DNA of 64,000 nucleotides from Chiloscyllium plagiosum (taxonomy: Eukaryota), in the NCBI RefSeq assembly GCF_004010195.1, contig NC_057719.1, positions 2,737,317-2,801,316 of the forward strand, read 5' to 3'. The position numbers and the translations under genes are program-made. Each line of letters starts with the position of its first letter. The stretch's first letter is position 1. Shown here piece by piece: positions 1 to 64,000 of this stretch. Below the pieces are notes generated by a model. The model ran no database searches and was not told the DNA's origin. It saw only the letters and a program-made list of their open reading frames with translations.

Positions 1-238
1 TTAATAGTTTAAATCCTCCCAAGCAGTTCTAGCAAATTTCTCTGCCAGTATATTAGTCCCCTTCCAATTTAGGTGCAATCCTAATGATCTTTCGTTTGGT
101 ACTGTTTGGAACCAAATTTTCCTGGCTTATAGTTCATGTTACAATTATAAAGTTTTAAATTAAATTGAAAATCTTAGTCTGTTTTTCAGGTTGGGATACG
201 TTCACTCTTAGAATTAAGAGCTTCTTCTTTTAAAATCA

Positions 239-455
239 CAGTAGGCCACCCGTACCACGGGGGATATGTTCCAGGTCCTACCATGGAAGCCTGAAACCAC
301 GGATAGGAACGAACCCATTCAGTTAAATGGGAAATTTACCTCCCTAGCAGCCCCCTGGTCCCTGGAAGTTTCCTTATAAATATGTTCGATCCGCGGGAAA
401 CTGCGGGTAACTGAAGCCATGGAAAACGATTCCACACAAATGGGGGTCACCCTGT
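239..455. mobile_element. Tigger/pogo-type MITE relic
   Basis: Degenerate terminal inverted repeats (cagtaggccacccgt ... gggggtcaccctg followed by TA); no coding capacity. Confidence 0.45.
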
Positions 456-479
456 ATTATCATAGGTACTGAGATACAG

Positions 480-1500
480 CGAAAGGTGTTGTTTTGCTTG
501 TTATATAGACAGATTATGCCATGCAATTTGCATCAGGGTGGCAAAACAGAGTGTAAAATACATTGTTACAGCCACAGAGAAGGTGCAGGGAGATCAGTAT
601 TAACATTTCAGAGGTCCGTTCAAAAGTCTGAAAACAGTGGGAAAGACGCTGCTCTTGAATCTATTTGTATGTGTATTTAATCTTTTATATTTTTTGCCTG
701 ATGGAGGAGTGTGAAAGAGAGTATAACTGAGTGGGAAGGGTCTTTGATTATGTTGGTTACTTCCCGAGGCAGTGGGAAGTACAGAGATTCATAGGATGGA
801 AAATTGGTTTGCATGATGGGCTGGGCTGAGTTCATGATTCTCTGTAGTTTCTTGCTGTCTTGGAAAGAGCAGTTGCCATACCATGCGGTAATGCATTTAG
901 ATAGGATGTTTTCTATGGTGCGCCTATAAAGATTTGTAAGAGTCTTTACAGATATACAAAACTTCCTTAGCCTTCTGAGGAAATAGAGATGTTGTGCTTT
1001 CTTGATCATCGCAATGACGTGGTGGAACAGGAGAGATCACTGATTATTGCCACTCATAGGAACTTGACACTCTTGGCCATCTCCACCTTAGCATCACTGA
1101 TGCAGACAGGGGCGTGCCCTCCACTTTGCTTCCTGAAGTCAATGGCCAGCTCCTTTGCTTTGCTGATGCTAATGAAGAGTTTGTTGTCTTTATACTATGA
1201 GCTAAGCTCTCAATCTCTTTTCTGCATTCTGTCTCACCATTGTTTGAGATTTGATCTTCAACGGTGGTGTCGTCAGCAAATTTGTAAATGGAGTTGGGTC
1301 AGAATTTGGCCACAGAGTCGTTAATGTATAAAGAGTATAGTAAAGGACTGAGTATGCAGCCTTGCGGGGTACCGGTGTTGAGGACTATGGTGGAGGAGGT
1401 GCTGTCGCCTATTCTTACTGATTGTGGTCTATGTGTCAGAAAGTCAAGGATCCAGTTACAGAGGGGGGAACCGAGACCCAGTACAGAAAGTAACGCAGCT
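480..1500 (-). mobile_element. Rex1/Babar LINE 3' fragment (RT C-terminus)
   Basis: ORF 677-1009 (KKAQHLYFLRRLRKF...ILSKCITAWYGNCS) is the typical Rex1 C-terminal motif; a plus-strand Rex1 piece follows at about 1500-1860. Confidence 0.8.
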
Positions 1501-1874
1501 TAGGTCTGATGCGGTGAAAGGACTTCTATGGAACTGTTAAAAGTTGGTGGATTGATGCATATTCAAGAACTCAGCAGCCAACCTTAACAAGTATGCTATC
1601 ACCATCACAGTGTGTAGAAGACTGTATGCCAAAGAATTAAATCTGAATGATTCCCAAACGGAAACTATGAATGAACTAGGAGATCTACTCCCTACTGAAG
1701 TCCACAGGAAATCCAGGTTCGACCTTCATAAGGCCATGAGAGATGCCAGGGGGCAATACCAAACTAAGCTTGAGACCTGGACCAATCACATAACTACCTG
1801 TCATGACACAATGGGCTACAAAGCGAAGTTGAACAGAATCAAGGACAACATTCCATCCTTAACCAGTAAGCATT

Positions 1875-2297
1875 CTACACAAAAACCGAAATTGTTGTGA
1901 AAGCTCAGCAGGTCTGGCAGCATCTGTGGAGAGAAATCAGAGGTAATGTTTCGGGTCCAGTGATCTTTTCTCAGAACTGATGGCAGCTAGGAAAATGATG
2001 ATACAGAGGTGGGATGGGGAGGTAAGGACAAAATGATAGGTAGGTATAGAGTCTTGAGAGAGAGAGAAGAATGACATAGGAGTGGATAACAATCTGAGGA
2101 GGGTGAATAGCTATTAATGGTGATTGTTAGTGGCTAACAATGGGTTAGGAGAAAGAGGGGACTGCAGATGCTGGAGATCAGAGCTAAAAAATGTGTTGCT
2201 AGAAAAGCGCAGCAGGTCAGGCAGCATCAAAGGAGCAGGAGAATCGACGTTTCGGGCATAAGCCCTTCTTCAGGAATGAGGAGGGTGTGCCAAGCAG
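1875..2297 (-). mobile_element. Penelope-like element terminal-repeat fragments (two families)
   Basis: gatgctgga...aggtcaggcagcatc...ttcgggcataagcccttcttcaggaat matches the PLE ends at 42.1 kb and 57.6 kb; hammerhead core on the minus strand at 2241-2277. Confidence 0.75.
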
Positions 2298-4025
2298 GTG
2301 ACAGGGTGATGGAGGCAGGTCCTCTCCCACTATTTATGAAACATCTGTAACTGCACTTCATTATGTGAGATACTCCTTTTCTCAATTCAAAAGTATAATC
2401 ATTTAAAATGCCAGCACATAGTAGGCTGTAAACCAAATGCAGGTAAATAGGATTAGCGTAGTTTGGCATTTGTTGGTCAGGATAGACATGGTGGTCCGAA
2501 GAGCTTGTTTATATGCTATATGACACTAACATATAATGCATTTGCATTAATCAGACAATTTCACAGTACAGATTGAAATCATCTACAGTCATACTACCCT
2601 GTATGTGAAAAGAATGCAGTGTACAGCTATCTGGGATATAAATCCTGGTCGCAAGCCATGTCATTAGCTATTACAGATTGATCAGTCATATTTGTGAAAC
2701 ATAAATAATCACATATGACCTCAAAGTGGCATATGAAGGCCACTATTCACAATTCAAGACCTCATAGACTGCACAAGGGCACAGAACTTGATTTTCTCTC
2801 ACCTTGAACTGTGACTGTTCATCAACATGTTCTTATATGCATTGCTGTCTTGGGTGGTGTAGACGGCAGGGGTGGGCTTCAGTAATCATACAGCACTTCC
2901 AAACTCCTATCGTATTTGCATAACATGACTTGTGTTGCATACAGCAGAATATGGTGCCTACATCAAACATTCATGGCGATGCATTCTGTGGCTGCCTTTG
3001 TCAAAGTCCTCTCTATCACACTGTATCATTGATGCATAATGTGAATGCTATCTGCTCACGTTACTATGCACAAGAATGGTTTCTGATATTCCCTATACAA
3101 ACTCACTAGAACCATAACTGATGGATTCAGACACAGCAGAGGTTACTGTCGCTATTACTATGCTGCAACGAAAACAGAAAAACTGAGGAGTAGATAGCCA
3201 GCAATCCCAAGAACAGTGGCAAACTCCAGTAGATGCAGAACTACTGCCATGTGAAGACATCATATACTGTTAAGATACATAGCGACAAAACAACAGGCAT
3301 GCCACCTATGTTTCTTTTCTATGTTTTTAATGTTTTCATTTAGTATAGTTAATTTATCTTAGCTTCATTTAACAGCTTCAGCTGAGTGCTTCTCCTGATC
3401 CAATGAGAGGGTGGCTTCCAGCACTGGAGTAGCAGTCTTTCCCAGCGTGGTGATCTTGGCCCTGCGGAGCCGTCCCCTGACGTAGCAGTTTTGTCCTGGT
3501 GAGGCTGTCTCATCAGTGGTCTGGCTTAACCTTCATTGAATGTTTCCAGCCCAGTGATCCGACAGCCTGGCGTGGCATTTTTCATCCAATAGTGGTAGTC
3601 TTGACGGTGGTTTCTTTTGGAATTGTTTTTTCAGCTCAGCTTGGTTTGTCCTTGTGTGGCATTCTCGTAATGGATTGACGATCTCATTCCAGCTGTGTGT
3701 ATTGTTTCTTGATCGGGTTCCTCTGAGACCAGGAGCCTTTAAATGGACTTTAATGAACTTTTGTCTTCGATTTACTTCTATTGTTACTTAAGAATTTACT
3801 TACGACTTCTGTCATTAATACAGATGCCATGGTTGGCTGACCTATACCACTTTTCATTGTATTTTTCTTGTAAAAGTATACATGACAATAAATTCTATTT
3901 ATAAATGTACCCTCACACGTGTTTTGCTTCTCATTCCACCAAAGCCATTTCTTGGCTGGCAGCACCTGACCTGGTACATGGCTGGGCTTTAAAAATAGTG
4001 CTAGCATCAGAAATACCAGGAGATC

Positions 4026-4304
4026 CCAGCAGTGACAAGTACTTCTGCCATTGCTGAGCAGAAGCTAATGAAGTGAACTGCAGAGAACAGTGTGAAAAAT
4101 CTTAGCAGGATTCTTGGAGAGAAGTTACCACAATCAACAGTTAGCCATTTCCAGTAAAATTTAAAATCCAGCAGTGACAAGTACTTCTGCCATTGCTGAG
4201 CAGAAGCTAATGAAGTGAACTGCAGAGAACAGTGTGAAAAAGCTTAGCAGGATTCTTGGAGAGAAGTTACCACAATCAACAGTTAGCCATTTCCAGTAAA
4301 ATTT
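4026..4304. repeat. Direct tandem duplication, 2 x 142 bp
   Basis: ccagcagtgacaagtacttc...ccagtaaaattta recurs with period 142 (agtgacaag at 4031 and 4173), nearly identical. Confidence 0.95.
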
Positions 4305-4768
4305 AGCCAGTTGATTCTGTCTGCAAAATGCATAGCCTAACAGTAAGAGGCATGGAGAAGTTAATGGTTATTTTGCTTGCAAATTTCAGATTGTGAATAT
4401 CATTAAAGGACAAAGTAAATGTCAGAATCGTCTAAATGCCTTAGACTTTGTTAATTATAATCAAGGATGTAGCTAATGATTTCAGTTTCAATGGTCCATT
4501 TATTTAAGTATTGATCACACTAATTGTGTTATAAATGGTCTGAGTCAATTGTTTTACCAAGTATAGGAGAAGAACTCCCTGACACCAGAGATAAAGGGGT
4601 ACAGACTTAATGGAGAAAAGCTTTTTTAAAGCAAAGTCACTGAAAGGTCACAGTGGACAAAGGAATTTTTCTAATGAGGTTTTCTTAAGATCACATGAGT
4701 GATGCTTGTTTTGCTGTTTGCACAGTAACTGGATAGCAAATACTTCAGGATCTGGTATCCAGATGAGG

Positions 4769-4900
4769 TTAAAAATCACATAAGACCAGGTTATAGTCCA
4801 ACAGCTAGTGTGCTTCCAATTAAACCTGTTGGAGTATAACCTGGTGTTGTGTGATTTTTAACTTTGTACATCCCAGTCCAACACCGGCATTTCCAAATCA
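4769..4900. mobile_element. Mini PLE insertion made of inverted terminal fragments
   Basis: 13-bp TSD tatccagatgagg (4756-4768, 4901-4913); internal inverted arms; same sequence as the PLE 3' ends at 16.6 kb and 48.1 kb. Confidence 0.85.
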
Positions 4901-5189
4901 TATCCAGATGAGGAGCTTGTAAGGAAGATCTGCCAAACTGATCTCTCCTATTTCTAAAAACAACCTTCTTATTCAGTTCAGAGTAAAACCTATTTGTTCC
5001 TCTAAATATAACTCAACATTGTATTTCATAAGCAAGTTGTGCCTGCCAAGACTCTGGAGACAATCATAGTTATTAGTGACATAATCACATGCCAGAAACT
5101 TAAAATGGCAAACTGTGGGAATTTCTGTGCTTTATAATCCTAATTGGCAGAACATTTTCATAAAGTGGAACTGAGAGGATTTCTGAAGT

Positions 5190-5460
5190 GTGATGGCATG
5201 GTCACTGAGCTAGTAATCCAGAGATGCAGGCAATGTCCTGGGACTGGGGTTTGAATCCCACCATGGCATTTGAACGCAATAAAATCTGGAAATAAAAGTC
5301 TAATGATGGCTGTGAAACTATTATGGGTTGTCGTGAAAATCTATCCGGCTCACTAATGTGTTTTAAGGAAGGAATTCTGTCTTCCCTAAATGTGACGCCA
5401 GAAATATGGTTGGCTTATATAAATGCCAAGTGGCATAGCCAAGCAAACTGTATTGACTGT
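5190..5460 (+). mobile_element. tRNA-derived SINE, SacSINE1/Deu-SINE-like
   Basis: Box-B-like ggtttgaatccc followed by aataaaatctggaaataaaagtctaatg...ggctcactaatgtg...aaggaaggaattctg; a homologous copy lies on the minus strand at 18.3-18.7 kb. Confidence 0.6.
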
Positions 5461-6014
5461 TAAAGCTCTCAAAACAGAATGAAACCATCAAACCACCTGA
5501 CATCAACCCAAGTACCAGAAACAACTGCAAACTCAGCCTTGTTAATCTTGCAAAGTTCTCCTTACCAACATCTAAGGAAGTAACAGTGTAAGTCACACTC
5601 ATGGAACCATATATCACACACAACGTGAGCCAGACAATAGCATTACCATTCCTGAATATGTCTTATCCCAGAGGTAAGACAGAACCAACAGAGGTAGTGA
5701 CGCAGTGGTATATAGTCAGGAGGGAGTTGCCCTGGAGTCCTCAACATTAACGTACACTCTAGGAAGCCTCAAGGTATAGGGACAAATATAGGTAAGGAAA
5801 CCTCCTGCCAATTACCCATCTGTTGAATCAATACACCTGTCTGTTGAATACCATTTAGACATTAGTGGTAACAAAGCAGACAAAGAGTAGTCAATGTCCA
5901 AATGTAACAAGATCTAGACAATACCCAGGCTTAGGAGGACAAGTGACAAGTAACATTTGTGCCACACTAGTGCTAGTCAAAGACCATTTCCAACAAGACA
6001 GAATCTAACCTTTA

Positions 6015-6171
6015 GGCAAAAGTGAGGACTGCAGATGCTGGAAATCAGAATCTAGATTAGAGTGGTGCTGGAAAAGAGATTCCTGATGAAGGGCTTTTGC
6101 CCGAAATGTCGATTTTCCTGCTCCTCGGATGCTGCCTGACCTGCTGTGCTTTTTCAGCACCACTCTAATCT
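6015..6171. mobile_element. Mini PLE insertion with hammerhead motif
   Basis: 15-bp TSD agaatctaaccttta (6000-6014, 6172-6186); inverted arms tctagattagagtggtgctg / cagcaccactctaatctaga; CTGATGA-stem-GAAA at 6083-6106. Confidence 0.85.
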
Positions 6172-7770
6172 AGAATCTAACCTTTATCCAGGATATTGAG
6201 TGGCATTGCCATTACTGAATCCCACACTTTCAACATTCTGGGGGTACGGGACAGGAGGCATTCTGGGGTGGGGTGGAGTGTGATAGGATCCACCAGAAAC
6301 TGAATCAGACTAGCCATATAAATGTTGTGGCTACAAGAGCAATTCGGAGGCAAGGAATCCTGTGATGAGTAACTCATATCAGCGCTCCCAAAAGTGTATT
6401 TACCATCTACAAGGTACAAGTCTCCAAACTTACTTAGATTAATGCAGCTCTCACCACATTTGAGAAGCTTTTTTTAAATTCATATGTGGGATGGGGGTGT
6501 CCCTGACTGGTCAGCACTTTATTACTTATCACTAGTTGCCCTTTAAGGAAGTTGCGGTAAGCTGCCTGCTTGAACTGCTGCAGTCCACCTGCTGACCCAC
6601 AATTACATTAGGGAGGAATTCCAGGATTTTGAGCCAGCAACAGTGAAGGATTGCTGATAGATTTATAAGTCAGGACGGTGAGTGGTTTGGAGGGGAATTT
6701 GAAGGTGGTAGTGTTCCCATATATCTGCTGCCCTTGACCTTCTAGATGGAAATAATCATGAGTTTGAAAGGTGCTATCTGAAGATCGTTGGTGACTTTCT
6801 GCAGTGTGTCTTGTAGATAGTACACACTGCTGCGATTGAGCTTTGGTTGTGGAGGGAGTGGATACTTGTTGATTTGATGTCTTGGATGGTGTCAATCTTC
6901 TTGAGTGTTGTTGGAGCGGCACTCATCCAGGCAAGTGGTGAATATTCCAGCACACTCCTGACTTGTGCCTTGTAGATGATCTCCAGCATCTGCAGTCCTC
7001 ACTTTCTCCTTGTAGAACAGGCTTTGGGTCGTCAAGAGGTGAGTTACTCATTGCAGAATTCCTAACCCCTGACCTGCTCTTGTAGACATTGTACTTATGT
7101 GGCAAGTCTAAAGTTTCTTTAGTTTCTGGTCAAAGATAACCCCCATGTTGTTGATGGTGGGTGATTCAGTGATGGTAACACCACTGAATGCCAAGGGGCA
7201 GTGGATAGATTATCTCTTATTCGTGATGGTCATAGCTTAGCATTTGTGTGGCACGAATGTTACTTGCCACTTGCCTGGATAGTGTCCAGATTTTGTTGCA
7301 TTTGAGCATGCTCTGTTTCAGTATCTGAGGCGTCGCAAATGGCGCTGAACATTGTGCAATCAACAGTGAATATCCCCATCCAACCTGATGATGGAGGGTA
7401 GATCATTGATGAAACAACTGAAGATGGTTGGATTGAGGACACTAGTCTGAGGAACACTTGCAGAGATGTCTGACCTCCATCAACCACGACCATCTTGCTA
7501 TGTGACAACTGGAGAGTTTACCCTGATACCCACTGATTCCTGTTTTGCTGGGGCTCCTTGATACCACACTAAGTTGCATGCAGTCTTGATGTCAAGGGCT
7601 GTCACTCTCACCTTAGCTCTAGAATTCAGCTCTTTTGTCCATGTTTGGACCAAGGCTGTAATGAGATTCAGAGCTGTGTGGCCCTGGCGGAAACCAACCT
7701 GGGCATCACTGAACAGGTTATTGCTGAGCTGGTGCTGCTTGATAGCACTGTTGATGCAACTTTCCATCAC

Positions 7771-9442
7771 ACCTGACACATCAGGGATGCCAAGAGGCAG
7801 TAACAGAGCAAGTCAGAGGCCCAAACCTACCAAACAGGCTCTTCCCGCCTTTGGTAAGGCCTACGTAACATTCCTGGATACAAAATGAAGCACAGCAAGA
7901 TTATGGACAAAGACAGGTCCCTCCCTGACACGCTCAATGCTTTCTACGTTCAGTTTGAGCAGAATGCCAGCAGTGTGGCGACACCTACACTGAAAGTCCT
8001 GGACTCACCTGTTCCCTGGGAAACCCAAGGAAAGCGACAGGCTCGGATGGTGCCCCTGGCTGAGCACTCAGATCCTGTAAGGAGCAACTGGCAGAGGTAT
8101 TCACAGACATCTTCAATCTCTCCCTCCTGTAAGCCGAAGTCCTCACCTGCTTCAAGAAGACCGCCATCATCATCGTACCAAAGCCTTAATGACTACTGAA
8201 CAGAGGCTCTGACTTCAATAATCATGAAATGCTATGAAAGGCCGGTCATGGCAAACATAAGTTCCAGTCTCCAAGGCTGCCTCGATCCTGGAACATCTGG
8301 ACAACGAGGACACCTACATCAGACTCCTGCTCATTGACTACAGCTCGGCCTTCAAAACCATTATCTTCTCCAGACTGATATCAAAATTAAATGACTTTGG
8401 TCTCAGCTCTGCCTTCTACAAGTGGATACTCAGCTTTCTGAGCCATAGACCGCAATCAATGAAGACAGATAACCCACCTTCACCACACTAACATTCAACA
8501 CTGGAGCACCCCAAGGATGCATCCTCAGCCCACTACTGTACTCCCTGTACACCCACGACTGTGTTGCCAAATTTAAACGAACGCCATCTGCATGTTTAGT
8601 GACGACACCACTTTAGTGGGACAAATAACTAACAATGATGAGTCAAAATACAGAAGGGACACAGTGGGCTCGGTGACGTACTGCAATGACAACAACTTCT
8701 CTCTCAACGTCGGCAAAACTAAAGAACTGGTCATTGACTTCAGAAAAAAGAACACACACCCACATCTACATCATTGGAACTGAGGTTGAGAGAGTGGAGA
8801 GTGTCAAGTTCCTCAGAGTGACGATGACCTGTCCTGGACTTCCCACGTCAATGCAACAGTCAAGACGGCACAACAACCACCTCTTCTTCCTCAGGCAGCT
8901 CAGGAATTTGGCATGTCCATAAGGATCTTCACCAATTTTTACAGATGGACTGAAAGCATTCTATCTGGGTGCATAACGGCCTGGTATGGCAACTGTTCTG
9001 CCCAAGACCGTAAGATGGTGGTGTGCACAGCCCAGATACAGACCATCACGGAAGCCAACCTTCCATCCATAGTCTCCATTTACACGGCTCACTGCTGAGA
9101 AAGGCTGCCAACATCATCAAAGGCCCATCACATTCTGGTAATGATCTCCTACAACCTCTTCTGTCAGATAGAAGATATAGAAACCTGAGCACATGCACCA
9201 GCAGGTTCAGGAACAGCTTCTTCCTGGTCGTTATTAGACTGATGAATGAACTCTCTCGCTTCAAATAATGCTGATCTTACTAATGCTGATCTCGCAAGGT
9301 GCATGCCCTGTGCAATGAAATCTGTATGCCTCTGTCGCGTCTTTTGTTTGATCTGCATATCCTTGCTTACAATGATCTGCTTAAAGTGTTCATAAACAAA
9401 GCTTTCCATTGTGCCTCGGTATGTGACAATAAATCAATCAAT
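7771..9442 (+). mobile_element. Rex1/Babar LINE, 5'-truncated
   Basis: RT motifs (gagcaccccaaggatgc = GAPQGC; FSDDTTLVG; KTKELVIDFRK); 3' tail tgtgacaataaatcaatcaatc; the host LINE sequence resumes after it. Confidence 0.85.
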
Positions 9443-10000
9443 CGATTTACTGATGATCGAGAGTAGACTGGTGGGGCAGTAATTGGTTGGGCTTCTCCTG
9501 CTTTTTTTGTACAGAACATACTTGGGCAACCTTCCATAATGTTAGGTAGATACCAGTGTTGTAACTTTATTGGAATAGCTTGGCTCAGGGAGCAGGAAAT
9601 TCTGGAACACAAGTCTTCATCACTATTGCTGGAATGTTGATCTTACTAATGCTGATCTCGCAAGGTGCATGCCCTGTGCAATGAAATCTGTATGCCTCTG
9701 TCGTGTCTTTTGCTTGATCTGCACATCCTTGCTTACAATGATCTGCTTAAAGTGTTCATAAACAAAGCTTTCCACTGTGCCTCGGTATGTGACAATGAAT
9801 CAATCAATCGATTTACTGATGATCGAGAGTAGACTGGTGGGGCAGTAATTGGTTGGGTTTCTCCTGCTTTTTTTGTACAGAACATACTTGGGCAACCTTC
9901 CATAATGTTAGGTAGATACCAGTGTTGTAACTTTATTGGAATAGCTTGGCTCAGGGAGCAGGAAGTTCTGGAACACAAGTCTTCATCACTATTGCTGGAA
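9270..10000. repeat. Direct tandem duplication, 2 x 366 bp
   Basis: ORFs 9367-9612 and 9733-9978 are near-identical and 366 bp apart; the unit spans the Rex1 3' end / host LINE junction. Confidence 0.95.
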
Positions 10001-10374
10001 TGTTGTCAGGGCTAGATAGCCTTTGCAGTATCCGGTGTCTCCAACCATTTCTTGATATTATGTGGAGTGAATTTAATTGGCTGAAGGCTGGTATTGGTAA
10101 TGCTGGGGACCACTGGAGGGGGCCAAGATGGATCAACCACTTGGTACTTCTAAGATTGCTGCGAAAGCTTCAGCCCTTGCATTGATGTACTAGGCTCTTC
10201 CATCATTAAGGATGGGGATATTTGTGGAGTCTCCACCTCCTCCACTGAGTTGTTTAATTGTTCACCACCACTGACAGGATGAGGCAGGCCTGCTGAGTTT
10301 AGATCGGATCCATTGTTGTGGGATTGCTTAGCTCTGTCTATCACTTGCTGCTTATGTTGTTTAGCATGCAAGTA

Positions 10375-11007
10375 CAGAGGAACCTCGATTACCAAATACC
10401 AATTATCCGAAAATCTGATTATATGAACAAGATCTCGAGGTCCCGATGGAAACATTACATCAAAGACGTGTTTCTAACAGTGATCGCGTCGTTTGTTTAA
10501 AGTGATTAACAGGCACCATCTCCAAATGACTGACTTCCAGCCCTGTCTCTCTCCACACACTTTCCCTCGAGTCTTACACAGGCGTGTACCCTAAACCTGC
10601 TCCCCCTCCCTCACTTCCCGAGACATTCTCTCCGACATTGTCTTGTACGGGGTAATGGTGGAAACTGTCAAAAAGTTGCAGTAAAAGGTTGTATGGATGT
10701 GTCTGAGCTATTTGGAGACTTACCCAAAAAGGCGGCAGCAGCAGCAGCAGTCTTATTGTTGTGTCCAGTCCGGCTACCTGGGGTCAGGGGCGGGTACGTA
10801 CGGGGTTGGGGTTGCACAGGGTCGGGGGCAGTGGTGGGAGGTGTTGCACGGGGTCAAGGAGCAGGGCCATGCACGCTGTGTGCTGCTGCAGTCTCCTGAA
10901 CGAGGAGCAGAATTTAAAAACTCTGAGCTCCAGAGGAAAGTCATTTAATCGATTAACCGAATGAAATAGTGCCTGCCTATCTCGTTCGGATAATCGAGGT
11001 TCCCCTG
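10375..11007. mobile_element. Tc1/mariner-pogo superfamily MITE
   Basis: TIRs cagaggaacctcgatta / taatcgaggttcccctg, flanked by TA at 10373-10374 and 11008-11009. Confidence 0.9.
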
Positions 11008-12579
11008 TATTCCTGTCTGCTGGCTTCACCATGTTGATGCCTCATCTTCAGGTATGCCTGGTGCTGCTCCTGGCATGCCCTCCTGCACTCTCCATTGAAC
11101 CAGAGTTGATCCCCTACCTTGATGGTAATGGTTGAGTGGGGGATATGCCGGGCCATGAGGTTACAGATTGTGCTGGAGGACAATTTTGCAGCTGTTGATG
11201 GCCCACTGCAACTCATGGATACTCAGTCTTGTGTTGCTAGATCTGTTTGAAATCTGTCCCACTTAGCACAGTGACAGTGCCACACAACACAATGGATGTT
11301 AATCTCAACGTGAAGGCAGGACTTCGTCTCCTCAAGGACTGTGCAGTGGCCATTCTTACCGATACTGTCATCGACAGATGCATCTGCAGCTGGCAGATTG
11401 CTAAGGATGAGGTCAAGTACGTTTCTCCCTCTTGTTGGTTCCCTCACCACCTGCCACAGTCTCGCAGTTATACCCTTTAGGATCTGACTAGCTTTATCTA
11501 TAGTATTGTTGCCAAGCCACTCTTGTTGGGGGGGCATTGAAATCCCCCACCCACAGTACATTTTGTGCCCTTGCCATCCTCAGCGCCTCCTCTAAGTGTT
11601 GTTCAAAATGGAGGAGTACTGATTCATCATCTGAGGGAAGACGGTACGTGGTAATCATCAGGAGGTTTCCTTGCCCATGTTTAACCTGACTTCATGTTGA
11701 GGACTCCCAGAGCATCTTCCTCCCTCCTGACTGTATACCACTGTGCCGCCACCTCTGCTGGGTCTGTCCAGCCAGTGAGAGAGGATGATGATGGTGGTAA
11801 CTGGGACATTATTTGTAAGGTATGATTCCGCGAGTATGACTATGTCAGGCTATTGCTTGACTAGTCCGCGAGATAGCTCTCCCAATTTTGGCACTAGCCC
11901 CCTCCACCCTCGGATGTTAGTGAGGACTTGCAGGATCAACAGGGCTGGCACAAGCTAGCTCAAAGCAACTAACTTGACTTTATCCACAAATATGAAGCTA
12001 TGTGCAGCAGTGTGTACCATGCACAAGATTCATTGCAGAAATTCACAAAAGCCCCCTCGATAGCATTTCCAAATGGATGGCCATTAACATCTGGAAGGAA
12101 AGGGCAGCAGATACATGGGAACACCACTACCTGCAAGTTCCCCGTAAGCCATTCATCATCCTGACTTGAAAACATATTGTTGTTCCTTCAGTGTGACTGG
12201 GTCAAAGTTCGAGAACACTGTCCCCAACTGCATCAGTTAACTCCACCAAATGGATTGCCATGTTTCAAGGAGGCAACTCACTAATATCCTCTCAGGGACA
12301 TCTTGGGGTGAGCAATAAATACTGGCTTAATCAGTGATGCCCTCATCCCACGAGTAAATGTTTTAAAAATTACCTGAGAGAAATCTTTTGTCCTCTTCTT
12401 TTACTTAAGTAACTGCCCATGCATGTGTATTTTGCGTTTATTTAGAAGAACAAACATTTATACTTTGATACGACCAACTATGTATGTTAATCATTGTTGT
12501 GTGTTCACTGAATAAGTATTGTTTTGATAATAAACCAATTATTATATTTATTAAATAAACCTAGTATATATCACGAACA

Positions 12580-13860
12580 TTTTAGACCACTGCTAGACCA
12601 CTGTGAAAGATGCCTACCACTCCATCCCCCAGCCTCATTTCGGGAACTCCGACCACAATGCTGTGCTTCTTCTGCAGCTTATAGGCAAAAGCTCAAGCAG
12701 GAGACCCCCTCGCAGATACAGGTCCAGTGCTGGTTGGACGAGGTAGAGGATCAACTCCAGTGCTGTCTGGAATCAGCTGATTGGGCCATGTTCAAACAGT
12801 CTGCAGGTACCTTGAATGAGTACGCCACCACCATCACAGACATTATCAGCAAGTGCGTGGAAGACGGCATACCGAGGAAGTCAATCCAGCTGTTCCCCAA
12901 CAGAAAACCCTGGATGAATCAGGAGATACAGGATCTGCTAAAAACCAGGCATGAGGCCTTCAGATCAGGAGACCCACTCAAATATAAGGAATCCAAGTAT
13001 GACATTCGCAGAGCCATTAAGATAGCCAAGGACCAATACCGATCCAAACTCGAGACGCAGACAGACACCTGGCAATTATGGCAAGGATTGAACGACATCA
13101 CAGTTCTAAAAAGAGACAGCGCAAGATAGCAGACAATGACACATCCCTCCCAGATTGTTTCAACGCCTTCTATGCTCGCTTTGAGTACAATTTCGGCAGA
13201 GAGGTAACACCTATTCCAACAAGTCCTGACGAACCTGTTCCAACAGTCACTGCATCAGAGGTCAGATCAGTTTTCCTTCATGTGAATCTAAGGAAAGCGA
13301 TGGGACCAGATGGAATACCAGGCCATGCACTTAGAGCATGCGCAGATCAATTGGCAGAGGTCTTCTCAGATATCTTCAAGCTCTCCCTGCAGCAGGCCAC
13401 TGTCCCTGCCTGTTTCAAGAGGGCCAGTGTGCCTTAGAAGGCTCATGCAGCATGTCTCAATGACTACCCGCCCAGTGGCCCTAACTTCAGTGGTCATGAA
13501 GTGCTTTGAAAGGCTGGTCATGGCATTAATCACCTCCAGCCTCTCCACTACTCTTGACCCACTCCAATTTGCCTATCAGACTAACAGATCTACTTGTCCT
13601 TTACTCCTCCTGACAACATCTTGACACCAAGAAAAGCAACGTAAGAACCCTACTCATTGACTACAGTTCAGCCTTCAACACTATTATCCCCTTGAGACTG
13701 ATTACTAAACTTAGTCACCTCTGACTAAGCCCCACTCTCTACAACTGGATCCTCCTTTTCCTGACTCACAGTGAAGATTGGGGACAATATTTCATCCTCA
13801 CTAACACTCAACACTGGACCCTCCTAGGGTTCGTACTCAGCCCCCTATTGTACTCACTGA
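12580..13860 (+). mobile_element. Rex1/Babar LINE internal fragment
   Basis: [65 protein letters not shown]. Confidence 0.9.
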
Positions 13861-13861
13861 A

Positions 13862-14500
13862 TGTTTAGATTAGAGTGGTGCTGGAAAAGCACATCAAGTC
13901 AGGCAGCATCCGAGAAGCAGGAAAATTGGTGTTTCAGGCAAAAGCCCTTCATCAGGAATGGAGGCAGGGAGCCTCCAGGGTGGAGAGATAAGTGGGGGGT
14001 TGCTGGGGAGAAGGTAACAAACAGTATAATAGTTGAATGTGGGTGGGGATGGAGGTGATAGGTCAGAGACCGAGGGTGGAGAAAGGTAGCAAAGAGTACA
14101 ATGGGTGGATGGAGGTGGGGATGAAGGTGATAGGTCAGAGGGGAGGGTTGAGCAGGTAGGTGGGAAGTAAGGTTGGCAGGTAGGACAGGTCATGAGGACA
14201 GTGCTGAGCTGGAAGGGTGGAACTGGGGTAAGGTGGGGGGGAGGGGAAATGAGGAAACTGGTGAAGTCCACATTGATGCCCTGGGGTTGAAGTGTTCCGA
14301 GGTGGAAGATGAGGTGTTCTTCCTCCAGGCATCGGGTGGTGAGGGAGTGGCGGTGCAGGAGGCCCAGGACCTGCATGTCCTCAGCAGAGTGGGAAGGGGA
14401 GTTGAAATGTTGGGCCACGGGGTGGTGGGGTTGATTGGTGCGGGTGTCCTTGAGATGTTCCCTAAAGCACTCTGTAAGGAGATGTCCACTCTCCCCAATG
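13862..14500 (-). mobile_element. PLE 3' fragment (GIY-YIG C-terminus + terminal repeat)
   Basis: AQHFNSPSHSAEDMQVLGLLH...EEEHLIFHLGTLQPQGINVDF; degenerate hammerhead at about 13921-13958. Confidence 0.9.
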
Positions 14501-14599
14501 TAGCACTTTACTCTGAAAAACTGGAAGGTAACTTTAATGGATTTCTGAGTTTGCTGAGTGACAGTCTTGTATTAAGACAGAGGCTGAGGGTCATCATCA

Positions 14600-17500
14600 G
14601 CATCACTTTCAGGTGCAGTTCTGATTGCAGGGTTACAACAAAACAAAAATTAGTCCAGAAGTGGATGGCTGTGGTTCATTGTCCTCAGACTGTTTCTTGG
14701 GAGTTGACTTATAAAAGGCATCTAGTTTTTGCTGCTCTGCTATCTTGGCTCTTTCATGAAGCAGCTGTTCATAGGATGCAGATAAGACTTTATGCTTCTA
14801 ACTGCTATCTTGCTATGTTCTGCATTGTCGCCACTGTCTTCTAAGAGCCGCAACTGCTTCTCAATTTCCCCCAGAATAGAAGACAAAAGAGAAGTGGAAA
14901 GTTCTTGTGGCGCTGCATCCTGGACTTCATCATCTTCATCTCCAGCTTCAATATCCCCCCCAGCAGCAAGTTATTGCATTTCAGCTGTGGAGAGGTCTTC
15001 ACAATGGGACTCAAGCAGCTCGACACCCTCAGTCTCCACTTCTTCAAATCCAACTTGCTTTGCAAGAGTAACACAATGTTATTTTGATTGCTGGAAGCTC
15101 CTCTGACAGTTCAACTCTTTTAAAATTATGAGGAAAATCTGGGAGAAGCTTTTGCCAAACTGTCCTTACTAACATGCAAGCAGTCCTTACTAACATCACC
15201 CCAGGCCTCCACAATGATGTCAATAGCATTCTTAATGTTAAGTTCTTCGGAAGTTGAAGAACACTGTCCTCATTATCCCCCTCGGTAGCTGCAATCAGCT
15301 TCCTGACTGAGCCACAGCGAGAAACCATAATAACCTCTTCAGGAGACAGACACAAGCTGCAACCGACAAGCTACCCTTTGTTGTACAGTACTTCCCAAGT
15401 GCCGAAAAGCTATGCCATGCTCTTCGCAGCCTGCAACACATTATCAATGAGGATGAGCACCTCACCAAGATCTTCCCCACGCCTCCACTTCTCACCTTTA
15501 AACAACCACCAAACCTCAGATGATTGTTCGCAGCAAACTGCCCGGCTTTCAGGACAACACCATACAACCTTGTCACAGCAGACGCTGCAAGACGTGTCAG
15601 AGTGTCACCATTACATGTGGGGACACCATCCACTATGTAGTGGCAGGCACTCACGTGACCCGGCCAACAATGTCTATCTCTTACATTGCAGGCAAAGATG
15701 CCCTGAGGAATGGAACATTGTTGAGACCGAGTAGAGGCTACGGCAACGGATGAATGGACACCGCACAACAATCAACAAACAGGAGTGTTCCCTCCCAGTC
15801 AGAGAACACTTCAGCGGTCTGGGACATTTGACCTCAGACCTTCAGATGACCATCCTCCAAGGTGGACTTTGGACAGGCAACAATGCACAGTGGCCGAGCA
15901 GAGGCTTATAGCCAAGTTCGGTACCCACGGGGTTGGCCTCAACCAGGACCTTGGGTTCGTGTCATACTACAGGTGACCCCACTACACTACACCCACAGAC
16001 ACACTCACAGACACTCCTACAGACAGACACACACACCCACCCACATATTCTCTTACAGACCCATACACTGATGCAGAAACTCTCTCATACACAAACTCTC
16101 TCTTATACGCTCACACTTCCACGCGCTTATACCCCTTTACACTCACACACATACACACTCTCTCACAGACATTCATACTCCCTCGCACACACATACAAGT
16201 TTGTGGGGTGAATTTGTATTTGCAGAATTACATTTTATTTTGTTCAAAAGCTGCATGAATCCATATAAGATTCTGTAAATTCATTTTTTAGATTAGAATC
16301 AGTCTGAACATTGTGGCACAGACAACCCTACACAGGGCACTCACACCTTCAATACGTTATCTGGGCCAACATGTTACCTATTGTTAAAGTTCACTTGAGA
16401 ATGTAACTTTAAAGAAAGTTCTGGAATTTACATATGAAAGAACTAAAACCAACACACCCAGTCTAAAAGCTGAGAGGCTTAATAAACAATCCAGGTCTTT
16501 TTCAATATATAATTTCAGATACATCACATTGTAAACTTTTGCTATAAATTCTGTGTCCTATGATCTTATACTCCACAACCACCTGATGAAGGAGCAGTAT
16601 TCAGAAAGCTAGTGCTTCCAAATAAACCTGTTGGACTATAACCTGGTGCTGTGTGATTTTTAACTTTGTACATACCAGTCCACACCGGCATCAAATCAGA
16701 GCTTCCTAAATGTGTGCCTTAAATAATAAGCTTTAAAAGCTGCTATTGCACCCTGGTCCATGGGTTGTGTTCGAAGGTAGAAATAGCACTTTGATGATTT
16801 CAGAAAGGTCAGCAATGGTGGGAAGATGGCTTAGTGCACTGTCCAGAATGAGGAGAATCTTGAAAGCCAAATATTTTCTCTTGCAACAATTTCGAAAAAC
16901 ATCCTCAAAAATATCAATAAGGTCAGAAAATAATTTGCCCTGTCATCGAACCTCTTTTACTTGACCTGACGTAAGCTTAAGAGCGGACTTAGGTAACTTT
17001 TCAAGGGTCCACTAGCCTTGGCACCCCACAACACAGTCACATGATTCTCTGCAACCTTAAAACCTGGAGTGTATGCTTCATTCTTAGAAATGTCGGTTCT
17101 GGATGGGATTCGCTTCCAGTACAAGCTTTCTTGTCCAAATTGAAGATTTGATCTAACATGTAGTCTTCTTTCTCAATGAATATTTTTCACCACAGGAGGA
17201 AATGCAAGTTTCTTGTCGATACTGGCAGTTTTGCCACATAACTTTATGCTATGAAAAGCACAGCAAACCAGCCACTACTGGCACTGAATGAAGGCACACA
17301 TATCTGCAGGAATTTCAGGTTTTGTTTCCTTAGATCCTCATAAATTGATAAGGCTTTCTGCTTTATGGTGAGAAAGGCGATCCCGGATTGTTTTTCAATT
17401 GATCTTCTATCCACAGACTCTGAAGCCATTCCATCTCCTCAAAAACCTTTGCCCATGATTTCAAGACTTGGCAGCACTCAGACTTGTTCCAGAAATGCAG

Positions 17501-17720
17501 CTTGTTTTAATTCTTTCCAATTGGCTCTAATTAGGTGCGTAGCGGCAACTCCTTTATTCTTTTTGCTCTTTTGTTACACTAAAAACACTTTGTAACATTG
17601 AACTTCAATTCACGAGTTATAGCCTTTCTTTTATAGTTAGCAGCTATTTTTTTATCTGGATGCTTCCTGGCAACATTCTTGCAACTTTGTCCTTCCATAT
17701 TCATGGAAAACACAGCAAGA
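14600..17720 (-). pseudogene. Tigger/pogo (TIGD1-like) transposase relic, split by a PLE
   Basis: Minus-strand motifs in order: KRKAITRELK (HTH), FSASSGWF, YWKRIPSRT..K....PGFK, QPMDQGAIAAFKAYYLRHTF, IAATEGD, VWQKLLP, LAKQVGFEEVETEGVELLESH; many stops and frameshifts. Confidence 0.85.
15305..16699 (+). mobile_element. PLE (Neptune-like) 3' portion inserted in the Tigger relic
   Basis: PCHSRRCKTC linker and GIY-YIG C-terminus (EQRLIAKFGTH..GLN.D.GF); CA-rich tract; hammerhead at 16580-16613; TSD agcttcct (15297-15304, 16700-16707). Confidence 0.9.
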
Positions 17721-18254
17721 CTTACAAAAAACAGGACTGAGAAATAACTTGAGTACAGCCTTTCAGGAAGCACTTCACCACAAAGCACGTGAGCCGACTG
17801 ACTATATGATGTCGACGCAAGTCCAGTCCTCAGCACAATGTGGCACCTAATGCTGGGGATGCATAATAGCCAACAGGTTTTAAAAAAATATTGTTCCCCA
17901 ATTCACTAAACACGTAACAGCAAAATCACGTTGACAAAATGCATGTTACAGGAGAATGATCTGTATGAAATGTTGAATTAAGTTTAAGATTTAAGACATA
18001 CCAAAATGGGAAAAAAGAATAAATGGAAGTTGGACAAGAAATTCTCCAGGATTTACAACCATTACTAAATTGTATAAAAGTAGTTCCAAGCACCAAAGCA
18101 GAATGTGAGGATTTTCTCATATAAACATAATTACACCATCAATTTACTCTAGAATACTCATAATTTCACCAAATTCTGTTTTTAAGATCACGTGGACCCA
18201 GTATCCCTTGACACAATGGACTCCAAAGCAATATGTTATAAACTGACATTTTTG

Positions 18255-18720
18255 CATTCATTCATGGTGTAAGGCCGCCGCTGGCTCAGACAGCATTTAT
18301 TGCTGATCCCTAATTGCCCAGAGGACAGTTAAGAGTCAACGCCATTGCTGTGGTCTGGAGTCACATATAGGCCAGACCAGGTAAGGGTGTATTTTCCTTG
18401 TCTAAAAGATATTAGCAAACCCAGATGGGTTTTCCCAACAATCAACAAAGGATTCATGGCCAAAATTATACTCCTAATTCCAGATTTTTACTGAATTCAA
18501 ATTCAACTATCTGCCAAGGTGAATTTCAAAACTGAGCCCTCTGAACATTACCCAGGTCTCTGGGTTAACAGCCTAGTGATAAAAACAATGACTGCATATG
18601 CTGGAAACCAGATTCTGGATTAGTGGTGCTGGAAGAGCACATCAGCTGCCTGAACTGCTGTGCTCTTCCAGCACCACTAATCCAGAGCCTAGTGATAATA
18701 CCACTGGGGCTGTTGCCTGC
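18255..18720 (-). mobile_element. SacSINE1-like SINE containing a mini PLE insertion (18583-18685)
   Basis: Reverse homology to 5190-5460; the nested insert has TSD agcctagtgataa (18570-18582, 18686-18698) and inverted arms. Confidence 0.65.
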
Positions 18721-19174
18721 CCTTAAATCACTGCAAAGTTACTGCTCAGCAGAGGACTCAAGAACAAGATCAACATTTTCCCGTTGCAAAAACATGCAAT
18801 GTGAAATTGTGGAAATTATTGTGGGGTTATTTTGGTTTGCAATCTTTCAATGGAATTCATGTTTTTAATAGGTTTGAATTAAATAATTAAACTGTTGCAT
18901 AATGAAATCCTAGTTATGCTAAATAATTGGGAATACAAATGTTTTGGAATAAAATGCCTACTGGCACTAATAATTTTCACTTAAAGAATAGAGTGTTATT
19001 TAAAACAATGGTTAATAGGGTTTTCTTTCTTATCAGGTGACTGGTAATTGTGACTGCAACAGACTGTAATTGTGACACATTTGTTTATCCCAGAATTGGT
19101 ACGGGACAGAAGGCCATCTAAGTCCATGATGTCTGCAATAACAACATTATAACTAAGGGGCAATCTCCTGCTTT

Positions 19175-20345
19175 TTAGAACATTAGAACATAAGAACTAG
19201 CTGCAAGAGTAAGCCATTAGGCCCTTCCAGCCTGCTCCGCCATTTAATAAGATCATGACTAATCTTTTCGTGGCCTCAGTTCTTCTTAACCGCCCTCTCA
19301 CCATAACCCTTAATTCCTTTACTGTTCAAAAAATTCTCTACCTTAGCTTTAAAAACATTTACTAAGGAAGTCTCAACTACTTCACTGGGCAGGGAATTCC
19401 ATAGATTCACAACTCTCTGGGTGAAGAAGTTCCTTCTCAATTCAGTCCTAAATCTGCTCCCTCTTATTTTGAGGCTATGCCCTCTAGTCCTAGTTTCACC
19501 TACCAGTCAAAACACCTTCTCTACTTCTATCTTATCTATTCCCTTCATAATTTTATATGTTTCTACAACATCTGCCCTCACTCTTCTAAATTCCAATGAA
19601 TATAGTCCCAGACTGCTCCGTCTCTCCTTGTAAGCCAACCCCTTAAACTCCAGAATCAACCTAGGGAAACTCGTCTGCACCCCCTCTAGTGCCAGTACAT
19701 CATTTCTCAAGTAAGAAGACCAAAACTGCACACAATACTTCAGGTGTGGCCTCACCAGCACCCTATACAGCTGCAACATAACTTCCCTGCATTTAAACTC
19801 AATCCCTTTAGCAATGAATGAAATTTCCATTTGCCTTCTCAATTATCTGTTGCACCTGCAGACCAATCTTCTGTGATTCATGTACAAGGACACTCAGGTG
19901 CATGCTGCAATTTTTTTATCATTCAAGTAATAGTCCTTTTTACTGTTATTCCTGCCAAAATTGATTATTTCACATTTATTAACATTGTATTCAAACTGCC
20001 ATACTTTTGCCCACTCACTTAAACTACCTATGTCCCTTTGTAAAGTTTCACAGTCCTCTGCACACTTTGCTCCAACACTCATCTTTGTGTCATCCGCAAA
20101 CTTTGACGCAGTATATGTAGTCCCCAACTCCAAATCATCTAGGTAAATTGTGAATAATTGCAGTACCAACACTGATCCCTGAGACACACCACTAGTCATT
20201 GATTGCCAACCAGAATAGCACTCATTTATCACCATTCTTTGCTTCCTGTTAAACAATCCTCTATCCATGCTAATACATCGCCTTTAGTGTCTTGCATCTT
20301 TATCTCATGCAGCAAATTTTGTGCGGCATCTTGCCTTTTGAAACT
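19175..20345 (-). mobile_element. CR1 LINE 3' portion (RT)
   Basis: SGVSQGSVL, SKFADDTK, LYRVLVRPHLKYCVQFWS; agaacattagaacataagaac tail. Confidence 0.9.
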
Positions 20346-20349
20346 CCAG

Positions 20350-21191
20350 ATAAACTCAAAGTTTGTGAGAATATTTGTAGCTCGGGTGCTCGTTGTTGTG
20401 GTTCTGTTCGCCAAGCTGGGAATTTGTGTTGCAGATGTTTCGTCCCCTGTCTAGGTGACATCCTCAGTGCTTGGGAGCCTCCTGTCATGTTTCCTCCGGC
20501 ATTTATAGTGGTTTGAATCTGTCGCTTCCGGTTGTCAGTTCCAGCTGTCCGTTGCAGTGGTCGGTATGTTGGGTCCAGGTCAATGTGCTTATTGATTGAA
20601 TCTGTGGATGAGTGCCATGCCTCTAGGAATTCCTTGGCTGTTCTCTGTTTGGCTTGTCCTAAAATAGTAGTGTTGTCCCAGTCGAATTCATGTTGCTTGT
20701 CATCTGAATGTGTGGCTCCTAAGGATAGCTGGTCGTGTCGTTTCGTGGCTAGTTGGTGTTCATGGATGCGGATCGTTAGCTGTCTTCCTGTCTTTCCCTT
20801 AGGCATAGGCATCTGTTGATGAAATTGCACGGGTATCCGTTTTTGGCGAATACATTGTATAGGTGTTCTTCTTCCTCATTTTGCAGTTCTGGTGTACTGC
20901 AGTGTGTTGTGGCCCTTTTGAATGGCACACCCATGGGCTCACCCATCTCTGGACTGACAGCAGAAGCGGTAATGCAAAGATTAGAACAAACAGTCTTACC
21001 ACAAATTCAACCCAAACTCTGGGTCAGATATGTGGATGACACCTTTGTAATCATTAAAAACATAGAAATAGAGAACATACACCGGATCATCAACGCCACA
21101 CTCACAGGAATCAGATTCACTAGAGACGAAGAAAAGGACAACCAACTCCCATTCCTAGGCGTGATGGTACAGAGAACACCGAATGGAGAAT
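20350..21191. mobile_element. PLE (Poseidon-like) with internal inversion, running into a gap
   Basis: Minus strand: GKTGRQLTIRIHEH...FDWDNTTIL...EFLEAWHS (GIY-YIG). Plus strand from about 20920: GTPMGSPISG...WVRYVDDTF...QLPFLGV (RT). Confidence 0.9.
20431..20470 (-). ncRNA. Minimal type I hammerhead ribozyme motif (Poseidon-like PLE)
   Basis: Reverse complement reads GCA-CUGAGGA-UGUCACCUAGACAGGGGAC-GAAA-CA-UC-UGC; stem I is GCA/UGC. Confidence 0.7.
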
Positions 21192-21691
21192 NNNNNNNNN
21201 NNNNNNNNNNNNNNNNNNNNNNNNNNNNNNNNNNNNNNNNNNNNNNNNNNNNNNNNNNNNNNNNNNNNNNNNNNNNNNNNNNNNNNNNNNNNNNNNNNNN
21301 NNNNNNNNNNNNNNNNNNNNNNNNNNNNNNNNNNNNNNNNNNNNNNNNNNNNNNNNNNNNNNNNNNNNNNNNNNNNNNNNNNNNNNNNNNNNNNNNNNNN
21401 NNNNNNNNNNNNNNNNNNNNNNNNNNNNNNNNNNNNNNNNNNNNNNNNNNNNNNNNNNNNNNNNNNNNNNNNNNNNNNNNNNNNNNNNNNNNNNNNNNNN
21501 NNNNNNNNNNNNNNNNNNNNNNNNNNNNNNNNNNNNNNNNNNNNNNNNNNNNNNNNNNNNNNNNNNNNNNNNNNNNNNNNNNNNNNNNNNNNNNNNNNNN
21601 NNNNNNNNNNNNNNNNNNNNNNNNNNNNNNNNNNNNNNNNNNNNNNNNNNNNNNNNNNNNNNNNNNNNNNNNNNNNNNNNNNNNNNNNNNN
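21192..21691. other. Assembly gap (500 N)
   Basis: Run of N; further gaps at 50827-50928 and 58153-58486. Confidence 1.
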
Positions 21692-22080
21692 GATGCTTGA
21701 TGCACCGGGCCTGGAGGAAGAGCGCCTCATCTTCCGCCTAGGAACCCTCCAACCACAAGGGATGAATGCAGAATTCTCCAGTTTCCTCATTTCCCCTCCC
21801 CCCACCTTATCTCAGTCCCAACCCTCAGACTCAGCACCGCCTTCTTGACCTGCAATCTTCTTCCTGACCTCTCCGCCCCCACCCCCTCTCCAGCTATCAC
21901 CCTCACCTTAACCTCCTTCCACCTACCTCATTCCCAACGCTCCTCCCCGAAGTCCCTCCTCCCTACCTTTTATCTTAGCCTGCCTGGCACACCTTCCTCA
22001 TTCCTGAAGAAGGGCTTATGCTCGAAACATCGATTCTCCTGCTCCTTGGATGCTGCCTGACCTGCTGCGCTTTTCGAGCA
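21692..22080 (+). mobile_element. PLE 3' end with hammerhead motif
   Basis: LEEERLIFRLGTLQPQGMN; cctgaagaagggcttatgctcgaaacatcgattc at about 22003-22036. Confidence 0.9.
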
Positions 22081-23749
22081 AGAACTTCAACAAGGCCAGC
22101 ATATGTTGAGGGAGAAGCAGCAAACCAAGATCCACCAAGGAATGGTTCATAGCTTTGCTGCACCTCTGTGCAAATGAGGAATGGCAATACCAAAAAAACA
22201 AAATCAAGGCTATCCTGATCCATCATACATAAAGTTTGACTGTAAAGGATGTGAGGGGTCAGGCATCCCTAACTATCACTGTGCAATGTTTCCAACTTTT
22301 CTGATTGTCTGCTAATAAAGTTTACCAGCTCCTTAACACAGAACAACTGCATATCAATTCCATCTCAGTGTCATCAGGGTAACAGCTGCCTGTAAGTTCT
22401 ATGCTTGTGACTGAAGCAGGTCAGGACTTATCCCAATCCTTTACTCAGAGGTACATCTGGGATATTACTGATGCCATTACTACATCTCTTTATAACCATC
22501 AACCTTGATGAACAGATTAAACAGCTACAGAAAGAAGATTCTTCACTATCGCTGTCTTCCCTCAGGTGCAAGAAGCTATTGACTGTGTCCACACTGCTTT
22601 AAGAGCAGGAGCTGCAGGAGTGGCAACAACAGCAGAGGATAGCATGTAACCAACACCCCCAAAGTCTGTTACAGAGACCCCAGCCGATTTCAAGCAGCAA
22701 ACAGAGGAGTAGCAGGATGGTAAAAGGAGGAGGAAGAGTGAAAGATTAACTCTATTGCAATAAAATCTTGCATTATATTCATTATTTCAAGATGGCACCT
22801 GATCATGGTGACACTTAGCATTTTGCACATGAAGAAAACACTTTTTACTATATATTTTATATATATGTGACAATAAATCTAAATCTACTTGAAAAATTAA
22901 CTCCTCATTCTCTCTCACCTTCCCATGCCAATTACCTTATGGCACGGAAAGTGAAAGATCTAAATCAACTAATTTACTAATAAGTTTGATTACCCATGAC
23001 GGTTTTTAAAAAATATGGCAAGCATCTGCCAAAATGATTAGACTGCTGCTCACGATTTTACCAAACCGGAATGCTGAAATTGCGTTCAGCACGTTTAGTA
23101 CCAGCATTTATGCATATGCATGATATCAGCTGGTCTGATTTACAAATAAAGTCTCAGTCTGTGAAAGAGGGAAAAAGCAAGATTCTTTCTGAAAGAAACA
23201 GTTTTCTATCTGTCAATTTTCACACATCCTACTGTTGAAGCAGATCTCTTAGAAGTGTAGAGGCTGTGAGTGCTATACAGGTGGAAAGAGTAGATAGCTA
23301 AAAACAAGAAGTACAAGAGATTGTGGATTGAACAAATCCTCTTTGCTGTTGTTTAGGTACTACCACAGCCGACTGTACTATTCAAATGGGTGGAAGTAGG
23401 GAGTCTCTGGGGTTTCTGTGCAATCAGGATTGTTGTGATCTGATTGAGAGAGGGTTCGTAGAAATGTACCTTTTGGTGATAACTATGTCCAAAGATTTTG
23501 ATGGAATGCAACTGATAGTGAATCAGACTCAAGACTCAGTAGTGTGGAGTGGCAAATGAGAGATTCTACAAAGTAGAGGCCAACTTGGAAAGGCTGTGAG
23601 TATGCTAGTTGTCCCATAATTGTATAGAAAGTAAAGGAAATGCTCATAACTATGTAAGGAGCATCTTTATTGTACTATTAATAAAAATGAAATTTACCTT
23701 TTTATCAGTAATATGCTTGAACTGTTGATTAATGTCTGAATTATTTTGA

Positions 23750-25960
23750 TATTACTAGATTTGTTACAAATTTTCAAAAGCAAGATAACGAGAGTTTAGG
23801 AACAGTACATTCCTATTAGTGTGAAGTGCAAGACTGGTAGGAGGAGGGAGCACTGGATGACTCTTGATGCTCTTATCAACAAAAAGGAGGCAGATGTCAT
23901 GTAAAGATAGCTGGGATCAACTGAATCCCTTGAGGAGTATGGGGGAGTAGGAGTACATTTGAGAGAGAAATCAGGAGGGCAAGAAGGGGGCAGAAAAGGT
24001 TAAGCAGAATACAAAAAAATTTACAATTACATTATGGGTAAAAGAGTAACTAGTGAGAGAATAGGGCCCCTTAAAGATCATCGAGGCCATCTATGTGTAG
24101 AACCAGAGGAGATGGTAAGATACTAAACAAATATTTTGTGTTAGTATTTAGTGTGAAGAAAGTCATGGAAACTAAGGAACTTGTGGAAATAAATAGTGAT
24201 GACTTTAAGAGTCCACATTACAAAAGAGGAGGTACTGGAAGGCTTAAAATCCAAGATAGTAGCAGCAAAGTAGCAGCGTTTGGACTTCACCAATGGCTGC
24301 TGTCTTCCATCCATTTCTCTTTTTCTTATTTTTCTTCTGATCTTGCTATGTTTCTCTACAGTTCTTACCTTTTGCCCTTTGAGAGTTCAGCTGCAAGGGA
24401 GCATCAGCAATGGCAGCAAGTATGGGCCCATTGATGAGAAATAGTGCTGAAACCTGGTGACTTCAATGTTGCTGGGTCCAGCACAGGCGATGGCAAGGTG
24501 CAGGACCCAAGGCAGTGGAATTGGCGGCAGCGAAGCGGTGGTTTCATCATAATGTTGGTGGGCACAGCTCAAAGTTCATGGTGACTACAAGGGTGATCTG
24601 GACCTTTCCTTTTTGGTTTTGTTTCTGTTTCTTTAATTTCGGCTCTTGCTTTTAATTCTGACTATTGTATTCTAAGGTGGCGCCAGCGTGGCAACTTTGT
24701 ACAAATTTCACTGTACACGGGTACACATGACAATAAAATCTAATCAAATCTAAAATGTAAAGGTAGATAAATCCCCAAGACCTGATCAAGTGTATCCCAG
24801 GATACTGTGGGAAGCTAGGGAAGAAATTGCAGGGCCTTAGCAGAGACATTTATATCATTGACAACCATGGGTGAGGTGTTGGGAAACTGGAGGGTGGCTA
24901 ATTCTGTTCCCTTATTTAAGAAAGGAAAAGCCAGCAAACTATAGACCGGTGAGCCTGAGCTCAGTGGTGAGTAAGTTGTCTGAAAGACTGGATTTGCATG
25001 CATTTGGAAAGGCAAGAACCGATTAGGGATAGTCAGCATGGCTTTGTGCATGGGAAATCTTGTCCCACAAGCTTGATTTTGTTTGAAGACATGACCAAAA
25101 AGATATATAGAGTGGTAGACATTATCTACATGGACCTTTGCAAGATCTTTGACAAGGTTCTGCATGGTAGACTGGTTAGTAAGGTTAAATCACATGGGAT
25201 CCAGGAAGAGCTAGCCAAATGGATACAAGATTGGCTTGACAGCAAGAGATAAAGGGTGGCGGTGGACGGTTGTTGTTCAGACTGGAGGCCTATGACCAGC
25301 AACGTACTACAAAGATCAGTGCTGGGTCCACTGTTGTCTGTTATTTACATAAATGATTTGGATGAGAATACAGGAAGCATGGCTAGAAAATTGGTGGTAA
25401 AGGGGACAGTCAAGAAGATTATCTAAAAGTACAATGAGGTCTTGATCAGATGGACAAGGAATGGAAGATGGAGTTTAATTTGTATAAATGCAAGGTTTTG
25501 CATTTTGCTCAGACAAGCCAGGGCTGGACTTACACAGTTAATGGTAGGGCACTGGGGAGTGTTGTTGAACAGAGACCTAGGGGTACAGGTATATAGTTCC
25601 TTGAATTTGGTGTCACAAGTAGACAAAGAAGGCATTTGCCATGTTTGCCTTCATTCGTCAGAGCAGAGTATAGGAGTGTGATGTCATGTTGTGGCCGTAC
25701 AAGACGGTAGTGAGGGTACTTCTGGAGCACTGCATACAATTCTGGTTGCTCTGCCATAGGAAAGATGTTATTCAACTGAAAAGGGTTTAGAAAAGATTTG
25801 CAAGGATGTTACCAAGAACGGAGGGTTTGAGTTATAAGGAAAGACTAGGACTTTTTTTCCTTGAGAGTAGGAGACTGATGGGTGACAATATAGTTCTTTA
25901 TAAAATCATGAATAGCATAGATAAAGTGAACAGCCTTTTCCTCAGGGGAGGGGAGTCCAT
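23750..25960 (+). mobile_element. Decayed CR1 LINE ORF2 with a nested ~500-bp insert (about 24250-24750)
   Basis: DSQHGFVHGKSC, IYMDLCKIFDKVLHGRLVSK; the insert ends in a Rex1-type tail catgacaataaaatctaatcaaatctaa. Confidence 0.8.
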
Positions 25961-26099
25961 CACTTCCTGTCAGAATTGATGCATAGGCTGTTGTTACTCA
26001 GGTGTCTGGAGCATATGAAATAGGAAATATTTGCAAATGGGAAACTCTAAACCGATACCTGACAATCATTCCTTTTACCAGGATATGAATATCAAACCC

Positions 26100-27310
26100 T
26101 TTGACTGAGGAAGAAAAATCATTTATGTTTTCGGTCTGTGGGAAAAGACTTCAGGTTAGCCAAGCAGAGAAGCCAGGACATTGCAAGGAAGGTCAGCAGA
26201 GAGAGTTCCAGCAGGTAAAGGAATGTGAGCAGAGAGGCATATCTAAACAGTTTCTAGTAAGAGGGAGGGCAAGGTCCCAAAGTGTTGTCACAACCAAGCC
26301 AGTAAGTGATTGATTGCTTGAGAGGTGAGCATAACTCTTAAATTTTCTTACTCTAATCAAATATCTGTTCAAGTTACTATTCCTGCTCGTTAACTCTTAG
26401 TGTCTGTTAGTGAGAATTAGATTTTCTTTGTGGGTAATTTTTGGGTTATTAGAAGGGATGGAAGGCCAGCTCATTCAAGCAGTATGCTGCATCTGTTACA
26501 TGCGGGAGTTCTTGGATGCTTTTCGCATTGATGAGCAACACATGTGCTGGAGTTGCCGTTGGTACCTCCAACTCAAGTGCCAGGTTATGAAACTTAAGCA
26601 AAGTCTGGTGGCTCTGAGGAGCATCTGGGAGAACAAGAGTTATGTGGACAGCACATACAAGGTGGTCGTCACCCCACAGTATAAAACAGTGCAGGAGAAT
26701 AAGTAACCATTGCACACAAGCATAAGGCAAGGCAGTCAGTGCTGCCGCTAAGGCAATCCGATAGTCAACTGATACTCTGTGCTGAATTCTGGCGATGGCA
26801 ATAATGCCTCAAATAATTGCAATCAAAGCAAAACTGGCAACTCTGTGGGACACTCACCTGCACAGAGCGGGGAGAAAAAGACAGAACTGTAATGATAGGG
26901 AATTCAATTGTTAGGGGAACAGAGAAGCACTTCTGCAAGTGCTTCAGTGACAACAGGATGGTATGGTGCTTCCCTGGTGCAAGGGTTCTGCAGGTTACTG
27001 AGCAGCTGCAGTGCACTTTGGAGGGGTATGGGTCATAGGTAAGAAGATCAATGAGGTCCTAAAGGCTGAATTTAGGGAGTTGGGAGCCAGATTGAAAGCC
27101 AACACCTCAAAGATCGTGACCTCCAGATTACTACCTGTCCCATGTGCCAGTGAGGCTAGGAATTGGCAGATGAGGCAGTTTATAATGTGTCTAGGGAGTA
27201 GTGTCAAAGGGAGGGCTTTAGACTTCTGAATAACAGGGACTGTTTCTGGGGAAGGTGGGACTTGTTCAAGAGGGACAGTCTTCATCCAAACAGTGACGGG
27301 TCCAATATTC
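26100..27310 (+). mobile_element. CR1 LINE 5' UTR + ORF1 (zinc finger, SGNH esterase); continues at about 34880
   Basis: MEGQLIQAVCCICYMRE...CWSC; VMIGNSIVRGTEKHFC...VWCFPGARV; breaks at LHPNSDGSNI where the 110-bp array starts. Confidence 0.85.
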
Positions 27311-30300
27311 GTCTTTTCACAGCAGGGAGCGGCGCGAGCTGGGCAGAAGTGAGGTTGGAGCGCAGAGCTGGTCGGGAAGGTAAGTGATTGATATATAAAA
27401 AACTTACCTTGACGCCAACGGTCTTTTCACAGCAGAGAGCGGCGTGAGCTGGGCGGAAGTGAGGTTGGAGCGCAGAGCTGGTCGGGAAGGTAAGTGATTG
27501 ATATATAAAGAACTTACCTCGACGCCAACGGTCTTTTCACAGCAGAGAGCGGCGCGAGCTGGGCGGAAGTGAGGTTGGAGCGCAGAGCTGGTCGGGAAGG
27601 TAAGTGATTGATATATAAAGAACTTACCTCGACACCAACGGTCTTTTCACAGTAGAGAGCGGCGCGAGCTGGGCGGAAGTGAGGTTGGAGCGCAGAGCTG
27701 GTCGGGAAGGTAAGTGATTGATATATAAAGAACTTACCTCGACGCCAACGGTCTTTTCACAACAGAGAGCGGCGCGAGCTGGGCGGAAGTGAGGTTGGAG
27801 CGCAGAGCTGGTCGGGAAGGTAAGTGATTGATATATAAAGAACTTACCTCGACGCCAACGGTCTTTTCACAACAGAGAGCGGCGCGAGCTGGGCGGAAGT
27901 GAGGTTGGAGCGCAGAGCTGGTCGGGAAGGTAAGTGATTGATATATAAAGAACTTACCTCGACGCCAACGGTCTTTTCACAACAGAGAGCGGCGCGAGCT
28001 GGGCGGAAGTGAGGTTGGAGCGCAGAGCTGGTCGGGAAGGTAAGTGATTGATATATAAAGAACTTACCTCGACGCCAACGGTCTTTTCACAACAGAGAGC
28101 GGCGCGAGCTGGGCGGAAGTGAGGTTGGAGCGCAGAGCTGGTCGGGAAGGTAAGTGATTGATATATAAAGAACTTACCTCGACGCCAACGGTCTTTTCAC
28201 AACAGAGAGCGGCGCGAGCTGGGCGGAAGTGAGGTTGGAGCGCAGAGCTGGTCGGGAAGGTAAGTGATTGATATATAAAGAACTTACCTCGACGCCAACG
28301 GTCTTTTCACAACAGAGAGCGGCGCGAGCTGGGCGGAAGTGAGGTTGGAGCGCAGAGCTGGTCGGGAAGGTAAGTGATTGATATATAAAGAACTTACCTC
28401 GACGCCAACGGTCTTTTCACAACAGAGAGCGGCGCGAGCTGGGCGGAAGTGAGGTTGGAGCGCAGAGCTGGTCGGGAAGGTAAGTGATTGATATATAAAG
28501 AACTTACCTCGACGCCAACGGTCTTTTCACAACAGAGAGCGGCGCGAGCTGGGCGGAAGTGAGGTTGGAGCGCAGAGCTGGTCGGGAAGGTAAGTGATTG
28601 ATATATAAAGAACTTACCTCGACGCCAACGGTCTTTTCACAACAGAGAGCGGCGCGAGCTGGGCGGAAGTGAGGTTGGAGCGCAGAGCTGGTCGGGAAGG
28701 TAAGTGATTGATATATAAAGAACTTACCTCGACGCCAACGGTCTTTTCACAACAGAGAGCGGCGCGAGCTGGGCGGAAGTGAGGTTGGAGCGCAGAGCTG
28801 GTCGGGAAGGTAAGTGATTGATATATAAAGAACTTACCTCGACGCCAACGGTCTTTTCACAACAGAGAGCGGCGCGAGCTGGGCGGAAGTGAGGTTGGAG
28901 CGCAGAGCTGGTCGGGAAGGTAAGTGATTGATATATAAAGAACTTACCTCGACGCCAACGGTCTTTTCACAACAGAGAGCGGCGCGAGCTGGGCGGAAGT
29001 GAGGTTGGAGCGCAGAGCTGGTCGGGAAGGTAAGTGATTGATATATAAAGAACTTACCTCGACGCCAACGGTCTTTTCACAACAGAGAGCGGCGCGAGCT
29101 GGGCGGAAGTGAGGTTGGAGCGCAGAGCTGGTCGGGAAGGTAAGTGATTGATATATAAAGAACTTACCTCGACGCCAACGGTCTTTTCACAACAGAGAGC
29201 GGCGCGAGCTGGGCGGAAGTGAGGTTGGAGCGCAGAGCTGGTCGGGAAGGTAAGTGATTGATATATAAAGAACTTACCTCGACGCCAACGGTCTTTTCAC
29301 AACAGAGAGCGGCGCGAGCTGGGCGGAAGTGAGGTTGGAGCGCAGAGCTGGTCGGGAAGGTAAGTGATTGATATATAAAGAACTTACCTCGACGCCAACG
29401 GTCTTTTCACAACAGAGAGCGGCGCGAGCTGGGCGGAAGTGAGGTTGGAGCGCAGAGCTGGTCGGGAAGGTAAGTGATTGATATATAAAGAACTTACCTC
29501 GACGCCAACGGTCTTTTCACAACAGAGAGCGGCGCGAGCTGGGCGGAAGTGAGGTTGGAGCGCAGAGCTGGTCGGGAAGGTAAGTGATTGATATATAAAG
29601 AACTTACCTCGACGCCAACGGTCTTTTCACAACAGAGAGCGGCGCGAGCTGGGCGGAAGTGAGGTTGGAGCGCAGAGCTGGTCGGGAAGGTAAGTGATTG
29701 ATATATAAAGAACTTACCTCGACGCCAACGGTCTTTTCACAACAGAGAGCGGCGCGAGCTGGGCGGAAGTGAGGTTGGAGCGCAGAGCTGGTCGGGAAGG
29801 TAAGTGATTGATATATAAAGAACTTACCTCGACGCCAACGGTCTTTTCACAACAGAGAGCGGCGCGAGCTGGGCGGAAGTGAGGTTGGAGCGCAGAGCTG
29901 GTCGGGAAGGTAAGTGATTGATATATAAAGAACTTACCTCGACGCCAACGGTCTTTTCACAACAGAGAGCGGCGCGAGCTGGGCGGAAGTGAGGTTGGAG
30001 CGCAGAGCTGGTCGGGAAGGTAAGTGATTGATATATAAAGAACTTACCTCGACGCCAACGGTCTTTTCACAACAGAGAGCGGCGCGAGCTGGGCGGAAGT
30101 GAGGTTGGAGCGCAGAGCTGGTCGGGAAGGTAAGTGATTGATATATAAAGAACTTACCTCGACGCCAACGGTCTTTTCACAACAGAGAGCGGCGCGAGCT
30201 GGGCGGAAGTGAGGTTGGAGCGCAGAGCTGGTCGGGAAGGTAAGTGATTGATATATAAAGAACTTACCTCGACGCCAACGGTCTTTTCACAACAGAGAGC

Positions 30301-33122
30301 GGCGCGAGCTGGGCGGAAGTGAGGTTGGAGCGCAGAGCTGGTCGGGAAGGTAAGTGATTGATATATAAAGAACTTACCTCGACGCCAACGGTCTTTTCAC
30401 AACAGAGAGCGGCGCGAGCTGGGCGGAAGTGAGGTTGGAGCGCAGAGCTGGTCGGGAAGGTAAGTGATTGATATATAAAGAACTTACCTCGACGCCAACG
30501 GTCTTTTCACAACAGAGAGCGGCGCGAGCTGGGCGGAAGTGAGGTTGGAGCGCAGAGCTGGTCGGGAAGGTAAGTGATTGATATATAAAGAACTTACCTC
30601 GACGCCAACGGTCTTTTCACAACAGAGAGCGGCGCGAGCTGGGCGGAAGTGAGGTTGGAGCGCAGAGCTGGTCGGGAAGGTAAGTGATTGATATATAAAG
30701 AACTTACCTCGACGCCAACGGTCTTTTCACAACAGAGAGCGGCGCGAGCTGGGCGGAAGTGAGGTTGGAGCGCAGAGCTGGTCGGGAAGGTAAGTGATTG
30801 ATATATAAAGAACTTACCTCGACGCCAACGGTCTTTTCACAACAGAGAGCGGCGCGAGCTGGGCGGAAGTGAGGTTGGAGCGCAGAGCTGGTCGGGAAGG
30901 TAAGTGATTGATATATAAAGAACTTACCTCGACGCCAACGGTCTTTTCACAACAGAGAGCGGCGCGAGCTGGGCGGAAGTGAGGTTGGAGCGCAGAGCTG
31001 GTCGGGAAGGTAAGTGATTGATATATAAAGAACTTACCTCGACGCCAACGGTCTTTTCACAACAGAGAGCGGCGCGAGCTGGGCGGAAGTGAGGTTGGAG
31101 CGCAGAGCTGGTCGGGAAGGTAAGTGATTGATATATAAAGAACTTACCTCGACGCCAACGGTCTTTTCACAACAGAGAGCGGCGCGAGCTGGGCGGAAGT
31201 GAGGTTGGAGCGCAGAGCTGGTCGGGAAGGTAAGTGATTGATATATAAAGAACTTACCTCGACGCCAACGGTCTTTTCACAACAGAGAGCGGCGCGAGCT
31301 GGGCGGAAGTGAGGTTGGAGCGCAGAGCTGGTCGGGAAGGTAAGTGATTGATATATAAAGAACTTACCTCGACGCCAACGGTCTTTTCACAACAGAGAGC
31401 GGCGCGAGCTGGGCGGAAGTGAGGTTGGAGCGCAGAGCTGGTCGGGAAGGTAAGTGATTGATATATAAAGAACTTACCTCGACGCCAACGGTCTTTTCAC
31501 AACAGAGAGCGGCGCGAGCTGGGCGGAAGTGAGGTTGGAGCGCAGAGCTGGTCGGGAAGGTAAGTGATTGATATATAAAGAACTTACCTCGACGCCAACG
31601 GTCTTTTCACAACAGAGAGCGGCGCGAGCTGGGCGGAAGTGAGGTTGGAGCGCAGAGCTGGTCGGGAAGGTAAGTGATTGATATATAAAGAACTTACCTC
31701 GACGCCAACGGTCTTTTCACAACAGAGAGCGGCGCGAGCTGGGCGGAAGTGAGGTTGGAGCGCAGAGCTGGTCGGGAAGGTAAGTGATTGATATATAAAG
31801 AACTTACCTCGACGCCAACGGTCTTTTCACAACAGAGAGCGGCGCGAGCTGGGCGGAAGTGAGGTTGGAGCGCAGAGCTGGTCGGGAAGGTAAGTGATTG
31901 ATATATAAAGAACTTACCTCGACGCCAACGGTCTTTTCACAACAGAGAGCGGCGCGAGCTGGGCGGAAGTGAGGTTGGAGCGCAGAGCTGGTCGGGAAGG
32001 TAAGTGATTGATATATAAAGAACTTACCTCGACGCCAACGGTCTTTTCACAACAGAGAGCGGCGCGAGCTGGGCGGAAGTGAGGTTGGAGCGCAGAGCTG
32101 GTCGGGAAGGTAAGTGATTGATATATAAAGAACTTACCTCGACGCCAACGGTCTTTTCACAACAGAGAGCGGCGCGAGCTGGGCGGAAGTGAGGTTGGAG
32201 CGCAGAGCTGGTCGGGAAGGTAAGTGATTGATATATAAAGAACTTACCTCGACGCCAACGGTCTTTTCACAACAGAGAGCGGCGCGAGCTGGGCGGAAGT
32301 GAGGTTGGAGCGCAGAGCTGGTCGGGAAGGTAAGTGATTGATATATAAAGAACTTACCTCGACGCCAACGGTCTTTTCACAACAGAGAGCGGCGCGAGCT
32401 GGGCGGAAGTGAGGTTGGAGCGCAGAGCTGGTCGGGAAGGTAAGTGATTGATATATAAAGAACTTACCTCGACGCCAACGGTCTTTTCACAACAGAGAGC
32501 GGCGCGAGCTGGGCGGAAGTGAGGTTGGAGCGCAGAGCTGGTCGGGAAGGTAAGTGATTGATATATAAAGAACTTACCTCGACGCCAACGGTCTTTTCAC
32601 AACAGAGAGCGGCGCGAGCTGGGCGGAAGTGAGGTTGGAGCGCAGAGCTGGTCGGGAAGGTAAGTGATTGATATATAAAGAACTTACCTCGACGCCAACG
32701 GTCTTTTCACAACAGAGAGCGGCGCGAGCTGGGCGGAAGTGAGGTTGGAGCGCAGAGCTGGTCGGGAAGGTAAGTGATTGATATATAAAGAACTTACCTC
32801 GACGCCAACGGTCTTTTCACAACAGAGAGCGGCGCGAGCTGGGCGGAAGTGAGGTTGGAGCGCAGAGCTGGTCGGGAAGGTAAGTGATTGATATATAAAG
32901 AACTTACCTCGACGCCAACGGTCTTTTCACAACAGAGAGCGGCGCGAGCTGGGCGGAAGTGAGGTTGGAGCGCAGAGCTGGTCGGGAAGGTAAGTGATTG
33001 ATATATAAAGAACTTACCTCGACGCCAACGGTCTTTTCACAACAGAGAGCGGCGCGAGCTGGGCGGAAGTGAGGTTGGAGCGCAGAGCTGGTCGGGAAGG
33101 TAAGTGATTGATATATAAAGAA
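27311..33122 (+). repeat. Tandem array of about 52.8 x 110-bp CpG-rich units
   Basis: Unit gtcttttcacaacagagagcggcgcgagctgggcggaagtgaggttggagcgcagagctggtcgggaaggtaagtgattgatatataaagaacttacctcgacgccaacg. Copies 1-4 carry a few substitutions; later copies appear identical. Confidence 0.99.
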
Positions 33123-34029
33123 TCACACTTGCCATGTCACCATCACAATGACACATTCACACAGTCTGCTTCAGTGTCATCATGACACCTCAAACTCACT
33201 GCATCACTACCATCCTCCCCCTCATACTGACCTGTCACTATCATCCAGAGCCGCTCACACTTATTGCGTTCCTGTCACTCTGCTCCCAACACACTCACTG
33301 CGTCACTATCACCCTGTCCCCTCTCACTTCCTGCATTAGGATCACTCTGACTCACGGACACATACTGTGACACTATCAGCCTGACCCCACCACACTTGCT
33401 GCGTCTCTATCTGCATGACCCCCTCACACCTACGACTTCACTATCAGACTGACCGCTCACACTTACCGCATCCCTAACAGCCTGACACCTCACACTTACT
33501 GCGTCACTATTCCCCTAACACCTCACTTTAATTGGCCACTATCAGCCTGACGCTCTCAACTTATTGTGTCACTACCAGCCTGAACGCACACACTTACTCC
33601 CTCACTACCACCCCGACTGTCTCACACTCACTGCGTCAGTCTCCGCCTGACCCCATCATACTTACTGCGTCACTATCATCCTGTCCCCTCCCACTTTATG
33701 TTTCGGTATTAGGCTGACACAGTAATACTTACTGCATGACTATCAGCCTGATCTCCTTCCAATTACTGCGTCACTATCAGCCTGACAACTCACTCTTACT
33801 GCGTCACTGTCACACTGACCCCTCACACAAAGTGCTTCACTATCACCCTGACCACCTCACACTTACTGCATCACTATCGGTCCGTTCCCACAGACTTACT
33901 GCATCACTATCACTCTGACCCCCTCACTGCGCAACTATCGGCCTGATCCACTCACACATCTGCGTTACTACCACGCTGACACCTCACCCTCATTGTGTGA
34001 CTATCATCCTCACTGTCAGCCTGATCCCC
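33123..34029. repeat. Degenerate ~33-34-bp minisatellite
   Basis: Recurrent cactatcagcctgacccctcacacttactgcgt variants (e.g. at 33371, 33405, 33439). Confidence 0.9.
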
Positions 34030-34639
34030 TGTAATGGAAAACGATCGTTTATTATGAAATCTGTGAAAGCATGTTTGAAACAAAGAAGTATGGACCTAAC
34101 TTTGCAAAAAGACAGAAAAAATGTAAAGTTCGACCTATTTTACAGCTGACTCTCAAGGCCAATAATGTATTATATCAGCAGTCAATGAATTAGAAAAAGA
34201 AACTCCATGTGTGGAAAGGAACTCGACTGATCCAGGTTTCTGGCTTGAGATGTGATAAGGCAAGGCGTTATATAATATAAAGGGAATATGTGAAAACCGT
34301 CAGGCGTCCATTTTATGAGGCGTCTTGTAAATTTGTCGGGTAAACTCTGCAAATTTCAAAAATAAACTTTTTCTTTGCTCTTGGTAGCATTTGCGTTGAG
34401 TCGATTGAAATTCCACGGCAGGAAACTAGGGGGCTCGCCTGGGACCCTGCGACTTGGTAAGATTTTGAAGATTCCCAGGAAGTGTACCCGCCACTGCCTT
34501 TAAGGTCGTTCACTTCATCTCGAGCGCTGAATTGGTGTGAGAGGACTGGGGATAAGTGGATCGCCCCAGAGTCACGTTCCGAATCGAATAGGGTCGGGGT
34601 AAGCGTTGTGGCTAAAGTAATCCGCCATAGAGTGTTACA
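34030..34639 (+). mobile_element. LTR (about 34030-34420) + tRNA-Pro-like PBS + leader of an LTR element, truncated
   Basis: Starts TGTAA; TATA-like tataatataaa and AATAAA; ttccacggca is followed by agggggctcgcctggga (compare PBS-Pro TGGGGGCTCGTCCGGGA); homologous to 46369-46747. Confidence 0.75.
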
Positions 34640-34880
34640 AGGGGACATAAATGTAAGGTGAAGGGTGGAAGGTATAGGGGAGATGTCAGGGGTTGGTTCT
34701 TTACCCAGAGAGTGGTGGGGGCATGGAATGCGTTGCCTGTGGGAGTGGTAGAGTCAGAATCGTTGGTGACCTTTAAGCGGCAATTGGATCGGTACATGGA
34801 TGGGTGCTTAAGCTAGGACAAATGTTCGGAACAACATCGTGGGCCGAAGGGCCTGTTCTGTGCTGTATTGTTCTATTGTT
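34640..34880 (+). mobile_element. CR1 3' terminal fragment
   Basis: FFTQRVVGAWNALP motif, then gggccgaagggcctgttctgtgctgtattgttctat tail. Confidence 0.9.
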
Positions 34881-35379
34881 CTTGCAGTGATTTTGCTAGC
34901 ACTGTTAGGTAGACTTTAAACTAGTTTGGTAGGGGAATAGGAATCCAAGTTGAAAAGTGTAGTGCTGGAAAAGCACAGCCAGCCAGGCAGCATCCGAGGA
35001 GCAGGTGTGTCAACGTTTCCAGTGTAAGCTCTTCATCAGGAATAGGAATCTAAGGGAAAGCTCTGATTTAGCTAGAGTGGGTGACGGCTTAAGGGAAAAG
35101 AGAATCATGATAGTACATAAAAAGCAAGAAGCAATTGTTAGACTAAATGGGATGAGGGAGGAGTTGACTAAGGTAGACTGGGAGCAAAGACTATATGGTG
35201 AGACAACTGAGGAACAGAGGACGACTTTTAAAGCCATTTTTCACATTGCCCAGCAGAAGTACATACCAGTGAAAAGGAAGGACTGTAAGAAACGGGATAA
35301 TCAGCCATGGATAACAAAGGAAATAAATGAGGACATCAAAGATTTGTGGGAAACTAGACAATTGGGAAATCTTTACAGG

Positions 35380-36026
35380 AGTCATAAAGCTAGTCCCTTT
35401 TTTTCTAAAAGCTGTTCCTTGGCTCAAGGAGACTCTGTCCTTGACTTTTTTCAGAGGGGCAATAAACCAGGCCAGGCTCCAATCAGTCTGGTTTGTTAGA
35501 GAGATGAAAAGGATTTTGAGAAGCCTTTTGTTTATATGTAAACAGATGAGACTTCAGGCCAATGTGGTCATGTTTTAGACTTGAACTGGAAAATGAAAGG
35601 GGAGTGATCAGCTCTTTAGATGGGCTGAGCAGTTTCAGTTCAGTCTTGAACTGGGAAGTTTAATAGGGAGCTGTGTGGAAACGCTCTCTCTTTTCTGCCC
35701 TTCAACTTCAACCTGTAAGTATGTGTTCCATTTATACTGGTTTTTTTAAAAGGGAGTTTGCTTATTGGGATTGTTGTGTATATTTAGAACTGTATAATTA
35801 AATCTAGATGGATAGTTTGAGTTCAGCAGGGGTACTTTATTTTGTTCTTTGTGTTGCATTGTGTAATTTTGTGAATAAATTTTTGTCGGTTTTAAAATTG
35901 ATTAGTCAACCTAGCTATCTTACTGTGGGTAATTTTCACTGTACACTTACCGAAATAAATTGCAAAGTTATGGTCTGGTGCTGCCTGCTTAGGAATCTTT
36001 TGAGTGGTCTGGCCTAGTTCATAACA
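35380..36026 (+). mobile_element. Solo LTR of the Gmr1-like Gypsy family
   Basis: 647 bp, colinear with the LTR at 52662-53309; ends ataaCA; 4-bp TSD cagg (35376-35379, 36027-36030). Confidence 0.92.
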
Positions 36027-36316
36027 CAGGTCAACAGAAAGCCATGAGAAAAACTATGAGCTAAGACTGATTACGAGCGTAAACTAGCTCAAAATATAAA
36101 AACAGATAGCAGAAGTTTCTACAAATATATAAAATGAAAAAGAGTTTGCAAGATAAACAGTGGCCCTTTAGAGGATGAGAAGGGGTATTTAATAATGGGA
36201 AATGGCTGAGGCATTGAACAGAATTTCGTTGCTTTTCACAGTGGAAGACACAAATAACATGCCATGGTGAGGACTTAGAAATGGTCATTATTACTGAAGA
36301 GGTAGTGTTGGGCAAA

Positions 36317-36762
36317 CAAGGTGGCATGGTGGCTCAGTGGTTAGCACTGCTGCCTCACAGGGTCACAGACCCAGGTTTGATTCCCGCCTCGGGCAAGTGT
36401 CTATGTGGAGTTTGCAGACATCTTCACGTGTCTGCGAGGGTTTCCTCTGGGTGCTCCGCTTTTCTCCCACAATCCAAAGATGTGCAGGTCAGGTGAATTG
36501 GCCATGCTAAATTGCCCATACTGTTTAGGGATATGTAGGTTAGGTGCACCTAACCTACCTACATATCCCTAAACAGTATGGGCAATTTAGCATGACCAAT
36601 TCACCTAACCTGTTTCGGGATATGTAGGTTAGGTACATTAGTCAGGGGGTAATGTAGAGTAGGAGGGTAGGGGAATGGGTCCAGGTAGGTAACTCTTTGG
36701 AGGGTCAGCATGGATTTGTTGGGCCAAATGGCCTGCCTCCACATTGTAAGGACTCTATGATT
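36317..36762 (+). mobile_element. V-SINE (HE1-like) with an internal foldback duplication
   Basis: tRNA head tggctcagtggttagc (box A) and ggtttgattcc (box B); V-domain tgtggagtttgca...gggtttcctctgggtgctcc; CR1-like tail. Confidence 0.85.
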
Positions 36763-37070
36763 CTAATGGGCAAGTTTCCTAGCCATGATGGAATCCATCC
36801 CAGAATAATAAAAGAGATAGTGAAGGAAACAGCAAAGACTATCATTGTAATTTGCCAAAGTTTGCTGTACTCTGGGTGGGGGGTGGTTCCAGCTATTGTG
36901 ATACCACTGTGTGAAAAAGGAGATAGACAAAAGGCAGGTAACTACAGGCCCGTTAGCTAACTTTGAATAGGAAAGAAAATGCTTGAATCTATCATTAAGG
37001 AAGAAATAGTGAGACATCTGGATAGAAATTGTCCCAAGCGCAGGCACAGCATGGGTTCAGGAAAAGCAGA

Positions 37071-37155
37071 GCTGAAAATGTGTTGCTGGAAAAGCGCAGC
37101 AGGTCAGGCAGCATCCAAGGAACAGGAGAATCGACGTTTCGGGCATAAGCCCTTC
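37071..37155 (-). mobile_element. Mini PLE fragment with intact hammerhead core, inserted in CR1 RT
   Basis: 15-bp direct repeat ttcaggaaaagcaga (37056-37070, 37156-37170). Confidence 0.9.
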
Positions 37156-38014
37156 TTCAGGAAAAGCAGATTATGTTTCAATAATTTACTAGAATTCTTT
37201 GAGGACATTACAAGCGTGATGGACAACAAGGAAGTGGTGGATGTGATATATTTGGATTTCCACAATGCATTCAATAAGATGCCGTACAAAAGAGTACTGC
37301 ATAAGATAAAGGTGCATGGCATTACTGGTAATGTATTAGCATAGATAGAGGTTTGGTTAACAAACTGAAAGCAAAAAGTGGAGATAAATGGGTAGTTTTT
37401 TGGTTGGAGATCATTAGCTAGTGGTGTGCCTCAGGAATTAGGGACTGCAATTATTTGCAATTTACATAGATGATTTGCAGTTCAGGACCAAGTATCAAAA
37501 CAACGATGAGTGGTACAGCAAAGTGTGGAGAGGACACTGAAAGTCTGCAGAGGTGATATAGATACATTAAGTGAGTAGGCAAGGATCTGGCAGAAGGAGC
37601 ACAAAGCTGGTAAATGTGAGGTCATCCATTTTGGCAGGAATAACAGCAAAAAGGACTAGCCTGCTGCATAGGGATCTGGTGCCATTGTGCATGAATCACA
37701 AGAAGTTGGTTTGCAGGTGCAGCAGGTAATTAAGAAGGCAAATGGAAAATTGTCCTTCATTCCTAGAGGAATGGAATTTAAAAACAGGAAGGTTTTGCTC
37801 CAGTTATATAGGCTGCTGGTGAGGCCACACCTGTTATACTATGCACAGTTTTGGTTTCCTTACTTGAGAAAGAATGTGCTGGCATTGGAGGGGGTGCAAA
37901 GAAGGTTCACTCGGTCGATTCCAGAGTTGAGAGAGTTGGCTTATGAGGAGGGATTGAGTAAACAGGGACAATACTCATTGGAAATTAGAACAATGAGGGG
38001 GAACCTTATTGATT

Positions 38015-38316
38015 AGATAGTTTAGATTCCCTACAATGTGGAAACTGGCCCTTTGGTCCAACCAGTCCACACCGACCCTCCGAAGAGCAACCCACCCAGA
38101 CCCATTTCCCTCTGACTAATGCACCTAACATTATGGACAATTTAGCATGGCCAATTCACATGACCTGCACACCTTTGGACTGTTGGAGGAAACCGGAACA
38201 TCCGGTGAAAACCCACGCAGACACGGGGAGAATGTGCAAACTCCACACACAGTCACCCGAGGCTGGAATCAAACCTGGGAACCTGGTGCTGTGAGGCAGC
38301 AGTGCTAACCACTGAG
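38015..38316 (-). mobile_element. V-SINE (HE1-like)
   Basis: Reverse complement of ctcagtggttagcactgctgcctcacagc head and V-domain. Confidence 0.85.
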
Positions 38317-39509
38317 TGAATGGAATAGATAAAGCAGGGAGGTTGTTTCCACCGGTAGATGAAACTACAACCAGGGGTTCTGCCTCAAAATAAGAGGGAA
38401 CAGATTTAAGACTGAATTGAAGAGGAACTTCTTCTCCGAAAGGTTTGCGAATCTGTGGCCAGGGAAGTAGTTGAGGCTATCGTGTTTAACGTTTTTAAGG
38501 CAAAGATGGATAGATTTTTGAACAGTAAAGAAATTAAAGGTTTTGGTGAGCAGGTGGGTAAGTGGAGCTGAGTCCATGAAAAGATCAGCCATGATCTTGT
38601 TCAATGGCAGAGGAGGCTCACGAGGCCAGATGATCTACTCCTGCATTTATATATTCTTATGTCCAAAACTACAGGGCATAGGTTTAAGGTGAGGGAATAA
38701 AGATTTAAAAGGTATCTGAGGGGCAATCTTGTCACATAGAGGTTGGTGCCTATGTGCAATTAACTGCCAATGGAACTGACAGAGGCAAGTACAATTACAA
38801 CACTTAAAAAACATTTGAACAGGTACATGAATAGGAAAGGTTTAGAGAGATATAGGCCAAATGCAGGCAAATGGGACCAGTTCAGTTTAGGAAACTTGGT
38901 CAGCATGGACGAGTTGAACCAAAGGGCCTGTTTCCATGCTGTATGACTCCACTGAGATGGCTGGAAGGTAAGAAAAAAATCAGAAACTACAAGTGCAATA
39001 AAAATCAAGTCATCCTATGTGTAAGAGCAACAGTTGAAAATTACTCATTTCTTAAACATGTTTTTAACTGTTCAACAATGACTCACACTGCCAGTATCAG
39101 AACAACTTTTGATAATTCGCTGACGAGATGTCTGGGCATTGCTAGTTGGGCTAGCATGTATTGCCCATTCCTAGTTGCCCTTTAGAAAGTGGTAGTGAGC
39201 TGTCTTTTTGAACAGGTGCAGTCGCTGTGCTGTAGAAATTTCCAAGATTTTGCCCCAATAACACTGAAGGAATGGCAATATATTTGAATATATGTTATTA
39301 CAAGAAATAAAATTTCATTTACTTGAACTAATTGTCTTCAATGTATTTGTTCTGTGTTCTAGCATTTTGCCTTTTGAAAAGCACTTGCTAAACATGATAT
39401 TACCTGTAATGGAGATTCATATCATGGATCCTACTGACCATGGAAAGGAAGAGTGGGGTTTCAATGTACTTCTCAGCTTTTGAGCCTTGCAGGAAGTACA
39501 GCTGTATTC

Positions 39510-42480
39510 TGAAGATGGGGAGACCAAGAAAGAGAACTGTCTTGAATTATTTCAAAAATAGAGGAAAATACCACTAACAGTAAAGTGTGTAGTCAGATGC
39601 TAAGTTATGTACACAATGTTGGCTGAATGTTGAAAGTTCAAACATCATTCTGTTTCATGTGAAAAAGACAAAAAAAAAGATGAAACTGACGTTGCTTGTT
39701 TCCAGCAGTTCAAGAAAATGCAACTCACAATAAATCCAAAAAAATAAGTTGATGTACACTATGACCACTATGGGTATGCTGCCTATTAAGTATTACAGAG
39801 GTTTGTCATCCATTTCGTTTTTATTTTCATCAGGATCCACTTTTTCAACCAAGAATCGGGGCCCACTTTTTCAATCAAGGTCCTGGCCCATTTTTTCAAT
39901 CAAGGTCTGGGCCCACTTTTTCAACCAAGGAATGTTTCTTTCGCCGCCTTCGGATCCACTTTTTCAACCAAGACACCCACCACCATCCACCGAGGACACC
40001 TTCGCCCGTCTCCAAAACATCCCATCCAACTGGTCACACCATGCCAGCCTGTTACCCACCCTGGACCTCTTCATTTCAAACTGCCGCCGTGACATTGACC
40101 GCCTCAACCTGTCCACACCCCTCACCCACTCTAACCTCCCACCCTCACAACGTGCAGCCTTCCACTTCCTCTGCTCCAACCCCAACCTCACCATCAAACC
40201 CGCAGACAAGGGGAAGCAGTAGTAGTGTGGCGCACCGGCCTCTACACTACTGAAGCCAGGCACCAACTTGCAGACACCTCCTCCTACTGACCCCTTGATC
40301 ACAACCTCACCTCCCATCACGAAACCATCATCTCCCAGACCATCCACAGCCTCATCACTTCTGGGATCTCCCATCCACAGCCTCCAACCTCATTGTCCGT
40401 GAACGTGGCACCGCCCGATTCTACCTCCAACCGAAGATTCACAAACCTGACTGCCCCAGTCGACCCACTGTCTCAGCTGCACCTGTTCCACCGAACTCAT
40501 CTCTTCATACCTCGATACCGTGCTGTCCCCCTTAGTCCAGGAACTCCCCACACATGTTCATGACACTGCCCACACCCTTCAGCTCCTCCAAGATTTTCGT
40601 TTCTCTGGCCCTCAATGCCTCATCTTCACCATGGACATCCAGTCCCTATATACATGATTCCGCCACAACGAAGGTCTCCAAGTCCTCCGTTTCTTCCTCT
40701 CATGCTGTCCCAACCAGTACCCTTCCGACACCCTCATCCGTCTGGCTGAACTGGTCCTCAACCTCAACAAATTCTCCTTCCAATTCTCCCACTTCCTCCA
40801 AATGAAAAGGAGTAGCCATGGGCACCTGCATGGGACCCAGCTATGCTCGCCTGTTTGTCAGTTAGTGGAACAACCTATCTTCCGCAGTTACACTGGCAGC
40901 ACTCCCCACCTGTTCCTCCACTACATCGATGTCTGTACTGGTGCTGCCTCGTGCTCCCACGAGGAGGTTGAACAGTTAATCAACTTTACCAACACCTTCC
41001 ACCCGACCTCAAATTCACCTGGACCATCTCAGACACCTCCCTTCCCTTCCTGGACTTCTCCAAATCCGGCAACCGACTAATTATAGACATTTACTACAAG
41101 CCCACTGACTCCCACACTACCTCCTGTAAAAACACCATCCCTTACTCCCAATTCCTCCACCTCTGCCGCATCTGATCCCAGGATGACCAATTCCACTTCA
41201 GAAAATCCCAGATGGCCTCCTTCTTCCAACATCACAACTTCCTTTCCCACATGGTTGATGATGCCTTCCAGCGCATCTCCAACACTTCATGCACCACTGC
41301 CCATGAACCCCACCCCTCCCAACGCAACAAGGACAGAAGCCCCCGGTCCTCACCTTCCACCCCACCAACCTTCGCATACATCGCATCATCCTCCACCACT
41401 TCAAAACAGACCCCACTACCAAAGATACATTTCCCTCCCCACCCCTATCAATGTTCTGGAGAGACAATTCCCTCCGCGACTCACTCGTTAGGTCCATGCT
41501 TCCCAACAGCCCACACCCCACTCCTGGCATCTTTCCCTGCCACTGCAGAAAGTGCAAAACCTGTGCCCACAACAATTCCTTCACCTCTGTCCAAGGCCCC
41601 AAGGGATCCTTCCACATCTTTCAGAAATTTACCTGTACCTGTATCAATGTCATCTACTACACCCACTGCACCTGGTGTGGTCTCCTCTACATCGGGGAGA
41701 CAGGACACTTTCTTGTGGATTGTTTCAGAGAACATTTCTGGGACAGCCGCACCCACCAACCCCACCGCACGTGGCTGAACACTTCAACTCCCTCTCCCAC
41801 TCCGTTAAGGACATGCAGGTCCTGGGCCTCCTCCACTGCCAAAACGTTACCACTCGATGCCTGGAGGAAGAACGCTTCATATTCCGCCGTGTGACCCAGC
41901 AATCACACGTATAAATGTGGATTTCAACAGCTTTCACATTTCCCCTCCCCTCACATCATCCCAGTCATACGCCTCCAACTCAGCACTGTGCTCTGGACCT
42001 CTCTATCACTCCCCCCCCATGTCCTATCACCTTCTCCCTCACCTTCTTCCACCTATCGCATTCTCAGCTACCTTCCCCCCAACCGCACCTCCCTCCCTTT
42101 TATCTCTCAGCCTCCGGCCCACAAGCCTCAATCTTGATGAAGGGCTTATGCCTGAAACATCGATTCTCCTGCTCCTCAGATGCTGCCTGACCTGCTGTGC
42201 TTTCCCAGCAACAGACTCCCGACTCTGATCTCCAGCATCTGCAGTTCTCACTTTCTCCTAGTTTTTTGAGTTTACAGAACCTAAATACCACCTACCGGTG
42301 AGACAGATCGTAATTTCGCATCTAAAGAAATGTTATGAGGACTGTATGAAATCTTCGCTGGAAAAATTCAGTCATGTCATTATTACAGTTATTAATACTG
42401 ACTGCTGTACAGCATTAACTATAGAAAACTACATGACTTACTTGCGATTATATTGAGAGGAAGGAGCTCTGATCTACAAA
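39510..42480 (+). pseudogene. hAT (ZBED1/Ac-like) transposase relic split by a PLE
   Basis: About 42265-42450 translates EPKYHLPVRQIVISHLKKCYEDCMKSSLEKFSHVIITVINTDCCTALTIENYMT (hAT EP.Y.LPSR...TTD.WT....Y motif). About 39515-39800 has a decayed BED-finger-like start (MGRPRKRTVLNYFK) and MLPI. Confidence 0.65.
39930..42260 (+). mobile_element. Near-complete decayed PLE (Neptune-like): RT + Cys linker + GIY-YIG + 3' repeat
   Basis: NLTIKPADKG, MDIQSLY, AMGT.MGPSYA, YIDV; PCHCRKCKTC; VIYYTHCTWCGLLYIGETG; hammerhead motif at about 42130-42165. Confidence 0.93.
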
Positions 42481-42663
42481 TCGAGAAAGCTTACTCATTG
42501 TACTCGTCTATCATCTTCCTCCACTCCTCTTCCTAGCTAATTTTACATACCTAAGTAAGCCAGCATCACTTTCTTGTACTTACAGATGACTCCTATCTTT
42601 ATACTTCTGTCTTAAAGGCCTTAACCATATTTCTTTCTCTTATAGAGTCATACAGATGTACAG

Positions 42664-42884
42664 GAGAAAGTGGGAATGCAGATGCTGGAGATCAGAGCTG
42701 AAAATGTGTTGCTGGAAAAGCGCAGCAGGTCAGGCAGCATCCAAGGAACAGGAGAATCGACGTTTCGGGCATGAGCCCTTCTTCAGGAATGTTTCCTGAA
42801 GAAGGGCTCATGCCCAAAACGTCAATTCTCCTGCCCTTGGATGCTGCCTGACCTGCTGCGTTTTTCCAGCAACACATTTTCAGC
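42664..42884. mobile_element. Palindromic mini PLE (two inverted terminal repeats) within a minus-strand CR1 3' end (about 42640-43295)
   Basis: About 94-bp arms at 42695-42789 and 42793-42886; TSD tcata(c/g)agatgtacag (42648-42663, 42885-42900). Confidence 0.92.
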
Positions 42885-44944
42885 TCATAGAGATGTACAG
42901 CATGGAAACAGACCCTTCGGTCCAATGTGTCCATGCTGACCAGATATCCCAACCCAATCTAGTCTCAATCTGCCAGCACCCGGCCCATATCCCTCCAAAC
43001 CCTTCCTATTCATATACCCATCCTCTTAAATGTTGCCCTTGTACAAGCCTCCACCACATCCTCTGGCAGCTCATTCCATACACGTACAACCCTCTGCGTG
43101 AAAAAGTTCCCCCCTAGGTCTCTTTTATATCTTTCCCCTCTCACCCTAAACCTATGCCCTCTAGTTCTGGACTTCCCGACCCCAGGAAAAATACTATTTA
43201 TCCTATCCATGCCCCTCATAATTTTGTAAACCTCTATAAGGTCACCCCTCAGCCTCCAGGGAAAACAGCCCCAGCCTGTTCAGCCTCTCCCTGTAGCTCA
43301 TTAAATAATGAACAAAACAAAATAGTGGCTTGGGAATACAACTTTTTCCAATCCAAACACGTGAAAAGTACACATAGAAAGCATTTTTAAAAAATCTAAC
43401 ATTATTCTTTCGAATTGCCAAGACAAGCACAATTATAGTATTTCTCCCAGTTCTTGGGATCCTTTCGGATTCACAACTTCAACACTGCTTGATCCTAACA
43501 ACCCTATTACAACTACACTCGAAAAAATAAAATTCCAGCTCTGAAGATCACTGGATTTGAAAACATTAACTTTGCTTTGTCTCTTTGGCGTTGCCAGATC
43601 TGCTGTGTTTCTCCAACCATTTCTGTTCTTCTTTCATAACCACACTCAGTCCTGGTCCAAATATGCCAAAATCTTGTTCTTAGTCCCATTTATTCAAGTG
43701 CTACTTCCCTGAACTTCTCTCTTACTGCAACATTTTCTTGTTCACAGGTTATTAAACTTAAGTAAAAGCCAGCCTTATAAATAAATTTACAATTTAATTG
43801 CCAATGTATCCAGTCCTTTAAATTTTGACCAGGTAAAGATATATAGTCTTCTAAAGCCTCGGGTCAGAATATAAGCTGGAACCCTAAGCTTGGCATTAAG
43901 ATACAATTGATAACATTTTATTTGTGATGGTGGCAGAAGCAGATTTCTGGGTGGTGGAAAGGGTAAGTATTGAGGACATGTAGGTGTCTTGCTGAATTAA
44001 AGCAGAACTTTAACAATAAATTTTAATTCTATTTTAAATCTTTAAGTCAGCAAATTAAGAAGCTCTGTCCCATGGATCCTGCCAGTAGGTCAACTGCAAA
44101 TCCTACACTTCATCTCATTCTCCATTTTGTATATATATTGCATGGCCTGAGGGATGGTATAGAAGGAGTTTAGATTTGTAGGACACTGTGTTCACTTTTG
44201 GGAAAGTAAAAAGGTGTTCAAAAGAGATGGAGTTCACCTGAGCATAAATTGAATTAATCTCCTGACTGTGAGATTAAATAGATCAGTGCAGAGTGGATTC
44301 AAATTTCTAAGGCAGGATGTGGGCTGACTAATCAGCCTAGTTTTGCAAGTACCAGAAATGGCAAAAGGGAAAGATGGGAAATTGGGTAAAAGAAGTGAGG
44401 GCAGGCTTGAGTGTTGACAGTGAATAAGGAAATGGTCACCTTCCAATAGGCAAGAAAGAGACACTTTGTATGTATGTAAATATGCTGAGTATCATGATTA
44501 AAATTGGAGAACTGGTAGCAGAAATATGACAAAGCAGCATGGACATAAATGTGATTCAAACCAGAACAGGACTGGATACATAACAACCCAGGCTATAAGG
44601 CTTTTAATAAACATAGAGTGGGTAGAAAGGCAGGAGGTGTAGCTGTCTTGGTCAAAGAGTATCATAATCCTTGAATGTGATACAGTTCTTACATTAGAAT
44701 CTCCATGGTTGCAGGTGAGAAACTGGGAAGAAATTAAAGAGAGCAATTGCAGGCAGATTATAAAAATCTGCAGGAGAAGTAGAGTTCTGATAGTTGGTGA
44801 TTTCAATTATTTAGGGTGGATTGGGAAAAAAGGTACAGTGTGGGGCCTGAAAGGGGAGAAATGCCTGCAATTTGTATGGTAGAGTTTTCTTGAACAGAAC
44901 ATTTCCAGTCCTACCAGGGAGGGACCTGTGCAAAATTTTTCGAC

Positions 44945-45680
44945 GGCTCTTCATTTTCTCTGGAGTCGGAGGAGTGACAACGAGGACCAGAGGCCGACAG
45001 GAAGATAAATTTAAAATACAAAAACTTACCTCAGGAGTTCAGCATTCATTTTTTTTTAGCAGCAGTTGGAGTGGGAGGAGCGACAGCAAGGACCAGAGGC
45101 CTGACAGGAAGATAAATTTAAAATATAAAAACTTACCTCGGGAGTTCAGTGTTCTTCATTTGTTCGGTGGCAGTTGGAGTGGGAGAAGCGACAGCAAGGA
45201 CCAGAGGCCCGACGGGAAGATAAATTTAAAATATAAAAACTTACCTCGGGAGTTCAGCGTTCTTCATTTGTTCGGTGGCAGTTGGAGTGGGAGGAGCGAC
45301 AGCAAGGGCCAGAGGCCTGACGGGAAGGTAAATTTAAAATATAAAAACTTACCTCGGGAGTTCAGTGTTCTTCATTTGTTCGGTGGCAGTTGGAGTGGGA
45401 GGAGCGACAGCAAGGACCAGAGGCCCGACGGGAAGATAAATTTAAAATATAAAAACTTACCTCGGGAGTTCAGTGTTCTTCATTTGTTCGGTGGCAGTTG
45501 GAGTGGGAGGAGCGACAGCAAGGACCAGAGGCCCGACGGGAAGATAAATTTAAAATATAAAAACTTACCTCGGGAGTTCAGCGTTCTTCATTTGTTCGGT
45601 GGCAGTTGGAGTGGGAGGAGCGACAGCAAGGGCCAGAGGCCTGACGGGGAGGTAAATTTAAAATATAAAAACTTACCTTG
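44945..45680 (+). repeat. 7 x 108-bp tandem monomers forming the 5' end of a CR1 LINE
   Basis: acttacct at 45024, 45131, 45239, 45347, 45455, 45563 and 45671; followed after about 230 bp by CR1 ORF1 (KIRAVECSSCRMWE). Confidence 0.92.
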
Positions 45681-46368
45681 TATAAAGGCAGAGCGCACAC
45701 TGAGCTCGAGTGGACACAGGACTGTTAGATAAGTGAGGCTTTATTTCTGGGTGGTTGCTTTACGTGAAACACTACTCAGGTAGGGTCTCCCATCCATCCT
45801 CCTCCTGAAACCAAAACAACAGGTTCTGTGTGCTGGATTGTTAAGGTGACTACTTCTTTAATTTTCATTTTAGTTTCTCAGTCATCTCTTCGGGTATTTA
45901 GAATCGTGGGAACGAAGATTAGGGCCGTTGAATGTTCATCCTGCAGAATGTGGGAGTTAAGGGTCACCAGAAATATCCCTGCTGACTGCATCTATGGGGG
46001 TGCACCCAACTCCAGCTCCTTGAACACCATGTTAGAGAACTGGAGCTAGATGAACTTTGGATCATTCGAAGACAGAGGGGTTAATTGAGAGGAGTTAGAG
46101 GGAGATAGTCACACCTCAGGTAAAAGGGTTACCATCAGGGGACAGAAAGGGAACTGGTAGGCAGTGCATGGATCCCCTCTGGCTGTTCTCCTCAACAACA
46201 AGTATACTGTTTTGGATACTGTTTGGGAGGGGTGACTTACCAGGGGTAAGTAATGGGGCACAGGTCTCTAGCACAGAGTCTGTCCCTGTTGCTCATAAGC
46301 GAAGGGGGAAGAGGAGCAGAGCAATTGTCAGTGGGGCCTCCATAGTTAGGGGGACAGTTCTGAGGGAA

Positions 46369-46747
46369 GGTAATGGAAAATTAACATTTATTGTGAAATC
46401 TGTAAAAGAATACTTTGCAAAGCATTGTAGACAGACAGAAAAAAATGCAAAGGTTAAACCGATAGTAAAGAATTACAAGGACAGTAAACTATCATATCAA
46501 CAGTCAAGGAATGACAAAAACAACTCCATATGTGGAAAGGAGCTCGAATGTTCCAAGCTCTTGGCCTTGAGGTGTGATAAGGATAAGCAAAGTTTAGTAT
46601 AAAGAGAGTATGTGAAAGTCGTAAGGCACCCTTTACATGAGGTGTTTTGCCAAATGTACTAGGTCGACTGTGCAGAGTCGGAAATAAACTTTTTCTTTGC
46701 TCTTGCGAGCATTTGAGTCAAGTCGATTTAATTTCCACGACAGAAAC
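46369..46747 (+). mobile_element. Solo LTR (same family as 34030) inserted in CR1 ORF1
   Basis: Colinear with 34030-34427; CR1 esterase sequence resumes at cacggttggtgtgttgcc; TSD not clean. Confidence 0.8.
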
Positions 46748-47116
46748 TCACGGTTGGTGTGTTGCCCCCCCAGGTGCAGGATTCATGATGTCTCGGATTG
46801 TGTTTTCAGGATCTTTGAGGGAGAGGGGAAGGGGGAGGGGTAGCAACCCCAAGTAGTGGTCCACATAGGCACTAACGACATAGGTAGGAAGAGAGATGGG
46901 GATTTAAGGCAGAAATTCAGGGAGCTAGGGTTGGAACTTAGAGCTAGAACAAACAGAGTTGTTATCTCTGGCGTGTTACCTTGCCACATGCTAGTGAGGC
47001 GAGGAATAGGGAGACAGAGGAGTTGAACACGTGGCTACAGGGATAGTGCAGGAGGGAGAGTTTTGGATGCATGGGTTGGTATCTGGGATTTCGATGTTGT
47101 GGTCATTTCGGAGACA

Positions 47117-48172
47117 TGATTCGGAGATGCCGTGCCCGGAGGCATGGTACATTAGGGAAACCAAGCAAAGGCCATGACAACGGATGAATGGGCACCGCAC
47201 AATAATCAATAGACAGGAGGGTTCCCTCCCAGTTGGGGAACACTTCAGTGGTCCAGGACATTCAGCCTCAGACCTTCGGGTGACCATCATCCAAGGTGGA
47301 TTTCGGGACAGGCAGCAGAGGAAAGTGGCTGAGCAGAGGCTGATAACTAAGTTCGGTACCCATAGGGAGGGCCTCAACCGGGACTTTGGGTTCATGTCAC
47401 ATTACAGGTGATCACCAATACACTACACACACACACACAGATATTCCTACACACAGACATTCTCACATACACACGGACACAGGTACACACAGACGCGCAC
47501 ACAGACACCCACACACACCCTTATAGACACACACACTCCCACACTCTCACATGCACCCTCTCACAGACTGAAGACACTCTGCACTCACTACACACATACA
47601 CACACTTTCTCACACTCACAACCCCCACCCCAGACAGACACACACACAGACAGACAAAGACCCACATGCACACATATCTTTTGTGTGGTGAATTTTTTTG
47701 TACTTGCAGAGTTACATTGCACTTTGCTCAAAAACTGCATACATTCATGTAGAACTCTGAGCTCAAAAACTGCATGAATTTATGTAAAACTCTGTTATCT
47801 CACTTTTTAGATTAGAATCAATCTAAACATCAGGTCATAGACAGAGAACACAGGGGGCTAACACCTTCAACATATTGTCTAGCTATCACCATTGTCAACA
47901 GCTAACCCGAGAATGCAACTTTAAAAAAAAGGCTTTTGCGATTTACACATGAAAGAAGCGAAACTATCACTGTCGTCTAACAGATGAAAGGCTTAACAGA
48001 CAATCAATTTTTCAATGTATAATTTCAGTTACACCACACTGCAAATTTTTGCTATAAATTCTGTGTTACGATCGAGCCCTCCACAATCACCTGATGAAGG
48101 AGCGTCGCTCCGAAAGCTAGTGTGCTTCCAATTAAACCTGTTGGACTATAACCTGGTGTTGTGTGATTTTTA
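47117..48172 (+). mobile_element. PLE 3' portion (same family as 15305-16699)
   Basis: TSD atttcggagaca (47105-47116, 48173-48184); RMNGHRTIINRQEGSLPVGEHFS...GLNRDFGFMSHYR. Confidence 0.92.
48088..48122 (+). ncRNA. Minimal type I hammerhead ribozyme motif, intact core
   Basis: CAC-CUGAUGA-A-GGAGC GUC GCUCC-GAAA-GC-UA-GUG: conserved core, perfect stem II, palindromic mini stem III, stem I CAC/GUG. Confidence 0.8.
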
Positions 48173-50503
48173 ATTTCGGAGACAGGAATAGAGCAGGGGC
48201 AGGAATGATTATTACAAGTTCCAGGATTTAGGTGTTTCAGTAAGAACAGAGAAGACGGTAAGTTGGGGGGGGGGTTTCCAAATATTGACTGGGAATACTA
48301 TAGTTCAAGTACTTTGGATGGGTTGGTTTTTATTCAATGTGTGCAGGAGGGTTTTCTGTCACAGTATATCGACAAGTCAACAAGGGGCAAGCCTGCATTA
48401 GATTTGATAGTGGGTAATGAACCCGGCTAGCTGTTAGATTTGGAGGTGGGTGAGCATTTTGGTGACAGTGACCACAATTCGGTTATGTATACTTTAGTGA
48501 TGGAAAGGGATAGGCATATACCGCAGGGCAAAGGTTATAGCTGGGGGAAAGGCAATTATTATGTGATTAAGCAAGACTTAGGATACATAGTGTAGGGAAG
48601 GAGACTGCAGGAATTGGGCACAATTGAAATGTGTCACTTATTCAAGGAACAGCTACTGCAATTCTTGGTAAGTATGTACCTGTCAGGCAGGGAGGAAGGT
48701 GTTGAGCCTTGGTTTACTAAGGAAGCTGAATCTCTTGTCAAGAGGAAGAAGAAGGCTTGTGTTAGGATGAGATGTGATGGCTCAGTTGGGCCAGTTGAGA
48801 GTTACAAGTTAGTCAGGAAAGACCTAAAGAGAGAGCTAAGAAGAGCCAGGTGAGGACATGAGAAATTGTTGGCCGATAGGATCAAGGAAAACCCTAAAAC
48901 TTTCTATAGGTATATCATGAATAAAAGAATGACTAGAGTAAGATTAGGGACAATCAAGAATAGTAGTGGGAAGTTGTGCGTGGAATCCGAGGAAGTGGGG
49001 AAGCGCTAAATGAATAAGTTTTATCAGTATACACACTAGTAAAAGACAATGTCGTCGAGGAGAATACTGAGATACAGGCTACTAGACTAGACAAGATTAA
49101 GGTTCACTAGGAAAAGGTGTTAACAATTCTGAAAAGTGTAAAAATAGCTAAGTCCCCTGGGCCAGATAGGATTTATCCGAGGGTTCTCTGGGAAGCCAGG
49201 GAGGAGATTGCAGAGCCTTTGACATTGATCTTTATGTCATCATTGTCTACAGGAATAGTGTCAGAAGACTGGAGGATAGCAAATGTTGTTCCCTTGTTCA
49301 AGAAGGGGAGTAGAGACAATTCTAGTAATTATGCACCAGTGAGCCTTACTTTGGTTGTGGGTAAAGAGTTGGAAAGGGTGAGAAGAGATAGGACTTATAA
49401 TCATCGAGAAAGGAATAAGTTGATTGGGGATAGTCAACATGGTTTTGTGAAGGGTAGGTCATGCCTCACAAACCTTATTTGAGAAGGTGACCAAACAGGT
49501 GGATGAGGATCAATCAGTTGATGTGGTGTATCAGGATTTTAGTAAGGTGTTTGATAAGGTTCCCCACGGTAGGCTATCGCACAGAATATGGAGGCAAGGG
49601 ATTGAGAGTGACTTAGCGGTTTGGATCAGAAATTGACTAGCTGAAAGAAGACAGAGAGTGGTGGTTGATGGGAAATATTCACCCTGGAGTTCAGTTACTA
49701 GTGGTGTACTGCAAGGATCTGTTTTGGGTCCACTGATGTTTGTCATTTTTATAAATGACATAGACGAGGGCATAGAAAGATGGGTTAGTAAATTTGCAGA
49801 TGACACTAAGGTCGGTAGAGTTGTGGACACTAACGAAGAATATTGTAGGTTACAGAGGGACAAGGATAAGCTGCAAAGCTGGGCTGAGAGGTGGCAAATG
49901 AAGTTTCATGTGGAAAAGTGTGAGGTGATTCACTTTGGAAGGAGTAACAACAATGCAGGGTACTGGGCTAATGGTAACATTATTGGGAGTGCAGATGAGC
50001 AGAGGGATCTCGATATCCAAGTTCATAGCTCCTTGAAAGTTGCCACCCAGGTTGATAAGGTTGCTAAGAAGGCATATGGTGTGTTAGCTTTTATTGCTAG
50101 AGGGATCTTTTCCAGAACGATGAGGTCATGTTGCAGCTGTACAAAACTCCGGGTACTGCATACAGTTCTGGTCATCACATTACAGGAAGAATGTGGAAGC
50201 TTTGGAAAGGGTTCAGGAGATTTACTAGGTTGTTGCTTAGTATGGAGATAAAGTCTTAAATGAAAGGCTGAGGGACTTGAGGCTGTTTTTGTTAGAGAGT
50301 AGAAGGTTGAGAGGTGACTTAATTGAGACATACAAGATAATCAGAGGGTTAGATAAAGTGGACAGTGAAAACCTTTTTCCTCGGATGGTGATGAGGATAT
50401 AATTTTAAATTGAGGGGTGATAGATATAGAACAGATCTTAGAGGTAGTTTCCTTATTCAGAGAGAAGTAATAGAAGCATGGAACACACTGCCTGCAACAG
50501 CAG

Positions 50504-52200
50504 AGGTAAAAACAATGACTGCAGCTGCTGGAAACCAGATTCTGGATCAGTGGTGCTGGAAGAGCACAGCAGTTCAGGCAGCATCCGACGAGCAGCAAAA
50601 TCGACTTTCGGGCAAAAGCCCTTCATCAGGAATAAAGGCAGAGAGCCTGAAGCGTGGAGAGATAAGCTAGAGGAGATAAGCTAGAGGAGTGGGGAGAAAG
50701 TAGCATAGAGTACAATAGGTGAGTGGGGGAGGAGATGAAGATGATAGGTCAGGGAGGAGAGGGTGGAGTGGATAGGTGGAAAAGGAGCTAGGCAGGTCGG
50801 ACAAGTCCGGACAAGTCAAGGGGACANNNNNNNNNNNNNNNNNNNNNNNNNNNNNNNNNNNNNNNNNNNNNNNNNNNNNNNNNNNNNNNNNNNNNNNNNN
50901 NNNNNNNNNNNNNNNNNNNNNNNNNNNNTCCCACAGCTACCTGGCTTACACCTCTTCCCACCCTACCTCTTGCAAAAATGCCATCCCGTATTCCCAATTC
51001 CTCCGCCTCTGCCGTATCTGCTCCCAGGAGGAGCGGTTCCACCATAGAACACACCAGATGGCCTCCTTCTTTAGAGACCGCAGTTTCCCTTCCCACGTGG
51101 TTAAAGATGCCCTCCAACGCATCTCATCCACATCCCGACCTCCGCCCTCAGACCCAACCCCTCCAACCGCAACAAGGACAGAACGCCCCTGGGGCTCACC
51201 TTCCACCCTACCCACCTTCGCATAAACCAAATCATCCGCCGACATTTCCGCCACCTCCAAACAGACCCTACCACTGGGGATATATTTCCCTCCCCACCCC
51301 TTTCTGCCTTCCGCAAAGACCAATTCCTCCGTGACTACCTGGTCAGGTCCACGCCTCCCTACGACCCACCCTCCCATCCTGGCACTTTCCCCGGCCACTG
51401 CAGGGACTGTGAAACCTTTGCCCACACCTCCTCCCTCACCTCTATCCAAGTCCCTAAAGGAGCCTTCCACATCCATCAAAGTTTTACCTGCACATCCACT
51501 AATATCATTTATTGTATCCGTTGCTCCCGATGCGGTCTCCTCTACATTGGGGAGACTGGGCGCCTCCTAGCAGAGCGCTTTAAGAAACATCTCTGAGACC
51601 TGCACCAAGCAACCAAACCGCCCTGTGGCCCAACATTTCAACTCCCCCTCCCACTCTGCCGAGGACATGGAGGTCCTGGCCTTCCTTCACCACTGCTCTC
51701 TCACCACCAGACGCCTGGAGCCTCGCGGGAGCACGAGGTGGTGCCAATGCAGTCATTAATGTAGCAGAGGAAGAGGTGGGGAGTGGTGCCGGTGTAATTA
51801 CGGAAGATCAACTCCTACGTAGCCAACAAAGAGACAGGCATAGCTGGTACGTCTTCCGCCTTGGAACACTTCAACCCCAGGGCATCAATGTGGACTTCAA
51901 CAGCTTCCTCATTTCCCCTTCCCCCACCTCATCCTAGTTTCAAACTTTTAGCTCCGCACTGTCCCCTTGACTTGTCCGACCTGCCTAGCTCCTTTTCCAC
52001 CTATCCACTCCACCCTCTCCTCCCTGACCTATCACCTTCATCTCCTCCCCCACTCACCCATTGTACTTTATGCTACTTTCTCCCCACCCTCCTCTAGCTT
52101 ATCTTTCCACGCTTCAGGCTCTCTGCCTTTATTCCTGATGAAGGGCTTTTGCCCGAAACGTCGATTTTGCTGCTCGTCGGATGCTGCCTGAATTGCCATG
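50504..52200. mobile_element. PLE with inverted terminal repeat (minus 50504-50826; plus 50929-52195)
   Basis: TSD-like tgcaacagcag at about 50493 and 52203; SHPTSCKNAIPYSQFLRLCRICS; hammerheads at about 50597-50633 (-) and 52131-52168 (+). Confidence 0.9.
52131..52168 (+). ncRNA. Minimal type I hammerhead ribozyme motif, intact core
   Basis: AUUC-CUGAUGA-A-GGGC UUUU GCCC-GAAA-CG-UC-GAUU. Confidence 0.8.
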
Positions 52201-52449
52201 CTTGCAACAGCAGTAGACCTGCCAACTTTAAGGGCATTTAAGTTGTCATTGGATCAGCATTTGTACGAGAATGGAGTAGTGTAGGTTAGATGAGATTCAG
52301 ATTAGTTTCACAGGTCGGCGCAACATCGAAGGCCAGAGGGCCTGTACTGTGCTGTAATGTTCTATGTTCTGAGACGTGGCCCTCGGAAATAACGCAGGCC
52401 AAATGGAGAACGTCATGTGGGAGATCAGTTAGCAAAGTTGAACTGTTGC

Positions 52450-52630
52450 CGCAGTGGATGTGGTGAGAGCGAGGACCAGGGGGCTGCCATGAAGGTAAGT
52501 CTTCCTCTTAAAGACATATCTCGTGAATCAGCGGACTGCATTTGCAGCAGCAGCGGGACTGGTGACAGTGAGGACCAGGGGCTGCTGGTAAAGCAGGTCT
52601 TCCTCTTAAAGACTAACCTCATGAATAGGC
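52450..52630 (+). repeat. 2 x 99-bp degenerate monomers, probable CR1 5' UTR relic
   Basis: gaggaccagggg at 52471 and 52570; each followed by gtcttcctcttaaagac; shares gaggaccag and the donor hairpin with the 108-bp monomers. Confidence 0.65.
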
Positions 52631-55600
52631 TGAGCAAAGGCTCAAACAGGAGTGGACACAGTCTCACAAAGCTAGTCCTTTTTTTCCCGTAAAAGCTGTT
52701 CCTTTGCTCAAGGAGACTCTGTCCTTGATTTTTTTTCAGAGGAGCAATAAACTGAGCTGGGCTCCGATCAGTTTGGTTTGGTACAGAGATGAAAAGGATT
52801 TTGAGAGGCCTTTTGTTTGGATGTAAACAGATTAGACTTCAGGCCAAAGTGGTCATGTTTTAGAAGTGGCCTGTATAATGAAAAGGGAGTGGTAAGCTCC
52901 AGCTGAGCCGAGCAACCTAGTTCAATCTTGAACTGGGAAGTTCAACAGGGAGCTGTGTGGAAATTCTCTCTCTTTTCTGCCCTTCAACTTCAACTTGTAA
53001 GCAGCTGTTCCATTTATACTGTTTTTTAAAAGGGAGTTTGCTTACTAAGACGATTGTGTATATTTGGAACAGCATAATTAAGTCTAGTTGAATAGATTTA
53101 CAGTTCTGTCGAGGTCCTTTATTCTGTTCTTTGTGTTTCATTGTGTAATTTTGAGAATAAATGTTTTGCCTGTTTTAAAATCTAGTAGCCAACCTCGCTA
53201 ACTTACTCCAGGTAATTTTCACTGTACACTTACCGAAACAAATTGCAAAGTTATGGTCTAGGGCTTCCTGCTGAAGAATGTTTTGAGTGGTCTGGCTTAG
53301 TCCATAACAGATTGGGGACTCTTTGCAGAATTTTAAACAACGACTGGTAGGTGTTGGAGTGTTTATTTCGGATGTTGGTTTGGTTGGATCGACAAAGCTT
53401 GGGACAGGAATGGCTCATTCAGTCACCAAAAGGTTTCTGGATGTGAATGCGGAGACTTTGGAAGTTTTGCAAAAAGTGAAAAAGACCAAGTTGCAAAAAT
53501 TAGAAGAGAAGCTGGAATTGGAACTGCCCGCTTCTGTGAGGAAAGGAGAGATAATTAAAGCAGTAGCACAGCATTTAAGCTTGCTGGAGAAACCATCAGA
53601 ATCTATAGAGATGGCAAGAATCGCAAATGAAGCAGCTTGAGTTACAGGCAAGAGATAAGGAAAGGGCAGCAGAAATTAAATAGTTTGAGTTATGATTAGG
53701 AGCAGCACAGAGGGAAAAAGAGAGCAGAGAAAGAAAAAGAGAGTGTTTGAACTTCAAAACCTGACACTTAAAAAGGAAAGTCAGCTAAAAGGCTGGAGAT
53801 AAAGGCTGAGGGTAGGCTTAGTAAGGAAGAGAATGAGGATGAGTAAGCCCCTGGTAGTCAGAAACCGAAATGAGGAACTGTTTAAGTATGTGCAAGCATT
53901 GCTTAAATTTGATGAGAAGCATGTAGAAGCTTTCATCTCATTTGAAAAGGTGCTTAAACAAATGCAATGGTCAGTGGCAATGTGGGTTTTGTTGATCCAA
54001 ATGAAAGTTGTAGGTAGGGCTAGTGAAGTTTTTGCATCACTATCAGTGAAGGTATCTGGGGTGTATCAGGAGGTCAAAAAAGCCATTTTAAGTGCATATG
54101 AGCTTGTACCAGAAGCCTATAGACAACGTTTCAGAAATCTAAGGAGGGAACCTGGTCAAATTTATCTTGAGTTTGAAAGGATCAAACACAATAATTTCAA
54201 TAGATGGATAAGAACTTTAAAAATCATGCAAATGTATGATGCCCTTAGACAGGCAATTATTTTGGAGGAATTCAAAAATTCACTGCCTCAAGTAGTGCGA
54301 ACTCAAGTGGAAGAGCAGAGAGTTAAAACAGTAAGGTTAGCAGCTGAAATGGCTGAGCAAATGATTATGAGCAAGTCCATAAAACACAGTTTGGCTTCCA
54401 GTCTATGAGGGATAGAAATTGGGGCAAAGAGAAATCCTCACGTGGAAAGGGAAAGGTAGATCTCAGTGAAGAGCACAAGGAGAACTTACCACAGGGTGAA
54501 AAAGAAACCCTTGAGGGGGACAAAGAAATTAAAAAGCTCCAGTGTTTCATTGTAGTAAAGTTGGTCACACAAAATCATAGTGTTGGTGGGCTAGGAGAAA
54601 GCCAGATGTAGGAAAACCAGACAAGCCTGGAAGTTTTGTTGAACTCGTAACAAAAAACACAAGGGAAGTGAGACAACTGCCTCAGAGTGTACAAGATATT
54701 CAAAGGTTGATTAAGAAGGAAATGCCAGATATGCTTAAAAAATATACATGCAAGGGTAAAGTTTATTCACATAGGCCAGGAGTAGCAGGTAAGGAGATTA
54801 CAATATTTAGGGACACAAGATCATCTCAGTCTGCAATGCTGAAGGATAAGGAGTTATGCATTCCTGAGGGTCTATTGCCAGAGAAGGTACTGGTAACAGG
54901 AATTCATGGTGAGACATAAATTGCTCAATTATGTAAAGTGAGGCTAGAAAGTTCAGAGAAGAGTGGAAAATTTGTGGTAAGAGTATTGGACAAACTCTCA
55001 GCTCCAGGAGTACAATTTGATATACCTGATCCACTGGTAGATGTGCTGCCTACTCGAGTTGAAAAGCCAATGGAGACGCAGGCAATTGAAGACATGGAGA
55101 ATGTTTATCCAGGAATTTTCCCTGATTATGTGATCATAAGATCACAGAGGAAACAAGCTGAAGCAGGAGAGATCAAAAGGCACAAATAAGGAAGCTGACA
55201 TACAGTTATTCAAAACTTTCTTCCATCAGATAAGTGGAACAGAGAAGGAGCAAAGAGGAAAACATGTAAGCATCTTTAGCTCCACTAAGCTGAGTAAATT
55301 ACAGCAGAAAGACGAGGAGTGAAAACAGTTATATCAAAAGACAGTAACTGAGAAAGAAAGTGAACACATGCCCGTGTGTTATTACTTAACAAATGATGTC
55401 TTAATGAAGAAATTGAGACCATCACATGTTCAAGCAGATGAGGAATGGGCAGAGATTCATCAAATTGTTTTGCCAGTAGGTGGTGCGACTGTCGCATGAG
55501 CTACCCCTTGGAGGTCTTTTAGGGGTGAGGAAAACACAGGTTAAAATACAAAGACATTTTTACTGGCCTGGACGGCACAAAGATGTGGTTGAATTTTGCC

Positions 55601-55663
55601 AGATGTGTCATACATGTCAGCTAATTGGAAAACCACAGGCAGCAATAAAACCTGCACCTTTAA

Positions 55664-56600
55664 CCCCTTCCCCGGTGACTTTTTTTGGAGAAAACATTTC
55701 CTTTTTAGACAAATTTTTTTATTGCTTTTTTTTATAGTATTTTTAATGCTGATTATGGAAATAACTTTTGTTTTTATCTATTTCCAATGTTTTACTTGAA
55801 ATTTTATTTTGAAGATACCAGTTTCGGCAAAAAAAACTGGTCTTTCAAGTAGTTCATCTTTCGACCAGTTCATTTCTTGATCTGGCATTTTCACAATACC
55901 CCCAAGCATTTTCAAGGTGAAAAACACATAAATTTCTGCCTTTGTTACAGGGCGCCACATACAATCTCTTTCTCCAGTTTGTTCAGCAAAGCGATTAGTT
56001 TCTTCCACAACTCGATCAATAATTCTGTTGTCACATAAAAGACTAAAAAAATCCAAAGGAGTCATATCAGCTATGTCTTGATCAATTGATATTCCAGGAT
56101 TTCCAGTGAATGGGAAGCGTGGTGGTGCAGGAAGCATGCATTCTTCTGACACCACATGTCGACACCAAATTCGTCCATCCTCCTCTTCTTCCTCCTCCTC
56201 ACTTGAGAGAGAATAGCCATTATCAGACGAGCTTGCACTCTCATCTGATGTATCCAAGCTTCTAATAGAAGGTTCATACTCATTGTCATCTTCTGAGCTC
56301 GACATCTGGGCATAATTTGTAAAATAAAACACAGAAAAAACCGAATGACAGTGTGTGCCCAAAAGCGGTGCGTCAATGCTTCTTTCAATGCCTGAGGCGG
56401 AAGAGACACAGCTACCAGACGTATGAGTCACCGAGTTTACTCGTTTCTAGCTGCGAAGGGCCAAGAAATGCCGAGAATTGACGTATAAACTCGTCTGTGG
56501 CTGTTCTTGAAATTATATGTTTTTGACAAGTTTACTCGTCACACTCTGAAAAAGACAAATTGGGTGAAGACAAGTTAACTCGTCTTTGCCGGGTAAGGGG
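55664..56600 (-). mobile_element. Internally deleted piggyBac transposon (937 bp)
   Basis: TTAA TSDs at 55660-55663 and 56601-56604; TIRs ccccttccccgg / ccgggtaagggg; ORF 55778-56431 encodes an acidic N-terminus and FTGNPGI...TPLDFFSL...VEETNRFA...WRPVTKAEIYVF (PGBD4-like). Confidence 0.95.
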
Positions 56601-57321
56601 TTAATATCTATTCCAGCATTTGAGGATTCTTTCTCAAGAGTCTTGATTGATTGTGTAGGTCCCTTACCTCAAACAAAAAGTGGGAATAAATATTTATTAA
56701 TAATAATGGATGGGTCGACTAGATTTCCAGAGGCAATCCCAACACGCAACATCACAGCTAAAAGGGTTTTAGAAGAATTACTTAAAACTTTTACTAGATA
56801 CAGACTACCAATAGAGATTCAGTCAGATCAAGGATTAAACTTCACATCCAAACTATTCACGGAGGTTATGGATAACTTGTGAATAAAGCAATTCACTCTA
56901 CTGTGAACCATCCGGAATCTCAAGCGAGATGGCATCAAACACTAAAGACCATGTTGAGAGCCTATGGTCAGATTATCCAGATGATTGGGATAAGGGAGTT
57001 CCGTTTGTACTTTTAGTGATCAGAGCTGCACGAAATGAATCAACCAAAATCAGTTCATTTCAATTAATTTTTGGGCATGAAGTAAGAGGTCCGTTAAAAT
57101 TAATTCAGGAGAAATTAATAAGTCAGAATTCAGAGGCCACCCATTTGGACTATGTGTCAAATTTTAGAGAACAATTAAATAGAGCTAGAGAGTTGGCTAG
57201 ACAGCATTTAGAAATATCACAGCATACAATGCAACTGGAAGCAGATAAGAAATCGCAAATTCACAACTTTGCAATTGGGGATTACCTCCAGTAACAGGTG
57301 AGCCTTTAAAAGCAAGGTTTA

Positions 57322-60300
57322 GAACATAGAACATAGAAAAGTACAGCACAGAACATGCCCTTCGGACCACAATATTGTGCAGAGGTTTAATCCTAATGTA
57401 ATATATAATAACTACGCACCCCTCAACTCACTGCTATTCATGTGCATGTCCAGCAGTCACTTAAATGTTCCTTAAATGTTTACATAGAACATAACAGCGC
57501 CCTTCGGCTCTCGATGTTGCGCCGACCTGTCATACCAATCTGAAGCCCATCTAACCTACGCTATTCCATGTACGTCCATATGCTTGAGGAGAAAGTGAGG
57601 TCTGCAGATGCTGGAGATCAGAGCTGGAAATGTGTTGCTGGAAAAGCGCAGCAGGTCAGGCAGCATCCAAGGAACAGGAGAATCGACGTTTCGGGCATAA
57701 GCCCTTCTTCAGGAATGGGGAACGTTTGTCCAGCAGGCTAAGATAAAAGGTAGGGAGGAGGGACTTGGGGGAGGGGCGTCGGAAATGTGATAGGTGAGCT
57801 TCTGTGCAGAGGAGATGACCTGGGGGGTGCAGTGAGAGAGGGACTCACTGAAATCTTTGTAGAGGGAGGAAGAGAGCTTCTTCAAGGAAGGCATCCTTGT
57901 AAGAGGATTCGCAGTAAATGACGACTTAAATGTACTTAAAGTTGGCGAATCTACTACCGTTGCAGGCAAAGCATTCCATACCCTTACTACTCTGAGTAAA
58001 GAAACTACCTCTGACATCTGTCCTATATCTATCACCCCTCAATTTAAAGCTATGCCCCCTCGTGCTCGCCGTCACCATACTTGGGAAAACGGTCTCCCTG
58101 TCCACCCTATCTAACCCTCTGATTATCTTATATGTCTCTATTAAGTCACCTCNNNNNNNNNNNNNNNNNNNNNNNNNNNNNNNNNNNNNNNNNNNNNNNN
58201 NNNNNNNNNNNNNNNNNNNNNNNNNNNNNNNNNNNNNNNNNNNNNNNNNNNNNNNNNNNNNNNNNNNNNNNNNNNNNNNNNNNNNNNNNNNNNNNNNNNN
58301 NNNNNNNNNNNNNNNNNNNNNNNNNNNNNNNNNNNNNNNNNNNNNNNNNNNNNNNNNNNNNNNNNNNNNNNNNNNNNNNNNNNNNNNNNNNNNNNNNNNN
58401 NNNNNNNNNNNNNNNNNNNNNNNNNNNNNNNNNNNNNNNNNNNNNNNNNNNNNNNNNNNNNNNNNNNNNNNNNNNNNNNNNNNNNNTGGACACCGAGATC
58501 TCTCTGCTCATCTACACTACCAAGAATCTTACCATTAGCCCAGTACTTTGCATTGCGGTTACTCCGACCAAAGTGAATCACCTCGCACTTGTCCACATTA
58601 AACTCTATTTGCCACCTCTCAGCCCAGCTCTGCAATTTATCTATGTCTCTCTGTAACCTTCAACATCCTTCGTCACTATCCACAATTCTACCGACCTTAG
58701 TGTTGTCTGCAAATTTACTAACCCACCCTTCTACACCCTCATCCAGGTCATTTATGAAAAAGACGAATAGCAGTGGACCCAACACCAACCCTTGCAGTAC
58801 ACCACTGGTAACTGGACTCCAGGATGAACATTTCCATCAACCACCACCCTCTGTCTTCTTTCAGCAAGCCAATTACTGATCCAAACTGCTATATCTCCCA
58901 CAATCCCATTCCTCCGCATTTTGTACAATAGCCTACTGTGGGGAATCTTATCGAACGCCTTGCTGAAATCCATATACACCACATCAACCAGGTTACTTTC
59001 ATTTACCTGTTTGGTCACCTTCTCAAAGAACTCAATAAGGTTTGTGAGGCATGACCTACCCTTCACAAAACCGTGCCGAATATCCCTAATCAAATTATTC
59101 TTTTCTAGATGATTATAAATCCTATATCTTATAACCTTTGCCAACATTTTACCAACAACTGAAGTAAGGCTCACTGGTCTATAATTACTTGGATTGTCTC
59201 TACTCCCCTTCTTGAACAGGGGAACCACATTTGCTATCCTCAAGTCTTCTGGCACTATTTCTGTAGATAATGACGATTTAAAGATCAATGCCAAAGGCTT
59301 GGCAATCTCCTCCCTGGCTTCCCAGAGGATCCTAGGATAAATCTCATCCGGCACTTATTTATTTTCACACTCTGCAGGATTTCTAATACCTCTACCTTGT
59401 GAACCTCATATCTCAGTATTCTCCTTGACAACATTGTCCATTTCTAGAGTGAATAATGTCAAAAAATATTCATTGTGCTTCCCCTATCTCCTCTGACTCC
59501 ACACACAACTTCCCACTACTATCCTTGATTGGCTCTAATCTTACTCTCGCCATTCTTTTATTCCTTAAATACCTATAGAAAGCCTTAGGGTTTAACTCGA
59601 TCCTATCTGCCAACAACTTCTCATGTGTCCTCCTGGCTCTTTGAGCTCTCTCTTTAGGTCTTTCCTGGCTACCTTGTAACCCTCAAGCACCCTAACTGAG
59701 CCTTCACATCTCATTCTAACATAAATCTTCTTCTTCCTCTTGACCAGAGACTTCACTTCCTTCGTAAACCACGGCTCCCATGCTCCATAGTTTCCTCCCT
59801 GCCTGACAGATACATACTTATCTAGGACACAAGGAGCTTTTCCTTGAATAAGCTCCATATTTCTAATGTGCCCATCCCCTGCAGTTTCCTTCTCCATCCT
59901 ATGCTTCCTAAATCTTGCCTAATCGCATCGTAATTGCCTTTCCCCCAGCTGTAACTCTTGCCCAGTGGTATACACCTATCCCTTTCTATCACTAAAGTAA
60001 ACATAACAGAATTGTGATTGCTATCACCAAAGTGCTCACCTACTTCCAAGTCTAACACCTGGCCGGGCTCATTACCCAGTACCAAATCTAATGTGGCTTC
60101 GCCTCTTGTTGGCCTGTCTACATACTGTGTCAGGAAGCCCTCCTGCACACACTGGACAAAAACTGACCCATCTATGTAGTGTTCCCAGTCAATATTTGGA
60201 AAGTTGAAGTCCCCCATGACAACTACCCTGTCTCTCTCACTCCTATTGAGAATCATCTTTGCTATCCTTATCTCTACATCTCTGGAACTATTCGGAGGCC

Positions 60301-60765
60301 TATAGAAAACTCCCAACAGGGTGACCTCTCCTTTCCTGTTTCTTACCTCAGCCCATACTACCTCAGTTGACGAGTGCCCAAACATCCTTTCTGCAACTGT
60401 AATACTGTCCTTGATCAACAATGCCACACCCCCACCTCTTTTACCACTTCTGTGTTCTTACTGAAACATCTAAATCCTGGAACCTGCAACAACCATTCCT
60501 GTCCCAGCTCTATCCATGTCTTTGAAATGGCCACAACATCGAAGTCCCAGATACCATCCCATGCTGCAAGCTCACCCACCTTATTCCGGATGCTCCTGGC
60601 TTTGAGTAGACACACTTCAAACCAACTTCTTGCTTGCAGGTGCCATCTTGCATCCCTGAAACTTGATTTCGGACCTCCCTACTCTCAACCTTTTCTATAC
60701 TTGAATTACAATTTTGGTTCCCAGCCCCCTGCTGGATTAGTTTAAACCCACCCCAATAGCCTTAG
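57322..60765 (-). mobile_element. CR1 LINE (ORF2 + 3' ends) nested in the Gypsy integrase; contains a PLE fragment at about 57586-57915
   Basis: ORFs 59822-60427 (APE: GVFYRPPNS, MGDFNFPNIDW) and 58752-59354 (RT); two consecutive agaacatagaac tails at about 57322 and 57482. Confidence 0.92.
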
Positions 60766-61240
60766 CCACCCATCCTCCTCCTCTAACCAAAAGAAAATGT
60801 TCTGTGCGCCAGATTGGTAAGGTAACACGTTTATTTTTTATTCCTTATTTTTTCAACAGTCTCTTTGGGAATTTTGAATAGTGGAAATGGAGGTTAGGGC
60901 AGTTGAATGTTCCTCCTGCAGAATGTGGGAGGATAGGGTCACCACTAGTGTCCCTGCTGACTACATATGCGGGAAGTGCACCCAACTCCAGCTCCTCGAA
61001 AGCCACGTTAGGGAACTGGAGCTGGATGAACTTCGGATCATTCGGGATGCAGAGGGAGTTATTGAGAGGAGTTACAGGGAGGTAGTCACTTCTAATGTAC
61101 AAGAAAAAGGCACATGGTTACAGTCAGGGGACGGAAAGGGAACCGGTTATCCCCTCAACAATAAGTATACCGTTTTGGATACTGTTGGCACCGGCAAGCA
61201 AGATGTTGGTTTGAAGTGTGTCTACTTCAATGCCAGGAGC
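60766..61240 (+). mobile_element. Inverted CR1 5' piece (UTR, ORF1 N-terminus, start of ORF2)
   Basis: MEVRAVECSSCRMWE...CGKCTQLQLL; then GLKCVYFNARSI, the inverse of about 60586-60640. Confidence 0.85.
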
Positions 61241-61475
61241 ATCTGGGTAATGCAAACACCTTATCAAATTGAGAAGAAATTGAGTGAGGTGAACTACTTG
61301 ATAAGGACTCCAGACAGGAAGAAATCTCACAGAGTGTGTCATGTGAGTATGCTCAAAGGATATTTTGATAGGGAAGGAAAGTAAGAGGGGAAGGTGTTAG
61401 TTATTACAGCACAGAAGGAAGAACCAAGTTCAGAGCATTCTGAATTGGACATTCCTCACATCAAATTGGACAATG

Positions 61476-61626
61476 AGGAAGTTGTCAAAAATTGGGACAA
61501 ATCATGAGTTACCTTCTACAAGAAAATCAAAATGACCTGGAAGAGTTATTAGGAAGTTGTCAAAAATTGGGACAATCATTGAGTTACCTTCTACAAGAAA
61601 ATCAAAATGACCTGGAAGAGTTATTA
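61476..61626 (+). repeat. Tandem duplication, 2 x 75 bp, in Gypsy pol
   Basis: aggaagttgtcaaaaattgggacaa at 61476 and 61551. Confidence 0.9.
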
Positions 61627-62289
61627 CTGTCACATGGGGACATATGTGGAAATAAACTGGGAAGTACTAACCTAATTGTGCATGATGTAGATGTAGGGAG
61701 ATGCTGTTTCGATTAAGCAACATCCTTATAGGCATAACCCTCTAAAGTTGGAAGAGGTTCAGTAGGAGATAGAGCGCATTCTCCAAGATGACACAATGAA
61801 AGTGAGTTAGTGACTTGAGCTCACCCATAGTCATGGTGCCAAAGCATGGTACACAACGGTTACATGTGAACTATCGCAAAGCCAACGCTGTTACAAAGAC
61901 TGATGCATATCCAATTCCACAGTTACAGAACGGAGTTGAAAAGTGGGACAAACTTACATTCGAAGTTGGACTTGCTCAGAGACTACTGGCATGTACCTCT
62001 GTCAGAGAGAGCAAAAGCAATTTCGGCTTTCGTAATGACAAATGGGCTATATCAGTTCAAAGTTATGCCATTTGGAATGAAAAACGCTCCAGCCACATTT
62101 CAGAGACTAATAAGGTCATTGCCAGGTTACCCAATTGTGAGGTGTACATTGATGACCTGGTGATTGTCAGTCACTCATGGAAGGAACATTTATAGCATTT
62201 ATTGGACTTGTTCGATCAGCTTTGAAAGGCAGGTTTGGTGGTAAACCTAGCTAAAAATGAATTTGCCAAATCCCAAGTCACTTTCCTTT

Positions 62290-64000
62290 TGACAAGAAGA
62301 TCCTCTGTTCTCATCATCCAAATTTACACATCACCCGCAACAACTGCTCCTTAAACAGTCTCCACATGTCTGATGTGCCCTTTCTGTGGAACAATTCCTC
62401 CCAATCTGTTCTTCCCAACTCCTGTCTGATAGCGTCATAATTTCCTTTTCCATAATTAAATATTTTCCATGGTAACTGCTCCTTTCCCTTTCCATGGCTA
62501 TGGTAAATGTGAGGCAGTTGTGGTCACTGTCACCAAAGTGTTTTCCCACTGCGAGATCTGACACCTACCCTGGATCACTGCTGAGCACCAAATCCAAAAT
62601 GGCCTCTCCCCTCATCAGCCTGTGTACATTCTGTGTAAGGAAACACTCCTGAACACACCTGACAAAAACAGCTCCATCGAAACCATCTGTACTAAGGAGG
62701 TTCCAATCAATATTGTGAAAGTTGAAGTCACCCATAACAACAACTGTCCTACATCTGCACTTTTCCAAAATCAGCCAGCCTGCATTCTTCAATCTCCCTA
62801 CTGCTATTAGGAGGTCTGTAGAAGACCCCCAATGAGGTGACTACTCCCTTGCTGTTCCTAATTTCCACCCATACTGACTCAGTAGACAAATCTTCCTGAA
62901 CAACCTTCATTACAGCTGTGATGCACTCTCTGATTAATAATGCTACACCCCCTCCTCTTTTTCCACCCTCCCTGTTCTTCTTAAATGTTCTAAACCCTAG
63001 AACATCTAGCAACCATTCCTGCCTCTGTGAAACCCACGTTTCCGTAATGGCCACAACATCACAGTCCCAAGTACTGATCCATGCTCTAAGTTCGTCACTC
63101 TTATTTCTGAAATTCCTTGTGTTAAAGCAGACACACTTTAACCGATCCCTTTGTTCTATCACATGAAAAACCTTCCCGATAGATTTAATACATCCTGTCA
63201 CTGCCTCATCTACAACTATCCTCCCCGCTTACATTTTCCCACCTCCACCCCTTCCAAACTAGTTTAGACCCTCCCAAATCACTCGAGTAAATCTCCCACC
63301 CAGGACATTTCTGCCCCTCTAATTCAGGTGCAACACATCCTTCATGTACATGTTCCACCTTCTCCAGAAGGCATCCTATTGGTCTAGTTATCTGAAGTCT
63401 ACCCTCCTGCACCAGCTGGGCAGCCACATGTTAAGCTGCACTCGCTGCCTGTTCTTTACCTCATTGTCTCGTGGCACCAGTAGCAAACCTGAGAACTCTA
63501 CTGTACTCGTCCTGTTCTTCAACTTCAATTCCAGCTGTCTGTAGTCACTTTTCAGATCCTTTCCTGGCTATGTCATTGGTGCCAATATGTACCACGATTT
63601 CTGGCTGCTCGCCCTCCCCCTTTAGAATCTTGTTAACCCGATCGACAACATCCTGGACCCTGGCACCAGGGAGGCAACATACTTTCCGGGAGTCCTGTTC
63701 CTGACCACAAAATCTCTCGTCAATCTGTTTAACTACTGAGTCCCCTGCCAATAGCGCTTTTCTATTCTCGCCTCCCTTCCCTTCTGAGCCTCAGTGCCAG
63801 AGACCTTACAACTATGGCTTTCCCCTAGTAGGCCGTCCCCACCAGCAGTATCCAAAACTGTATACTTATTGCTGAGGGTAATGGCCACAGGGGATCCCTG
63901 CTCTGTCTGTCGGTTCCCTTTCCGCCCCCTGACTGTAACCCAGCTGTCCTTATCCTGCGCCTGAGTAGTGACCATGTCCCTATATATTCTCTCAATTTCC
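62290..64000 (-). mobile_element. CR1 LINE (ORF1 esterase + APE endonuclease), runs off the window
   Basis: GDSVVKQIDERFCG...CCLPGARVQDV...VVHIGTNDI; LKCVCFNTRN...DVVAITETW; GVFYRPPNS. Confidence 0.92.

Follow-up and report, generated by a model that had tools for sequence, protein, structure and literature searches.

Tandem 5′ units of CR1-type LINEs in the shark Chiloscyllium plagiosum: a probable promoter core inside an ultra-short, mostly retained intron

Three unit arrays and their CR1-type elements

The DNA analysed here (the window) is a stretch of 64,000 nucleotides from Chiloscyllium plagiosum that harbors three arrays of tandem units, of 110, 108 and 99 nt (Table 1). Each of the three belongs to the 5′ end of a CR1-type LINE, and the multimerised CR1 5′ ends proposed in a preliminary description of this sequence are borne out genome-wide: ORF1 lies downstream on the same strand at 25 of 30 motif loci (the first 30 of the pattern search), and in searches with each unit the copies are scattered and lead into a UTR and an ORF1 of one common kind. 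Genome-wide, GGAAGGTRA-N12-28-CTTACCT matches 1418 times, a number inflated by the inclusion of tandem arrays, and its reversal 122 times; the inverted pair AG/GTRAG…ACTTACCT is genuine and well above chance. Across subfamilies, the order of donor, AT-rich box, ACTTACCT, pyrimidine tract and YAG is kept, with loops and exons widely divergent.

The 110-mer array comprises 53 units, 48 of which share one sequence: four variant units are followed by 47 consecutive identical full units and a cut final unit, where the array ends abruptly with no CR1 UTR after it. Its hairpin, GTCG-GGA-AGGTAAGT, 16 nt and ACTTACCT-CGAC, is present just as described, gtcg/cgac extension included, and is the minimum-energy fold when that stretch is taken alone (-17.9 kcal/mol, z -2.1, 6 of 200 shuffles equally good); a longer stretch reaches a z of only -0.5 against shuffles. 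The 108-mer array does directly adjoin a CR1 UTR and ORF1 on its downstream side, as claimed, but the donor reads AT instead of GT in five of its seven units, AGGTAAAT facing ACTTACCT with an A.C mismatch, and an AT-bearing unit folds no more stably than shuffles (z +1.1). The pairing quoted for the 99-mer proved to be a composite of two decayed units, neither of which has both arms: the first carries a donor with ACATATCT opposite, the second carries ACTAACCT with AAAGCAGGT where the donor should be, and neither is more stable than its shuffles.

Table 1. Features of the three unit arrays and their surroundings, in window coordinates
Feature	Coordinates	Strand	Basis
Older CR1 ORF1, interrupted by the young element; appears to resume at 34883	26458..27310	+	74% to L068 esterase region; continuation by eye
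5′ unit array, 110 nt, of a young CR1-type LINE; units 1-4 distinct, rest identical	27311..33122	+	sequence; length probably assembly-inflated
Commonest begin position of family copies in the unit, C/T of CTTTTCACAG; putative transcription start	27313..27314	+	25/56 copies
One 110-mer GT-AG intron; its tandem acceptors CAGCAG give 53 nt (end 27542) or 56 nt (end 27545)	27490..27545	+	both junctions present as spliced genomic copies
TATA-like box TATATAAAG of the hairpin loop; 5′-end pile-up 29-31 nt below; putative function	27502..27510	+	sequence, spacing
ACTTACCT: branch-point-like (candidate A at 27516, AG 26 nt away), donor-complementary; minus strand reads as a consensus donor	27512..27519	+	sequence; consensus in PMC4463651
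Unrelated high-copy repeat piece (33-mer array and ~600 bp) at the expected position of the CR1 body	33123..34632	.	sequence
Young CR1 family 3′ end	34629..34882	+	94% to L068
5′ unit array, 108 nt, older CR1 family; 7 units, 5 with AT donors; recent 3-unit duplication	44947..45678	+	sequence
Example 62-nt GT-AG intron of the 108-mer; TATAAAA 45340-45346, ACTTACCT 45347-45354	45328..45389	+	sequence; spliced copies
108-family element, 5′ UTR and decayed ORF1; ORF2 pieces then to about 50400	45679..47058	+	sequence
Two decayed units of a third CR1 family and UTR start; a later insertion separates them from ORF1	52450..52662	+	sequence

Locus L068 holds a full-length copy of 4.8 kb, which runs from the units through a UTR, an esterase-type ORF1 and an endonuclease to a short-repeat tail. 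Its ORF1 has an SGNH esterase domain: a fragment matches PDB entry 4c1b, an 'ORF1-encoded protein', with an E-value of 6e-8, and Pfam Lipase_GDSL_2 with an E-value of 0.003, below the Pfam cut-off; the AP endonuclease is recognized as PF14529 (E 2.7e-7) and the reverse transcriptase region is an N gap. In the window, RVT_1 is found at 49637-50248 on the strand of the 108-family element. Short tandem repeats of TTCTATG type, with no poly(A), terminate L068, L073, L076 and the window copy at 34882. We call the element CR1-type (CR1/L2 group), the name CR1 being drawn from the ORF1 layout and the 3′ end.

A U1-derived origin of the unit was rejected by eye, the match to the 5′ end of U1 being confined to the arm of 8-10 nt. 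Rfam searches at four loci (E up to 1) returned no ribozyme, HDV-like, hammerhead or other, at the 5′ ends and only three sub-threshold miRNA matches. Contigs from a run labelled as another organism (X15 record 8) also cover the unit and its intron.

Spliced retrocopies

The distance from the donor GT to the next YAG is 53 or 56 nt in the 110-mer and 62 nt in the window's 108-mer; a 106-nt subfamily has 49 nt. A search for joined exons of the 110 family found 11 exact junctions, with gaps of 0 and 3 only that correspond to the two AGs of CAGCAG, and for the 108 family 17 junctions at five sites, all with gap 0 within an allowed 0-9 (one AG); the control returned zero in either family. After merging of duplicates (the C20 pair; C93460 with C94730), the spliced 110-family copies occupy seven independent sites, one of them from a further search. 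In both families the spliced copies are CR1 5′ ends; those of the 108 family have between 2 and 8 junctions in a row. With the anchors moved inward and a free gap of 0-30 nt, all deletions (4/4 in the 110 and 11/11 in the 108 family) still terminate at the splice sites. Element RNA was sometimes spliced before being copied back, precise GT-AG removal of a U2-type intron being recorded as genomic retrocopies in two of the five families tried; these are retrocopies of spliced LINE RNA devoid of promoter sequence, as in the SpIREs of L1, from a LINE that is not L1. Microhomology or a hairpin-jump deletion was rejected as the cause of the junctions because the AG alone is shared and the deletion extends 23-35 nt beyond the stem.

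Flanks were read at 11 spliced sites, six of the 110 and five of the 108 family. Nine retain a pyrimidine-AG stub of the intron at their extreme 5′ end, as expected if the RNA starts inside the intron. Exact patterns, insensitive on old copies, gave no spliced junction in the 99-mer and two other families, and splicing from the donor to acceptors further downstream was not seen among 38 matches of a search blind to exons with T as second base. The same junction would also arise from a longer, unit-skipping splice, so that the junctions themselves cannot tell an intron of 53-62 nt from a longer one.

Splicing is the exception. Seven spliced sites compare with 180 exact unspliced last junctions (~4%) or with 363 last units (~2%), rough ratios given that pattern lengths differ; the intron is mostly retained and spliced copies make up roughly 4% of multi-unit copies. 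In trees built on about 400 nt, from which 4 and 7 rows with gaps or no anchor had been removed, the five spliced 110-family rows need four changes, two of them forced by strong branches, and a single clade is not rejected (p-AU 0.23); the spliced copies appear to come from more than one lineage. Four of the five spliced 108-family rows form a weakly supported group (82/92), which may be one event or may show that spliced elements are still mobile.

The intron is completed by a plausible branch point. In most of 57 internal units a match to the consensus (C/T)TNA(C/T) (PMC4463651) lies 26-38 nt from the YAG. ACTTAC fits this consensus. Its A occupies position 27 of the intron, 26 nt short of the AG, and is the likely branch point. 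Such a geometry should be workable, since it is shared by the human 56-nt HNRNPH1 intron, with 27 nt from donor to branch site (10.1101/784868), which leaves as a lariat (PMC4463651).

A TATA-like box upstream of clustered 5′ ends

Copy 5′ ends were taken as a proxy for transcription starts, considering the most upstream unit per locus and dropping two duplicates. For the 110 family, the first base of 25 of 56 copies lies 14 or 15 nt beyond ACTTACCT, at one of two adjacent bases within the pyrimidine tract of the intron (binomial p 1e-28 for two positions of 110, picked after viewing the data). The corresponding count for the 108 family is 9 of 31, over the three bases +15 to +17, and the 99 family shows a weak pile-up (3 of 31 at +15/16). 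Both the 110 and the 108 pile-ups lie 29-31 nt below TATA(T)AAA and open with C or T followed by pyrimidines. About 30 nt is the usual distance from a TATA box to its start. The layout of a TATA-type core promoter, a TATAWA-like box ~30 nt above a focused start, is strong in the 110 family, moderate in the 108 family and weak in the 99 family; by sequence and spacing, the box in the hairpin loop is likely to act as a TATA box and the pile-up is likely to mark transcription start. The real splice donor and promoter-like role that the preliminary description supposed are thus upheld by the spliced genomic copies and by the pile-up.

The last unit of the 110 family breaks off short of its TATA, and a single TATA-less unit is all that 21 of 38 young copies have (two loci unparsed, one locus counted twice), both of which are expected if unit n fires into unit n+1. 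An extra G, such as a cap would leave, is present at 5 of 18 copy 5′ ends, no enrichment. RNA data are thin: at L168, X21 contributes 60 reads and X22 none, with two joints listed, none of them at the intron, and no start pile-up; 172 and 116 contigs also cover this locus, from runs only guessed to be RNA.

Complementarity without compensation

The hairpin had been presented as covarying, a claim that the comparison among units does not confirm: the sequence of the 3′ arm is constant whatever the 5′ arm does. In a set of 128 units, the left +5 base is A in 78 and the opposite base is still C in 72 of these, although the set comes partly from patterns that fix this C (in a pattern leaving it free, about three quarters of the first 100 matches have C, by eye). 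A G at left +3 faces T in 22 of 23 units. One family with CTCACCT carries GGTGAG on the left, a compensated +3 pair, and makes up some 5 of the first 100 matches, judged by eye, and one of 32 hand-picked representatives. In these representatives the +5 pair, the site of the commonest change, is never compensated (0/32) and is unpaired in 19. The named structure scores 0.160 for covariation against 0.136 when shuffled (18/500), within the effect of relatedness. Cells changed on both sides number 29 against 15 in shuffles, above all shuffles, and are mostly CpG positions or pairs unpaired in about half of the rows; the outer pair gives counts of 8:3:8:9 (Fisher p 0.25), and the core stem columns, fixed by the search patterns, are uninformative. 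Complementarity is therefore conserved and compensation is not, with one compensated case at +3 and none at +5.

Pairing of donor T+2 with the branch A is predicted (P>0.5) in 29 of 33 young units, in 20 of 47 units of the 108 family and in 13 of 48 other, older and decayed units. Donor and branch-point consensus are partly complementary regardless; the T that occupies the free N and the CT that follows exceed this expectation and would fit either pairing or an antisense donor. The reverse complement of ACTTACCT is a consensus donor in both variants present, AGGTAAGT and AGGTGAGT.

Three features escaped the preliminary description: the TATA-like loop ~30 nt above the 5′ ends, the placement and spelling of the 'anti-donor' as a branch point, and the pyrimidine tract and AG that complete the intron. 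The whole is better supported as a promoter within an intron than as a covarying hairpin.

Length of the 53-copy array

The number of 53 copies is likely an assembly artefact of gap-filling that looped through the unit. The young element of the window has no UTR, ORF1 or ORF2; its 3′ end is present, after which the interrupted older ORF1 appears to resume. Six arrays of at least 10 units were examined (window, L056, L064, L071, L073, L076), none with the expected UTR and two passing straight into a CR1 3′ end. At 5 of 20 loci an N gap of 3.6-7.0 kb, the size of the long arrays, comes right after a short array. In four DNA runs in which the old flank matched without differences, contigs end loose on both sides of 33122 with no bridge among the pieces listed, which is weak evidence. 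It is these UTR-less long arrays, array-sized gaps and loose ends that make gap-filling likely. A real, satellite-like expansion, an alternative that concerns array length only, is somewhat unlikely: long arrays do occur at several places, the 108 array has a recent 3-unit duplication and L076 has a 6-unit periodicity, but none of the six long arrays has its UTR, two are joined directly to a CR1 3′ end, and the gaps after short arrays and, more weakly, the loose contig ends at 33122 speak against it as well. A composite family made of the 33-mer repeat and the CR1 3′ end was ruled out, as none of 19 other copies of the repeat runs into CR1. Long identical arrays of the 110-nt unit in this assembly are probably not real and should be treated with caution.

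A promoter core in a retained intron and its alternatives

The reading that we favor, and consider probable, is that these are tandem TATA promoter units of CR1-type LINEs, with the promoter core inside an ultra-short and mostly retained intron and with donor/branch pairing as a probable aid to its retention. RNA polymerase II, directed by the TATA of unit n, would start ~30 nt further on, within the pyrimidine tract at the beginning of unit n+1. Each new copy would then be one unit shorter than its parent, and arrays would have to regrow through tandem duplication. An RNA that is spliced would lose its TATA boxes, and splicing may be held rare for that reason; pairing of the donor with the branch-point sequence in the RNA is likely part of such a brake. 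That the donor is retained at all may most plausibly be explained by U1-linked help to transcription.

Both arms could instead be DNA-level transcription-factor sites around the TATA, with splice signals as a by-product, splicing as a costly accident and a hairpin devoid of role. The constant 3′ arm, kept regardless of its partner and even in last units that lack an acceptor (47 of 51 keep the C), would suit this scenario, as would the rarity of spliced copies and the L1 precedent of a donor within a RUNX3 site (PMC5860796). It is nonetheless unlikely, since the 5′ arm varies in the manner of a U2 donor (GTAAG, GTGAG, GTAAA, GTGAA) and a pyrimidine tract and YAG follow the 3′ arm at branch-point distance across families.

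The model of the preliminary description, in which selection for RNA pairing maintains ACTTACCT as a U1-like anti-donor and the same sequence is also the antisense donor of a bidirectional promoter, fares worse and appears quite improbable. It would account for the consensus donor obtained on reverse complementation of both variants, for the compensated CTCACCT/GGTGAG family and for the fold of the young unit, and antisense CAGE peaks are known from mouse L1 monomers (PMC6454616); the lack of compensation at +5 speaks against it, and the pyrimidine tract, the AG and the spliced copies are left unexplained. That the 5′-end pile-up reflects reverse transcriptase stalling at the hairpin base (or T-run microhomology joining) next to an incidental TATA-like loop is very improbable: one predicted fold does reach the C where copies begin, several copies have extra Ts at the junction and stalling would likewise yield many one-unit copies, but fully spliced copies, whose RNA has no hairpin upstream, share the same begin point, 11 of 56 copies begin at the C outside the T run, and the offset from the 3′ arm differs by family (+14/15, +16/17) at a constant TATA distance of ~30 nt.

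Within the promoter-in-intron reading we also advance, only tentatively and as a rather unlikely extension, a self-locking arrangement. With a strong U1 site in every unit, together with an ultra-short intron that is complete, the element would mimic an intron-bearing host gene, gaining U1-aided transcription and escape from the silencing of intronless elements; donor/branch pairing would keep the intron, and with it the TATA, in the copied RNA, and splicing would act as a switch between heritable and promoter-stripped progeny.

Relation to known systems and significance

A LINE would normally be expected to lack introns and to stay clear of splicing. Retained introns are known from Penelope-like elements, another clade, and in Drosophila HeT-A and Dictyostelium TRE5-A, likewise of other clades, a tandem copy provides an upstream or sacrificial promoter. 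The shark units seem to work like mouse L1 monomers and human L1 SpIREs, in a combined layout that is, provisionally, undescribed: our search of the open-access literature found no description of a promoter core in a repeated LINE intron.

In mouse L1Md monomer promoters (A, G and T types; PMC6454616), 5′ units are likewise tandem and variable in number, with duplication maintaining the promoter, and copy 5′ ends likewise cluster at one unit position read as the start, there checked with CAGE. Those units belong to the L1 clade, measure about 200 nt and start over tens of bases near YY1/AP-1 sites, whereas the shark units measure ~95-110 nt, start within two bases at TATA distance and contain an intron each; the words 'TATA' and 'splic' have no occurrence in that paper. 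Human L1 SpIREs (PMC5860796) are also 5′UTR-spliced LINE retrocopies that lose the promoter, about 2% of full-length copies there and 2-4% here, and their authors speculate that the donor is sequestered in an unexplained structure. They use one donor, scattered acceptors and introns of hundreds of bases in a non-repeated UTR, unlike the shark units, which repeat a complete donor/branch/acceptor set of 49-65 nt across many subfamilies, with up to 8 consecutive junctions per copy.

The 5′ UTRs of chicken, turtle and pufferfish CR1 (PMC2734521) similarly have a promoter role and are subfamily-specific, with a 32-bp direct repeat in turtle and pufferfish; E boxes are described, and the passages considered mention neither a TATA nor an intron of their own. 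Short tandem motifs are widespread in L1 5′ UTRs (PMC5381506), and the shark LINE HER1 is simply listed in PMC3747384. Human ultra-short introns, such as the 56-nt HNRNPH1 intron 7 (PMC4463651; 10.1101/784868), resemble the shark intron in being shorter than 66 nt, with 27 nt from donor to branch and a short pyrimidine tract; they are spliced host-gene introns, none described, in the portions of these sources at hand, with a promoter core or donor/branch complementarity.

What stands out is that many subfamilies with unalignable loops and exons yet keep a fixed order of donor, TATA-like box, branch-point sequence and acceptor, and that splicing is recorded in the genome itself. A 110-nt unit could serve as a test system for the vertebrate handling of introns of 49-62 nt and, as transgenes are protected by introns from HUSH-type silencing (PMC10915761), for whether a retained intron shields a retroelement from it. 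The same unit may help to explain why LINEs retain donors in their 5′ UTRs and how the promoter is rebuilt in a LINE whose TATA lies upstream.

Unit arrays and donor-like sequences

Within the 108-mer array (window positions 45066-45678), units 3 and 6 and units 4 and 7 differ by 1 base per pair, which marks a recent 324-bp duplication. The element carrying it differs by about 17% from the relative closest to it, and a recent duplication inside so diverged an element indicates that CR1 unit arrays are able to regrow in place. At another genomic locus (L072:2844-3100), the units are inverted internally into the UTR, an arrangement that resembles a twin-priming product.

A little upstream of ORF1, the UTR has an extra sequence that looks like a donor, either AGGTAAG or GGTAAGGTAAG (L068:7040-7025, in a 4.8-kb CR1-type copy, and the 99- and 108-family UTRs), and the final 110-mer unit retains a donor while its partner arm is absent. 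A search for an acceptor for these UTR sequences and for the last 110-unit donor found none.

Neighboring repeats

The high-copy repeat beside the young CR1, a degenerate 33-mer array followed by ~600 bp, is commonly located on unplaced contigs and on C8. It meets the CR1 3′ end in the window at a joint where a few bases are common to both, and this joint is bridged in one DNA run. The 99-mer element is separated from its own ORF1 by insertion of an LTR-like repeat that precedes a SCAN-domain ORF, an arrangement similar to SCAN-bearing Gypsy elements; the LTR-like repeat matches at 85% between its two window locations.

Other repeats and fragments in the window
Feature	Window position	Other copies
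33-mer array + ~600 bp, high-copy repeat	33123-34632	L269-L287
33-mer/~600-bp repeat, older piece	about 46371-46748	
LTR-like repeat, then ORF with SCAN domain	52664-54405 and 35382-36026	
DDE_Tnp_1_7 match (piggyBac-like transposase family), fragment	55781-56446 (minus strand)	
Single decayed 99-type unit piece	323-361 (minus strand)	

CR1 copies with spliced units

Four genomic CR1 copies (L254, L256, L260 and L265) have 5′ ends in which between 3 and 9 spliced units of 46 nt stand in an array, and these copies group together weakly. Possibly, they represent a spliced lineage that was still mobile afterwards, or amplification that followed splicing.
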